Shown in pieces: positions 1 through 64,000 of a stretch of DNA of 64,000 nucleotides. This stretch comes from Dendrobates tinctorius. Its lineage: Eukaryota. Every line of letters begins with the position of its first letter. Positions within the stretch are counted from its first letter, which is position 1. Under the pieces are notes generated by a model. It worked only from the letters and a program-made list of their open reading frames with translations, did not search any database and had not been told where the DNA came from. The translations under genes were made by a program, and so were the position numbers. Location: assembly GCF_039654945.1 (NCBI RefSeq), contig NW_027361924.1, positions 11,036,001-11,100,000 of the forward strand, written 5' to 3'.

Positions 1-1195
1 TGCTCTCTGTTATCAGCCAGGTCAGGAGATGAGGCCGACACTAGGACCGGCGAGGACAATCTACTGCTCTCTGGTATCAGCCAGGTGAGATGAGGCTGAC
101 ACTAGGACCGGCGAGGACAATCTACTGCTCTCTGGTATCAGCCAGGTGAGGAGATGAGGCCGACACTAGGACCGGCAAGGACAATCTACTGCTCTCTGGT
201 ATCAGCCAGGTCAGGAAATGAGGCCGACACTAGGACCGGCGAGGACAATCTAGTGCTCTCTGGTATCAGCCAGGTCAGAAGAAGAGGCCGACACTAGGAC
301 CGGCGAGGACAATCTACTGCTCTCTGGTATCAGCCAGGTCAGGAAATGAGGCCGACACTAGGACCGGCGAGGACAATCTACTGCTCTCTGGTATCAGCCA
401 GGTCAGAAGAAGAGGCCGACACTAGGACCGGAGAGGACAATCTACTGCTCTCTGGTATCAGCCAGGTCAGGAGATGAGGCCGACACTAGGACCGGCGAGG
501 ACAATCTACTGCTCTCTGTTATCAGCCAGGTCAGGAGATGAGGCCGACACTAGGACCGGCGAGGACAATCTAGTGCTCTCTGTTATCAGCCAGGTCAGGA
601 GATGAGGCCGACACTAGGACCGGCGAGGACAATCTGCTGCTCTCTGTTATCAGCCAGGTCAGGAGATGAGGCCGACACTAGGACCGGCGAGGACAATCTA
701 CTGCTCTCTGGTATCAGCCAGGTCAGGAGATGAAGCCGACACTAGGACCGGCGAGGACAATCTACTGCTCTCTGGTATCAGCCAGGTCAGGAGATGAGGC
801 CGACACTAGGACCGGTGAGGACAATCTACTGCTCTCTGGTATCAGCCAGGTCAGGAGATGAGGCCGACACTAGGACCGGCGAGGACAATCTACTGCTCTC
901 TGGTATCAGCCAGGTCAGGAGATGAGGCCGACACTAGGACCAGAGAGGACAATCTACTGCTCTCTGTTATCAGCCAGGTCAGGAGATGAGGCCGACACTA
1001 GGACCGGCGAGGACAATCTACTGCTCTCTGGTATCAGCCAGGTCAGAAGAAGAGGCCGACACTAGGACCGGCGAGGACAATCTACTGCTCTCTGTTATCA
1101 GCCAGGTCAGGAGATGAGGCCGACACTAGGACCAGAGAGGACAATCTACTGCTCTCTGTTATCAGCCAGGTCAGGAGATGAGGCCGACACCAGGA
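1..1195. repeat. 64-bp minisatellite (~18 copies) in TCTN3 intron
   Basis: Unit tgctctctggtatcagccaggtcaggagatgaggccgacactaggaccggcgaggacaatctac repeated head-to-tail. Confidence 0.95.
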
Positions 1196-1271
1196 ACAAT
1201 GAATCGACTGCTTTGGTAGATTTTGGGGGCAGGGGCCATATAATAAGTACCCGGGGGGGGGGTGTCCTTAC

Positions 1272-1395
1272 TTGGTGCTTCCAGGTAAACAGAAGGAGAA
1301 GACGTTTGTGGGGTCCGTGGACGCGCAGTCGGGGTCACAGCAGCAGTTAATGTCACAGCTCCCAGGCGTCAGGTCACAGGTGCAGATCGTCACAC
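1272..1395 (-). CDS. TCTN3: Tectonic-3 coding exon 2
   Basis: cag|...|gtaag, 124 bp; [40 protein letters not shown] matches the tectonic Cys-rich motif; VFSFCLPGS is TCTN3-like rather than TCTN1-like. Confidence 0.88.
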
Positions 1396-1782
1396 CTGAC
1401 GGAACAGAAGAAACTTTTATTCGCTTGGTATCTGCCACGTCCCTTTAAGAAGTGATTTCATGTAAGCAAAGGTTTTCATGGACTTTTCCTTTAAGAGATG
1501 ACGTCAGTTTCTGCATTACATATATCACATAGGGTTACTGCCTGCTCTTAAAGGGATAACGCCAACCTTCCATCTTCTCTTAAAAGGGGGTGATGGTATG
1601 AAGAGGCACTCTCCCTATAAGGGTGACGAACTCTACACACTAGCCCTTTAAGGCATGACGTCATGCAGACGCTTTCACATTGACTGGCTATGAGGTGACA
1701 TCACTCTTCCCTTAATCATGACGTCACTCAGACACGCCTCCTTTGCAGATTACGTCACCTTCTCCGCTGTCCCGCCTCTTAC

Positions 1783-1858
1783 CGGTTGCTGCTCCCCTGC
1801 AGCAATGTGCGGCCATGAGAAGCAACAGAGCGCCCGGTACGGCCTTCTCCGGCGCCAT
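1783..1858 (-). CDS. TCTN3: Tectonic-3 coding exon 1 (signal peptide)
   Basis: ATG 1858, MAPEKAVPGALLLLMAAHCCRGAAT, phase-1 gtaag donor joins exon 2 in frame. Confidence 0.8.
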
Positions 1859-1877
1859 TACCAGGCCCAGGCGTCCG

Positions 1878-1980
1878 GTTACCACAGAAACCGCCGCACA
1901 TGACGTCACTGACAAGCGCCGGAAGTTTTTACCCCTGGAACTTCCGCCGTCCGCCCTGTGCATGCCGGGAAATGTAGTTC
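1878..1980 (-). promoter_or_regulatory. TCTN3 promoter: X-box-like, CRE, ETS and ZNF143 motifs
   Basis: GTTACCACAGAAAC 1878-1891; TGACGTCA 1901-1908; CCGGAAGT ~1919-1926; ACTACAtttCCCGGCATGCA on the minus strand at 1959-1978. Confidence 0.65.
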
Positions 1981-2492
1981 TAGTGGTGAATGTGTGGAAT
2001 CCCCAGTGTGGGGCGCTGTGAGAGTCACAAGTGGGATATAACCGTGTAATAATGGTATTCTCCTCATCAGTCACCTCCTGGGTGGCAGAGCTGGCGACAA
2101 TCCCCAGCAATATCGGATTTATTGTGGACTTGTGGCATTTCCCAGTGTCTGGACACAATACACGGCGCGCCGCCACAGAATAACGTGCATGGAAGCCTAA
2201 GCGGACTATCAGACGCCAGATTAAAGGAATTCTCCGTATCTATGTGTCATTTTTCTTTGGGTATGAACGAGGACGACTTTTCAAATACATTTTTTTTTCA
2301 CAATTTTTATTGACTTTTGATTTCTTTTTGCTTTATAAAACATCGTCAGTATCGAAGATTTCTACCAAGATGTAAAAGTAACGAGCAGAATACGAGGCCG
2401 GCGCCGAGGGCTCAGCCTGAATCAGTGCCGATCACATCGGGCTCTTTACAGCAGCCGTAAATCAAGGCTCTGCTCATTTTACCACTTATCTC

Positions 2493-2508
2493 TGCCATCT
2501 AGTGGTCA
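2493..2508 (-). promoter_or_regulatory. CTCF motif between CD19 3' end and TCTN3 promoter
   Basis: Reverse complement TGACCACTAGATGGCA. Confidence 0.55.
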
Positions 2509-2711
2509 ATGTGAAAACTGCAAGCTAAATCCTGACTGTATTTGTGAGCTGCGATGGCTGTGATGGCGTCTCCTCTCCCCGATGCTGGGGCCTCGTCCAC
2601 ATCCCTGACAGCTCAGGGCAGTAAAATCGCCATCTGCAGCCCGGGACGTCAGCAGGCGATAGCGCCATTCTGCTCCATGGGCGCAGCCTGCGGACCGTCG
2701 TACTTGTGGAT

Positions 2712-2788
2712 TCAGGTCCAGTCCTGCCCCCCATAGTCCGCACTGATGTCGCCCGTGCTGCTGCGGGGTCTCGTCTGCTCCTCACAGT
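2712..2788 (-). CDS. CD19: CD19 probable terminal coding exon
   Basis: aacag| phase 1, CEEQTRPRSSTGDISADYGGQDWT*; AATAAA on the minus strand at 2306-2311. Alternative: previous exon reads through to the stop at 3969. Confidence 0.5.
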
Positions 2789-5700
2789 CTGTTGGTTTCA
2801 TAGGAAATGTAAAAATCTCCATCTTGCAAAAAAGAAACAAAGTGAGAAGAAGCAAGTAAAAAGTGGTACAATGTCTGCAGAAAAAGTGTGAGCATATACA
2901 ATGCCCATATAATACCGCCATACTGTGTCCAAGTACTAGCACCAGTGTGCAATAGCATCTATATCCAATGCCCATATAATACCGCCATATACTAATGCTA
3001 ATCTCATAAAGTGCACAACAGTATCAATATACAACTACCATGTAATACCTCCAAGTACTAGCACCATAGCAACACAGGTGTTAGAACAGTATATGGCGGT
3101 ATTATTCATGTAGTGGCACAGTTGTTATAGCAGTGTATGGCAGTATTATTTGGGTAGTAGCACAGTTAGAGCAGCGTATGGCGGTATTATTTGGGTAGTA
3201 GCACAATTATTAGAGCATTGTATGGCGGTATTATTCGGGTAGACATGGGCTTGGGTAGGCAGTGAGCAGTGTATGGCGGTATTATTCGGGCAGACTTGGG
3301 CTTGGGTGGGCAGTGTATGGCGGTATTATTTGGGTAGACATGCGCTTATGTGGGCAGTGAGCAGTGTATGGCGGTATTATTCGGGTAGGCATGGGTTTGG
3401 GTGGGCAGTGAGCAGTGTATGGCGGTATTATTCGAGCAGACATGGGCTTGGGTGGGCAGTGAGCAGTGTATGGCGGTATTATTCGAGCAGACATGGGCTT
3501 GGGTTGGCAGTGAGCAGTGAATGGCGGTATTCGAGCAGTCATGGGCTTGGGTGGGCAGTGAGCATTGTATGGCGGTATTATTCGGGTAGACTTGGGCTTG
3601 GGTGGGCAGTGTATGGTGGTATTTTTCGGGTAGACATACGCTTATATGAGCAGTGTATGGCGGTATTATTCGGGTAGGCATGGGCTTGGGCAGGCAATGA
3701 GCAGTGTATGGCGGTATTATTCGGGTAGGCATGGGCTTGGGTGGGCAGTGAGCAGTGTATGGCGGTATTCGAGCAGACATGGGCTTGGGTGGGCAGTGAG
3801 CAGTGTATGGCGGTATTATTCGGGCAGACTTGGGCTTGGGTGGGCAGTGAGCAGTGTATGGCGGTATTATTCGGGCAGACTTGGGCTTGGGTGGGCAGTG
3901 AGCAGTGTATGGCGGTATTATTCGGGTAGACATGCGCTTATGTGGGCAGTGAGCAGTGTATGGCGGTATTATTTAGGTGCTACATGGTGAGATTTCCTAA
4001 GCCACATACTTTGTTCCTGCAGCTCCGCGGACACTTTCTGTGGCTGATGGGTAGTGGGGTCCGCCAGATTTGCCGTCCTGCCCTCGGTCTGGTCCTCAGA
4101 GAATTTGTGTGAGGGGCGAAGGACACAGTCTGGTCGGGAGTACAGAGGAGTCTCCATGTTCTCGTAGGAATCTGCATCTGCTATAAGAATGGACATAGCT
4201 GGAGTAGTGGTGATACAGCTGGTATGGGGCGGTAATATTTATTACGTGGGCGGCTGGTTTGATCACAGTATCCCACAGCTCCTGCTGTCTCCTCCCCTTT
4301 TTCTTGCTGACTTCGCCCACCGGCGGTTACCACAGAGCAGTGCATTGTGGGATCTGTGAGGCCAATCTGAGGCAGAGCAGCTCTGTAATACCACATGTCT
4401 GACAGCAGGTGTCGCTACGCTGTGACTGGAGCGATGGTGTCTCACCTTCGTCTGGCGTCGTCCCCTCGTCTGCAGGACCCTCGGCCTTCGTCCGGACACA
4501 GATGGATCCTTTCATGTCTTCATACGACTGGGACCCTGAGACACGAGAAGAACATGGATGAAGTGGCGCCATTCTTATACCACAGCATCGCCCACCCAAG
4601 CCCAAGTCATGCGGGGTCCTGGGCCGCACCTTCCGAGCCGTCTTTAATTTCTTCATTGGTGTTCTCATAGCAGTCGCCATCTAGAAAACAGAAGAGGAGG
4701 CGTCAGCCGTGTCACCGGGACGGAGCCTGGACCTCACCCCGTCCCACTGTCACTGAGACCCATTTCACACACCAATTTTTTGCCGTCAGTCACAATCCGT
4801 TGGCTCGACGGATCCTGCGCCCATAGGCGTCCATTCTAGGAAACGCCGGCCGATTTTTCGACGGAGACAAAAAACGTTCCTCCGTCTGTCGTCTCCGGCC
4901 CAACGGACAAACAATTTTCGACAGATCCGGCGAACGACAGATGAAACGTGCGGCCATCCGCCGTTAATACAAGTCGATGAGAAAAAACCACATCCAGTGG
5001 CGTCAGTCGCAGGATCCGTTTTTTTCAAAATTTGATGGATTGCGACTGATGGCAAAAAACTGATGTGTGAAAGGGGCCGAACAGGTTAATATAAACCGAT
5101 ACACTCACGTTGGTTTTACTTTTTATTTTTTTATTATATTTTTAAACTCGACACTAGTACTCCCCCTAGTGAAAATCCTACACTTAACCCTAGTCCTCGC
5201 CTTCATCAGAGGCCTAACCCCAGTCCTAATCCTAAATCTAGTCCTAACTCTATCCCTAGTCTTAATCCTAACCCTGGTCCTAACACTGTCGTCAGAACGC
5301 TAACCTTAGGCCGGGTTCACATTAGGGGCAATGCGCTGACGGGATCCGTTACATCGCGGCACTAGCGTTATGTAACGGACGCGTTAACGCACTCACTGCC
5401 CGCAATGACAGTAACACATGCCAAAATCGTCACGCATTAGCGATGATGCGTTACTTCATCACCCACCCTCGAACGCGGTCTGCAGCGTTCGGGGGTGCGT
5501 CGGGTCTAGTGCACAGCAAACGGACATGTTCGCTGTGCATAGACCTGTATGGGCTAACGCATGGTAACAAACTGCCACCATGTGTTAGCGCATACCGTTA
5601 GCGCTAGGGGACAAAAGATGTCAAAATTGACATCAGCGTTAGCGCATCCATTTAACAGATCCGTTAAACGGATGCTCCTAACGCAATGTGAACCTAGCCT

Positions 5701-8700
5701 TAGTCCTAACTCTAACATTAATCCTACCCCTGAAACAAACTCTAGTTTTAATCCTAACCTTACATTAGTTTGTGAAAGTATTCACGCCCTTGGCATTTTT
5801 CGGATTTTGCTACCTCACAACCTGGAGGGGTTTTTTTACGGTTTGCATCGGTTCATGTAGAGAACATGCCGACAACTGTGAACATTTGATTTTCTTTTTG
5901 TTGTAAAGCAAATAACAAATAGGACAAAATAACTGAAAACTTCAGTGTGCATAACTATTCACCCCCCTAAAGTGAGTACTTTGTATAATCTCCTTTTGCG
6001 GCTATTACAGCTGTAAGTCCCTTTGGATAAGTGTCTATGAGCTTTCCACATCTTGCCACTGGGATATTTGCCCATTCCTCGAGGCAAAACTGCTCCATCT
6101 CCTTCAAGTTAGATGGTTTCCTCTGGTGAACAGGAATCTTCAAGTCTGACCACAGATTCTCCATTGGATTAAGGTCTGGGCTTGATGAGACCACTCCAAA
6201 ACACATACACGTTTCCCCTTGCACCACTCTAGTGTTGCTTTAACATTTTGCTTTGGGTCATTGTCTTGTTGGAAGGTGAACCTCCATCCCAGTGTCACAT
6301 CACTGACAGACTGAAATAGGTTTTGCTCAAGAATATCCCTGTATATCACACCATCAATCTTCCCATCAACTCGGACCATTTTCCCCGTCCCTGCTGCCGA
6401 AAAACATCCCCATAGTATAATGGTGCCACCACCATGCTTCGCTGTGGGGAGGGTGTTCTTTGGGTAAAGAGTTGTGTTGATTTGGCACCAGACATAGTGT
6501 TTACCTTGGTGGTCAAATAGTTTAATTTTGGTCTCATCTTACCACAGCACCTTCCTCCATACATTTGGGGAGTCTCCCACATGTCTTTTGGCAAACTCAT
6601 AATGAGCCTTCCAATTTTTGTGTATAAGTAAATGCTTTTTCTGCCCTCTCTTCCATAAAGGCCACCTCTATGGCGTGTACAGCTTATTGTGGTCGTACGG
6701 ACAGATACTCTCTGGGACCTCTGCAGCTCCTTCAGGGTTTCTTTTGGTCTCTGTGCTGCCTCTCTGATTAATGCCCTCCTTGCCTGGGCTGAGAGGTTTG
6801 GTAGGCGGCCCTCTCTTGGCAGGTTTGTTGTGGTACCATGTTCTTACCATTTGACGACAATTTATTTGATGGTGCTCTGGGGGATCATCAGAGATTGGGT
6901 TATAATTTATAACCCAACCCTAACTTTTTCTTCTCAACAACTTTGTCCCTGACTTGTTTGGAGATCTCCTTGGTCTTCATGGAATTGTTTGGAGATCTCC
7001 TTGGTATTCATGGTGTGGTTTGGAGATCTCCTTGGTCTTCATGGTGTTGTTTGGAGATCTCCTTGGTCTTCATGGTGGTGTTTGGAGATCTCCTTGGTCT
7101 TTGTGGTGTTGTTAGGAGATCTCCTTTGGCTTCATGGTGTTGTGTGGAGATCTCCTTGGTTTTCATGGTGTTGTTTGGAGATCTCTTTGGTCTTCGTGGC
7201 GTTGTTTGGAGATCCCCTTTGTCTTCATGGTGGTGTTTGGAGCTCTCTTTGGTCTTCGTGGTGTTGTGTGGAGATCTCCTTGATCTTCGTGGTGTTGTTA
7301 GGAGATCTCCTTTGGCTTCATGGTGTTGTGTGGAGATCTCCTTGGTTTTCATGGTGTTGTTTGGAGATCTCTTTGGTCTTCGTGGCGTTGTTTGGAGATC
7401 CCCTTTGTCTTCATGGTGGTGTTTGGAGATCTCTTTGGTCTTCGTGGTGTTGTGTGGAGATCTTGGTCTTCGTGGTGTTGTTAGGAGATCTCCTTTGGCT
7501 TCATGGTGTTGTGTGGAGATCTCCTTGGTCTTCATGGTGTTGTTTGGAGATCTCCTTGGTCTTCATGGTGATGTGTGGAGATCTCTTTGGTTAGTGGTAT
7601 CTCTTGGTAATGGTGTTGCAGCCTCTGTGGCCTTTCAGAAGAGGTAAAGTGTAAATACTGATAGACGTGTGACACAGATTGCACACAGAGGGACGTCCTG
7701 TCACTAAGCATGGGACTTAAGAAGGGAATTGCTTTTAACAGTAGTTTTTAGAGGCTTCATCGGAACAGGGGTGAATACATATGCCCAGGCCAATTTTTAG
7801 TGATTTGATCCCACAAATTTAATTTATGCCTATATTTTTCTCACTTCATCATCTTAGACTATTTAGTGCTGATGTATCACACACTCACATCGGATTACAG
7901 AAATATTTACACACAGGTTGTAATGTAACAAAATAGCCGCTGTACTTCTAACACTATCCGTAGTCAGTACTGTGACCCCAGTCCTAATCCTAAAGCTAGC
8001 TCCAATCACAACCATAGCCCCTGTCCTAATTCTAGTACTAGCCCTAGTCCTAACTTCACTCAGACCCTAACCCCAATCTTAATAATACTCTTAGCTCTAA
8101 CAAAAGTCCTAATCCTAAATATAATCCTAACTTTAACCCTAGTCCTCTTAACCCTAGTCCAAATTCTAGCCCTTGTCTTAATCCTAACCCTGGTCCTAAC
8201 ACTAACTGTTGTCAGAGCGCTAACCTTAGCCCTATCTCTAACTCTAATCCTATCACTAATATTAACCCTAGTCCCAACCCTACCCTAACTCTAACACTAG
8301 TCTTAATCCTAACCCTAGTCCTAACACTATCCCTGACTAAGTCGAGTCCTAAATCTAACGCTAGTCTTAATCCTAACCCTACTTTTAACACTAACTTTGG
8401 TCAGAAACCTAACCACAGTCCTAGCGCTAAACCTAGTCCTAATCCTATCCCTACTCAGAACCCTAACCCCAGTCCTAACTCCAGGACTGTAATATGTAGA
8501 TTATTATATCAGTAGGGATTTCGTATTGTCTTATTTACAGTTCATCCATCAGGTCACCCACCCTCTGTTCTCTCACAAAATTACGTGTGAGAGTGGAGGT
8601 GGGGAGCTGAGAGAGAGCACGGTGCAGCTTCTGCCATCTCAGTGGCTGCCTATGCAGAGCGCAGCAGTCAAGATGAGTTTGTAATTGGTTGCAGAGCTCT

Positions 8701-11700
8701 GCATAGCAAAGCTCACCTCATTATACTGAATGTTGCTGACAAAGCAGAGAGCAGCAACCAAAGACAAACTCCTCTCCACTGCTGCACTCTGCATAGGCCC
8801 TAACCTGGATGTCAGACCATCCCTAGCTGCCTTACTTATTTAATATAGACCTCCAGGGGGAGGCACACGACAAAAGAAGGGACCCCCATAGGTGACCCCA
8901 GATTTCCTGCCCATCACCGAGCTCACATTACCTATGGAATCCTCATGGTCGCCCCGATCCTTGGTGGGGTCCTCGTAGCAGCCACTTGCTGGTGAGAGAG
9001 GGTATTACATGTGTATTTTTGAGGGGGCGAAAGCAATGAAGAAGAGTGGAGAAAGGAGCAAAAATCATCAATAAAACGTTCTCACCATCGGACGCCTGAT
9101 CCCCTCCTTCGGCCATCGGCTCCAAATAGGAATCACCGCCTGGAAATGACATCATAAAGCAATTAAAGGGGAAGTCTGGGGAGCCGAGCGCGTCAGAGAG
9201 CGGGGCTGCTGAGTATGTCGCTCACAGAGGTCACTGACGACAAGCAGAGGTGCGGAAAATAGTTTGGAATTAAAATTGTGCTGGAAAGCTGCGGAACTTT
9301 TGCAGCGCTCACCGTCCCTTTAATGCATCCGGTTCTGGTAATGGTTTCTAACTGAACTCTGGAGACGATCAGAGAAATGTTTATGAGGCGAAGAAATTGG
9401 GGAAGCGTGACACAAAAACAAGAGAAAAAAATGTCATTTCCTCTTCTGATCTGACTGTTCGGGCTGGACGGCGCCCAAATGACTGATGAAATGCAAGTTA
9501 CTGATACTGGGGGGAGACACCGAGAAATGGACGATAAGGGGATCCATGGTCTCATAAATGACCCCAGACATGGAGACAACTGAGTGGATGGATCCCATGG
9601 AACAGAGATGGAGACTGAGGGGAGCACGACACAACTGGGGCCTGGAGTACGAGGCATGTGCTTCACTGTCATGGTGGGGCAAGAAGGGGCACAGAGAAGC
9701 CCCTCAGCCTTCCCCGCAGGATATTAGATACAAGAACATGGCAGCACACCCTTCTTCCCACCTGGACCTCTGCCATTTGTCCACCATTCACCAAGTCTCT
9801 CATCAGTCATTCCTTATCTGACTCCGCACTCGGCCCCACTAGAGAGCCCCTTTTACCTGACCCCCTCATAACCAGACGATGGAGAGCAACTCCTGGACCC
9901 CCAGGGACTTTACCATTACCAGATTACTGCCCTGGACCCCCCGCAACTTTAACATTACAAGGTCACTGCCCTGGACCCCCAGCGACTATTCCATTACCAA
10001 ATCACTGCCCTGGACCCCCTGCGACTTTACCATTACCAAATCACTGCCCTGGACCCCCCCGCAACTTTAACATTACAAGGTCACTGCCCTGGACCCCCGG
10101 AGGCTTTACTATTACCAGATCACTGCCCTGGATCTCTAGAGCTTTCCTGAGTTACTATTTAGGCATTGTATTGCAATGTTATAGCGATCGTAAATCAGTT
10201 TTTTTAGGGGCCTTGATGGCATTATTATTTGGGCACCATGTGGAGGTATGATTGTATGTGGTATGGGTACTATTAAGGCTTATATATATATGTAGAAGGT
10301 ATGTATTGAAATCACATTATACATATTGGTATGATGAAAATGACCCAATAATGAGGACCCCCATGTTACTGCTCTCAGAATGACATTTTCTATGTAACCG
10401 TCTGTTAGCTGTGATGTCCATTTATCTAACGTAATCTGCTCAATTTAGCATGAAGCAGACAATGTCTAAAAGGCCTGAAGAACTGAACAGGAGGAGACCA
10501 GAGGTGAGGCCTGAAGAACTGAACAGGAGGAGACCAGAAGTGAGGCCTGAAAAACTCAACAGGAGGAGACCAGAGGTGAGGCCTGAAGAACTGAACAGGA
10601 GGAGACCAGAGGTGAGGCCTGAAGAACTCAACAGGAGGAGACCAGAGGTGAGGCCTGAAGAACTCAACAGGAGGAGACCAGAGGTGAGGCCTGAAGAACT
10701 GAACAGGAGGAGACCAGAGGTGAGGCCTGAAGAACTGAACAGGAGGAGACCAGAGGTGAGGCCTGAAGAACTGAACAGGAGGAGACCAGAGGTGAGGCCT
10801 GAAGAACTGAGCAGGAGGAGACCAGAGGTGAGGCCTGAAGAACTGAACAGGAGGAGACCAGAGGTGAGGCCTGAAGAACTGAACAGGAGGAGACCAGAGG
10901 TGAGGCCTGAAGAACTGAGCAGGAGGAGACCAGAGGTGAGGCCTGAAGAACTGAACAGGAGAAGACCAGAGGTGAGGCCTGAAGAACCAGACAGGTGGAG
11001 ACCAGAGGTGAGGCCTGAAGAACTGAACAGGAGAAGACCAGAGGTGAGGCCTGAAGAACCAGACAGGTGGAGACCAGAGGTGAGGCCTGAAGAACTGAAC
11101 AGGAGGAGACCAGAGGTGAGGCCTCAAGAACAAGACAGGAGGAGACTAGAGGTGAGGTGCTCTGTAGAGCTCTTAGTAACCCATCTCCTTCTGCTCAGGG
11201 GTTAGAGCGCAACCCAGGATCCCGGACACATAATGAGACCGCGCCGCACTCACCCAGAGACAGGAAGGAGCTCTTGTCCGAATAACAATCGTCACCAACA
11301 ACTTTAGATGGAGACACGTTCTGGTAGGTGAAGTCCTGATCCTTGTGGGCGACGTCTGATCGTGCTGGCACAAAGAATAAAAAGATGAAGGCAATTATTA
11401 GTATTGTTGGTGTCATCTTCATAGTCACAAAGAAAAAGAGGATGGGAAATAGAAACTGGGAAAATACAAAAAAGAAAAATAGGAAGGAAGGAAAAAAGGA
11501 GAAAACGAACACAAGAAAAAAAAGGAAAATACAAAGAAGGTAAAAAGCAGAATAAGAAGATCAGTAATAAAAAAGGGAAAATATAAGGAAGGAAAAATGG
11601 AGAAAAAGAAAGATGGTAAATAAAAAAGAGGAAAATTCAAAGAAAGAAAAAAGATAAAAACAAGATGGGAAATATAAAAGTGAAAACATAAGGAAGCAAA

Positions 11701-14700
11701 AAAATGGAGAAAAAGAAGATGAGAAATAAAAACGAAAAAATGTCAGGAAGGAAAAGAGAAGAAAAAGAGGAAGATGGAAAATAAAAAAAGGAAAATATGA
11801 AGAAGGATAAAAAGGAGAATAACAAATAGGAAAATCAAAAAGGAAAATACAAAAAGAAAACGAAGAGAAAAAAAGAAGAAAATATATAAAGATGGAAAAA
11901 AGGGAAAGAAATAAGTCTGGAAATAAAAAAGGAGAAAACAAAGAAGGAAAAATGGGAGAAAAACAAGATGAGAAAAAAAGGAAAATGCAAAGAAAAGAAG
12001 AAATAAAATAAAAAAAAAAAACATGAAATATATAGAAGGAAAAAAGGGAGAAGAGAACGAGGGGGGATTGGGAGCAGATGTGGGGTCTCCCAGCTTGTGG
12101 CGGTACCTGTCTGGGGGCTGATGGAGTCTGTGTAGAGGTTCCTGGCGGTGGAGCTTATCTTAAAGAAACTGATGAGGAGAGAACGTTACTATCTGGGTGA
12201 TAGACAAACCCGCTGACATCACAGAGAGAGGACGTGTTCCATAGGTGGCGCCGTACCAGGGGCACAATTCGTTGCCCCCTCCTCTGTGTCCGGTGCACCT
12301 CACAGTGGCCGTCCTGCCCCCACACAGTAATAGAAGCTCAAGATTTTTATTACAGGGGAAAGGAAATAAAGAGAGATCTGGAGATGGTGGACGCAGCGGC
12401 ACAGCTGATGGCTGCGGGGTCTGGTACGTGGCAGGGGCACAGCTGATGGCTGCGGGGTCTCGACCATGGCAGGGGCACAGCTGATGACTGCAGGGTCTCG
12501 TACATGGCAGGGGCACAGCTGATGGCTGCGGGGTCTCGTACGTGGCAGGGGTACAGTTGATTGCTGCAGGGTCTCGTACGTGGAGCGGCACAGCTGATGG
12601 CTGCGGGGTCTCGTATGTGGCAGGGGCACAGCTGATGGCTGCGGGGTCTCGTACGTGGCAGGGGCACAGCTGATGGCTGCGAGGTCTCGTACGTGGCAGG
12701 GGCACAACTGATGGTTGCGGGGTCTTGTACGTGGCAGGGGCACAGCTGATGGCTGCGGGGTCTCGTACGTGGCAGCGGCACAGCTGATGGCTGCGGGGTC
12801 TCGTACGTGGCAGGGGCACAGCTGATGGCTGTGGGTCTCGTACGTGGCAGCGGCACAGCTGATGGCTGCGGGGTCTTGTACGTGGCAGGGGCACAGCTGA
12901 TGGCTGCGGGTCTCGTACGTGGCAGGGGCACAGCTGATGGCTGCGGGGTCTTGTACGTGGCAGGGGCACAGCTGATGGCTGCGGGTCTTGTACGTGGCAG
13001 GGGCACAGCTGATGGCTGCGGGGTCTTGTATGTGGCAGGGGCACAGCTGATGGCTGCGGGGTCTCGTACATGGCAGGGGCACAACTGATGGTTGTGGGGT
13101 CTCGTATGTGGCAGGGGCACAGCTGATGGCTGCGGGTCTCGTACGTGGCAGGGGCACAGCTGATGGCTGCGGGTCTCGTACGTGGCAGGGGCACAGCTGA
13201 TGGCTGCGGGTCTCGTATGTGGCAGGGGCACAGCTGATGGTTCCAGGGTCTCGTACATGGCAGGGGCACAGCTGATGGCTGCGGGGTCTCGTACATGGCA
13301 GCGGCACAGCTGATGGCTGCGGGGTCTTGTACGTGGCAGGGGCACAGCTGATGGCTGCGGGGTCTTGTATGTGGCAGCGGCACAGCTGATGGCTGCGGGT
13401 CTCGTACGTGGCAGGGGCACAGCTGATGGCTGCGGGTCTCGTACGTGGCAGGGGCACAACTGATAGCTGTGGGTCTCGTACGTGGCAGGGGCACAGCTGA
13501 TGGCTGCGGGGTCTCGTACATGGCAGGGGCACAGCTGATGGCTGCGGGTCTTGTACGTGGCAGGGGCACAGCTGATGGCTGCGGGGTCTCGTACGTGGCA
13601 GGGGCACAGCTGATGGCTGCGGGGTCTTGTATGTGGCAGGGGCACAGCTGATGGATGCGGGGTCTTGCATGTGGCAGCGGCACAGCTGATGGCTGCGGGG
13701 TCTTGTATGTGGCAGGGGCACAGCTGATGGATGCGGGGTCTTGTATGTGGCAGGGGCACTAACCTGCTCTTGGTGCGTCTCCTCACTCTCCTTCCTGTAA
13801 TTAGACATGGAGTATAATGGTCACTCGGATTTCCTTGGGTTCTTAGCGGTAAATCTGACTCTTTGTGAATCGCCACCATTACTAAGCACATTTGTCATGT
13901 CGGAGCCCAGGAGAGCTGAGTGACAACTTTTCTGGGTAATTTGGCAGCCATATTGGTTGTCACAAAAGCAAATCATTCATAATTCTGAACAGCATTTCTT
14001 AGGCGATGTTCACACTGAGGTTTTTTTAGCGGTTTTGTTTTTAAGCAAATTGTCGTCAAAAGAAACTCTTGGAAAACGCTTCTTATTCATTTCTATGGGA
14101 ATCCTCTTCTCTGTTCAGATGAGAAGGTTTTGAGTTGTTTTTTTTTACCTGAAGGGATGTTAAAAAAATAAAAGTTCAGGTCACTTCTGGGAAGTGGGAT
14201 CTGATGGAATCCGCTCCAAAATGGGCGCTGTCCAATCAGAAGGCTGCAGAAAAAAATAACAAAACAAAACTTTTCTGGAAATGAAAAATTCTTCCAAAAA
14301 TTCCATAAAAAAAAAAAGCGCTTAAAAAACGTGTCATTTTTAAGCGCCTCGAAAAACCTCCGTGTGAACATGGCCTTAGAATACGCGACAACACTGATCA
14401 CATTCATCTGACGCAGACTTGTTACAAGACAACGCTCCGACACACTGCAACGAACCCTGCACTTTTGCAAGCAAGGCACGATGGAGATCGGTTTTGAAGC
14501 CCGCGAGCGCAGACATTGTGACAACCTGCAGAGACTTGGAAAATGGGGAAGAATTGAAGCACAAACTCTACAAGAAAGTGACAGAACGTTTGTGGGTAAT
14601 GTGACACGCACTGCGTCTTATGCTTACGAAGCCGCCCGCGAGCAGCAGGCAGAGCAGCGCAGAGGACGACGCCACCGCCACGATCATCCAGTATCGCTCC

Positions 14701-17700
14701 TTCAGGAACAGCTGCCATCCTGCCAGGAGGAAACAAGGCACAAGTCAGCGAGCTGCTGGAGTCTCTACCGTTGTATCCCATATATATGGTTTATGGGAGT
14801 CACCAAATCAGGCCTCCCTCACGGTGCTCCGGTCAGACCCCCACAGCCATCCCCTGATCTCACCTGTCGCGTTGCCGTGCGGAGGCGATCCCCGGCATGT
14901 AGCGTTTAACACCTTTACCATACTGCTATTATGGCAGCAGTCACCCCCAGAATCCTGGTCAATAGTGGAGGTGATGACGATCGATGGCCCTTTCCTGATC
15001 ACCTCGACGTTCATCTGAGGCCCCGCTCTGTGCACCATCGCCATCACCTCGTCACCTTTGGACCACTGCACCCTGGTCCAGGTCCTCGGGGCGCTGCAGG
15101 CGATCCGCTGCTCCACCACATCATCCAGCTCGTTATCTGTGGGGAAGAAGGAAGAGTCGTGGTGAGGAGAAAGTGCCGGGGCCAGGAGTCCGGGACATCA
15201 ACAATGGAAGCGACGGCATTACCGAAGAGGCTGTCATCACCAGGCAACTGGGCCAAAGACCCCCACATCTTATGGACCACAGCCCCCCACTAGGCCCACC
15301 ATCACTGCCCTGACAACTTTATTTACCATAATAAGAACAATAAGAAGCTCCAATATCATCAAATAAATCTAATTTCAGGCTCCACACACTGAGGGACCAC
15401 CAAGCACAGAGATATCGGCAGGAGCATCCCACCAGATGCAGTGTATGGGGGCCTCCGAAACTCCCCCGACAGGCGGTGTCAGGGGCAAGAAGGACGAATA
15501 GCTCAACATCCGATCATTCTGTTGTCATGGAGGGTCCCCCCCCTTCCCCCGTTAGAGAAGTCTCCAGAGGATAAAGGAATCTGGAGGAGGACAGAGGAAT
15601 CTGGAGGAGGACAGAGGGGTCTGGAGGAGGACAGAGGGGTCTGGAGGAGGACAGAGGGGTCTGGAGGGGACAGGGGAGTCTGGAGGAGGACAGAGGGGTC
15701 TGGAGGAGGACAGAGGGTTCTGGAGGGGACAGAGGGATCTGCAGAGGACAGAGGGGTCTGGAGGGGACAGAGGAGTCTGGAGGACAGAGGGGTCTGGAGG
15801 AGGACAGAGGGGTCTACAGAGGGGTCTGGAGGAGGACAGAGGAGTCTGGAGGAGGACAGAGGAGTCTGGAGGAGGACAGAGGGGTCTGGAGGGGACAAGG
15901 GAGTCTGGAGGAGGACAGAGGAGTCTGGAGGAGGACAGAGGGGTCTGGAGGAGGACATAGGGGTCTGGAGGGGACAGGGGAGTCTGGAGGAGGACAGGAG
16001 TCTAGAGGAGGACAGAGGTGTCTGGAGGGAACAGAGGAGTCTGGAGGAGGACAGAGGAGTCTAGCAGAGGATAGAGGGGTCTGGAGGGGGACAGGGGAGT
16101 CTGGAGGAGGACAGAGGAATCTGGAGGAGGACAGAGGGGTCTGGAGGGGACAGGGGAGTCTGGAGAAGGACAGAGGAGTCTGGAGGAGGACAGAGGGGTC
16201 TGGAGGGGAAGGGGAGTCTGGAGGAGGACAGAGGAATCTGGAGGAGGACAGAGGGGTCTGGAGGGGACAGGGGAGTCTGGAGGAGGACAGAGGGCTCTGG
16301 AGGGGACAGAGGGCTCTGGAGGAGGGCAGAGGGGTCTGGAGGAGGACAGAGGGGTCTGGAGGGGACAGAGGGATCTGCAGAGGACAGAGGAGTCTGGAGG
16401 GGACAGAGAAGTCTGGAGGACAGAGGGGTCTGGAGGAGGACAGAGGGGTCTGGAGGGGACAGAGGGATCTGCAGAGGACAGAGGGGTCTGGAGGAGGACT
16501 GAGGAGTCTGGAGGAGGACAGCGGAATCTGGAGGAGGACAGAGGGGTCTGGAGGGGATGGAGGGATCTTGAGAGGACAGAGGGGTCTGGAGGGGACAGAG
16601 GAGTCTGGAGGGGACAGAGGAGTCTGGAGGGGACAGAGGAGTCTGGAGGGGACAGAGGGGTCTGGAGGAGGACAGAGGAATCTGGAGGAGGACAGAGGGG
16701 ACTGGTGGGGACAGAGAGGTCTGGAGGGTACAGAGGGATCTGGAGGAAGACAAAGGAGTCTGGAGGAGACAGAGGGCTCTGGAGGGGACTGAGGAGTCTG
16801 GAGGGGACAGAGGGGTCTGGAGGGGGACAGCGGGGTCTGGAGGGGACAGAGGGGTCTGGAGAGGACAGAGGGGTCTGGAGGAAGACAAAGGAGTCTGGAG
16901 GGGACAGAGGGGTCTGGAGGAAGACAAATGAGTCTGGAGGGGACAGAGGGGTCTGGAGGGGAAATGTTGCCGAATTTTAAATATCTATTCTATTATTTGT
17001 AAACACTATTTTTCAGTGATTACTCCGTTCATACTACACCCACACACACAAATTATACACCATTTGAAAGGTAAACTTGCCCCCTTCAGCAAGAAAATAG
17101 CCAAACAAACCACACATCCACGATTTGATCACAAAATACAGTTTAAACATTAATTTTCATAAACCTGCAGTAAGGAAAAATGACCTGCAGGTGGCACCAA
17201 ACTACCCCAAAGCACACTACCACAAAGCTTCTTACAGACATCACAAACAAATCCAAACATTTGCTCTGGGAGCTTTCCAGCTTGCCGACCTGCTTGCCCT
17301 GCCTATTTTAGCCTAATTGGAGGATTGCACACTTCACTGCAGGTGAATCACATATGCAAACACATTTGTAAACATGCACTGCTTTTTCGCTGATTACTTC
17401 ACCCCACCACACACATGATACACCATTTGAAAGGTAAACTTCTTCCCTTCAGCAAGAAAAGAGCCAAACAAACCACACATCCACTATTTTATCACTAAAT
17501 ACAATTTAAACATTAATTTTCATAAACCTGCAGAAAGACACAATGACCTGCAGGTGGCACCTCAACCGAAAGACATTTTTTGGGCCTCTACTTATCAAAC
17601 CAATTTATTGTATTACCAATCTACATATATAAATACCTGTCTGTGTTCATCAGCTCATGAAATACATTTACATTTGACCAACTTGCTTTTTCTGAAATTG

Positions 17701-18425
17701 CCTGCGCCCCTAACGACCAACGTGCAAAAATTTCACACGGGCCAAGCTAGTATATATATAACACGAGAACCTGATTTAATCACTTGGTCACCTTCTGAAG
17801 ACGCTCTCCTTGAATTCTCCTAGCCCTTTATTGCTGCTTATGTTGAGTAGTTGGACAGATCTGCTTATGATTTTATGGTGGTTGTCCATTCACGATACTG
17901 GGGCAGAGCTGCAATACCAGACACAGCCTGAGGGCAGTGGTGGTGCTGTTTAAGAGGTGGTAGTTGTGCCGAGGTCGCTTCCCATGGCGGTCAGGGGAAT
18001 TATTACCGCCTGGAGTCCTACCTGACAGGTGAGCATCGCGGGGAGCATCGTCCACGTTGCAGGAGTAATTGCTGGACGTGTTGTCAGAAGCGAGCCGTAC
18101 AGTCAGGACGTTGGTATCTACCATCAGGATGATGGGAGTCATCCCCAGCACCAGCCACGAGTCGTTGCTGCGCTCCTCCATCTGCAGCTTCAGCACCAGC
18201 GGGACGGGAGCGAAGGAGTAAAGTCCGCAGGGCAGAAAGGTGGAACCTGAAAGAGACGGGAACAGATCGACAAGAGGCTTCGAGTATTGGGCTTTTCTGT
18301 AGGGATCATCACTGGTAGATTTGGACACATTTCTTACCTTCTGCAGGAACCGTGATAATCCCACTGTAATCTGGATTGTCGGCTGAGCAGGTGATCCCCA
18401 GGTAGAGGACGAGGAGAAGCAGCAT
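2712..18425 (-). CDS. CD19: B-lymphocyte antigen CD19 orthologue, 12 coding exons, 445 aa
   Basis: join(18425-18338,18246-18022,15136-14864,14719-14612,13794-13764,12168-12107,11364-11254,9139-9086,4680-4630,4535-4446,4177-4010,2788-2712)=1338 nt, all GT-AG and in phase; signal peptide, Ig-like exons, TM, tail with GSQSYEDM and DADSYENM; head-to-head with RABEP2 as in mammals. Confidence 0.85.
3090..3975. repeat. ~51-bp minisatellite
   Basis: Unit gcagtgagcagtgtatggcggtattattcgggtagacatgggcttgggtgg; inverted partial copies at ~2905-2990. Confidence 0.9.
4010..4177 (-). CDS. CD19: CD19 cytoplasmic exon (DADSYENM)
   Basis: tagcag|, DADSYENMETPLYSR..., YxxM motif. Confidence 0.85.
4446..4535 (-). 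CDS. CD19: CD19 cytoplasmic exon (GSQSYEDM)
   Basis: GSQSYEDMKGSICVRTKAEGPADEGTTPDE, AG/GT flanked. Confidence 0.9.
4630..4680 (-). CDS. CD19: CD19 cytoplasmic exon (DGDCYENTNEE)
   Basis: 51-bp phase 1-1 exon with YEN motif. Confidence 0.8.
5309..5699. mobile_element. PIF/Harbinger-type MITE
   Basis: TIR ggccgggttcacatt / aatgtgaacctagcc; TTA TSD on both sides. Confidence 0.8.
5763..7937 (-). mobile_element. Decayed Tc1/mariner transposon
   Basis: Frameshifted transposase pieces (FQQDNDPK, SPDLNPMENLW) at ~5967-6890; TA-flanked left terminus; right end approximate. Confidence 0.85.
6955..7590. repeat. 31-bp minisatellite inside Tc1
   Basis: tttggagatctccttggtcttcatggtgttg x ~20. Confidence 0.9.
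9086..9139 (-). CDS. CD19: CD19 cytoplasmic exon (GGDSYLEPM)
   Basis: ttccag|...|gtgaga, 54 bp, phase 1-1. Confidence 0.75.
9890..10135. repeat. 39-bp minisatellite (~6 copies)
   Basis: ccctggacccccngcgactttaccattaccaaatcactg. Confidence 0.85.
10470..11158. repeat. 36-bp minisatellite (~19 copies)
   Basis: gaggcctgaagaactgaacaggaggagaccagaggt. Confidence 0.95.
11254..11364 (-). CDS. CD19: CD19 cytoplasmic exon (FTYQNV)
   Basis: ARSDVAHKDQDFTYQNVSPSKVVGDDCYSDKSSFLSL, strong acceptor, gtgagt donor. Confidence 0.8.
11430..12060. repeat. A/G-rich low-complexity tract
   Basis: Nearly pure purine on the + strand. Confidence 0.85.
12107..12168 (-). CDS. CD19: CD19 juxtamembrane exon (FFKISS...NLYTD)
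   Basis: Phase 2-1 exon resembling mammalian RFFKVT...NQYGN. Confidence 0.8.
12390..13760. repeat. 37-38-bp minisatellite (~36 copies)
   Basis: gcaggggcacagctgatggctgcggggtctcgtacgtg. Confidence 0.95.
13764..13794 (-). CDS. CD19: CD19 polybasic stop-transfer exon
   Basis: RRRVRRRTKS, 31 bp, phase 1-2. Confidence 0.75.
14002..14375. mobile_element. PIF/Harbinger-type MITE
   Basis: TIR ggcgatgttcacac / gtgtgaacatggcc; TTA TSD. Confidence 0.8.
14612..14719 (-). CDS. CD19: CD19 transmembrane exon
   Basis: GWQLFLKERYWMIVAVASSSALLCLLLAGGFVSIRR, 108 bp. Confidence 0.85.
14864..15136 (-). CDS. CD19: CD19 membrane-proximal Ig-like exon
   Basis: 273 bp, phase 1-1; IAC...VQW...DSGGDCC pattern, N-glycosylation sequons. 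Confidence 0.8.
15560..16962. repeat. 18-21-bp GA-rich minisatellite
   Basis: ctggaggaggacagagggt variants. Confidence 0.95.
18022..18246 (-). CDS. CD19: CD19 N-terminal Ig-like exon
   Basis: 225 bp, phase 1-1; GSTFLPC...W...NYSC. Confidence 0.8.
18338..18425 (-). CDS. CD19: CD19 exon 1 (signal peptide)
   Basis: gccaccATG Kozak, MLLLLVLYLGITCSA..., 88 nt, gtaag donor. Confidence 0.85.
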
Positions 18426-18518
18426 GGTGGCCCCAGAACTGACAGTGAGTAACTGATGGCACCGCTCAGCGAGCCAGAAACACAGAGTCACAGGAGCAGA
18501 AAATTCTCAACCACTGGG

Positions 18519-18528
18519 TCCCCTGGGA
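18519..18528. promoter_or_regulatory. EBF1 site in CD19 promoter
   Basis: TCCCCTGGGA matches TCCCNNGGGA, ~95 bp upstream of the ATG. Confidence 0.65.
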
Positions 18529-18869
18529 GGAGCGGCTGCACCTGCAGGGTCGGCATACGGGGGCGCATGTGGCTGCAGCAAGAACTAAGGGCGTCCGTAA
18601 AAGTGTGAAGATCTCTCATGTGTCAGATTCTCAGCAAAAAACGAAACGAGAACTTCTGGGAAGTTTATTCAAATCTAAAGAACAAGGCGCATAACAGGAA
18701 CAAGACATGATAATAATAATCCTGAGCTGCAGATCTCACCCCGGTCACCGAGTGCTAAAGTGTCAGCGTATAGGGTAGTTATCAATGCTGAGGTCACAAT
18801 AAAATATAACATATATAGATAGCACAGGATCCAGCAATCACAACAGGCAATGTCCCAGCTACGTACTCC

Positions 18870-19310
18870 CACTCTGCACAGCTCACCTCCTCCCACTCTC
18901 TGCACAATGATCTCTGCACAGCTCACCTCCTCCCACTCTGCACAGCTCACCTCCTTCCCCTCTCTGCACAATGATCTCTGCACAGCTCGCCTCTTTCCCC
19001 TCTCTGTATAATAATCTCTGCACAGCTCACCTCCTCCCACTCTCTGCACAGCTCGCCTCCTTCCCCTCTCTGTATAATAATCCCTGCACAGCTCACCTCC
19101 TTCCCCTCTCTGCACAATCATCTCTGTGATCTCTGCACAGTTCACCTCCCCTCCCTGCACAGCTCATCTCCTTCCCCCTCTCTGCACAATGATCTCTGCA
19201 CAGCTCACCTCCTTCCCCTCTATGTATAATGATCTCTGCACAGCTCACCTCCTTCCCCTCTCTGCACAGCTCACCTCCTCCCCGCTCAGCACATTGATCT
19301 TTGCACAATT
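18870..19310. repeat. Irregular minisatellite
   Basis: ctctgcacagctcacctcc units. Confidence 0.85.
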
Positions 19311-19703
19311 CACAGAGATCTTGCTCCAACGTTATCCAACTGAAGTCCATGAACATTTCCAGACTATTGATTCCACCTGCACCGTTCCACGGCGTCCTGT
19401 AATACTAGAACTTGACGGTGTGTAAAACCACTAACAATAAAGCAGAAGGAAGAAGAGGCCGCGACAGATGAACAGTAAGGAGATGCTGTTCTCTTCAATG
19501 AACTAAACCTCCTCAGATGATCCCGGATCATTCTTCTTTTTACCACCGCAGAGGAATCTGATAATGATTAATACACTTCTTATGGAGGTAATTTCATTTA
19601 GATGTGAATTTCTGGACTTTTTAAACTATTTTAATTATTAATAAAACCAAACTTCTTTACAGCAGTTAAAGCTCAAATTTTTAGAGACCTAAATCAACTA
19701 CAT

Positions 19704-21058
19704 TGTCACCACTAGGGGGGGCTCCCTATATATTGAGATACATGATGAGATCCTTCTTGTCTGCAGTCACCACTAGGGGGAGCTCCCTGTATACAGAGAT
19801 ACATGATAATATCCTGTCTGCAGCCACCACTAGAGGGAGCTCCCTGTATACAGAGATACATGATAATATCCTGTCTGCAGCCACCACTAGGAGGAGCTCC
19901 CTGTATAGAGATACATGATAAGATCCTGTCTGCAGTCACCACTAGGGGGAGCTCCCTGTATACAGAGATACATGATAAGATCCTGTCTGCAGCCACCACT
20001 AGGGGGAGCTCCCTGTATACAGAGATACATGGTAAGATCCTGTCTGCAGCCACCACTAGGGAGAGCTCCCTGTATACAAAGATACATGATAAGATCCTGT
20101 CTGCAGTGACCACTAGGGGGAGCTCCCTGTATACAGAGATACATGATAAGATCCTGTCTTCAGCCACCACTATAGGGAGCTCCCTGTATACAGAGATACA
20201 TGATATGATTCTGTCTGCAGTCACCACTAGGGGGAGCTCCCTGTATACAGAGATACATGATAAGATCCTGTCTGCAGTCACCACTAGGGGGAACTCCCTA
20301 TATACAGAGATACATGATAAGATCCTGTCTGCACTCACCACTAGGGGGAGCTCCCTGTATACAGAGATACATGATAAGATCCTGTCTACAGCCACCACTA
20401 GGGGGAGCTCCCTGTATACAGAGATACATGATAAGATCCTGTCTACAGCCACCACTAGGGGGAGCTCCCTGTATACAGAGATGCATGATAAGATCCTGTC
20501 TGCAGTCACCACTAGAGGGAGCTCCCGGTATACAGAGATACAGGATAAGATCCTGTCTGCAGCCACCACTAGGGGGAGCTCCCTGTATACAGAGATACAG
20601 GATAAGATCCTGTCTGCAGCCACCACTAGGGGGAACTCCATGTATACAGAGATACATGATACGATCCTGTCTGCAGCCACCACTAGGGGGAGCTCCCTGT
20701 ATACAGAGATACATGATAAGATCCTGTCTGCAGCCACCACTAGGGGGAGCTCCCTGTATACAGAGATACATGATAAAATCCTGTCTGCAGTCACCACTAG
20801 GGGGAGCTCCCTGTATACAGAGATACAGGATAAGATCCTGTCTGCAGCCACCACTAGGGGGAGCTCCCTGTATACAGAGATACATGATAAGATTCTGTCT
20901 GCAGCCACCACTAGGGGGAGCTCCCTGTATACAGAGATACACGATAAGATCCTGTCACCAGCCACCACTAGGGGGAGCTCCCTGTATACAGAGATACACG
21001 ATAAGATCCTGTCACCAGCCACCACTAGGGGGAGCTCCCTGTATACAGAGATACATAA
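19704..21058 (+). repeat. 57-bp minisatellite (~24 copies), each with a CTCF motif
   Basis: ctgcagccaCCACTAGGGGGAGCtccctgtatacagagatacatgataagatcctgt. Confidence 0.95.
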
Positions 21059-21944
21059 GATTTAGCATTAACCCTGTGTGTGCCAGTATGGAGCTGGTTG
21101 CTGTAGACTGTGAGTGCTGGGCTGAGAGCAGTGGGGCGTGGAGGGTGTTTCTCTCGCCTGCTGGTCGCACACGGCTGCATCCTGTTTGTCGGTCTCACAT
21201 AGGGAGGATATGTAGTTTTTTGCCTTCTTGCTGCGGGTCTCAGTTATTGTAGGAAATGCCATAAAACCCGACTGGACCGCACATGAAGCCAGAGCACAAC
21301 ATACAGCTCTGGCAAAAATGAAGAGCCCCCTGCACAGTTGTATAAAATCCGCTTCTCTCCATGTCTGACAGCCTTTTCATTCCAGTGTCAGTTGAATTCC
21401 AACCAGAGTACACTTCATTCTACTTAATGTGCTTCTGATTAGGTGATCACCTGAACCAAATCTTATTTAACGAAGGAAAGTATAAAAAACCTGCTGTGGT
21501 GTTCACAATCCTCCTGCAATAGGCCAAGCTGGATGGCAAAACAAGTGCTAGTAATATCCCAAAAGTGATAGGAATGAAAAAATAAATCTTAACCATGCCA
21601 AAGGAGCTGAAAAGAAAAGTCTTGAGTGAGGAAAAGAAGGGCTCAGTTCTGGCTTTACTAGCAGAGGGATACAGTGAGCGTCATGTTGCCTACATCCTTA
21701 AACTTTCTGAGACTGCAATCCATTACAACAAGGTCAAACAGCAGATATTGGGGACAACAAAGCTACAGACCGGCAGAGGGTGAAAACGACTCTCCACTGA
21801 CCGGGATGACCATCAAATGTCACTCAGCAACCGCAGGATGACATCAAGTGACCTACAAAAGGAATGGCAAATTGCAGCTGGGGTGAAGTGCACGGCAAGA
21901 ACAGTTCATAACAGGCTCCTAGAGGCAGGGCTCAAGTCATGTAA

Positions 21945-22280
21945 GGATATGTGCCCACGTAGCGTTTTTCAAGCGTTTTTTTTCTGAGCAGAAATGCATG
22001 CCCTTGTCAGGGAAAACGCATGCGCTTTTTGACACGCATTTTTTATGCGATTGTCAAGCGTTTTGACATGCATTTTGCGTTTTCCTATGAGTTTTTGCGA
22101 TTCCGCACAATGAATGAACATGCTGCGTTTTTTTCCGCTATGCATTTCCGCACCATTAGCACAACATGTGCGTTTTCCATTCTGTTACATTAGATGCTTT
22201 TCTTAAGCGTTTCTGCAGCAGAAAACCTTGTCTAAAAGCGCTGCAGAAACATTTAAAAAGTGCAAAGTGGGCACACAGCC
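21945..22280. mobile_element. Harbinger-type MITE in Tc1 transposase
   Basis: TIR ggatatgtgcccac / gtgggcacacagcc; TAA TSD. Confidence 0.75.
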
Positions 22281-22744
22281 TAAAGCTAGAAAAAAGCCTT
22301 TCATCAATGAGAAGCAAAGGAGAGCCAGGCTGAAGTTTGTCTAAGACCATAAGGATTGGACCGTAGAGGACTGGAGTAAGGTGATCTTCTCTGATGAGTC
22401 TAATTTTCAGCTTTGGCCCACACCTGGTCATCTAATGGTTAGACGGAGACCTGGAGAGGCGTACAAGCCACAGTGTGTTGCACCCACTGTGACATTTGGT
22501 GGAGGATCGGTGATGATCTGGGGATGCTTCAGCAAGGCTGGAATTGGGCAGGTTAATCTTTGCGAAGGACGTAAGAAAAAAGCCGCATACAAGGTTATCC
22601 TGGAAAAACAGCTGATTCCTTCTGCTCAGGCAATGTTCCCCAACTCTGAGGACTGGTTTTTCCAGCAGGACAATGCGCCATGCCACATGGCTAGGTCAAT
22701 CAATGTGTGGATGAAGGACCACCACATCAAATCCCTGTCATGGC

Positions 22745-25700
22745 CAGGGGCATATCTAGGAGGCGGCAGCCGGGGCAGTTGCCCCGGGCGCAGCTGGCAG
22801 GGAGCGTAGTCGGGCCGCCTAATGCAGCGGTCCGCAGTGTCCTCCCTGGCGGCTGTGTTCTGCCGCTCCTCCAGCCTGAGAGTCGGCGGTTCTCTGTGTC
22901 GGCTGTCAAGCTGACAGCTGGCGCAAAGAAGGTGCGCGTGCCAGCTCCCAGGGAACAATTGTACTGGCGTCTATACAGACGCCAGAACAACTGAAGCTCT
23001 GACCGCCGGACCAGAGCGACATCAGCAGCGTGATCAGGTCATGTGATCACGCAGCTGACGTCACTCCCCGGCGCCCAGAGCGAACGCTGGTGGTAAGTGT
23101 GCTCCACTGTGGAGCTGAAGACACCGAAGATGGGGGGTGTTAATGTAGGGAAGGGGGTTAATGAGTGGGAAAGGGGGTTAATGTGTTTGGGGGGTTAATG
23201 AGTGGGGATGGGGGGTTAATGAGTGAGGATGGGGGTTAATGTGTGTGGGGGGTTAATGAGGGGATGGGGGTTAATTTGTGGGAGGGTTAATGTGTGTGAG
23301 GGGGTTAATGAGTGGGGATGGGGGTTAATGTGTGTGGGAGGTTAATGAGTGGGGATGGGGGTTAATGTGTGTGGGGGGATTAATGAGTGGGGATGGGGGT
23401 TAATGTGTGTGGGGGTTAATGAGTGGGGATGGGGGTTAATGTGTGGGGGTTAATGAGTGGGGATGGGGGTTAATGTGTGGGGGTTAATGAGTGGGGATGG
23501 GGGTTAATGAGTGGGGGGGTTAATGTGTGTGGGGGGTTAATGAGTGGGGATGGGGGTTAATGTGTGGGGGGTTAAAGAGTGGGGATGGGGGATACTTAAT
23601 GTGTGGGGGTATTTGGAGTGGGGATGGGGTTAATGTGTGGGGGGATTTGGGAGTGGGGTTGGGGGGTTATTTAATGTGTGGGGGGATTTGGAGTGGGGTT
23701 GGGGGGTTATTTAATGTGTGTGGGGATTTGGAGTGGGGATGGGGGGTTATTTAATGTGTGTTGGGATTTGGAGTGGGGTTGGGGGGTTATTTAATGTGTG
23801 GGGGGATTTGGAGTAGGGTTGGGGGGTTATTTAATGTGTGGGGGGATTTGGAGTGGGATGGGGGGTTATTTAATGTGTGGGGGGATTTGGAGTGGGGATG
23901 GGAGGTTATTTAATGTGTGTGAGGGTTTTGGAGTGGGGATGGGGAATTTAATGTGTGTGGGGGGATTTGGAGTGGGGATGTGGGGTTATTTAATGTGTGT
24001 GAGGGATGGGGGATTTAATGTGTGTGGGGAGATTTGAGGACACAAAATGAAGAGTATGTATGAGGAAACAGTATGGGGGATACGGTGCAGACAGTATGGG
24101 GAGCAAACGGGTGAATGTATGTGGACACAGTATGGGGAGTCGGGGATATGTGTGAGCAGACAGTATAGAGAGTGAGGGGGTAAATATATGAGGAGACAGT
24201 ATGGAGGGGAATAGTGTGAGGCGACAGTATATTGCAGATATTTTTATTCAGGAGCATTATAATGACACTTCTATCTTTAAGGGCATCGTGTGGAGATTTG
24301 CTGCAGAAGACCGGAGAAGATGGAAGTCTGCAGAGACAGCTGTGGATGAGAAAACTCATCATGGGGTCTGGACAAGAAGAAGAAAAGGAGACCGACTGCA
24401 GAGACGACGTCATATATAAGGTACCTGGATGTAAATATTATTAGTGATACTTATTCTCATGTTTTTATTTGTTAGGAACATTAAAGGGGTTGTCCAGGTT
24501 TGTGCTGAGTCTGCAGACATTCTATGTGACTGCAGACTTCTGAATTTTCACAGTGTGCACAGCACGCTGTCAGGATTCTCTCGTGCCGGTAATTTACATA
24601 CATGCGGTCACATGCTGACTAGACATGTGTGGCCTCAATGAAAATGAACAGAGCGAGGCCGGGCATGTCTAGTCGGAATGTGGCCAGAAGTATACAAATC
24701 ACATGCTTGTACGGACATGACTGTACATCGGCAAGGGAGAATCCTAAATGTGTGCAGTGCATTCACTGTGAGAATTCAGAAGCTGCAATGTCAGGATTCA
24801 GCTCTGCAGGTTCCAGTAGTCATCACATAGACCAGGGGTGGGGAACATCCGGCCCGCTGGCCGTATACGGCCCGCCATATCATTTGATCAGGCCCGCAGC
24901 CGCTCCAGAGCCACGATTGGGTACCTTGCTGCAGGAGCCAGAGGAGCAGAGGAGCACTCTTGCTCTGCTTCCTAGCCCCGCCCGCTGGATACCGCGCACT
25001 GACACGTGCACGCACTGATGGGGACTGAGCACACCCCGCTGGACCACAGCGGCCCCCGCGCACTGATACTAATGAAGAGGACGAGTAACCACGCGCCAGA
25101 GTGTGAGCTGCGCTGGACTGGTCTGCGGCCTGCCTCCCCGGCCTGCCTTCTTCATCACCCCGGTTACCCGTGCGGTGGTGACCGTGTGCTGCTGTGTGTG
25201 TGGTGCGGGGCCTGGGGGCCATCCAGGAGTCACTGTGTTCAACACCAGGTCAGTATGTGCTGCCTAATGGGGACCTGTGCTGCCTAATGGGGACCTGTGC
25301 TGCCTAATGGGGACCTGTGCTGCCTAATGGGGACATTTTCCTGCCTATTGGGGACCTATGCTGCCTAATGGGGACCTGTGCTGCCTATTGGGGACCTGTG
25401 CTGCCTATTAGGGACATTTTCCTGCCTATTGGGGACAGTTACCTACCTAATGGGGACCTGTGCTGCCTAACAGTGACATTTACCTGCCTATTGGGGACCT
25501 CAGAGATTTAGTTTTCGTCACCTCAGCTGCATGATTTGTGGCTGCTGGACAGCCTGAATACATGTGAGGAATGTCTGTTTGTTAAGGAATCATCACATGT
25601 ATTCAGGCTGTCCAGCAGCCATAAATCATGCAGCTGAGGCGACGAAAACTAAATCTCCGAGCGCGCCAAAATAATCAGAGGACACCTGAGCATGCTCGGA

Positions 25701-26035
25701 AAAACACGAGCAATGAGTATACTCGCTCATCATTATTAATAATTTTATGCGACCCCCGAACGCTATTATAAAATTCCAAATGGCCCTCGGCAGAATAAAG
25801 GTTCCCCACCCCTGACATAGACCCTTCACTCATATGCGATTTTCATAGTTATGGTCTTGTGACAACGAGCTTCTCTTCCTGCTTTCAGTTTTTTACTGAA
25901 CATTGAGAGCATTAGGGAGAGCGGCTCGTGAGTACATGGCTAACTGTGCAAGTCGCATATGTACTTGGGGGGGGGGGGGGGGGGCGCCGAACCAAATTCT
26001 TGCCCTGGGTGCCAGAAAGCCTAGATACGCCTCTG
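22745..26035. mobile_element. Non-autonomous hAT element
   Basis: TIR caggggcatatctagg / cctagatacgcctctg; 8-bp TSD GTCATGGC; internal G-rich repeat ~23130-24035. Confidence 0.85.
24833..25814. mobile_element. Nested non-autonomous hAT element
   Basis: TIR caggggtggggaac / gttccccacccctg; 8-bp TSD ACATAGAC; internal 20-bp repeat 25255-25500 and palindrome ~25503-25657. Confidence 0.85.
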
Positions 26036-26639
26036 GTCATGGCCGCCCAATCTCCAGACCTGAACCCCATGAAAACCTCTGGAATGTAACCAAGAGGAAG
26101 ATGGATCATCACAAACCATCACACAAAGAAGAACTGCTGACATGTGTGTACCAGGAGCGGCATAAGGTCACCCAAAAGAGACTGGAGGAAAGCAGCCAAG
26201 ACGCAGGAAAGCTGGGAATAACAATCATGGGGATTCCACAGAATACTGATCTCTGAACTCTTCCTGAGGTAAAACATTAGGATTGTTGGGTCTAAATGAT
26301 TATGAACTTGTTTTCTTAGCATTATTTGAGGTCTGCATTTTTTTTGTTATTTTGACCATTTCTCATTTTCTGAAAATAAATACAAAATTTATTCCTTGGA
26401 AATTCGGAGACATGTTGTCAGTAGTTTATAGAATAAAAGAGCAATTTACACTTTACTCAAAAATATAAAGGGAAAAATCAGACAAACTGAACATTGTGCA
26501 GCGGTCTCTTCATTTTGCCAGATATATTTACTGTATATATCAGGACAGTCCAAGCGGTGCAGAGAGAAGCAGCGCCTGATTTATCCAGATGCTGCTTATC
26601 TTCAATAAAGTAAAGGATCAGCCTTGAAATATATATATA

Positions 26640-29600
26640 GCCCCCACCCTGCAGTCTCCCTAGTCCCCCTGTAGACCACCCTGCAGTCTCCCTAGTCACT
26701 CCTGCAGTCTCCCCTGCAGTCTCCCTAGTCCCCCCTGCAGCCCACCCTGCAGTCTCCCTAGTCCCCCCTGCAGCCCACCCTGCAGTCTCCCTAGTCACCC
26801 CTGCAGTCTCCCCTGCAGTCTCCCTAGTCCCCCTGCAGCCCACCCTGCAGTCTCCCTAGTCCCCCTGCAGCCCACCCTGCAGTCTCCCTAGTCATCCCTG
26901 CAGCCCACCCTGCAGTCTCCCTAGTCCCCCTGCAGCCCACCCTGCAGTCTCCCTAGTCCCCCCTGCAGACCACCCTGCAGTCTCCATAGTCCCCCCTGCA
27001 GTCTCCCTAGTCACCCCTGCAGACCACCCTGCAGTCTCCCTAGTCACCCCTGCAGCCCACCCTACAGTCTCCCTAGTCCCCCTGCAGCCCACCCTGCAGT
27101 CTCCCTAGTCCCCCCTGCAGCCCACCCTGCAGTCTCCCCAGTCACCCCTGCAGCCCACCCTGCAGTCTCCCTAGTCACCCCTGCAGCCCACCCTACAGTC
27201 TCCCTAGTCCCCCTGCAGCCCACCCTGCAGTCTCCCTAGTAACCCCTGCAGTCTCCCTAGTCCCCCTGCAGCCCACCCTGCAGTCTCCCTAGTAACCCCT
27301 GCAGCCCACCCTGCAGTCTCCCTAGTCACCCCTGCAGCCCACCCTGCAGTCTCCCTAGTCCCCCCTGCAGCCCACCCTAGTCTCGCTAGTCCCCCCTGCA
27401 GCCCACCCTGCAGTCTCCCTAGTCACCCCTGCAGCCCACCCTGCAGTCTCCCTAGTCACCCCTGCAGCCCACCCTGCAGTCTCCCTAGTCCCCCCTGCAG
27501 CCCACCCTACAGTCTCCCTAGTCCCCCTGCAGTCTCCCTAGTAATCCCTGCAGCCCACCCTGCAGTCTCCCTAGGCCCCCTGTAGTCCACCCTGCAGTCT
27601 CCCTAGTCCTCCTGCAGCCCACCCTGCAGTCTCCCCTGCAGTCTCCCTAGTCCCCCTGTAGTCCACCCTGCAGTCTCCCTAGTCACCCCTGCAGCCCACC
27701 CTGCAGTCTCCCTAGTCCCCTTGCAGCCCACCCTGCAGTCTCCCTAGTCCCCCTGTAGTCCACCCTGCAGTCTCCCTAGTCACCCCTGCAGCCCACCCTG
27801 CAGTCTCCCTAGTAACCCCTGCAGTCTCCCTAGTCACCCCTGCAGCCCACCCTGCAGTCTCCCTAGTCCCCCTGCAGTCTCCCGAGTCCCCCTGCAGCCC
27901 ACCCTGCAGTCTCCCTAGTTCCCCTGCAGCCCACCCTGCAGTCTCCCTAGTCCCCCTGCAGCCCACCCTGCAATCACCCTAGTCCCCCCTGCAGACCACC
28001 CTGCAGTCTCCCGAGTCCCCCTGCAGCCCACCCTGCAGTCTCCCGAGTCCCCCTGCAGCCCACCCTGCAGTCTCCCTAGTCCCCCTGCAGCCCACCCTGC
28101 AGTCTCCCTAGTCCCCCTGCAGCCCACCCTGCAGTCTCCCTAGTCCCCCTGCAGCCCACCCTGCAGTCACCCTAGTCCCCCCTGCAGACCACCCTGCAGT
28201 CTCCATAGTCCCCCCTGCAGACCACCCTGCAGTCTCCATAGTCCCCCCTGCAGACCACCCTGCAGTCTCCCTAGTCACCCCTGCAGCCCACCCTGCAGTC
28301 TCCCTAGTCACCCCTGCAGCCCACCCTACAGTCTCCCTAGTCACCCCTGCAGCCCACCCTACAGTCTCCCTAGTCCCCCTGCAGCCCACCCTGCAGTCTC
28401 CCTAGTCCCCCTGCAGCCCACCCTGCAGTCTCCCTAGTCACCCCTGCAGTCTCCCTAGTCACCCCTGCAGCCCACCCTGCAGTCTCCTGAGTCCCCCTGC
28501 AGCCCACCCTGCAGTCTCCCTAGTCCCCCTGCAGCCCACCCTGCAGTCTCCCTAGTCCCCCCTGCAGACCACCCTGCAGTCTCCCTAGTCACCCCTGCAG
28601 CTCACCCTGCAGTCTCCCTAGTCACCCCTGCAGCCCACCCTGCAGTCTCCCTAGTCACCCCTGCACCCCACCCTGCAGTCTCCCTAGTCACCCCTGCACC
28701 CCACCCTGCAGTCTTCCTAGTCCCCCTGCAGCCCACCCTGCAGTCTCCCTAGTCCCCCTGCAGCCCACCCTGCAGTCTCCCTAGTCCCCCTGCAGCCCAC
28801 CCTGCAGTCTCCCTAGTCACCCCTGCAGACCACCCTGCAGTCTCCCTAGTCCCCCCTGCAGCCCACCCTGCAGTCTCCCTAGTCCCCCTGCAGACCACCC
28901 TGCAGTCTCCCTAGTCCCCCCTGCAGCCCACCCTGCAGTCTCCCTAGTCCCCCTGCAGCCCACCCTGCAGTCTCCCTAGTCCCCCCTGCAGCCCACCCTG
29001 CAGTCTCCCTAGTCCCCCTGCAGCCCACCCTACAGTCTCCCTAGTCCCCCTGCAGCTCACCCTGCAGTCTCCCTAGTAACCCCTGCAGTCTCCCTAGTCA
29101 CCCCTGCAGCCCACCCTGCAGTCTCCCTAGTCACCCCTGCAGCCCACCCTGCAGTCTCCCTAGTCCCCCCTGCAGCCCACCCTACAGTCTCCCTAGTCCC
29201 CCTGCAGCCCACCCTGCAGTCTCCCTAGTCCCCCCTGCAGCCCACCCTGCAGTCTCCCTAGTCCCCCCTGCAGCCCACCCTACAGTCTCCCTAGTCCCCC
29301 TGCAGCTCACCCTGCAGTCTCCCTAGTAACCCCTGCATTCTCCCTAGTCACCCCTGCAGCCCACCCTGCAGTCTCCCTAGTCCCCCTGCAGCCCACCCTG
29401 CAGTCTCCCTAGTCCCCCTGCAGCCCACCCTGCAGTCACCCTAGTCCCCCTTGCAGACCACCCTGCAGTCTCCCTAGTCCCCCCTGCAGTCTCCATAGTC
29501 CCCCCTGCAGCCCACCATGCAGTCTCCCTAGTCACCCCTGTAGTCCACCCTGCAGTCTCCCTAGTCCCCCTGTAGTCCACCCTGCAGTCACCCTAGTCCC

Positions 29601-31642
29601 CCCTGCAGTCCACCCTGCAGTCACCCTAGTCCCCCCTGCAGTCTCCATAGTCCCCCCTGCAGCCCACCCTGCAGTCTCCCTAGTCACCCCTGCAGCCCAC
29701 CCTGCAGTCTCCCTAGTCACCCCTGCAGCCCACCCTACAGTCTCCCTAGTCACCCCTGCAGCCCACCCTACAGTCTCCCTAGTCCCCCTGCAGCCCACCC
29801 TGCAGTCTCCCTAGTCCCCCTGCAGTCTCCCTAGTCACCCCTGCAGCCCACCCTGCAGTCTCCCGAGTCCCCCTGCAGCCCACCCTGCAGTCTCCCTAGT
29901 CCCCCCTGCAGACCACCCTGCAGTCTCCCTAGTCACGCCTGCAGCCCACCCTGCAGTCTCCCTAGTCACGCCTGCAGCCCACCCTGCAGTCTCCCTAGTC
30001 ACCCCTGCAGCCCACCCTACAGTCTCCCTAGTCCCCCTGCAGCCCACCCTACAGTCTCCCTAGTCCCCCTGCAGCCCACCCCGCAGTCTCCCTAGTCAAC
30101 CCTGCACCCCACCCTGCAGTCTCCCTAGTCCCCCTGCAGCCCACCCTGCAGTCTCCCTAGTCCCCCTGCAGCCCACCCTGCAGTCTCCCTAGTCACCCCT
30201 GCAGCCCACCCTGCAGTCTCCCTAGTCCCCTTGCAGCCCACCCTGCAGTCTCCCTAGTCACCCCTGCAGCCCACCCTGCAGTCTCCCTAGTCCCCCCTGC
30301 AGCCCACCCTACAGTCTCCCTAGTCCCCCCTGCAGCCCACCCTACAGTCTCCCTAGTCCCCCTGCAGCCCACCCTGCAGTCTCCCTAGTCCCCCCTGCAG
30401 CCCACCCTGCAGTCTCCCTAGTCCCCCCTGCAGCCCACCCTACAGTCTCCCTAGTCCCCCTGCAGTGTCCCTAGTAACCCCTGCAGTCTCCCTAGTCACC
30501 CCTGCATCCCACCCTGCAGTCTCCCTAGTCCCCCTGCAGCCCACCCTGCAGTCTCCCTAGTCCCCCTGCAGCTCAAACTGCAGTCTCCCAAGTCCCCCTG
30601 CAGTCACCCTAGTCCCCCTTGCAGACCACCCTGCAGTCTCCCTAGTCCCCCTGCAGTCACCCTAGTCCCCCTGCAGCCCACCCTGCAGTCTCCCTAGTCC
30701 CCCTGCAGCCCACCCTGCAGTCTCCCTAGTCCCCCTGCAGCCCACCCTGCAGTCTCCCTAGTCACCCCTGCAGCCCACCCTGCAGTCTCCCTAGTCCCCC
30801 CTGCAGCCCACCCTGCAGTCTCCCTAGTCCCCCCTGCAGCCCACCCTACAGTCTCCCTAGTCCACCTGCAGCCCACCCTGCAGTCTCCCTAGTCCCCCCT
30901 GCAGTCTCCCTAGTCTCCCCTGCAGCCCACCCTACAGTCTCCCTAGTCCCCCTGCAGCTCAAACTGCAGTCTCCCAAGTCCCCCTGCAGTCACCCTAGTC
31001 CCCCTTGCAGACCACCCTGCAGTCTCCCGAGTCCCCCTGCAGCCCACCCTGCAGTCTCCCTAGTCCCCCCTGCAGCCCACCCTACAGTCTCCCTAGTCCC
31101 CCTGCAGCTCAAACTGCAGTCTCCCTAGTCCCCCTGCAGTCACCCTAGTCCCCCTTGCAGACCACCCTGCAGTCTCCCGAGTCCCCCTGCAGCCCACCCT
31201 GCAGTCTCCCTAGTCCCCCCTGCAGACCACCCTGCAGTCTCCCTAGTCACCCTGCAGTCTCCCTAGTCCCCCTGTAGTCCACCCTGCAGTCTCCCGAGTC
31301 CCCCTGCAGCCCACCCTGCAGTCTCCCTAGTCCCCCTGCAGCCCACCCTGCAGTCTCCCTAGTCCCCCTGTAGTCTCCCTAGTCCCCCTGCAGCCCACCC
31401 TGCAGTCTCCCTAGTCCCCCTGCAGCCCACCCTGCAGTCTCCCTAGTCCCCCTGCAGACCACCCTGCAGTCTCCCTAGTCCCCCTGTAGTCTCCCTAGTC
31501 CCCCTGCAGCCCACCCTGCAGTCTCCCTAGTCCCCCTGCAGACCACCCTGCAGTCTCCCTAGTCCCCCTGTAGTCCACCCTGCAGTCTCCCTAGTCCCCC
31601 CTGCAGACCACCCTGCAATCTCCCTAGTCCCCCCTGCAGCCC
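26640..31642. repeat. 5-kb C-rich 31-32-bp minisatellite
   Basis: gtctccctagtccccctgcagcccaccctgca, roughly 150-170 copies. Confidence 0.97.
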
Positions 31643-31689
31643 CCGATGCTGCACACTCACCACCAGCTGCATTTCTGCACCTGCTGCTC

Positions 31690-32460
31690 GCACCTCATAT
31701 AAAGGACCGGTCACCTCTGACGGAAATTGCCGAACTCTCTGAGCTGAGCCGGCGGAAAGTCCCGAGCTGCCTCCAAGACAATAAGAGGCGAGAGGAGCCC
31801 GAGCGCTGCCGGAAATCACCGAAGTCCCTGCCGTCCTCAGAGCCGAGCGGTGGCGGAGATTCCCGAGCGGATACGGAAACGTGTCCCATGCGGATGCGGA
31901 TTTGCTCGGGAGGAAAGTTGGAGGTTTGGGAAGGAAAGTAGAAGCGGAGGAGCCCCCCGGAGAGGAGAAGCCCCCCCGGAGAGGAGAAGCCCCCCCGGAG
32001 AGGAGAAGCCCCCCCGGAGAGGAGAAGCCCCCCCGGAGAGGAGAAGCCCCCCGGAGAGGAGAAGCCCCCGGAGAGGAGAACAAGGTAAGTGCAGGGTCTG
32101 CCTGTGTTCTGCAGAGCTGCCGGTACAGTGTGTTGTGTGCGCCATAGTGAATGCAGCTGCATGCTGGGAGTTGTAGTCCCTCTCGTCTATGCAGGAAAGT
32201 CTGTGTGCATTAATTCACATAATATATAAAAGTAATATCCAGGCCAGAGCGGCGAGCCCAGGAGCTGACGATCTAATGACGCCAGCAGTGCGGGGGTTAA
32301 TGTAATTAATGTGACAAGGGGGAGGGGTTTGCGGATTAATTTTGCATAATTAATGATTCCGATCACACGGAGTGAAGACGCTGCAGGGACAAGATGGCGG
32401 GAAAACCCGATCCAGACCGTGCGAGTGTGACCGCGGATTCATTGATGATTTTGCTGGTAA
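31690..32460 (+). promoter_or_regulatory. RABEP2 CpG-rich promoter and putative 5' exon(s)
   Basis: TATAAA 31698, several CGGAA, 19-bp repeat 31952-32078, donor aag|gtaagt ~32083, ZNF143 motif 32159-32179, CAAGATGGCGG 32390-32400. Confidence 0.6.
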
Positions 32461-32858
32461 AATCCTCGGTTCTGGGCGCCACATTAATATCCGGCCTCGA
32501 TTCTGTTTTTTCTCTTGTTTGTGCCCCAGTTAATGTCTCACGGGGTTCAGAAAAGTATTTTTAGGATTTTGGGGGGAAAGCAGACGCTTGTGCGAAAGAT
32601 CTGAGAAAAGCGTAAAAATAACAAACGGCGGCAAAAATGGCGAATAAGCGAGAAAGCGGGCGGAGGAGGAGAGGAGTAAAATGGTGATGGTCCGGGCCCC
32701 AATCGGAGTGATAACCGGGACCACCTAGATGTTGGCGTTCAGTCATGGTCAGCAGTGGTCACATGGCGGCCTCTCCACCCCGCGGCCGGCCTCTCCGTTA
32801 CATTTGATAGTTGGTTCCTGCCCACTAATGTCTCCAATTCTTCCATCTCGTCCCCCAG

Positions 32859-33133
32859 GAAACCTCCGTGCGCTGATGTCTCAGTCAGAGGATGGCGGCT
32901 TTGTCCAGGACCCCCTCACGTCCTCTCCTGGGGGCCCCTGTGATGACCCCGAGCTCCTGGCCACGACTGAGGCCTTTGCGAGAGGCTTTGATTGCGTCTC
33001 CATTTCGTCTTTTTCGGGGGAGAGGATGATCCAGGGCCAGGAGGACACGGCCTCCATCATCTCTACAGCCACCCTGGTCCCCGAGTGCATCTACATCCCT
33101 CCGGCGGGCTACCAGCTGCTGTCCGAGCAGGAG
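32859..33133 (+). CDS. RABEP2: RABEP2 exon
   Basis: cccag|...gag|gtaac; AFARGFDCVSISSFS...GYQLLSEQE. Confidence 0.85.
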
Positions 33134-36100
33134 GTAACGGGGGCCGCGCCTCTGCCAGCCCCTCTGTCCATTGGGTGTTTCTGGTTAGGAAAAAAAAGCT
33201 GCATCTAAAATAAAAATACAGATCCTTACAAAATCCTCTAGACGTGTTTCCATAGTAACAGACTACAGACGAGCCCTGTGTAGTCAGATGGTGCCATGTG
33301 TTTCCATAGTAACAGACTACAGACAAGCCCTGCGTAGTCAGATGGCACCTTGTGTTTCCATAGTAACAGACTACAGACGAGCCCTGCGTAGTCAGATGGT
33401 GCCATGTGTTTCCATAGTAACAGACTACAGACGAGCCCTGTGTAGTCAGATGGCGCCATGTGTTTCCATAGTAACACTACAGACAAGCCCTGCGTAGTCA
33501 GATGACGCCACGTGTTTCCATAGTAACAGACTGCAGACGAGCCCTGTGTAGTCAGATGGTGCCATGTGTTTCCATAGTAACAGACTACAGACGAGCCCTA
33601 CGTAGTCAGATGGCGCCATGTGTTTCCATAGTAACACTACAGACAAGTCCTGCGTAGTCAGATGATGCCACGTGTTTCCATAGTAACAGACTGCAGACGA
33701 GCCCTGTGTAGTCAGATGGTGCCATGTGTTTCCATAGTAACAGACTACAGACAAGCCCTGCGTAGTCAGATGGTGCCATGTGTTTCCGTAGTAACAGACT
33801 ACAGACGAGCCCTGTGTAGTCAGATGGCGCCATGTGTTTCCATAGTAACACTACAGACAAGTCCTGCGTAGTCAGATGACGCCACGTGTTTCCATAGTAA
33901 CAGACTGCAGACGAGCCCTGTGTAGTCAGATGGTGCCATGTGTTTCCATAGTAACAGACTACAGACGAGCCCTGCGTAGTCAGATGGCGCCATGTGTTTC
34001 CATAGTAACAGACTACAGACAAGCCCTGCGTAGTCAGATGGCGCCATGTGTTTCCATAGTAACAGACTGCAGACAAGCCCTGCGTAGTCAGATGATGCCA
34101 CGTGTTTCCATAGTAACAGACTGCAGACAAGCCCTGCGTAGTCAGATGATGCCACGTGTTTCCATAGTAACAGACTGCAGACAAGCCCTGCGTAGTCTTA
34201 TGGCGCCATGTGTTTCCATAGTAAAACTACAGACAAGTCCTGTGTAGTCAGATGGCGCCATGTGTTTCCATAGTAACAGACTGCAGACAAGCCCTGCGTA
34301 GTCAGATGACGCCATGTGTTTCCATAGTAACAGACTGCAGACAAGCCCTGCGTAATCAGATGGCGCCATGTGTTTCCATAGTAACAGACTGCAGACAAGC
34401 CCTGCGTAGTCAGATGGCGCCATGTGTTTCCATAGTAACAGACTGCAGACAAGCCCTGCGTAGTCAGATGGCGCCGTCACGTTCCCTAACACCTGTGCGC
34501 TCCTCCTTCGCTACTTTCTTTGGAAAGACATATGATTTTTGTTTTTTATCGGTTACTAAGGCAACACCGATCTGTACACAGCTTCAATATGGACCTACAT
34601 TTCACTGACAACAGACTACGAGCAAACCCTGTGTAGTCAGATCCTACCAAGAAGGAAGGAACGTGACATATCGGACCACACAGGACTTGTTTATAGTCTG
34701 TTACCAAGGAAACACATAGCTCTGTATAGTATAAAGGCCCACGTTGCCTTGGTAACAGACTACAAACAAGTCCTGTGTAGTCTGATCCAACACCCTCGGT
34801 TTTTTTTTTTTGTTTGTTTTGAAAGGAGTATGACTGCAGGATCCGACTGCACAGGGTTTGCTCGTAGTCTGTTACCATGGAAACGTATAGGAGCTCGATA
34901 GTTTAGGATATTTATAAAGTTTCTTCACTTGATGCCTTAAGGCAATAAAGTAATACAAGGCGCGTGTGATGTGGTAGTGATCGCGGGGGCTTTCGGTAGT
35001 AACATTTGTGTGTTTTGGGCCAGTGGGCGCAGCAGAAGGCGGCCCTGCAGAGCGCCACGGAGCGGCTGGAGGTGGTGACCCAGGAGAAGGAGGCGCTGCA
35101 GGACGCCCTGAGGTGCAGCTCGGAGGACTGCGCTACCCAGGCGAGTCATTGTATAGACGTGTGGCGCAGGGATCCGTGTCACCCTGTGGACTCACCGGCT
35201 GCTGCGTCTCCTGCAGGTGAAGCAGCTACTGGAGCAGATAAGAAGCTCCGAGGAAATCCTGCGAGGTCTGCAGAGAACCATGGCTGACACCCAGCAGAAG
35301 ACGTCACTAAAAATGGTGAGACCAGGCCGTGTTCTCCATCCCTTCTTCACGCTGCTCTCCCGGAGGTGAAGCATTGCGCCAGCTGCCTGGCATTGAGCCG
35401 ACCGTCCGGTCCATTTCTAGGTTTCGGTGTCAGATAATCAGGATCTATTCTGATAATGGAGCAATGGGACAACCGGGATCACCACTGACGTCCCCTCCTC
35501 ACATCCGGGTGTTATGCTTTGTTTTCTTCCCAGGCCGCCCTGACGGCCTCCTTCAGCCGCATGTGTCAGGAGGTGAACGGTCTCGACGAGGAGAGCGAGA
35601 AGCTGAGGACACTAAGTTTACAAGCGCCCCCTGCTGGGCAGAACGCGCAGCTCTCATCCCCGCAGGTAGACAGAGACTTTATTACCGTGTGCACAGCGTC
35701 AGTCAGCAGCTGCTAAAGCCTGAGAGATATAAGGTGCAGGCAAAGACTCTCTATGGGGTACCTGGGGCCCTAAATTCTGCTAATGACTGGGCGCGTTACT
35801 CAGACAGAAAGTTACTTGGTATTTTAGGCTTTTGTCATATTTTATACCGTTTTTTTTTATTCCCAGAGAGCGGCACAGCACAGACAGGAGCGGTTGTGTA
35901 TTGAGATCGTCTCTCTGCAAGAGGAGCTGAAAGGTGAACAAGTGGCGAAGCAAGAGGTGGAGGAGCAGCTGAGGAGGGCGACGGAAACCTGCACCGAGGA
36001 GAGGGGTGAATGGGCTCAGTCTGGGGGGTGGGCGCCCGTCTCCTGTCACTGCCCACATTGGATGTCACCATGAGGCCCAGATCCGCTCCGCCGGTCACTG

Positions 36101-37859
36101 ATGGGGGATGGTCCTCCACATAAATGCCAACAAACCCAATCTTCTTAGGGCCGTCCCAGGGCCATGTGTGTTTTGGGGTCTTTCTATGGCATTTTGGGAA
36201 CAATCCTGGGGTTTCTCTTAAATTACCCAAATTTTACCCCAGTTATAATAGAAAATGGCAAAATAATAAAATGCATTCCCCCTTCCCGGCCCAGAAGTCC
36301 TTTATGGCCTCATGGAGGTAAAGATTCAACCAAAATTGATTTAAAAAAAAAAAAAAAATACATGAAATAAAATCAGATAATTAAGTAAAATCTCATGCTC
36401 CGACGCTGGAGCCGCCATCCACCCGGACATTTATTAATTAAAATAAATACAAATAAAATATATTAACTCTTTGTACTCTGCACTTAATAAAACAGATAAG
36501 TTTCATAAAAATGTTTAAAAAAATATAATTTATTATATCCTGGGGGTCTGGTCTGCCTCCTGTGACCTGCCGTGTATTTCCAGGGCATTACTGACATTTT
36601 ATTTTTCCCCCTCCTCTTCCTCGTGACGCGGTGATGCAGAGATTATGGAAGGTAGGTGCCGTTTTTTGGGTGGGGGCTCGGCCCGGCTCTCGCCCCTCAC
36701 TACTGGTCTGTAATCTTGCAGCCACGCTCTCCAGCCTGAGGACGGAGATGGAGCGGATACAGCAGGACCGAAAACAGGTGGGATAAGAGAGACCCCTTCA
36801 TTCTCTGCCTTCTCAGTCCCTGATTTTCCCGGCAGTCGGACGTGAACCTGGGGACCACCAAGAAGTGAAGGGTTAACAGATTACTTATTTTTATGGGATC
36901 CTTTTGACCGATGCGTCACACACTGAGTAGTTGAAAAAAATATTTTTTTGAGCTCTTTTGCTTTGAGCATCCCCCATGCTTTACACTGCAGCTTTTATGA
37001 CAATGCAGCAGCTCTTCTGTAGTGATGGAAAGCTGTGCCTGCAGGTCAGATGCACTGCCTCATTGATTAAAAATTCTGTACCATTTAATTTCTATAGATT
37101 GTGTAATACACAATCTATTGCAGGCTGAGTTAACTGGGAATCTGTCAGTGAGCTCCTTCCGATTGTGCTTCTTTCCCTGCAGGCGGAGCTGCAGCTGCAG
37201 GAGTCGGAGGGTCAGGTGCAGAAGCTCTGGGAGTCTCTTGGGGACCAGGAGAAGGTTCTGCAGCAGGAGAAGGAGGAGAAGGTACCGGCCCCTCGCTCAG
37301 TCTCCGTGCCGCGCTCCTCCTGCTCCGCGACGTCTCATCTTGTCTCTGTCCGCAGACCTCTCTGGATCTCGCTCTCGCCGATGAACGGAGCAAGGTCTCC
37401 AGGCTGCAGACGGAGCTGAGGACCAGCGAGGAGGTGCAGAGGGACTTTGTGCGCCTGTCACAAAAGCTGCAGGTAATCGAATGGCACTCGTCGTCTGCTG
37501 TTCTCTGGAACGTGTTCCATGCCCCAATGACAACACTTCCGGTCTGCAGCAGCTCACTGTTTAATAAAAGGGGATTTGTATATACATTGCCCCATCAATG
37601 TGCACCCGTATACACTCACACAGCCCATAATATACAACATCCCTGTGATAACACTGCCTGTGCTTATGACCGGAAGTGTTGTCATAGGGAACAAATGGTA
37701 TGCAGCTCTAATCTGAAAGGGTTTTCACTTTTTTAACAACCTCTGATCACACGACAGGTCATCCTGGAGAAAATCCGACAAGCGACTTCCATGGAGGACG
37801 TCCACGACATCTTGGAGGGGACGCGTTTCACAGACGTCAGTCAGCTGAGCGACACCTGA
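32876..37859 (+). CDS. RABEP2: Rab GTPase-binding effector protein 2 (~376 aa from first in-frame ATG; 5' end uncertain)
   Basis: join(32876-33133,35024-35140,35217-35315,35534-35665,35867-36005,36640-36651,36722-36777,37183-37281,37356-37472,37758-37859); motifs EDTASIISTATLVPECIYIPPAGYQL and TSEEVQRDFVRLSQKLQVILEKIRQA; ATTAAA 38053. Confidence 0.88.
33240..34475. repeat. 52-54-bp minisatellite (~23 copies) with RFX X-box
   Basis: gtGTTTCCATAGTAACagactacagacgagccctgtgtagtcagatggtgccat. Confidence 0.95.
35024..35140 (+). CDS. RABEP2: RABEP2 exon (GC donor)
   Basis: WAQQKAALQSATERLEVVTQEKEALQDALRCSSEDCATQ|gcgagt. Confidence 0.85.
35217..35315 (+). CDS. RABEP2: RABEP2 exon
   Basis: VKQLLEQIRSSEEILRGLQRTMADTQQKTSLKM. 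Confidence 0.88.
35534..35665 (+). CDS. RABEP2: RABEP2 exon
   Basis: AALTASFSRMCQEVNGLDEESEKLR... Confidence 0.85.
35867..36005 (+). CDS. RABEP2: RABEP2 exon
   Basis: RAAQHRQERLCIEIVSLQEEL... Confidence 0.85.
36640..36651 (+). CDS. RABEP2: RABEP2 12-nt microexon
   Basis: tgcag|AGATTATGGAAG|gtaggt gives E-I-M-E. Confidence 0.6.
36722..36777 (+). CDS. RABEP2: RABEP2 exon
   Basis: ATLSSLRTEMERIQQDRKQ. Confidence 0.88.
37183..37281 (+). CDS. RABEP2: RABEP2 exon
   Basis: AELQLQESEGQVQKLWESLGDQEKVLQQEKEEK. Confidence 0.8.
37356..37472 (+). CDS. RABEP2: RABEP2 exon (Rab5-binding region)
   Basis: TSLDLALADERSKVSRLQTELRTSEEVQRDFVRLSQKLQ. Confidence 0.92.
37758..37859 (+). CDS. RABEP2: RABEP2 last coding exon
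   Basis: VILEKIRQATSMEDVHDILEGTRFTDVSQLSDT*. Confidence 0.92.
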   Translation, partial: VILEKIRQATSMEDVHDILEGTRFTDVSQLSDT

Positions 37860-38324
37860 GTCACGGAACAGCGGAGACAGAGATGGGACCACACGCTGTA
37901 TACCGTGTATATAGGGTGTAATATATACGCTAATAACAGTGTCCTGCCGCCAGCAGGGGGCACATTCCCTAATACTACTAATCCGCCTGTGGGGAAACAA
38001 GTAGAGAGTGAAGGATTGTGTGCGACTAATGACCACTAACTGCTGTTACTTTATTAAAGGCTCTTTTATATCACACATGTCGTGTCTGTAATCCATAAAT
38101 CGAAGACTGGAACGTCCCTACTACCTGCAGTTTGCTTGAGACTATTGAAATGTCATTTTCTCTCTGCAAATCCCAACCACAATGCTTCCACGGGGGAAAT
38201 GGACCAACTATGACTTGGTCAGAAGTCACCCAAAACTTTTCATCTATAGAAAAATATTGATGTCTTGGCACCTGGCGTATACTGGTAGTGGTGTAACCCA
38301 GGCACCAAACTCTACAGGGGTGCA

Positions 38325-39190
38325 GGTAGAGGTGGTACTAGGGTCGGGATAGGATTAGAGCTGAGGTAGAGGTGGTACTTGGGTTGGGTTAGGATTAGGG
38401 TAGAGGTGGTACTGGGGTTGGGTTAGGATTAGAGCTAGGGTAGAGGTGGTACTAGGGTTGGGTTAGGATTAGGGTAGAGGTGGTACTGGGGTTGGGTTAG
38501 GATTAGAATTAGGGTAGAGCTGGTACTAGGGTTGGGTTTGGATTAGAGTTGGGGTAGAGATTGTACTTGGGTTGGGTTAGGATTAGGGTAGAGGTGGTAC
38601 TGGGGTTGGGTTAGGATTAGAGCTAGGGTAGAGGTGGTACTTGGGTTGGGTTAGGATTAGGGTAGAGGTGGTACTGGGGTTGGGTTAGGATTAGAGCTAG
38701 GGTAGAGGTGGTACTAGGGTTGGGTTAGGATTAGGGTAGAGGTGGTACTGGGGTTGGGTTAGAATTAGGGTAGAGCTGGTACTAGGGTTGGGTTTGGATT
38801 AGAGTTGGGGTAGAGATTGTACTTGGGTTTGGTTAGGATTAGAGATAGGGTAGAGGTGGTACTTGGGTTGGGTTAGGATTAGGGTAGAGGTGGTACTGGG
38901 GTTGGGTTAGGATTAGAATTAGGGTAGAGCTGGTACTAGGGTTGGGTTTGGATTAGAGTTGGGGTAGAGATTGTACTTGGGTTGGGTTAGGATTAGAGAT
39001 AGGGTAGAGGTGGTACTTGGGTTGGGTTAGGATCAGAGCTAAGGTAGAGGTGATGCTTGGATCCAGTTAGGATTAGAGGTGGTGCTAGGGCTGGGGTAGA
39101 GATGGTACTAGAGTCGGGATAGGATTATAGCTAGGGTAAAGGTGGTACTAGGGTTGGAGTAGAGTTGGGGGTAGGATAGAGTTAGGTCTA
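38325..39190. repeat. Degenerate telomere-like G-rich minisatellite
   Basis: gggttgggttaggattagggtagaggtggtact units. Confidence 0.85.
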
Positions 39191-39546
39191 TAGTTAAGGT
39201 AATAAATATTATGTGCAACTTTTATGTCTGTGGAAAAAATAAGAATACCCTACTGCCCCATAGAGCAAAGTATAATCTCTTCAGCATTTTCTTAAAATAC
39301 ACTCTGTGCTTGGGTTCAATACTGGATTGGTGCTGTGGACCCGGGGTGGGCTATTTATTAAGGAAAATACATTTGTCCTGCCACAGACCTGGTGATCCAT
39401 GCTATCCTACTGGTGACAGATGATCAAACATTCTGGATTATCAGACAGAAGTAAATAATTATAGACATATGATTGCAGTTTTCCTCCTTTTCACTGCATT
39501 TTCTCAAAAAAGTCTGCTGAATTGTTCAGTGATCGACCTTTGCTGC

Positions 39547-40061
39547 AGTTTCACTTCCATTTTTGGCTACAGAATCTCAAAGTATAACTTTTTGTGCCTG
39601 CAGTCACCACTAGGGGGAGCACACTGCATACATGAAACTTAACAGTCTGCAGTGAGCAGCTGCCAGTGGGAGACTCTGAACCCCCCCCCCAGGTACTATA
39701 CTGGAAAATGTAAAAAATAAAAAAAAATTTCCCAAAACTTGCAAGTTTCCATCACCATGCTATTCCCCAAATGCAAATAGAGAGATAAAATCTAAAAAAA
39801 TATTTTGATAAACGCAATGGAGTTGTGCTGCAATACCAGATATTAAATTAAGTTGAACGAATCTGAGCAGCAATTCCACACACAGCCTTTAGACAGGGGT
39901 GGCGCTCTTTTTGAAAGGAAGACCAAAGATCGGGGACATAGCACATGAAAAACTGCGTCTGAATTATGAGGTTTCCCCTTTAAGTGCATGGTTCTGGCCC
40001 TGAATAATCTGACCTCTTCTCCGCCTTTTTTCCAAACTTACTTTCGCTTTTGAAACTGAAG
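39547..40061. promoter_or_regulatory. IRF/ETS-IRF elements upstream of IFI44-like gene 1
   Basis: rc GGAAGTGAAACT 39547-39558; rc AAAAGCGAAAGT 40040-40051 followed by GAAACTGAAG. Confidence 0.55.
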
Positions 40062-40092
40062 TATAGGAACAGCTGCAGCTTTATCTGTGACC

Positions 40093-40447
40093 ATGTATTG
40101 TGTAAAGACCGGGGGGTTTAAGATGGTGAATGCTTCTTCATCTCTGCGGCAGATCATTACTGAATACTATCCGGGTTGCACTTTGGGGAACATCAACCAT
40201 GGAATCCAGAGAGTCCTCCTGCTAGTGTTCGGGATGCTCGGTCACGGGAAGTCGTCGTTCATTAATTCTTGCCTCTGTGTAATGAAGGGCGGAGGATACA
40301 ACAACACGGCGCCTTCTGGCTCGAATTTGGGAGGATTGACCATGGAGAGAAAGGAATATGAACTGACCAACAATCTGGTGATGATCGATAACCGGGGGTT
40401 CAACAAGCTGAAGCCAACGGAGGTGCTAGAGATGCGCGCCCAGTTCA
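40093..40447 (+). CDS. IFI44-like 1, coding exon 1
   Basis: Walker A and DNRG; a|gtgagt donor. Confidence 0.85.
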
Positions 40448-43400
40448 GTGAGTATTCCAAAAGCACCTTAAAGGGGTTATGTGGCAGCACAGGACATGTG
40501 ACATGTATAACTGGCAAGTGTGTGCAGACGTCACGTCATCGGCACCGCTCACTTCTACATCTGGAGGTGAGCAGCACCGATCATGTCACATATATAACTG
40601 GCAGGTATGTGCAGACGTCATGTCACTGGCACCGCTCACTTCTACATCTGGAGGTGAGCACCACGGTCATGTCACATGTATAACTGGCAGGTGTGTGCAG
40701 ACGTCATGTCACTGGCACCGCTCACTTCTACATCTGGAGGTGAGCAGCACGGTCATGTCACATGTATAACTGGCAGGTATGTGCAGACGTCATATCACCG
40801 GCACCACTCACTTCTGCATCTGGAGGTGAGTAGCACAATCATGTCACATATATAACTGGCAGGTATGTGCAGACGTCATGTCACTGGCACCGCTCACTTC
40901 TACATCTGGAGGTGAGCAGCACGGTCATATCACATGTATAACTGGCAGGTATGTGCAGACGTCATGCCACTGGCACCGCTCACTTCTGCATCTGGAATTG
41001 AGTAGCACGGTCATGTCACATGTATAGCTGGCAGGTATGTGCAGACGTCATGCCACTGGCACCGCTCACTTCTGCATCTGGAGGTGAGTAGCACGGTCAT
41101 GTCACATGTATAACTGGCAGGTATGTGCAGACATCACGCCGTAAGCACCGCTCACTTCTACATCTGGAGGTGAGCAGCACCGATCATGTCACATGTATAA
41201 CTGGCAGGTATGTGCAGGCGTCATGTCACTGGCACCGCTCACTTCTACATCTGGAGGTGAGCAGCACCGATCATGTTACATGTATAACTGGCAGGCATGT
41301 GCAGACGTCATGCCACCGGCACCGCTCACTTCTACATCTGGAGGTGAGCAGCACGGTCATGTCACATGTATAACTGGCAGGTGTGTGCAGACGTCATGCC
41401 ACCGACACCGCTCACTTCTACATCTGGAGATGAGCAACACGGTCATGTCACATGTATAACTGGCAGGTATGTGCAGACGTCATGCCACCGACACCGCTCA
41501 CTTCTACATCTGGAGGTGAGTAGCACGGTCATGTCACATGTATAACTGGCAGGTGTGTGCAGACATGATGCCATTAGCACCGCTCACTTCTACATCTGGA
41601 GGTGAGCAGCACGGTCATGTCACATGTATAACTGGCAGGTATGTGCAGACGTCACGCCACTGACACCGCTCACTTCTACATCTGGAGGTGAGCAGCACCG
41701 ATCATATCACATGTATAACTGGCAGGTGTGTGCAGATGTCATGCCACCGACACCGCTCACTTCTACATCTGGAGGTGAGCAACACGGTCATGTCACATGT
41801 ATAGCTGGCAGGTATGTGAAGACGTCACGTCATCGGCACCGCTCACTTCTACATCTGGAGGTGAGCAACACGGTCATGTCACATGTATAACTGGCAGGTG
41901 TGTGCAGACGTCATGCCACCGACACCGCTCACTTCTGCATCTGGAGGTGAGCAGCACAATCATGTCAGGGGTATAACTGGCAGGTATGTGCAGACGTCAT
42001 GCCACTGGCACCGCTCAATTCTGCATCTGGAGGTGAGTAGCACAGTCATGTCACATGTATAGCTGGCAGGTATGTGCAGACGTCATGCCACTGGCACCGC
42101 TCACTTCTGCATCTGGAGGTGAGTAGCACGGTCATGTCACATGTATAACTGGCAGGTATGTGCAGACATCACGCCGTCAGCACCGCTCACTTCTACATCT
42201 GGAGGTGAGCAGCACCGATCATGTCACATGTATAACTGGCAGGCATGTGCAGACGTCATGCCACCGGCACCGCTCACTTCTACATCTGGAGGTGAGCAGC
42301 ACGGTCAAGTCACATGTATAACTGGCAGGTGTGTGCAGACGTCATGTCACCGACACCGCTCACTTCTACATCTGGAGGTGAGCAACACGGTCATGTCACA
42401 TGTATAACTGGCAGGTATGTGCAGACATCATGTCACCGACACCGCTCACTTCTACATCTGGAGGTGAGTAGCACGGTCATGTCACATGTATAACTGGCAG
42501 GTATGTGCAGACGTCATGCCACTGGCACCACTCCCTTCTGCATCTGGAGGTGAGTAGCACGGTCATGTCACATATACAACTGGCAGGTATGTGCAGACGT
42601 CATGCCACTGGCACCGCTCACTTCTGCATCTGGAGGTGAGCAGCACAATCATGTCAGGGGTATAACTGGCAGGTATGTGCAGACGTCATGCCACTGGCAC
42701 CGCTCACTTCTACATCTGGAAGTGAGCAGCACAGTCATGTCACATGTATAACTGGCAGGTATGTGCAGATGTCATGCCACTGGCACCGCTCACTTCTGCA
42801 TCTGGAGGTGAGTAGCACGGTCATGTCACATGTATAACTGGCAGGTATGTGCAGACGTCATGCCACTGGCACCGCTCACTTCTGCATCTGGAGGTGAGCA
42901 GCACAATCATGTCAGGGGTATAACTGGCAGGTATGTGCAGACGTCATGTCACTGGCACCGCTCACTTCTACATCTGGAGGAGTGCAGCACGGTCATGTCA
43001 CATGTATAACTGGCAGGTATGTGCAGACGTCATGTCACCGGCACCGCTCACTTCTACATATTGGAGGAGTGCAGCATGGATCAATCTTTGAGTTTGCGCT
43101 CAGTATCTGCTCCAAAAACTCAACAATTTTTGAGCGATTTTCCAGACGTGATTTTGGAACGGGCTTTCAAAACCTCTGTGTGCACATCATTTTAGGGTGC
43201 AGAACTGTCAAATTCGCTTGTGAATTTATTGTGTCCACATCATTGCCAGTTAGTCTTGTTTTCAGGGAGACCCCCAGTAATATATAGGGAAGCTGAAGAC
43301 CAGCTTTTCTATCAGACGGGTATTGGACAGTGGCCGATGACTTCTCAAACGTAGAAGAACGTTTAGGTTGGGATCAGACTTGCGAGAAACTCTCATGAGT

Positions 43401-46400
43401 CTCGCACCTCAACACCTGGCACTGCTGCTGGCACTCAGGACCAGAGCGCTCAGCTGCATAGAAATACATGCAGCCACACACTCTGGTCCCGAGTGCTGGT
43501 GGCAGTGCCGGATGTTGAGGTGTGAGACTCATGCGAGTTTCTCGCAAGTCTGACCCCGACTTTACAGGTCTATTACTCCAACCTCACCTTTCTAGTCTCC
43601 CATTAGGGCATCTTCGGGAATTGGGGGAAGTGACCTGGTCTGGAATATCCACAAGAGAAGCTTACAGAGTATATAATGAAGAGGAACGAAGAGAACCCAC
43701 AGATCTCGTGGTCCCTGTGTTTGTACAGAGGTAACAGCATTTTTATTTTTGCAATAATCTCATTTTTTTACTTTTTTTTTTTTGCTCAATGAACGGAGAT
43801 ATAGTGAATATCCAGGATATTCCCACACTGTAAGAACCGGGTGAGAATCACAGACCAGGATGTTCAAACTTTTCCTATTCTGATTGGAATGTGTCATCAG
43901 AAAATGATTGTTTATGTCAGAGTTTTGTGTTTCTTTTTTTTTTTTAAACATTTCTGGCCATTTTTTTTCTTATTATTAAAATGCAAATAGTTGTATCCTT
44001 GCAATTTTCACATTGGCCACTAGGGCATTTCTAGAATGATACTTCTTGAGTTTTCAGCAGTCTCATTGTCATTAAAGGCAGGATTACAATGGTAGGTAAC
44101 ACCTCTATACACAGGATTCACCAATCACAATAGGCAATGTTAAAGCTGGACCTTTACAATGAACTTTGTACTTCCTCATTAGATGCTTCAAAACAAAAGA
44201 TAGGGGCGGAGTATCTCCTAGCTGCTAATGTAAATGTGCATTTCCTGAAACAGCAGGAAGTTACCGAGAATAGAAAAGTCCCAGTGGCCGGTGTGAAACT
44301 TGCAAAATTTCTACTTAAAAAAATATACCGTATGTATTTTTGTGTTAAATCTAATATATATTTCAACAATAGGCCATTTCCTAATTATATATTCCCTTAA
44401 AGGTCCATTTAGACGAGACCATTTTGACCCATAACGAGTGCCAGAAGACTATGTACATATTGATTAGCACTTATTGGCGGTATAGAAATTATGGGAACAC
44501 ATTGGAACCTAATATGGTCATTCTGTGCTCATACAGGACCATTGTATCAGCAGCACATCCACTGTGTATACCAATAATCATGATTTTTATGCCATATAAA
44601 CCATCTAATCACTGATAAATGAGCATTTTGCTCTTTTCACCAGGTGATCGCTGACTTGATCAACGATCAGGAACTAGAGCTGTTCCAAAAGCTGGTTTGG
44701 CATTGTAGTCTCGGGTTGTCGCACCTTCATTTCGATTTTCTGCGCTTCTTCTCACACTCATCCTGCAATGTTCTCGCACTGCCTCTCTGAATTATGGTTA
44801 TTTATGAGAAGTGATTCTCTCCTCGGTTATTTTTTTATCATATTTTTTCTTTGATTAAGCAGAACGTGTCTGAAAGGAAACATTTTATTTCAGCTGCAAA
44901 ATGTTCTTGGATGAAAACGAAGAGAAGTTAATAGCAGACGCTTACAGCATCACGGGTAGGTGACCACTTTGCGTTTTTTGGTTAGACCTGCTTAGTAGAT
45001 GGAGTGACAGTCAATATCACAGGTAGGTGTCCGAGACTCGATGGTGCCACTCAACATGGCCGACAATATGCAACATTGTACTACATCCCCCATTTCCATA
45101 TCCTGACATATCTAGGATTACTCTTCTTCATAACCAGTAGGGTCTATAGTCATAGGAATACCTATAACCATGGAATAGTTTTTTTCCCTGGCGATTTGTT
45201 TGTAGTTTTTGATTAATTTCTGGGATAGGAAGTAGCTGGCTGATATCTACCACTGTCAGCCATATAAGCTTTTTATTTTAATGGCCGCCTGTCACGTCTC
45301 CGTCAGATTTGGGGCCTGCTGTTCCGGTCGCAGCCACTAGGAGGCGCCGGGCCGCCACTTCGCCGTCAGACTCGGGGACGGCTCTTCCTGCCTCGGCCAC
45401 TGGGAGGCGCCGTGGTTCTATTACATCGCCGTCAGACTCAGGGCCTATGGTCCCAGCTTTAGCCACTAGAAGGCGCCGGTCTGTCACGTCACCGTTGGAT
45501 TCGAGGCCTGCTGTTCCGGTCACGGCCACTAGGAGGCGCCAGACCGCCACTTCACTGTCAGACTCGGGGACGGCTGTTCCTGCCTCGGCCACTGGGAGGC
45601 GCCGTGGTCCGCCCGTGAGTTATGGTGGTGACAGAGAAGTGGCTCCTGCGCAGGCATCTGGTGGGCGCAGGCTCCGCCCCTCTGTCAGTCATCAGGGGGT
45701 TACTGCAACTCCATCTGGCCTGGTCCTGGGGGCGGCCCTAATGACATCACCAGTCCAGGAACCTGTGAGGGATGACCTGATCCCTCAAATACCTTGGGAC
45801 TGGTCTTGCAAGCCGCCGGATATATTCTTGGTTCCCCTGTGTGTTACTTAGTGATTGATTTCTGTTTGACTCTGACCTCAGCCTGGATTTCTGACCCCTC
45901 TTTTGCCTGACGATTCTGTACTTCTGCTACTCTCCTGGTTTGTGACCTTGGCCTGGATATTCTGACTCTGCTACTTCCTAACGATTCTGTACCTCTGCCG
46001 CCCTCCTGGTTTTTGACTCTGACCTTGGCCTGAAATTGACTCTGCTATTGCCTGCCGTTTTTGTACTTCACTCTGACGACCGTCCTGCTCTGGCCGCTGC
46101 TCCTATTCAGACAGTACCTCCTGGGCTCTGTTGTAAATCCAGATCCCTGTATAGGGGTAAAGGGTATCAGTGTTTCTCGGGGTGTTGCCTGGCTGCAGCC
46201 CAGAACCGCAGACGGACGTTACATTATATCCGGCCGTAAAATTAACTGCTTCTTGTGTATATACCCAACATATACAAAAGCAGTCTCCCTGAACTTTTTT
46301 TTTTTCTTCTTCTGACTGAGCTGATTTTTAGCCTGAACACCTGTTGCAGTGCACAGCCTGGAAGATCTCTCTCATTTTCTTGGACAACTATGCGGCAGTC

Positions 46401-49400
46401 TGGAGTCTTCAGGGAGAGAGCTGCACCTCAGAGATCCATGCTCCTGGCACGTCGACCTCTGGGCAACTACTCTGGCTATGGTTGCCCAGGGGCTCAGGTA
46501 TTGCCCGCAGATGCGGCTAAAGTTTTATTACCCATTTCAGTTTCATGTGGTCAGAAATCGCTGTGTTTAAACGCGTATGTGGATAGTGGCTCTGAAGGAA
46601 ATTTTATGGATTCCTTGACTGCTAGGAATCTGGGTGTAACTCTACTAAAACTTAATGCCCCTATTAAAACCACGGCTATTAATGGCACGTCCATTATTCA
46701 GGAGGGGGTTAAGTTTGTTACTGCCAAGGTTGCTATGTCTGTGGGAGCCTTACACACTGAGCTGGTGTCATTTTTTGTGATGGACAATTTAACCTCTGCA
46801 GTTATTCTGGGTATGCCATGGCTACGCCAGCACAATCCTGTCATCGACTGGCACTTGGGTGACGTTGTACGCTGGAGCCCACAGTGTCAGAAAAATTGCA
46901 TATCCTTGGCAGTAAACCAAGTTAAGGTTAAAACCCCCCACATACCGTTTGCTTTCAGAGATTTTGAGGATGTCTTTTCTATTGTAGAATCTGAAAAGCT
47001 ACCCCCTCACAGAGAGTATGATTGCCCTATTGATCTGATTCCGGATGCCCGTCTCCCTAAGGGAAGAATATTTAATCTCTCTGGCCCAGAGCGTCAGGCC
47101 ATGAATGACTATATTGCAGATAGCCTAAGAAAAGGGTTTATCAGACCGTCCATTTCTCCAGTTGGGGCCGGGTTCTTCTTTGTGGAGAAGGAAGATGGTG
47201 GTCTCAGACCCTGCATTGATTATCGGGAGTTGAATGCAATCACTATAAAAAACCAGTATCCGCTTCCACTCATCCCTGATCTTTTTAATCAGCTAACAGG
47301 AGCCCGTTGGTTTACTAAACTTGACCTCCGGGGGGCATATAATCTGGTCCGCATAAGAAAGGGAGATGAGTGGAAAACGGCCTTCAATACACCCCTTGGC
47401 CATTTTGAGTACCTGGTTATGCCGTTCGGACTCAGCAACGCACCTGCCGTATTTCAGCACTTTGTTAATGATATTTTTAGAGACATTTGTGGGGTGTATG
47501 TCGTGGTGTATTTAGATGACATTCTGATTTACTCTGCTGACCCTGTGACACACTCTCAACACGTCTGTTCTGTGCTACAAAGACTACGTGAACACTCCTT
47601 GTTTGCTAAACTGGAGAAATGTGTCTTTTTTGCTGAGGAGGTACAGTTTTTAGGATACATGGTTTCAGGTAAAGGCTTCCGCATGGATCCTGCCAAGGTC
47701 CAGCCTATTAAGGCTTGGGTGCAACCAAAATCGCTGAAAACGCTGCAGCGATTTTTGGGGTTCGCTAATTATTACCGCAAGTTTATTAGAGGTTTCTCAG
47801 AGATTGCCAAGCCACTCACGGATCTGACCCGGAAAGGGGCGGACGTGGCCAACTGGAATCCTGAGGCAATTCAGGCGTTTTCTACGTTAAAAGAGTTTTG
47901 TGGCCAACCCAGTTTTGGTTCAGCCGGATCTGGACCGTCCATTTATTGTGGAGGTGGATGCCTCTGAAGTCGGAGTGGGAGCAGTGCTATCACAAGGCAC
48001 TACATAACTCACTCTGCTTCGTCCATGTGCGTTTTTTTCCCGCAAATTCTCTCCCACGGAGAAAAACTATGATATTGGGAATCGGGAACTATTGGCAATT
48101 AAATGGGCCTTCGAGGAATGGCGTCACTTCCTCGAGGGCGCCAAACACAAGATCACGGTAATTACCGATCATAAGAACCTGACATACCTAGAATCAGCAA
48201 AAAGGTTAAATCCTAGACAAGCAAGGTGGGCATTGTTTTTCTCTAGGTTTAATTTTATAATCACCTTCCGCCCTGGTACAAAAAATGTGAGGGCCGATGC
48301 CCTCTCTCGCAGTTTCTGCCCCTCACAAGCCGAGGACTGTGAACCAGTTCCGATATTGGCCACTGGGATCATTGTGTCCGCAGTGTCATTGGACCTTCTG
48401 GAGGAGATCCGTAAATCCCCAGAACAAGCCCCTGACACTACGCCACCCAACAAATTGTTCGTTCCGCCTGCATTTCGCCTACAAGTACTTAGAGAATCAC
48501 ATGACTCTGTCTTGGCAGGCCATCCTGGTCTCAATAATACCGCCAGATTGATAACTAGGAATTTTTGGTGGCCGACGGTGGTTAAGGACTGCAAAGAATA
48601 TGTCTTAGCATGTGAGGTCTGTGCCCGTGCCAAGTCCTCCCATACTCGCCCTGCCGGCTGGCTCCAGTCCTTGCCCACCCCCGAGAGTCCATGGACCCAC
48701 ATCTCCATGGACTTCATTACGGACCTACCGTCCTCAGATGGAAAGACGTGTATCTGGGTGGTGGTGGACAGGTTCAGTAAACAATGTCATTTTGTCCCCC
48801 TGTCGGGGTTACCTAACTCGGAAACGTTGAGTAAACTGTTTATTGTACATGTGGTACGTTTACACGGTGCCCCGGTCAATATTGTGTCTGACAGGGGTAC
48901 CCAATTCGTGTCAAAGTTCTGGAGGGCGTTCTGTAAACGCATTGGTATTGAGCTATCTTTTTCCTCGGCTTACCACCCTGAAACCAATGGGCAAACCGAA
49001 CGTGTCAACCAGGCTCTGGAGCAATACCTTCGTTGCTACATCTCAGAACACCAGTCCGATTGGGCAGAACATCTGCCACTAGCCGAGTTTGCCCTAAACA
49101 ATCAGTATCAGGACTCCATTAAGTCTACCCCCTTTTTCTGCAACCACGGGCTGCATCCGCGCTTTGGCTCATTCTCGGCCAGAATATCGGAGCTTCCTGT
49201 GGTAGAGAAAAATATACATCGTTTAAAAACCATTTGGTCTGAGGTAAACTCTAACTTGAAAGGGGCCCGGGTTAGACAGACCTCAGCAGCGAACAAACGG
49301 CGATCCAAAGGACCGCACCTGGGAGTTGGAGACAAGGTTTGGCTCTCCACCAAAAACATCAAGCTTAAAGTACCGTCTGCCAAACTGGGTCCCAGATTTA

Positions 49401-51747
49401 TTGGTCCATACTAGATTATAGAGGTGATTAACCCGGTGGCCTTCCGTTTAAAACTCCCTCAGTCTTTCAAATTACCCAACGTCTTCCACAAGTCTCTCCT
49501 CAAGTTGTATCGCTCCCCAATTCACCCTGTCCCGTCCCCTCCTCCTCCCGTTTCGGTCGGAGGGTCCTTGGAGTATGAAGTCCAGGGTGTCCTTGACTCC
49601 CGCCTTGTAAGAGGGTCCGTACAGTATCTGGTACACTGGAGGGGATACGGCCCGGAGGAGAGGTCCTGGGTCCCTGCGCAGGACATCCATGCAAAAGCAC
49701 TAATTAGAAGGTTTCACCTCCTTCACCCTGACAAACCAGGTTTTGAGGGTCCGGAGGCCCCTCTTGGAAGGGGGGGTACTGTCACGTCTCCGTCAGATTT
49801 GGGGCCTGCTGTTCCGGTCGCAGCCACTAGGAGGCGCCGGGCCACCACTTCGCCGTCAGACTCGGGGACGGCTGTTCCTGCCTCGGCCACTGGGAGGCGC
49901 CGTGGTTCTATTACATCGCCGTCAGACTCAGGGCCTATGGTCCCAGCTTTAGCCACTAGGAGGCGCCGGTCTGTCACGTCACCGTTGGATTCGAGGCCTG
50001 CTGTTCCGGTCACGGCCACTAGGAGGCGCCAGACCGCCACTTCACTGTCAGACTCGGGGACGGCTGTTCCTGCCTCGGCCACTGGGAGGCGCCGTGGTCC
50101 GCCCGTGAGTTATGGTGGTGACAGAGAAGTGGCTCCTGCGCAGGCATCTGGTGGGCGCAGGCTCCGCCCCGCTGTCAGTCATCAGGGGGTTACTGCAACT
50201 CCATCTGGCCTGGTCCTGGGGGCGGCCCTAATGACATCACCAGTCCAGGAACCTGTGAGGGATGACCTGATCCCTCAAATACCTTGGGACTGGTCTTGCA
50301 AGCCGCCGGATATATTCTTGGTTCCCCTGTGTGTTACTTAGTGATTGATTTCTGTTTGACTCTGACCTCAGCCTGGATTTCTGACCCCTCTTTTGCCTGA
50401 CGATTCTGTACTTCTGCTACTCTCCTGGTTTGTGACCTTGGCCTGGATATTCTGACTCTGCTACTTCCTAACGATTCTGTACCTCTGCCGCCCTCCTGGT
50501 TTTTGACTCTGACCTTGGCCTGAAATTGACTCTGCTATTGCCTGCCGTTTTTGTACTTCACTCTGACGACCGTCCTGCTCTGGCCGCTGCTCCTATTCAG
50601 ACAGTACCTCCTGGGCTCTGTTGTAAATCCAGATCCCTGTATAGGGGTAAAGGGTATCAGTGTTTCTCGGGGTGTTGCCTGGCTGCAGCCCAGAACCGCA
50701 GACGGACGTTACACCGCCTTCGACTCAATCTCGAGCCATTGCAACTTGATAGATGAAAACTCTGTAGGAAGATTGATCTTGTGCAGCCTAGATAGGTCCA
50801 CCAGGGTCTTCTCTGTTATCTTGATTGTATCAAGCCATCGGGTTGCGGGTCTTCCTCTTAACCTTGCTCCTTCTATTCTTCTGACCATGATGTCCTTCTC
50901 CAGTGATTGCTCTATAAGGTACAAGGACAAATTCCTCTGTCACTTGGCCGCCCAGAAGTTCCTCCCCATTCCTTCCTTTAATTCTGTCTGACAGTCAGAT
51001 AAAACTGCCCGCTTCCTATGAAGCACTACTAAAATACAGGAGAGGAGCTGTCTGTGGAGGGAGGAAGTAGCTAACTTCTTGACCTACTGGTTCACGAAAG
51101 AAAACTAAACAGAAATAATTGTATTGGAAGGAGGTAAAACAATGGGACATTTATTGTGGGGTGTAGTGTGTAGCTATTGGCCCCATATCATAACTTAGAG
51201 GTTCTAGCCCATCACGATTACTAGTGAGTGAGTCCAGAACAATAATTCTTTTTCGTTTCGTCTTTTCTTTCTTTCTTTGGTTTCCATATTATTTGTCCAT
51301 CCCAGTAATTTACCTGATCTCCATGGAGGGTAGGATGGTCCCAATTATCTTTATGGGTTTCGCATTTTTAATCTTCTTGAAACCAGATCCATTCCACTAT
51401 GAGATTTTTTTTTTGTACTTACAGGAATTCACCCAATCATTGTGATCACACACTCGTCCTCCGGGAACTTTGGAGAATTTATCCAAAAGTTTGAAAAGTT
51501 AACGTCAACTCACTTTATCACACTGGAAAACTACACTAACGAGAACCCAAAACCAAACCCCGAAACTGACGGCAAAATCTTGGAGTTCCTACAGACGTGC
51601 ATTAAAGAAGCAGAGTCCAGAATTAAAAAGATGTCGGAAGAAGATCCAGCTGAGAGAATAGTTCAACAGACATCTCAGCAGGTTAATGAGGAGGCAGCAA
51701 GACTAAAGGAATCCCGTGATCGACTGCAGAAAGTTCTGAGGAAATAG
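40093..51747 (+). CDS. IFI44/IFI44L-like P-loop GTPase without TLDc domain, paralogue 1 (287 aa)
   Basis: join(40093-40447,43607-43730,44894-44955,51425-51747)=864 nt in frame; G1 [14 protein letters not shown]3 DNRG, G4-like PIIVITH, ENY...D.KIL.FL C-terminal block like IFI44. Confidence 0.75.
40489..43079. repeat. 61-62-bp minisatellite (~42 copies)
   Basis: catgtcacatgtataactggcaggtatgtgcagacgtcatgccactggcaccgctcacttctacatctggaggtgagcagcacgg-type units (unit length approximate, may be nearer 85 bp x ~30). Confidence 0.9.
43366..43561. mobile_element. Palindromic Harbinger-type MITE
   Basis: ggttgggatcagacttgcgagaaactc / gagtttctcgcaagtctgaccccgact; TTA TSD. Confidence 0.75.
43607..43730 (+). 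CDS. IFI44-like 1, coding exon 2
   Basis: [10 protein letters not shown]...DLVVPVFVQ, phase 1-2. Confidence 0.75.
44894..44955 (+). CDS. IFI44-like 1, coding exon 3
   Basis: [20 protein letters not shown], phase 2-1. Confidence 0.7.
45290..50713 (+). mobile_element. Ty3/Gypsy chromovirus (Tf1/sushi group) LTR retrotransposon, defective
   Basis: 934-bp LTRs 45290-46223 and 49780-50713 (TG..CA), 5-bp TSD CCGCC, PPT 49766-49777; PR (VDSGS), RT (YLDD), RNase H, integrase, GPY, chromodomain. Confidence 0.97.
46510..50341 (+). pseudogene. Gypsy pol with frameshift and stops
   Basis: Frameshift ~47893, TAA 48005-48007, TAG 49412-49414; last segment reads through into the 3' LTR. Confidence 0.9.
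50714..50920 (-). mobile_element. RTE-clade LINE 3' fragment (Gypsy target)
   Basis: [29 protein letters not shown] resembles the RTE/BovB C-terminus; probable tail lies left of the 5' LTR (~45268-45289). Confidence 0.7.
51425..51747 (+). CDS. IFI44-like 1, last coding exon
   Basis: ttacag|[10 protein letters not shown]...LENYT...RLQKVLRK*; AATAAA ~51914. Confidence 0.8.
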
Positions 51748-52431
51748 AGAAGTTCTGAAGGAACGTGTTATATCCCACAGAAGCGCAGATACCGGAAAAA
51801 AAGGACATTGAGCTTTTGCTTGTTGCACGTGCGGCTCTATTTGCAGCTCGCTGTTGCGATACTTTCCTCGTCTTTTGCGCCAATTGTAACTTTTGCATCT
51901 TTTCTTTGCAAAAAATAAAACAAAACATTCACTTCTGGCTGAAATTTGTAGTCTTTATTACTTTTACGAGAGCGTATATCTTCTTCTTTTCTTCACGACG
52001 TCATTAGTCTCCACCATCAGTTAGGGCCTGTCCAGGTTTGTTTGTTTTTTACATTTGGATGTCACAAAAAGAGGTGTTCAGACATACTCATTGGCGCAAA
52101 AGTGGTTAACAAATGTATACCTTTGACTAGGTTTTATCTAGACATATGGTTTTTTTGGGAGAACATGCAGTAAATGCACCAGCCATGCATTATTCTCAGC
52201 GTCCATCTTCAGGAGCGCACCGCTCCTCTGCCTCCTGGCTTCCTGTTTGCTGGGAGTCCGTGTGCTTCTGATGATTGACAGGTCGGCTATACAGCATGGC
52301 TGAGCCGCTGGTCCAAATGGTGAGCTCTCCCATGCTGCAAGCAAACCCTTTAACTGTCTATGGCATATTTCCCTGGTGTTACATCACGCACGTTCTTTGT
52401 CGCTTGGCAGAGTCGTCTGCATTGATACAAT

Positions 52432-53066
52432 GGGAATTTCCTTCCTGTAGTTTCCCCTTAAGTCCAGGTGAAAATGTTCTTCTCTTAATGTATATTTAAT
52501 ACAGAGAAGCTTCCACTAAAATCCAAAACTTTTACAACCTTTGAACTGTACCATAGATGTGACAAGAGGAATGATATTTAGAAGAGCAGATGATGACCAG
52601 AGAGGAAGGGGTAAATGCAGAGGTACTGGATCATTTTCACTTTCGCTCTGGATAAGATTCCAGTAAATACATTTGTGGTATTTGTTCTGGGTGTGGTGGC
52701 AAGATAAAGGGATTTAGAAAAAAATATCTGCAGGTTGCTATCAGACTTCTACATTTATATCTGTTTGTGTAGAAGCTGGGTGTCCAACAGCACAAAGAAT
52801 AATAAACACAAAAATCCCTAGTTTCTTTATCAATCCTATAAAAAATGAATGGAATCAGTACTGTGAAGAAGTCGCAGAAGTACTATTTGGCGTTGGTCTT
52901 CCCTACTGCTTGACCCCATGGCGGTGCCCATCACTCTGATCTTCAGTCTATATATATCACTGTTGTAATGTCATTTTCTAATGAAGACTTGTCTGAAATG
53001 TAAGATAGTCCTATATTCCAAACTCAATTTGTGTCTCAACCAATAGCAAAACTACAACTCCCAGAA
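52432..53066. promoter_or_regulatory. NF-kB + ISRE + ZNF143-like cluster
   Basis: GGGAATTTCC 52432-52441; TTTCACTTTC 52635-52644; CCAAT 53040; ACTACAACTCCCAGAA 53051-53066. Confidence 0.5.
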
Positions 53067-53375
53067 GATCCTAAGTGAAGGACAGTTAGCTCACTGTATC
53101 TTCTGTGGTGATCGTCATCGGTCAACACTAAATAGGAAGATGATGATGATGAAACTCATGGTTTGCAGGAATCAAATATATAACATTGAGAAGGAAAAAA
53201 TACATAGAAGGCAATTGCCAAAATAATACCGCCTGTTGTGCACAAGGATGTAATTATACTGGCACCTGTGGACACAAATATTGATACTTTAATACTGGAC
53301 ACAAACATAGCAACAATAAAATAATTGCTTATGGCAAAGGAGCATTATTTGTAGTCGTTATTCTCTTGAACATCA

Positions 53376-55805
53376 GGGGCAGTATTATAGTAGTTATATT
53401 CTTGTACATAGGAGCAGTATTATAGTAGTTATATTCTTGTACATAGGGGCAGTATTATAGTAGTTATATTCTTGTACATAGGGGCAGTATTATAGTAGTT
53501 ATATTCTTGTACATAGGGGGCAGTATTATAGTAGTTATATTCTTGTACATAGGAGCAGTATTATAGTAGTTATATTCTTGTACATAGGGGCATTATTATA
53601 GTAGTTATATTCTTGTACATAGGAGCAGTATTATAGTAGTTATATTCTTGTACATAGGGGCAGTATTTAGTAGTTATATTCTTGTACATAAGGGGGAGTG
53701 TTATGAACGGGTCGCCGAGGAGGAAATAAAAAACAACATAAGCTAAGTCTCAGAAAACCAAAGAGGTTGGTAACTATGCAGACTGCAGTCCCCTGATCCT
53801 AACACGCAACTAGCAGCAGTCGTGGAGCGCTTCTACGGTGGTCCTAGACGCCTCGTCACAACCGGAGAGCTAAATAAGCCTAAAGCAGGAAAAGAGGAAA
53901 ACTAACTGCCCCAGAGCAGATCCCAAAGGAAAGACAGCCCCCCACATGTATTGACGGTGAAACAAGATGAAAACAAAAACAAAGGCAGGAAAATAGGCTG
54001 AGCAAATGATGGGGCCAAACTAACTAGAAAGGACAGGAAAGGAAAGACACTGTCTGCAATCTGCCAAAAACCCTACCAAAATGTCCAACACAACTGATAG
54101 CAAAATTAACCTTGAAGTCACTAGACTTCTCCCACTATATTAGCACTCTGAAATATTCTGAGACAGAGCAAAAAGAGGCCAATCTAATAAGGGACAAAAA
54201 AAGGCAATTTGGCAAATAGAGATAAATAAGAGTGGAAATTCAGCGCAGCCCAGCCGGGCTGGCTGACCACACAAAAAACTGAATTGACCAACAAGAGCAT
54301 GTGTGAACATTAGCTAAAACAAATTTAACTTGAGAAGACTGGAACAGAGCTGAGTCCAAGACTTAATCACCAGCACCAGGATAGGGCGTCGGCTGTCATA
54401 TCCAGTCTGATACTCCAGAGATCCAATCGTTATCTTCCTCACCAGGTGGCAGATCACTACCAATTAAACCAACCTCACTACCTCCTGTCACCACCAGAGG
54501 GAGAACGGAAGGAGAACTCTCAACTGGTGGAGCAGAAAGTGAGCTCATAACAGGGGAGTATTATAGTAGTTATATTCTTGTACATAGGGGGCAGTATTGT
54601 AGTAGTTATATTCTTGTACATAGGAGCAGTATTATAGTAGTTATATTCTTGTACATAGGGGCAGTATTATAGTAGTTATATTCTTGTACATAGGGGCAGT
54701 ATTATAGTAGTTATATTCTTGTACATAGGGGGCAGTATTATAGTAGTAATATTCTTGTACATAGGGGGCAGTATTATAGTAGTTATATTCTTGTACATAG
54801 GGGAAGTATTATAGTAGTTATATTCTTGTACATAGGGGAAGTATTATAGTAGTTATATTCTTGTACATAGGGGGCAGTATTATAGTAGTTATATTCTTGT
54901 ACATAGGGGGCAGTATTATAGCAATTATATTCTTGTACATAGGGGGCAGTATAATAGTGGTTATATTCTTATACATAGGGGCAGTATTATAGTAGTTATA
55001 TTCTTGTACATAGGGGGCAGTATTATAGTAGTTATATTCTTTACATAGGGAGCAGTATTATAGTAGTTATATTCCTGTACATAGGGGGCAGTATTATAGT
55101 AGTTATATTCTTGTACATAGGGAGCAGTATTATAGTAGTTATATTCTTGTACATAGGGGCAGTATTATAGTAGTTATATTCTTGTGCATAGGAGCAGTAT
55201 TATAGTAGTTATATTCTTGTGCATAGGAGCAGTATTATAGTAGTTATATTCTTGTGCATAGGAGCAGTATTATAGTGGTTATATTCTTGTGCATAGGAGC
55301 AGTATTATAGTAGTTATATTCTTGTGCATAGGAGCAGTATTATAGTAGTTATATTCATATACATAGGGGCAGTATTATAGTAGTTATATTCATATACATA
55401 GGGGGAGTATTATAGTAGTTATATTCTTGTACATAGGGGCAGTATTATAGTAGTTCTATTCTTGTACATAGGTGCAGTATAATAGTGGTTATATTCTTAT
55501 ACATAGGTCCAGTATTATAGTAGTTACATTCTTGTACATAGGGAGCAGTATTATAGTAGTTATATTCTTGTACATAGGGAGCAGTATTATAGTAGTTATA
55601 TTCTTGTACATACGAGCAGTATTATAGTAGTTATATTCTTATACATAGGAGCAGTATTATAGTAGTTATATTCTTGTACATAGGGAGCAGTATTATAGTA
55701 GTTATATTCTTGTACATAGGAGCAGTATTATAGTAGTTATATTCTTGCATATAGGGGCAGTATTATAGTAGTTATATTCTTGTACATAGGGGGCAGTATT
55801 ATAAT
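53376..55805. repeat. 35-36-bp AT-rich minisatellite
   Basis: ggggcagtattatagtagttatattcttgtacata. Confidence 0.95.
53699..54552. mobile_element. Solo LTR (854 bp) inside minisatellite
   Basis: TGTTATGA...TCATAACA inverted termini, GGGGAG on both flanks. Confidence 0.8.
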
Positions 55806-56739
55806 GGTTAATTTTCTACATAAGGCTACTGTCACAAGGTTACTGCCACGGAGCGGAGCTAGAAGACCGCAGCGTCCGGTTGCTCCTACTCTGTTGCTGA
55901 GAAAAAAGCACATCTCTGGTTTATTAAACATTAAACATGTTTATTCCTTCCAGTAGAACAGGGGTTAATCGGCCATGTTGGAAATCGCTGTTCTCAGCTG
56001 CGCTCGGTTAGTCACTTCTTTTCCCTGTATAATCTGGGCTCTAAGGCTGGAGTCATACTAACCTGCGCAAAATACGGTCAGTATTTTACATGCGTAATAC
56101 GGATGATAGACCCCTAAACAGTGCTCCGTATGTCATCCGTAATCAAGGTGTGGTTGCGTATTTTGCGCATGTAAGCATCCGTATGGCGAGATTTTCTCGC
56201 AGGCTTGCAAAATGGACATATAATGGAGCCCTATGACAGTTTTAATAAAGAAACATGGATTTTTGTGAGTACTCACCGTAAAATCCTTTTCTCCGAGACG
56301 CTCATTGGGGGACACAGAGACTGTGGGTGTGTGCTTCTGCCGTCTGGAGGCCGACACTAAGTGTACAAAAAAAGAGTTAGCTCCTCCTCCGCCGCATACA
56401 CCCTCGCCCCTAGGCCGGGCGTAACTCAGTTTAGTGCATAAGCAGTAGGAGAACGCGCCTTAAACTCAGGCAAGAAACTATATGTCTGAAAAAGGGGGCC
56501 ACCCTAAACCTTGTACAAGGATTTGTAAAACTCAAAATAAGTAAATGCCAACTGGCTGATAGGGTGGGTGCTGTGTCCCCCAATGAGCGTCTCGGAGAAA
56601 AGGATTTTACGGTGAGTACTCACAAAAATCCATGTTTCTCCTTCGTCTCATTGGGGGACACAGAGACTGTGGGACGTCCTAAAGCAGTCCTCTGGGCGGG
56701 ATCTTAGCTCACCCAATCCCTGCTAATTTGCGCCCCTGA

Positions 56740-59700
56740 TTAGAGGTGCGCAACTGCTGCCTGGAGAATCTTTCTTCCCAGGCTTGCATCCGAGGATGCC
56801 TGGGTATGTACGTTATAATGTTTGACAAACGTATGTAAACTGGACCAGGTAGCTGCTTTGCATACCTGCTCCGCTGAAGCCTGGTGTCGTAGTGCCCATG
56901 AGGCACCCACTGCCCGTGCCGAGTGAGCCTTGATCCCTGCCGGAACCGGCGTGCCACTGATTTGATAAGCTTCTTGGACCGTCAGGCGAACCCATCTGGC
57001 CAAAGTCGCTCTGGACGCAGCGAGCCCCTTCCTCCGACCCTCTGGAACCACGAATAGAGCGTCTGTCTGGCGGAATGGCGCCGTCCTTGTCACATACCTC
57101 CTAAGAGCTCTTACCAGATCCAGGGTGTGCAAAGCCTTCTCTACCCTGTGCACCGGTGCCGGGCAAAACGAGGGTAAGACGATGTCTTCGTTGATATGAA
57201 ATGCAGACACAACCTTCGGCAAGAAGGGGGGAGCTGGCCTTAAAACTACCTTATCCTTATAAAAGGTTAGGAACGGTGGTTTACAAGATAAGGCCGCCAA
57301 TTCCGAAACCCGCCTAATAGACGTTATGGCTACTAGAAAAACGACCTTTCTGGACAGGTAAGGTAAGGAGACCTCTTGCAATGGTTCGAAAGGGGCCTCC
57401 TGAAGGACTCTGAGCACCAAATTCAGGTCCCATGATTCCGTCGGCGCCTTATAGGGGGGTACTAAATGTGCGACCCCCTGCATAAACGTCCTAACCTGCC
57501 AGACGGAAGCGACTTTTCGTTGGAAAAGTACCGACAGGGCCGAGATTTGCGTTCTGAGGGAACTCGGGGCCAACCCTGCGTCCAGCCCTGCCTGTAGAAA
57601 AGCCAGTACGTTGGGGATCGAAAAAACCAGAGGAGCCACTTCACGATCCCTACACCAACGGAAGAAAACTTCCCAAGTCCGATGATACACCCTCGCTGAG
57701 GAAGGCTTTCGGGCACTCACCATCGTGGCCGCCACATCGCGTCTGAATCCTGCCTGTGTTAACAGCCAAGATTCAATGGCCACGCCGTCAAACACAGGGC
57801 CCCTAAGTTCGGATGGCAGATCGGCCCTTGGGACAGTAAGTCCGGCCGATCTGGAAGACGCCAGGGTACGTCCACCACTAGTTGGACCAGATCTGCGTAC
57901 CAGGCCCGCCGGGGCCAATCTGGGGCCAGCAGAATTGCTGGAACCTTCTCTCTCCTTATTTTCCTGATAACTCTTGTGAAGCAGCGGTAGCGGGGGGAAC
58001 AAGTACGGGAGACGAAACTGGCTCCACGGGAGCACCAGCGCGTCTGCTGCGATTGCCTGCGGATCGAGGGATCGAGCGACAAACCTTAGTACTTTGGCAT
58101 TCTCTCTGGATGCCATAAGGTCCACGTCTGGTGTCCCCCACCGTTGGCAGATCTGCTGAAAGATCTCGGGGTGCAGGGACCATTCCCCTGCCGCGACCCC
58201 CTGTCGGCTGAGAAAATCTGCCGCCCAGTTTTCGACTCCTGGAATGTGCACCGCTGAAATTACCACGCGGTTCTTCTCCGCCCAACGTAGTACCAGTCCG
58301 ACCTCGCGCATGGCTGCCTGGCTGCGCGTGCCCCCTTGATGGTTGACATATGCTACTGCTGTCGCATTGTCCGTCTGGATGCGCACCGGCCGGTGTCTCA
58401 GGAAACACTGGAAATGTTGTAGGGCCAATCGTATTGCCCGTATCTCCAGAATGTTGATCGGGAGAACTATCTCCTGAACGGACCACCGCCCCTGGGCTAT
58501 GTGACTCTGGAAAACTGCCCCCCAACCTTGCAGGCTTGCATCGGTCGTCACCACCAACCATTGTTCCGGGGGAAAGGGTTTCCCCTGGACCAGAGACGAG
58601 TCGCGAGTCCACCACCGGAGTGAACCCCGTATCAGCGGAGACAACTTGCACCGATGACTGAGAGACAGCAGCCTCCGGTCCCATGCTGTCAAGAGCGCAT
58701 GCTGAAGCGGACGGAGATGGAACTGGGCAAACGGGATTGCTTCTATCGCCGCCACCATTCTGCCCAAAACACTCATGCCATACCGGATGGATCTGGAGCC
58801 CGGCTGTAGAAGGTTCCGTATCCCTTGCTTGATTTTTTGCGCCTTGTCCTGAGGGAGGATCACCAGCCCCCGGGAGGTGTCGAAAATCATGCCCAGGAAC
58901 ACGATTTTTTGGGCTGGAACTAAAGACGACTTGCTCCAATTGATCAGCCAGCCCAGACGGGCCAGGGTATCCAGAGTAATACTGACATTGTCCTGGCACT
59001 CCTGAAACGACGGCCCCTTTACCAAAAGGTCGTCCAGGTAAGGTAACACCGTTATGCCCCGTGCATGCAGGATGGCCATAACCACCGCCATTATCTTTGT
59101 AAAGACTCTGGGGGCAGTGGCCAGACCGAAGGGCAGAGCCACGAATTGGAAGTGACGTCCTCCGATCGCAAATCGCAGGAACCTCTGGTGTGGGGGGAAT
59201 ATCGGAATATGCAGATATGCATCCTGCACATCGATTGAGGCCAGGAATTCCCCTGGATCCATGGCTGCAATGACCGAGCGGAGGGATTCCATCCGGAATC
59301 GCCTGACCCTGATGAATCTGTTTAGGATCTTTAGATCCAGAACCGGCCTCACAGTCCCGTCTTTTTTGGGGACCGAAAAAAGATTGGAGTAAAACCCCTG
59401 CGACTCTTCGCCCTGCGGCACTGGGGCGATGACCCCTTTGTGCTGTAGCGATGTTACAGCCTGTAACAAACTCTCTGCCTGCGCATCTGTTTTGGAAAGT
59501 CGCGAACGGAAGAATCGCTGAGGTGGCCGTCCTACAAACTCTATCTTGTACCCGGACGATACAAGTTCTGCCACCCAAGTGTCGCGTGTCACTGCGACCC
59601 AAACGTGGCTGAACCTTAGTAGGCGTCCGCCCACTCTGTCGTCCGTAGGTACGGAGTGCCTCCAGTCATTTAGCTGGAGGCTTTTGGGGCTTGGCCCCCT
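56740..59700 (-). CDS. DIRS RT-RNaseH-methyltransferase joined to tyrosine recombinase by a 1-nt indel
   Basis: PFGLATAP, YLDD, TTDAS, QTDN, DLMAS..YLFPP; YR R..HSAR..W..Y. Confidence 0.85.
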   Translation of the reverse strand, partial: RGPSPKSLQLNDWRHSVPTDDRVGGRLLRFSHVWVAVTRDTWVAELVSSGYKIEFVGRPPQRFFRSRLSKTDAQAESLLQAVTSLQHKGVIAPVPQGEESQGFYSNLFSVPKKDGTVRPVLDLKILNRFIRVRRFRMESLRSVIAAMDPGEFLASIDVQDAYLHIPIFPPHQRFLRFAIGGRHFQFVALPFGLATAPRVFTKIMAVVMAILHARGITVLPYLDDLLVKGPSFQECQDNVSITLDTLARLGWLINWSKSSLVPAQKIVFLGMIFDTSRGLVILPQDKAQKIKQGIRNLLQPGSRSIRYGMSVLGRMVAAIEAIPFAQFHLRPLQHALLTAWDRRLLSLSHRCKLSPLIRGSLRWWTRDSSLVQGKPFPPEQWLVVTTDASLQGWGAVFQSHIAQGRWSVQEIVLPINILEIRAIRLALQHFQCFLRHRPVRIQTDNATAVAYVNHQGGTRSQAAMREVGLVLRWAEKNRVVISAVHIPGVENWAADFLSRQGVAAGEWSLHPEIFQQICQRWGTPDVDLMASRENAKVLRFVARSLDPQAIAADALVLPWSQFRLPYLFPPLPLLHKSYQENKEREGSSNSAGPRLAPAGLVRRSGPTSGGRTLASSRSAGLTVPRADLPSELRGPVFDGVAIESWLLTQAGFRRDVAATMVSARKPSSARVYHRTWEVFFRWCRDREVAPLVFSIPNVLAFLQAGLDAGLAPSSLRTQISALSVLFQRKVASVWQVRTFMQGVAHLVPPYKAPTESWDLNLVLRVLQEAPFEPLQEVSLPYLSRKVVFLVAITSIRRVSELAALSCKPPFLTFYKDKVVLRPAPPFLPKVVSAFHINEDIVLPSFCPAPVHRVEKALHTLDLVRALRRYVTRTAPFRQTDALFVVPEGRRKGLAASRATLARWVRLTVQEAYQISGTPVPAGIKAHSARAVGASWALRHQASAEQVCKAATWSSLHTFVKHYNVHTQASSDASLGRKILQAAVAHL

Positions 59701-61108
59701 TCGCTCTGGGTAAATGGCCTCGGCCTCTACCCAGCGGATTGGCCCTGTAAGAGACTTGTTTTTCCCTACTCTGGCCATCGTTTGCGGAGGAGTACGCCCT
59801 GGCCGAAGTCCCCCCCCAGGGGCTACGAAAGGGGCGAAAACGCCTCTGCGTTTGCCTGAATGCCGGGCAACTTCTCTGCTGCGGAAGGAAACTACTTTTA
59901 CCCCCTGTGGCTTCTGAGATAAGCCTATCCAGCTTCTCACCGAACAGTCGATTGCCCTGAAAAGGCAATGAGGTTAAGGATTTTTTAGAGATAGAATCCG
60001 CTTTCCACAGTCTCAGCCATAATGCACGCCTAATGGCGATCGCATTCGCCGCCGCCACCGCCGAGCACTCGGCCGCGTCTAGTGAGGCGCTGACAAGATA
60101 ATCACTTGCTCCTGACATCTGATTTGCCACTTCTAAGACCTCCGCGGGGAGATCCCTGTCCTGGAGGGCCTTATACAGAGCGTCCCCCCACGAAACCATG
60201 GCCTTAGCCACCCAAGTCGCCGCAAAGGAGGGGGCCAGAGCCGACCCTGCTGCTTCATATACCGAGCGGGCAAGCCCGTCCATGAGGCGATCAGTTGGGT
60301 CCTTTATAGAGGAAACACTGGGTATCGACAATAGCGATCTTGATGCTAAACGTGATACCGGAGGGTCCACTACTGGCGACTCTACCCAAGCCTTATGGAG
60401 CTCAGGGGGAAACGGATACTTTGCCTGCAGCGCTTTTTGCATTGCAAAACGCTTATCCGGGTGATCTCTATGTTTCTGGACTAGCTCCTCAAACTCCGGA
60501 TGCGTGGCAAATCTTCTATGTGGTCGCCTGGATTTCTTAAAAGAGACCTTGTGACCTGAGACTGTGGGCACATCGTCCTCGATCTCTAATGTCTGGTTGA
60601 CTGCCTCAATGAGACTGTCCACCGAATCCTGGAACCCCAGACTTTCTAGATTCCAGGCCTCTTCCTCCTCTCCTTCATCCTGATCGCTCCCAGAGCTCAG
60701 AGACGGGGAACGGGATGCCCTAATACCCGCCGCCGAAGCCCCGGAGGGTCCGGCCGACGGGGAACGAACCCTCTTGATATGAGCTTGCCTGGTACTGGAG
60801 CGACCTCTAATGGTTGGAGGGTCCTGAGACGAGGACGAGCTCTCTTCCGCTGGCAGACCCCCCTCCCTGCTCCTGCCCGGGCCCTGAAGGGATTCAATTG
60901 CCCTTGTAAGGGACAGCATAGACTGCGATAAGGACACCGCCCATTCCGGGGGGTCCTGACCCCTGGGTTCAGAAACAGTGGGGGGCTCCTGGGCGCGCTC
61001 CGACTCACAGGCTTCACAATATTTACCCGCCTGTGCCTTTGGCAGCCTGACCCCACAGGACACGCAAACCGCGTAAAGGAAAGAGTGAGCTTTCCCTTTG
61101 GCAGACAT
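59666..61108 (-). CDS. DIRS ORF1 (gag-like), 480 aa
   Basis: ATG 61108, N-terminal CxxC..CxxC, PVVDPPV and RRALWL...LPFQGNRLFG blocks. Confidence 0.85.
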   Translation of the reverse strand: MSAKGKAHSFLYAVCVSCGVRLPKAQAGKYCEACESERAQEPPTVSEPRGQDPPEWAVSLSQSMLSLTRAIESLQGPGRSREGGLPAEESSSSSQDPPTIRGRSSTRQAHIKRVRSPSAGPSGASAAGIRASRSPSLSSGSDQDEGEEEEAWNLESLGFQDSVDSLIEAVNQTLEIEDDVPTVSGHKVSFKKSRRPHRRFATHPEFEELVQKHRDHPDKRFAMQKALQAKYPFPPELHKAWVESPVVDPPVSRLASRSLLSIPSVSSIKDPTDRLMDGLARSVYEAAGSALAPSFAATWVAKAMVSWGDALYKALQDRDLPAEVLEVANQMSGASDYLVSASLDAAECSAVAAANAIAIRRALWLRLWKADSISKKSLTSLPFQGNRLFGEKLDRLISEATGGKSSFLPQQRSCPAFRQTQRRFRPFRSPWGGTSARAYSSANDGQSREKQVSYRANPLGRGRGHLPRAKGAKPQKPPAK

Positions 61109-62689
61109 ACTTGCACAGGCTGAAGGCAGAGTAGAAGGAGGAGGAGGGTAACCTCTTCCGTGACAAGCAGCGTGGTTCTCCAAAACGGAGTTACACTCAC
61201 CCACCGGCTCCTGTCCGCAGTACCCCTGCGTGGATGCGAGGCGTTAGGGCGGAAGACTCTCCGGAACCTATATCGCGCGTCTCCGCATTCGCCGCCTGCC
61301 ACCGCCGCGTCAGCGGGCGGGACTTCCGGCTACCACCGGAAGTCAGCGGGCGGGACTTCCGGCTACCACCGGAAGTCGGCGCGCGGCCTCGCGCGATTGC
61401 AGTGGGGCCGCGGCCGCCGGCGGGCCTCCGGCCGCGCTCCACCAGCCCCCGGCGATACACGCGGCGTGCGGAGCCCGGGTCACCAGCGCCAACTTGCGGT
61501 GCGCTGCAGGAACAGATCGCCCCATATAAGAAAAGGTGAGCAGGACCACCTCGGGGGGTGGGTGGGGGGGGGTGCTCTGTCGGTTTTACTCGCGGCCTCT
61601 TCCCCACTTCTATCGCCGCCCCCGCTCCCGCTCTCACCTGCGCCTCCGATTCAGCCCCCTGGACTCACAACCAAGGGGTGGACGGGGCCTCCATACTGCT
61701 GTAGTAGGAGAGGAACAACGTGGAGGCTGACCACTGGTTCTGCTCACACGCGCCTGATGAAGTTGTGGGGAAACCGAGTCCTCTAATCAGGACGCGTTGC
61801 CCCTCTTTCGATAAAAAATAGATGTCTGGAAAAAAGTCCCAGATGTGTCCCTCGGTGCGGGAGAGGACACGTGGAGGGTTACTCACACGTGGTCGCCCGT
61901 TGGTGATTTGGGGAGATCGGATCCTCTCTATAGGATCCGTCGCCCCTATCTTATCTTCATAGAAAGAAAGGGAAAAAGAAAAAAAAAAAAAAAAAAAAAC
62001 CTAGTCTGGAACTCCAGACTGCGTGTGCCTCCATCAGACACTAAGCAAAAACTGAGTTACGCCCGGCCTAGGGGCGAGGGTGTATGCGGCGGAGGAGGAG
62101 CTAACTCTTTTTTTGTACACTTAGTGTCGGCCTCCAGACGGCAGAAGCACACACCCACAGTCTCTGTGTCCCCCAATGAGACGAAGGAGAAAGAAAGAAT
62201 AGATATAGACACATAGAATGCATATATATATATATTTATATGTATTCTATGTGTATATATCTATTCTTTCGTTTCTTTATTACACCTGTCAGTGTCAGTT
62301 TACTGTATAGCGCACTGAATTGCCACCTTTGCTAAAAGACACCGGGTGCGTATTTCTCGCAAGTCACATGTCTGGTCCGTGTGTAATCCGTATTTTTTGC
62401 GCACCCATAGACTTGCATTGGTGTATTATGGCCGTAGTACGCTGACAGTCCCAGCATGCTGCGATTGGCACGGAGCGTAGAATACGGATGAGAAATATAC
62501 GGCTGGTGCGAGGGACCCCATAGAGAATCATTGGTCCGTGTCTAATGCGTGCTTTTAGCGCCTCTCACTCTCCCGTATTCCTCGCCAGTGTGACCCCGGC
62601 CTAATACTAATCCTCGTCAGAGTTACGGTAGCTTTTTGCTGCATGACAAAAGGAGGTAGAGATGTTGATATGAGGAGAGCTAGAGTTAT

Positions 62690-63069
62690 CAGTGACTGTT
62701 GTTTGGTTTGTACACTTGATAATCCCTTATTCTTCCCTGTTTTGCTTTATTCCCCCTCCCTACACATCCCATTGGACTCCTCTGTTATATATGAGTGAAT
62801 ACTTTGTGTGTGTGGAGTTTTCAGTTACCCCTTGTCTTTGTTGCCCTGTTTGTCAGGTTGGTGTACTGAGGTGCACAGGAGCGCCCCCTCTTTCCTGGGT
62901 GGGAGAGAAAAGACGAAGGGCTATCTTAGGAGATAAGGCAAGGCCGGAGGCCCCGGCGTCTTCACCATCTGAAATATCCCGAGGAGCAGGGTGAGCTAGT
63001 GCGCCCCCTAATGTTAGGGCCAGGAAAGGCACCCCTGGTTCCAGGTCATTCGACAGCTGTGTCGTGACA
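62690..63069 (+). mobile_element. Probable degenerate LTR fragment
   Basis: U5-like segment ending gtcgtgaca; 5' boundary not found. Confidence 0.35.
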
Positions 63070-63600
63070 GCTACATTGAGGCAAAGTGCAATGTATCTGC
63101 ACCTGTACACATATCTGTAAATATTTTCATCCCTTCCTTGTAAACAGCAGGAAGAATCTTGTAATTACACACGGTCTCAAGAACTTTGCCATTTTTATTA
63201 CCTTTCATGCAAATTCTGCTTGCATATTATCCGTGCTTCACAGTTCCTGAGGGCTGTGGAATTCTCTCGGAAGGCAGGTAGGTCCAATATTTGTGCAGCT
63301 ACATTATTTCTACCTTAAAATGGATTCTTTTTTGTTGGGTTCGGTGGATTTTATTCCTCATGTTTCTTTGCAGTTTAGTGCACCAGCTGTTGTGGGACTA
63401 CAACTCACAGCATGTCCTTACAGTCCGTCCACTCAACTCTCAGAGGCTGAACTTGTATTATTGAAGTATTTAATACTTTATGTGGGTTCACTCCATGGGT
63501 GCAGAATATTATAACATGTAATTTTCATTAAAGGTGACTTTGGTATTACGCCTAATAAGTGCATTAAATATTTTGTAGGTTTTTAGGTCTTTTCTTGTTG

Positions 63601-63910
63601 ATGGCGGACTCTGTAAGCAATGACGCATCATTGCAAAGGATCTCTGATTACAGGCCGGGACCTATGTATGAACAGGTCAGCCTGCAATTATTTGGGATGC
63701 AGGGGCACGGTAAATCCTCTTTTATTAACACGTGCATGAATATTGTCCACGGAGGAGCCTTTACAAATGTGGCTGGATCTGGGAAGTCTGACAAACCCAT
63801 CACAATGGAGAGAAAGGACTATAACCTGTCATCTAAAGTGCTCATCACCGATAACCGAGGGCTTGGCAAAATGAGCCCGGAAGAGCAGGAAGAGATGGCC
63901 GCCCAGATGG
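63601..63910 (+). CDS. IFI44-like P-loop GTPase paralogue 2, first coding exon (continues beyond window)
   Basis: [18 protein letters not shown]...ITMERKDYNL...ITDNRG; phase-1 donor at the same position as in paralogue 1. Confidence 0.85.
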
Positions 63911-64000
63911 GTATGTCTGCTTACCCTCTTGTCTATGGTCTATGTTAGGGGGCATCGCCACGTAGCATCGCCGATGCCAATAGCTCTTGTCAATTTATAC

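Follow-up and report, generated by a model that had tools for sequence, protein, structure and literature searches.

The window analysed here is a 64-kb stretch (64,000 nucleotides) of Dendrobates tinctorius DNA. We conclude, with a probability of roughly 0.93, that it contains the CD19 gene of this frog as an intact, spliced and transcribed gene, which runs on the minus strand from 18425 down to 2782. Its 13 coding exons fit together in phase, and all have canonical AG/GT borders. The product, a type-I membrane protein of 450 aa (449-452 aa according to two alternative acceptors), begins with a signal peptide; two Ig-like exons, both divergent, lead to a transmembrane (TM) segment, which is followed by a basic stop-transfer stretch and then by an acidic, tyrosine-rich tail, in which one tyrosine motif is found per short phase-1 exon. 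The coding exons and the neighbouring genes are as follows.

18338..18425, minus strand: coding exon 1, signal peptide and first part of Ig-like domain 1; start context GCCACC-ATG; phase 1 at its end; tblastn match to frog CD19 proteins
18022..18246, minus strand: coding exon 2, Ig-like domain 1 (Cys36...Cys92), phase 1-1; unrecognised by Pfam
14864..15136, minus strand: coding exon 3, Ig-like domain 2, phase 1-1
14612..14719, minus strand: coding exon 4, TM segment and beginning of the basic stop-transfer stretch; donor GTGCGT, phase 1
13764..13794, minus strand: coding exon 5, 31-nt micro-exon encoding RRVRRRTKS, residues also found in RefSeq and other frog CD19 proteins
12107..12168, minus strand: coding exon 6, FFKISSTARNLYTDSISPQT, with the FFK juxtamembrane motif common to mammals
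11254..11364, minus strand: coding exon 7, YQNV exon
9086..9139, minus strand: coding exon 8, GDSYLEP, aligning with mammalian EAYEEP
8932..8988, minus strand: coding exon 9, SGCYEDP, aligning with mammalian GYENP
4630..4680, minus strand: coding exon 10, DGDCYENTNEE, aligning with mammalian ESYENEDEE
4446..4535, minus strand: coding exon 11, GSQSYEDM, first YxxM motif (Tyr codon 4524-4522)
4010..4180, minus strand: coding exon 12, DADSYENM, second YxxM motif (Tyr codon 4166-4164)
2782..2822, minus strand: coding part of the terminal exon, N-GDFYISYETNRL-stop; stop codon 2784-2782
1268..1438, minus strand: early coding exon of a tectonic-family (TCTN) gene, downstream of CD19 on the same strand; Pfam DUF1619_N
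35003..37416, plus strand: rabaptin-family gene (coiled-coil exons), probably RABEP2 and oriented divergently from CD19

The first-pass annotation had described a minus-strand multi-exon gene for a type-I membrane protein, which the 13-exon model bears out, and had given it 12 exons, 445 residues and a stop at 2712. The first two figures are corrected to 13 coding exons and 449-452 aa, and position 2712 falls within the 3′ UTR, which continues below 2782 and has AATAAA at 2311 and 2123. That model probably took the last exon in another frame; it also probably missed a short exon, most likely the 31-nt exon at 13794-13764. The alternative acceptors lie 9 nt apart at exon 7 (11364, used in RefSeq X2 and adding ARS, or 11355, which fits other frogs) and 3 nt apart at exon 12 (4177, seen in three runs and in RefSeq, or 4180, seen in one run). 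Minisatellites abound in the introns, which also contain a Tc1/mariner remnant.

Assembled RNA contigs from four public runs in two studies confirmed four tail splice junctions. The joint 4630/4535 (exons 10-11) was found in four runs and the joint 4446/4177 or 4446/4180 (exons 11-12) in the same four, with both acceptor forms present among the contigs. Loose contig ends at 4683 correspond to the 3′ end of exon 9, and those at 4010 run into exon 13 in four runs; one spliced contig is 1610 nt long. Spliced transcripts, whose absence would have counted against the gene, are present in four runs. The RNA contigs cover the tail junctions, and the junctions of exons 1-8, the 31-nt micro-exon included, rest on RefSeq identity and homology.

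Tail motifs and promoter block

GSQSYEDM and DADSYENM, which had been picked out in the tail at first pass, are indeed there, as are YQN (exon 11355-11254), YLEP (9139-9086) and YEN (4680-4630), all in phase-1 exons; a further motif beyond that list is the YEDP exon at 8988-8932. In mammalian CD19, YEDM and YENM are the tyrosine motifs that bind PI3K p85. Their contexts are invariant in a 15-sequence amphibian alignment and conserved in the aligned gecko and mammal sequences.

Upstream of the ATG at 18425 lies a conserved promoter block with the following elements.

18539..18544, minus strand: E-box CAGGTG, first element of the block
18519..18528, minus strand: EBF-type palindrome TCCCAGGGGA (TCCCNNGGGA)
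18502..18508, minus strand: GAGAA[G/T]T element, ~20 nt downstream of the EBF site

An EBF1 site had been claimed about 95 bp upstream of the gene, and the palindrome TCCCCTGGGA at 18519-18528 is found 94 nt upstream of the ATG. The motif count alone is uninformative (1 observed in the 64-kb window against 2.15 expected, not significant); the weight of the site comes from its position and its cross-species conservation, with a copy, exact or with one mismatch, at -82 to -104 in six other anurans. Each of the seven anurans compared (7/7) has CAGGTG or CAGCTG between -98 and -122 relative to the ATG, and GAGAA[G/T]T lies at the equivalent relative place in 7/7 and is invariant in a 4-species alignment. 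Between 62 and 122 nt upstream of the ATG, seven anuran species have first the E-box, then the EBF-like palindrome and then GAGAAKT. For E. coqui, in which exon 1 was not located, no promoter conservation was seen in the 3 kb that precede exon 2. Cd19 is recorded as an EBF1 target in mammals (PMC4312928, citing Gisler et al. 1999; PMC13095835). Frog CD19 is probably transcribed from a TATA-less promoter ~100 nt upstream of the ATG, and the anuran-conserved block of E-box, EBF palindrome and GAGAAKT, judged by its motifs, would fit control by E2A and EBF1.

A true CD19 orthologue could nevertheless have shifted its role, either by not being restricted to B cells or by signalling differently through the anuran-specific NGDFYxSY motif and the compact ectodomain. 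The D. tinctorius ectodomain is ~90-130 residues shorter than those of mammals, Xenopus, caecilians and gecko, and is without the long inter-domain segment of these CD19 proteins (TM at ~290-327 there, ~200 here). The short ectodomain is common to most anurans, and the terminal micro-exon motif NGDFYxSY is conserved in nearly all of them and absent from Xenopus, caecilians, gecko and mammals, a distribution that favours such a shift. We consider it unlikely, however, as the mammalian signalling tyrosine contexts are kept and invariant among amphibians, and the B-lineage factor motifs in the promoter are conserved throughout the sampled range of anurans.

Family membership, fold and gene neighbourhood

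The gene-model protein is identical at 449 of 449 aligned residues to the NCBI entry 'B-lymphocyte antigen CD19 isoform X2 [Dendrobates tinctorius]'. This RefSeq isoform (452 aa) is a product of the same gene, with differences limited to acceptor choice (11364 vs 11355, 4177 vs 4180). NCBI already gives this gene the name CD19 in D. tinctorius, more than 25 further amphibians have an annotated CD19, and there is no discovery here. The gene had been called invisible in the ORF track; to annotation pipelines it is not invisible, and the statement that CD19 is hard to detect outside mammals was too strong, with CD19 annotated in many amphibians and in gecko.

Searches with the protein point to the same family. 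The best phmmer match of exon 3 among 1.84 billion proteins was frog CD19 (E 5.3e-24). An amphibian CD19 profile, against which the gene-model protein scores 3.9e-192, returned 36 proteins, of which every functionally named one was CD19 and five were unnamed or 'uncharacterized'; the gecko match was at 3e-43 and the mammal matches at 1e-36 to 4e-26, with no other family among the returns at E <= 0.001. In the BLASTP comparison proposed at first pass, direct blastp against eight mammalian CD19 proteins gave E values of 1.7e-12 to 1.5e-5. An AlphaFold2 model of residues 1-235 (pLDDT 77.9) has beta strands over 24-186 and a helix at 205-234, which together with the 13-exon translation gives a type-I topology with a single TM segment and a long acidic cytoplasmic tail. 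When the predicted ectodomain was compared with 48,161 PDB chains, human CD19 ranked first and second, with modest Z scores, both below 8 (7jic_A, Z 5.4, 121 residues aligned; 7urv_C, Z 5.2, 117 residues aligned). Foldseek on the predicted ectodomain returned nothing at E <= 0.001, a single-sequence PDB search did not retrieve human CD19, and Pfam recognised no Ig domain, both Ig-like domains being too divergent.

The neighbourhood was also compared. The tectonic exon is a clear Pfam match (DUF1619_N, 61.9 bits where the cut-off is 22, E 1e-16), and a tectonic-family gene likewise adjoins CD19 in E. coqui and Spea. On the other side, RABEP2 had been placed head-to-head with CD19. A rabaptin-like gene, probably RABEP2, seems to lie upstream on the other strand, with weak signals in the window (Pfam Rab5-bind at E 0.0017, below its cut-off); the two best PDB matches are RABEP1 chains (1x79_B, E 0.069; 4n3y_B, E 0.26). 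A first exon of the rabaptin gene was looked for without success. In Spea, a Rab5-bind gene is head-to-head with CD19.

Because RefSeq identity, the CD19-only profile search, the fold ranking and the gene neighbourhood agree, the orthology first proposed for this locus is upheld. It is very unlikely that some other adaptor or co-receptor of the Ig superfamily, with YxxM motifs owed to convergence or distant paralogy, received the name CD19 through annotation transfer. In favour of that reading, most of the blastp signal to mammalian CD19 lies in the tail, ectodomain identity is very low, Pfam recognises no Ig domain, and the ~90-130 additional ectodomain residues of other tetrapod CD19 proteins are missing. 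Against this, the profile search found no other family at E <= 0.001, six tail motifs follow the same order as in mammals and are accompanied by the FFK juxtamembrane motif, the top two structural matches are human CD19 and span both Ig-like halves, and the rabaptin neighbour agrees with the human 16p11.2 order, RABEP2-CD19. A decaying or unexpressed copy, for which minisatellite-rich introns with a Tc1/mariner remnant might speak, is refuted by the reading frame open across 13 exons and the spliced contigs in four runs; its protein also matches the RefSeq product exactly.

Proposed function and comparison with other CD19 proteins

By analogy with mammalian CD19, Src-family kinases would phosphorylate the tail tyrosines upon antigen-receptor engagement. 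PI3K p85 would then bind through its SH2 domains to the two phospho-YxxM sites, and Vav/PLCgamma would bind to the YxEP-type site; both events would reduce the threshold of B-cell activation. On the same analogy, frog CD19 is a candidate B-cell marker, presumably expressed in B cells and recruiting PI3K. The CD19/PI3K docking module probably predates the amphibian-amniote split, and exact exon, motif and promoter coordinates are provided here for this candidate marker in a poison frog. Flagging the gene has practical value because CD19 is still handled as a mammal-only marker in cross-species single-cell studies (PMC10770119); an annotated, transcribed and well-supported frog CD19 could be put to use in amphibian immunology, for example in chytrid disease.

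We tentatively suggest, at a little short of even odds, that anuran CD19 is a distinct co-receptor variant, marked by a compact ectodomain, a terminal di-tyrosine NGDFYxSY(E/Q)xxx micro-exon and a compact proximal promoter block; no description of these three features was found in the literature searched. If this is true, E2A and EBF1 would act at the anuran promoter itself, with the block kept throughout the anuran history sampled. For mouse Cd19, action mainly at an upstream enhancer has been described. The shorter ectodomain means that partnership with CD81 or CD21 may differ; a review notes that CD21 is apparently missing in Xenopus (PMC9141580).

Mammalian CD19 (human 7JIC and 7URV, and mammal sequences) shares with the frog protein its type-I topology and FFK juxtamembrane motif, the same ordered series of acidic tyrosine motifs, closing with GSQSYEDM and DADSYENM, and the arrangement in which every short phase-1 exon holds one motif. 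The best structural match of the frog ectodomain is the two-lobed Ig-like ectodomain of human CD19, a head-to-head rabaptin gene is probably a further common feature, and long blastp alignments give ~22-25% identity. The frog protein differs in its ectodomain, ~90 residues shorter than the mammalian one, in being without the FYEND motif, in having SIC where mammals have ILY after YEDM, and in its extra C-terminal NGDFYISYETNRL micro-exon; its downstream neighbour is a tectonic gene, unlike in human, where it is presumably NFATC2IP. The CD19 proteins of Xenopus tropicalis (XP_002941751.3; 34% identity over 399 alignment columns) and of caecilians (28-29% identity) belong to the same family and have the same tail motifs, but lack the NGDFYxSY C terminus of the frog protein, and their ectodomain is longer: the TM segment starts at residue 295-327 rather than at 204.

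Gene structure and transcription

The gene occupies the minus strand of a window that contains no N. We built its exon model from stop-to-stop frames, direct reading of exon borders and tblastn guided by frog CD19 proteins, and obtained 13 coding exons, all 13 of which have AG/GT borders and compatible phases.

Coding exons and alternative acceptors of the CD19 gene (window coordinates)
18425-18338, minus: coding exon 1
18246-18022, minus: coding exon 2
15136-14864, minus: coding exon 3, the second Ig exon
14719-14612, minus: coding exon 4
13794-13764, minus: coding exon 5, a 31-nt micro-exon encoding RRVRRRTKS
12168-12107, minus: coding exon 6
11355-11254, minus: coding exon 7 (alternative acceptor 11364)
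9139-9086, minus: coding exon 8
8988-8932, minus: coding exon 9
4680-4630, minus: coding exon 10
4535-4446, minus: coding exon 11
4180-4010, minus: coding exon 12 (alternative acceptor 4177)
2822-2782, minus: terminal coding micro-exon (stop 2784-2782)
18246-14864, minus: region of the short ectodomain

The 450-aa product begins in the start context GCCACC-ATG with a signal peptide, followed by two Ig-like exons, both phase 1-1, a transmembrane segment and the basic stretch RRRRRVRRR. Its tail carries one tyrosine motif per short phase-1 exon, in the order NLY, YQNV, YLEP, YEDP, YEN, GSQSYEDM and DADSYENM, and closes with NGDFYISYETNRL, encoded by the terminal micro-exon (2782-2822, minus strand). 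Every tail motif named in the first-pass annotation lies at its implied place, and that observation is partly confirmed, with its exon details corrected: it had counted 12 exons and 445 residues, the exon overlooked probably being the 31-nt micro-exon 13794-13764, and had set the lower border at 2712. That position is the stop of a different frame within the 3′ UTR; the terminal micro-exon is joined from the donor at 4010, and both the conserved C terminus and the loose ends of the RNA contigs use acceptor 2822 and stop 2784-2782, so a last exon ending at 2712 was rejected. An extra exon between the Ig exons (approximately 15318-15212) was also discarded, as each of its two frames either has an incompatible phase or runs into an early stop, and no residues in frog homologues fill it. 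For the transmembrane exon we rejected the donor GTAAGC at 14627, since only GTGCGT at 14611 connects to the micro-exon and yields the RefSeq protein.

RNA contigs from four public runs (two studies) were aligned to 3975-5060. All four runs contained a minus-strand spliced contig, one of them 1610 nt long, with the joints 4630|4535 and 4446|4177 (4180 in place of 4177 in one run). Past 4010 the contig letters match the first letters of the terminal exon (from 2822), and past 4680 the last letters of exon 9 (ending at 8932). Thus spliced transcripts, the lack of which the first-pass annotation had held would count against the gene, are present in four runs and include the tail joints. Because three runs show acceptor 4177 and one shows 4180, both members of this pair, 3 nt apart, are in use; a second tandem pair, 11355/11364, lies 9 nt apart. 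For the junctions of exons 1 to 8, support comes from the RefSeq protein and from an assembled 1467-nt contig (P0018, source 'lgn') whose encoded exon chain is that of the model.

Long minisatellites, with 15 to 71 copies each, crowd the introns and flanks of the gene, and decayed remnants of Tc1/mariner-type transposases are recognizable by sub-threshold DDE_3 and HTH_Tnp_Tc3_2 matches.

Repeats and transposon remnants in the introns and flanks of CD19
1-1195, 3213-3973, 6954-7591, 10471-11157, 12393-13759, 15580-16959 and 19707-21056: minisatellite arrays (units of 64, 51, 31, 36, 38, 20/39 and 57 nt)
5970-6843, minus: Tc1/mariner-type remnant in CD19 intron 9
21586-22806, plus: Tc1/mariner-type remnant, intergenic or in the rabaptin region

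Assignment to the CD19 family

The second Ig exon (14865-15137, minus strand) had as its best match among 1.84 billion representative proteins a 452-aa frog protein (phmmer, E 5.3e-24). A word search with this protein returned 22 amphibian proteins, 18 of which are named 'B-lymphocyte antigen CD19' by NCBI or UniRef (one of them 'CD19-like'), including Xenopus tropicalis XP_002941751.3 and two caecilians. The spliced model is identical at 449 of 449 aligned residues to RefSeq CD19 isoform X2 of D. tinctorius and differs only in acceptor choice at two sites, one pair being spaced 9 nt and the other 3 nt: the RefSeq form gains ARS through acceptor 11364 and loses one Ala through acceptor 4177. 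The gene is therefore already annotated as CD19 in this species.

A profile of 15 amphibian CD19 sequences, which the model matched at 3.9e-192, found 36 proteins at E <= 0.001 among 5.8 billion searched. Every match with a functional name was CD19, with five of the 36 unnamed or 'uncharacterized', and the matches extend to Gekko japonicus (3e-43) and to eight mammals (1e-36 to 4e-26). In the blastp search that the first-pass annotation had proposed, the spliced protein matched eight mammalian CD19 proteins directly, at E 1.7e-12 to 1.5e-5. The mammalian tail aligns from the membrane outward, with FFK and then a YxN motif; frog YLEP, YEDP and YEN align with mammalian YEEP, YENP and YEN, and GSQSYEDM and DADSYENM with identical mammalian motifs. 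Both YxxM contexts are invariant in all 15 amphibian sequences. The interpretation of the gene as a CD19 orthologue is thus supported by the profile search, the blastp matches and the tail alignment.

Domain and fold searches were less telling. Pfam gave no match to the Ig exons or the whole protein, phmmer found no CD19 match among PDB sequences, and Foldseek returned nothing from the PDB at E <= 0.001 for an AlphaFold2 model of residues 1-235 (17-sequence alignment, pLDDT 77.9). When this model was aligned exhaustively to 48,161 PDB representatives, human CD19 chains took the top two positions, 7jic_A the first (Z 5.4, rmsd 3.9, 121 residues, model 29-178) and 7urv_C the second (Z 5.2). Because these Z values are modest, the predicted fold is supportive but not decisive. 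Pfam likewise found no Ig domain in the short neobatrachian CD19 forms.

Promoter block and neighbouring genes

As the first-pass annotation had reported, an EBF-type palindrome, TCCCNNGGGA, lies upstream of the ATG (18519-18528, 94 nt away). It occurs once in the window against 2.15 occurrences expected by chance, so we gave this count no weight. Comparison with CD19 loci from six further anurans (Spea, Pseudophryne, Mantella, Engystomops, Discoglossus and Lithobates) showed that all seven species share one ordered block, 62-122 nt upstream of their CD19 start codons. It consists of an E-box (CAGGTG or CAGCTG), an EBF-like palindrome that starts 11-18 nt after the E-box start (exact in three species, with one mismatch in four) and, about 20 nt beyond, GAGAA[G/T]T, an element that may resemble the mammalian PAX5-site region.

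Promoter block (E-box, EBF-like palindrome, GAGAA[G/T]T)
18502-18544: block in the window
2880-2925: block in anuran locus L002
Upstream of the ATG: block in anuran loci L003, L004, L005, L006 and L007

Over the span from Discoglossus and Spea to Dendrobates, element order is fixed and spacing nearly so. Because neutral sequence would be unlikely to remain alignable across such divergences, the block is probably functional. In 3 kb upstream of E. coqui CD19, neither exon 1 nor the block was found. EBF1 is on record as a regulator with Cd19 among its targets, and the mammalian locus is acted on by E2A, EBF1 and PAX5 (PMC4312928; PMC13095835). Factor binding at the frog block is inferred.

Genes and other features flanking CD19
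1268-1438, minus: early coding exon of a tectonic-family (TCTN) gene
26800-31700: GC-rich stretch
35.0-37.4 kb, strand opposite to CD19: coiled-coil exons, rabaptin-like
63568-63945, plus: open frame with a P-loop (GHGKSSF)

On the CD19 strand, the downstream neighbour encodes an N-terminal DUF1619 domain of the tectonic family (DUF1619_N, E 1e-16), and a tectonic gene also directly follows CD19 in Spea and Eleutherodactylus; the human neighbour is NFATC2IP. Upstream, the coiled-coil exons gave a sub-threshold Pfam Rab5-bind match (E 0.0017) and RABEP1 chains as their two best PDB matches (E 0.069 and 0.26); in the ESM Atlas one exon matched only generic coiled-coil families, and in the PDB a second matched generic coiled coils. 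Spea carries a Rab5-bind gene 2.8 kb from CD19 in head-to-head orientation, and the human order is RABEP2-CD19. The head-to-head RABEP2 of the first-pass annotation is thus probable, although not firmly shown inside the window. The GC-rich stretch (GC 0.58-0.66) has a strongly negative GC skew (-0.4 to -0.55) and repeated units, and is probably intronic, within the rabaptin-like gene of the plus strand. The open frame at the window edge gave a sub-threshold match to interferon-inducible GTPases (Pfam IIGP, E 0.0015) and may mark where another immune gene begins.

Frog CD19 compared with known CD19

These data show that the gene is an intact, spliced member of the CD19 family with conserved motifs. 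If it works as mammalian CD19 does, antigen-receptor engagement would lead to phosphorylation of its tail tyrosines, the two phospho-YxxM sites, at Tyr355 and Tyr386 of the 450-aa model, would dock PI3K p85 and the YxEP-type site, at Tyr301, would dock Vav/PLCgamma, and B-lineage transcription would proceed through E2A and EBF1, and probably PAX5 too.

The first reading of the gene is supported, and its novelty is low: annotations under the name CD19 already exist for D. tinctorius and for over 25 amphibians. According to a 2022 review, CD19 originated with amphibians and fishes lack it (PMC9141580), a cross-species single-cell paper treats it as emerging with mouse (PMC10770119), and our literature search on amphibian CD19 found no functional study. 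A small remainder is possibly new, comprising the compact ectodomain of anurans, the terminal NGDFYxSY micro-exon that is anuran-wide and the conserved promoter block. The terminal motif, NGDFY[ILMFV][SP][YF], shows conservation across almost every anuran CD19, whereas Xenopus, caecilian, gecko and mammalian CD19 are without it; we know of no ITIM, ITSM or hemITAM pattern that it matches. Most anuran CD19 proteins have a short ectodomain with the transmembrane segment starting near residue 200, whereas in Xenopus, caecilian, gecko and mammalian CD19 it starts at 286-327.

Follow-up and report, generated by a model that had tools for sequence, protein, structure and literature searches.

Two tandem genes on the plus strand lie directly downstream of RABEP2 in the dyeing poison frog Dendrobates tinctorius, and the question that this locus raises is which family of P-loop proteins they belong to, and whether that family is the one of the interferon-stimulated protein IFI44, as a sequence-only reading of the DNA had proposed. 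We analysed a window of 64,000 nucleotides, that is, the whole stretch of DNA presented here, in whose numbering all coordinates are given. The best explanation overall, and one that we regard as reasonably probable, is that the pair represents tandem genes of an ancient metazoan G-domain family lacking TLDc, for which IFI44 is the nearest relative by predicted fold, with a putative IRF-driven role in innate defence.

The tandem pair and its surroundings

The gene of paralogue 1 occupies positions 40093-51747 (+) and consists of four coding exons, with all introns being GT-AG. Coding exon 1 (40093..40447, +) carries the P-loop GMLGHGKSS, the switch-I Thr and DNRG, is 100% identical to residues 1-118 of P0001, a public D. 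tinctorius "uncharacterized protein", and ends at a GTGAGT donor; exon 2 (43607..43730, +) has an AG acceptor and a GT donor and ends in VFVQ, exon 3 (44894..44955, +) is part of the same spliced CDS, and the last coding exon (51425..51747, +) encodes the charged helical tail up to a TAG stop at 51745-47. The intact 287-aa product claimed for this gene is real, as the spliced CDS of these four exons, and is identical to P0001 at 100%. Translation may begin at the second Met (ATG 40123, giving 277 aa) rather than at ATG 40093, because the Mixophyes, Bufo and Hyla orthologues start there. The non-canonical G4 that had been read as ITHSS is present at the G4 position, and the predicted structure (pLDDT 79.6) contains the charged tail as two helices, at residues 226-253 and 255-286.

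Inside the window, paralogue 2 comprises a short 5'UTR exon and the first coding exon only, exon 2 being located outside. This coding exon (63579..63910, +; ATG 63601; P-loop GMQGHGKSS and DNRG) is spliced at both ends. Contigs from 4 public runs (three studies, two organisms) map to 63577-63912 and run on past the exon as CACATGCGCAATCACAGTGCAGTAAAATGG, which reads G HMRNHSAVKW and is homologous to exon 2 of the family. The first coding exons of the two genes are 44% identical over 99 aa (E 2e-25), with G1 and G3 motifs GMLGHGKSS and DNRGF in paralogue 1 and GMQGHGKSS and DNRGL in paralogue 2, so that the description of two diverged paralogues with common motifs holds for exons at these positions, with the P-loop and DNRG in both. 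The first-intron position is likewise common to them, a phase-1 donor being found at the same codon position in both (GCC CAG TTC A/GTGAGT at 40447/40448 and GCC CAG ATG G/GTATGT at 63910/63911). Protein evolution is fast, with dN/dS of 0.47-0.63.

The two genes form a true tandem pair, since paralogue 2 is spliced in the public-run contigs and the pair is kept in Bufo and Hyla, where the orthologue of paralogue 2 (exon 1 66-71% identical) adjoins that of paralogue 1. In Ranitomeya, the exon-1 copy of paralogue 2 has CG instead of the AG acceptor, plus a 1-bp deletion, which marks it as a relic or else reflects an assembly error; the Ranitomeya loci yielded no exon 2 of paralogue 2. This layout had suggested that the paralogue 2 exon might be an alternative first exon, an idea ruled out both by the contigs, which enter a paralogue-2-specific exon 2, and by the complete paralogue-2 genes present in Bufo and Hyla. 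We also considered whether the pair was nested within a RABEP2 intron, and this was ruled out because the Rab5-bind (RABEP2) gene call ends ~2.2 kb upstream of paralogue 1. RABEP2 is located upstream of the paralogue-1 gene in Dendrobates, Ranitomeya and Phyllobates. The genes had been placed next to the CD19 locus; CD19 is near, but it is RABEP2, and not directly CD19, that adjoins them.

Repeats and mobile elements lie between the exons. Intron 1 of paralogue 1 contains a minisatellite (40484..43076, strandless; 86-bp unit x 30), and intron 3 contains a Ty3/gypsy-type LTR retroelement (45289..50338, +) with protease, RT, RNase H, integrase and chromodomain, the LTR copies of which start at 45289 and 49779 and are 99% alike, and the coding frames of which are broken into three ORFs. 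The paralogues themselves are separated by another retroelement (56743..61204, -), probably DIRS-like, with a 1066-aa ORF containing a reverse transcriptase and a 512-aa ORF containing a LAP2alpha-type domain.

Two different promoters

The promoters of the pair differ, with an IRF-type site before paralogue 1 and an octamer/TATA arrangement before paralogue 2. The former is a putative IRF-binding-type element (40037..40061, -), unique in the window, in which a minus-strand core CAAAAGCGAAAGTAAG at 40037-40052 overlaps a plus-strand GAAACTGAAG at 40052-61. An IRF element had been claimed about 40 bp before the ATG, and this stands insofar as the IRF-like TTTCGCTTTTGAAACTGAAG is found at 40042-40061, 32-51 bp before the ATG, but the strict ISRE core GAAANNGAAAS has no match at this site; its 2 matches elsewhere in the window are no more than expected by chance. 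The motif AAA[AG]N[TC]GAAAG[TA]A occurs in the same orientation in 7 orthologous promoters from 6 genera, 34-144 bp before the ATG, and the pattern AAANNGAAAGW occurs in only 16 of the 2107 150-bp windows of all DNA examined. A second, weaker ISRE-like site (39970..39983, -; GGTTTCCCCTTTAA), with a minus-strand counterpart TAAAGGGAAACC in Ranitomeya, is only a lead, because one extra base breaks the spacing in Dendrobates. The paralogue 1 site could lie within the 5'UTR. It can be hypothesized that paralogue 1 is turned on by IRF or interferon signalling, yet IRF4/8-type constitutive lymphoid use would fit the site (AAANNGAAAG) equally well. The conserved element makes an immune role of paralogue 1 testable, without showing such a role.

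The core promoter and short 5'UTR exon of paralogue 2 (63207..63277, +) comprise an octamer ATGCAAAT at 63207-14, then a TATA-like CATATTAT, and an exon end at 63277 followed by GTAGGT. The loose letters TCTCGGAAGGC of the paralogue 2 contigs match 63265-63275, and the octamer plus its flanks is also found in Ranitomeya and Bufo. A conserved promoter of this immunoglobulin type, together with CD19 near the locus, would suit a different interpretation, namely that the pair encodes GIMAP/AIG1-like lymphoid GTPases, constitutive in B cells or other lymphocytes, and not interferon effectors. GIMAP2 and GIMAP7 are the best Foldseek matches in the PDB, and one Atlas cluster of the family itself is auto-named 'AIG1-type G domain'. 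On the other hand, octamers also drive ubiquitous genes, paralogue 1 has its IRF site, P0001 has no hit to the Pfam AIG1 model (PF04548) even at E<=1, and the GIMAP matches (TM 0.36-0.44, Z 12.6-12.8) are no better than those to EngB, IF2 or Rab, so that we consider this interpretation improbable. The AIG1 model matched only a single GBP fusion from frogs, weakly and below cut-off (1e-4).

An old G-domain family and its relation to IFI44

The preferred reading, that of a TLDc-less family close to IFI44 in fold, depends first on what the paralogue 1 protein resembles. The proposed lack of TLDc was borne out: the Pfam TLD model (PF07534) had no hit at E<=1 in P0001, in the exon 1 read-through or in five ORFs of the 2.2-kb spacer downstream of the RABEP2 call. 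Pfam searches with single exons and with the full protein gave only sub-threshold MMR_HSR1 and IIGP, the IRG IIGP model (PF05049) reaching 13-16 bits against a cut-off of 24 and in the P-loop region only, and neither a single exon nor a 55-sequence profile found a significant sequence match in the PDB. The predicted model, aligned by VIA-align, has generic solved GTPases as its best PDB matches (EngB, IF2, Toc33, Era and Rab; Z 13-15, 144-188 residues, rmsd 2.6-3.5) and shows the fold of the TRAFAC class. The fold comparison with IFI44, GIMAP and IRG that had been proposed as a check favours the IFI44 clusters clearly: Atlas clusters named IFI44, in which 79-82% of members have TLD, give a TM by query of 0.67-0.68 (235 aligned residues, rmsd 3.5, both sides being predicted), versus 0.36-0.46 for the PDB matches to GIMAP, Toc, IRG and EF-Tu. 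In addition, a 286-aa Atlas cluster named 'interferon-induced protein 44-like' (89 members) has a language-model feature score of 0.94, with 187 of 256 features in common. The link to IFI44 is thus one of predicted-versus-predicted fold and embedding similarity.

Sequence profiles lead in another direction. P0001 is a member of the family by construction of the profile, and fits it across the whole G domain (G.GKS..NS, T, DNRG, V.W, TG..PI.V.T and NYT); paralogue 2 exon 1 matches family members at E 1e-20 to 1e-25. A word search gave 356 matches, of which the 120 listed were all anuran, and an exhaustive profile search yielded 384 representatives with E<=1e-3, of which 104 had E<=1e-30, with relatives named from sharks, chimaera, lungfish, echinoderms and cnidarians. 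Because the best profile matches are unnamed proteins of frogs, sharks, lungfish, echinoderms and cnidarians, the family appears to be old and separate from IFI44, unnamed, and with hundreds of anuran genes. The idea of a lineage-expanded family is therefore right as far as expansion in frogs is concerned, most of which sits elsewhere in frog genomes, but the family is not an amphibian invention, given its shark, lungfish, echinoderm and cnidarian members. Similarly, the label IFI44-like survives in that IFI44 is the nearest named fold, but membership of the IFI44 family is unsupported, as a scan of 30 longer proteins among the best 150 of the 384 profile matches (down to E 2e-16) turned up no protein with TLD. 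The long matches of the exhaustive search, in which TLD was sought, have Ig and GBP domains instead.

These results bear on the possibility that the pair are true co-orthologues of IFI44/IFI44L whose TLDc exons were lost in amphibians. The agreement of the predicted fold with the IFI44 clusters, the closeness by features of the TLD-less 286-aa cluster, and a motif logic common to both would be accounted for. Against this, the 30 scanned proteins have no TLD, and TLD-less proteins of cnidarians, echinoderms and sharks score 1e-17 to 1e-43, which implies that the family was already without TLDc before vertebrates; molluscan proteins combining TLD and G domain exist too, so both architectures would be old. 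We therefore judge a secondary loss in amphibians to be very improbable.

How the preferred family of G-domain proteins might work can be outlined from the model and the motifs. The paralogues would encode small (about 260-290 aa) cytosolic P-loop proteins, with one TRAFAC-type G domain and a charged two-helix tail; the P-loop would bind nucleotide with relaxed base specificity, the helical tail would mediate self-association or partner binding, and, in innate defence, the protein could work as a switch or an assembly unit that depends on nucleotide. The G4 aspartate is gone in all vertebrate members examined (THSSSG, TNKTSG, THATEI), whereas invertebrate members retain T[HK]xD, and its loss may mean weak or no guanine-nucleotide binding. 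It could thus be argued that these are pseudo-GTPases, nucleotide-independent scaffolds in which the G domain is only a fold and the tail does the work. The antiviral activity of IFI44 against RSV does persist after deletion of G1 (bioRxiv 10.1101/2020.02.24.963900), so that G1 is dispensable there for restriction. Nevertheless, G1 (G47, G50, G52, K53, S54), switch-I T83 and D99-N-R-G102 do not vary among 55 frog sequences, which argues for retained phosphate and Mg binding, and the scaffold view seems to us rather unlikely.

Fusions of the domain broaden this picture. Some family G domains occur joined to Ig ectodomains, in lungfish and sea urchins, or to GBPs, in seven named frog species and, from precomputed Pfam hits, in an eighth, Pristimantis. 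The GBP fusions could be read-through gene models; in Bombina, 16-18 kb separate the two parts. The wiring of the same domain onto GBPs and Ig-type receptors in other lineages suggests, by analogy, a similar modular use. The invertebrate members have C-terminal CaaX-like boxes, with echinoderm and cnidarian proteins finishing in CaaX or CC. A literature search returned nothing on the Xenopus LOC identifiers of family members, nor on amphibian GBP fusions. As a wider and more tentative proposal, which is possible though we would not yet call it probable, the pair may belong to an undescribed pan-metazoan family of IFI44-related G domains, ancestrally lipid-anchored and co-opted repeatedly for immune signalling or effector functions. 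On this view it would have become the cytoplasmic part of Ig-type receptors in sea urchins and lungfish and a C-terminal extension of frog GBPs, and anurans would also carry it as hundreds of separate genes, some of them driven by IRF. The family would then be a frog counterpart to the IRG, GIMAP and GVIN expansions known from other vertebrates.

Comparison with known immune GTPases

Frogs are under strong pressure from ranavirus and chytrid fungus, and their interferon effector repertoire is poorly mapped. The locus opens a way into a large gene family annotated only as "uncharacterized" in every frog genome, and offers a testable contrast between a conserved IRF site in one paralogue and an octamer promoter in its neighbour, while the history of the domain ties IFI44-type G domains to GBPs and Ig receptors. 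Should induction be confirmed, the family would rank with IRG, GBP, GIMAP and GVIN among the immune GTPase systems that have expanded in particular lineages, and could also illuminate the obscure biochemistry of IFI44; if induction fails, it would be an ordinary fast-evolving gene family.

Among known systems, IFI44 has a G1 of GxxxxGKS, a DxxG with a hydrophobic residue directly after it and an incomplete G4 (bioRxiv 10.1101/2020.02.24.963900), and the frog proteins resemble IFI44/IFI44L in their single G domain, GxxxxGKS(S), DxxG then hydrophobic residue and degenerate G4, as well as in a predicted fold that agrees over frog residues 16-262; the IRF-type promoter element of paralogue 1 would suit an interferon-stimulated gene. 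In contrast to IFI44/IFI44L, they have no TLDc, are ~280 aa rather than ~445 aa in length and have a charged coiled tail, and they belong to a family with invertebrate members and fusions of its own. The TLD-less chordate 'IFI44-like' Atlas cluster is of the same size class and also without TLD, although its name is automatic only and the comparison was one of features. GIMAP/AIG1 and Toc34 have the TRAFAC G-domain fold in common with the frog protein and are its best solved Foldseek matches, but with low TM (0.36-0.46) and without an AIG1 Pfam match in P0001. GBPs are interferon-inducible, and GBP1, GBP2 and GBP5 end in CaaX boxes, as do, with CaaX-like ends, the invertebrate members of the family. 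The family G domain, predicted as the C-terminal part of frog GBP proteins, is nevertheless non-homologous to the large GTPase domain of GBPs, and the genes in the window stand unfused to GBP.

Two family genes downstream of RABEP2

The public 287-aa D. tinctorius protein P0001, annotated as an "uncharacterized protein", is 100% identical to the translated first exon of paralogue 1. Placing it on the window by tblastn and reading the splice sites gave four coding exons on the plus strand (40093-40447, 43607-43730, 44894-44955 and 51425-51747), with all introns GT-AG and a coding sequence of 864 nt including the stop, so that the intact 287-aa product of the sequence-only reading was recovered as a four-exon spliced gene. 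The start codon appears ambiguous between ATG 40093 and the second Met, ATG 40123, since the Mixophyes, Bufo and Hyla orthologues start at the second position. Intron 1 holds, 37 bp past the exon-1 donor, a minisatellite (86 bp x 30, 91% matches; 40484-43076) in which several open frames give many spurious ORFs. The Ty3/gypsy-type LTR element in intron 3 (45289-50338, sense to the gene; protease, RT, RNase H, integrase and chromodomain) is young, its LTRs being 99% identical. Between the paralogues, on the minus strand, there is another retroelement (56743-61204), in which one ORF encodes RT and a further ORF a LAP2alpha-type domain.

The first coding exon of paralogue 2 (63579-63910, plus strand; ATG 63601, donor after 63910) is 44% identical to paralogue 1 and, as had been claimed from the sequence, has the same motifs and the same first-intron position, in phase 1. 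All or part of this exon is present in 18 small public runs from 8 studies. When contigs from four of the runs, which represent two organisms and three studies, were aligned to 62900-64000, one contig in each run covered exactly 63577-63912 and then diverged from the window on both sides. The contig letters upstream of 63577 (…TCTCGGAAGGC) equal window 63265-63275, and therefore a short plus-strand 5'UTR exon, with GTAGGT as its donor, ends at 63277 and is spliced to 63579. Past 63912, an identical 30 letters follow in 4/4 runs and read in frame as G-HMRNHSAVKW, which is exon 2 of the family, with counterparts in Hyla (QMRGQSTVEW), in Bufo (QLRGRDRVEW) and in paralogue 1. Given the depth and the run sizes (43-98 million letters), genomic DNA can hardly be the source of these spliced contigs; therefore paralogue 2 is transcribed and spliced, with further exons past the window end.

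A gene identified as RABEP2 from its Rab5-bind gene call alone ends about 2.2 kb upstream of paralogue 1, and in Ranitomeya imitator and Phyllobates terribilis RABEP2 likewise lies upstream of the orthologue. The paralogue-1 orthologues of Bufo bufo and Hyla sarda are each directly adjoined by a paralogue-2-like gene (exon 1 71% and 66% identical, respectively), and therefore the tandem pair is older than the split of the three frog families of Dendrobates, Bufo and Hyla. Ranitomeya has two paralogue-1 copies with a paralogue-2 exon-1 copy in between (L002:24316-24624); the acceptor AG of this copy is CG, 1 bp is deleted five codons before its donor, and no exon 2 was found for it within 10 kb. 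This copy may be a relic, or the assembly may be wrong here. In Mixophyes, another family member lies head-to-head with the orthologue P0006 (L005:4937-7340, minus strand), and, to judge from the gene numbers LOC142098617 to LOC142098619, three or more genes may stand there in tandem. Between paralogue-1 orthologues, pairwise dN/dS is 0.47-0.63 (exons 1 and 4), which in our judgement is weak purifying selection. Such selection is frequent in immune genes.

Different promoter elements of the two paralogues

The IRF element that the sequence-only reading placed upstream of the paralogue-1 ATG is present, but fits best when read on the minus strand, as CAAAAGCGAAAGTAAG at 40037-40052, where it does not match the strict core GAAANNGAAAS. 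Its Ranitomeya and Phyllobates counterpart, AAAGTGAAAGTAAC, belongs to a promoter block whose overall conservation is 82%, and therefore conservation of the element among dendrobatids alone says little. The same motif, with its orientation kept, is found 34-144 bp upstream of the conserved start codon in Mixophyes (TAAAAATGAAAGTAAG), Bufo (TGAAAATGAAAGAGAA) and Hyla (AGAAAATGAAAGAGAA), the last two matching the strict core. Across all DNA in the analysis, promoters included, 16 of 2107 150-bp windows contain AAANNGAAAGW. It is very unlikely that four independent lineages share the motif by chance. The annotated 316-aa Phyllobates protein begins 27 codons upstream, through the region of the other species' IRF element (L003:10001-10081); this start is probably artefactual, the annotation having been misled by an 8-bp deletion.

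Paralogue 2 lacks such an IRF-type site; upstream of its 5'UTR exon are a conserved octamer (CCTTTCATGCAAATTCT) and a TATA-like box. The octamer ATGCAAAT with its conserved flanks, the box following about 10 bp on, lies at 63207-63231 in Dendrobates, at L002:23927 in Ranitomeya and at L006:964 in Bufo, and was not seen in 1.1 kb of Hyla sequence. An octamer followed by a TATA-like box is the arrangement of immunoglobulin promoters.

Extent of the family, fusions and motifs

Word-indexed searches returned 356-413 significant proteins; among the matches listed (120 each time) all were anuran and nearly all "uncharacterized". An exhaustive profile search gave 384 representatives at E<=1e-3, of which 192 reached E<=1e-10 and 104 reached E<=1e-30. 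The best 150 of the 384, with names found for 30, include members from sharks and chimaera (E 1.7e-43 and 2.9e-27), lungfish, sea urchins and crinoids, and Hydra and Clytia. Pfam found no TLD domain in 30 longer proteins scanned from these 150.

Lungfish and sea-urchin members carry V-set and C2-set Ig domains N-terminal to the G domain (P0254 from Protopterus, P0255, P0258, P0234, P0236, P0256, P0240, P0249, P0262 and P0263; organism names for lungfish and Diadema only). The Ig part is butyrophilin- or CD80-like, and the proteins resemble receptors whose cytoplasmic portion is an IFI44-type G domain. In seven named frog species, with Pristimantis an eighth from precomputed Pfam domains, proteins combine a GBP GTPase domain, about two thirds of GBP_C (about 205/297 positions in the same annotated protein) and the family G domain at the C-terminal end (P0141 from Bombina, L008:10001-75495; P0161, P0181, P0142, P0148, P0193, P0206 and P0324). 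These fusions are predicted, as annotated single proteins, and may be read-through gene models, since in Bombina the four family-type exons lie 16-18 kb downstream of the GBP exons.

Across 55 frog sequences G47, G50, G52, K53, S54, T83 and D99-N-R-G102 are invariant. At the G4 position the invertebrate members retain T[HK]xD (THID, TKED, THRD, THKD, THLD, TKKD), and the aspartate has been lost in shark, lungfish and frog members (THATEI, TRKSLG, THSSSG, TNKTSG), the form THSSSG agreeing with the non-canonical G4 (ITHSS) noted earlier for paralogue 1. Short echinoderm members have CaaX-like C-termini (CRIL, CVVM, CILL, CNIL), and those of cnidarian members are CC or CCCN; such ends, with CTIL also among them (P0231, P0244, P0211, P0237, P0257, P0239, P0248, P0251), suggest lipid anchoring. 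Vertebrate members are without them, and the frog proteins have a charged tail in their place. P0257 is labelled as from an amoeba transcriptome and may be contamination.

Predicted fold, proposed role and relation to IFI44

Pfam matched only MMR_HSR1 and IIGP, both below threshold and on the P-loop part, and PDB sequence searches gave no match. The model predicted from the 55-sequence alignment (mean pLDDT 79.6) shows a G-domain core and, after it, a pair of long helices spanning 226-286. Against solved structures, VIA-align gave Z 13-15 to EngB, IF2, Toc33, Era and Rab, and the top Foldseek matches were GIMAP2, GIMAP7, Toc34, IRG and EF-Tu, with TM by query of 0.36-0.46 only; by this comparison the modelled frog protein is a generic TRAFAC GTPase.

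Two family genes are present, both intact within the extent of the window. The G domain keeps its phosphate and Mg motifs and has lost the base-specificity aspartate, with a predicted helical tail after it. Rapid evolution and copy turnover are also seen, and the promoter of one paralogue has an IRF-type element. Taken together, we consider it somewhat probable that paralogue 1 would respond to IRF or interferon, its product binding a nucleotide and contributing to cell-intrinsic defence as a switch or an assembly unit, and that paralogue 2 would be under different control, possibly constitutive or in lymphoid cells.

Among Atlas cluster models the family itself ranks first (TM 0.67-0.73), and clusters named "interferon-induced protein 44" rank next (TM 0.67-0.68, 235 residues aligned, spanning residues 16-262); by language-model features, a chordate cluster (286 aa, without TLD) that bears the name "interferon-induced protein 44-like" scored 0.94. 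IFI44 and IFI44L have been described as having a G1 of GxxxxGKS, DxxG followed by a hydrophobic residue and, in IFI44, an incomplete G4 (bioRxiv 10.1101/2020.02.24.963900), a description that the frog proteins fit. However, Pfam TLD is present in about 80% of the members of those Atlas interferon-induced protein 44 clusters and in none of the family proteins scanned. The label "IFI44-like" holds for motifs and predicted fold, and membership in the IFI44 family is not supported: the family appears to be separate and old, because its members extend from sharks to cnidarians and those scanned have no TLD, some with Ig or GBP domains instead, and IFI44 would be its closest named kin by fold, with predicted structures on both sides.
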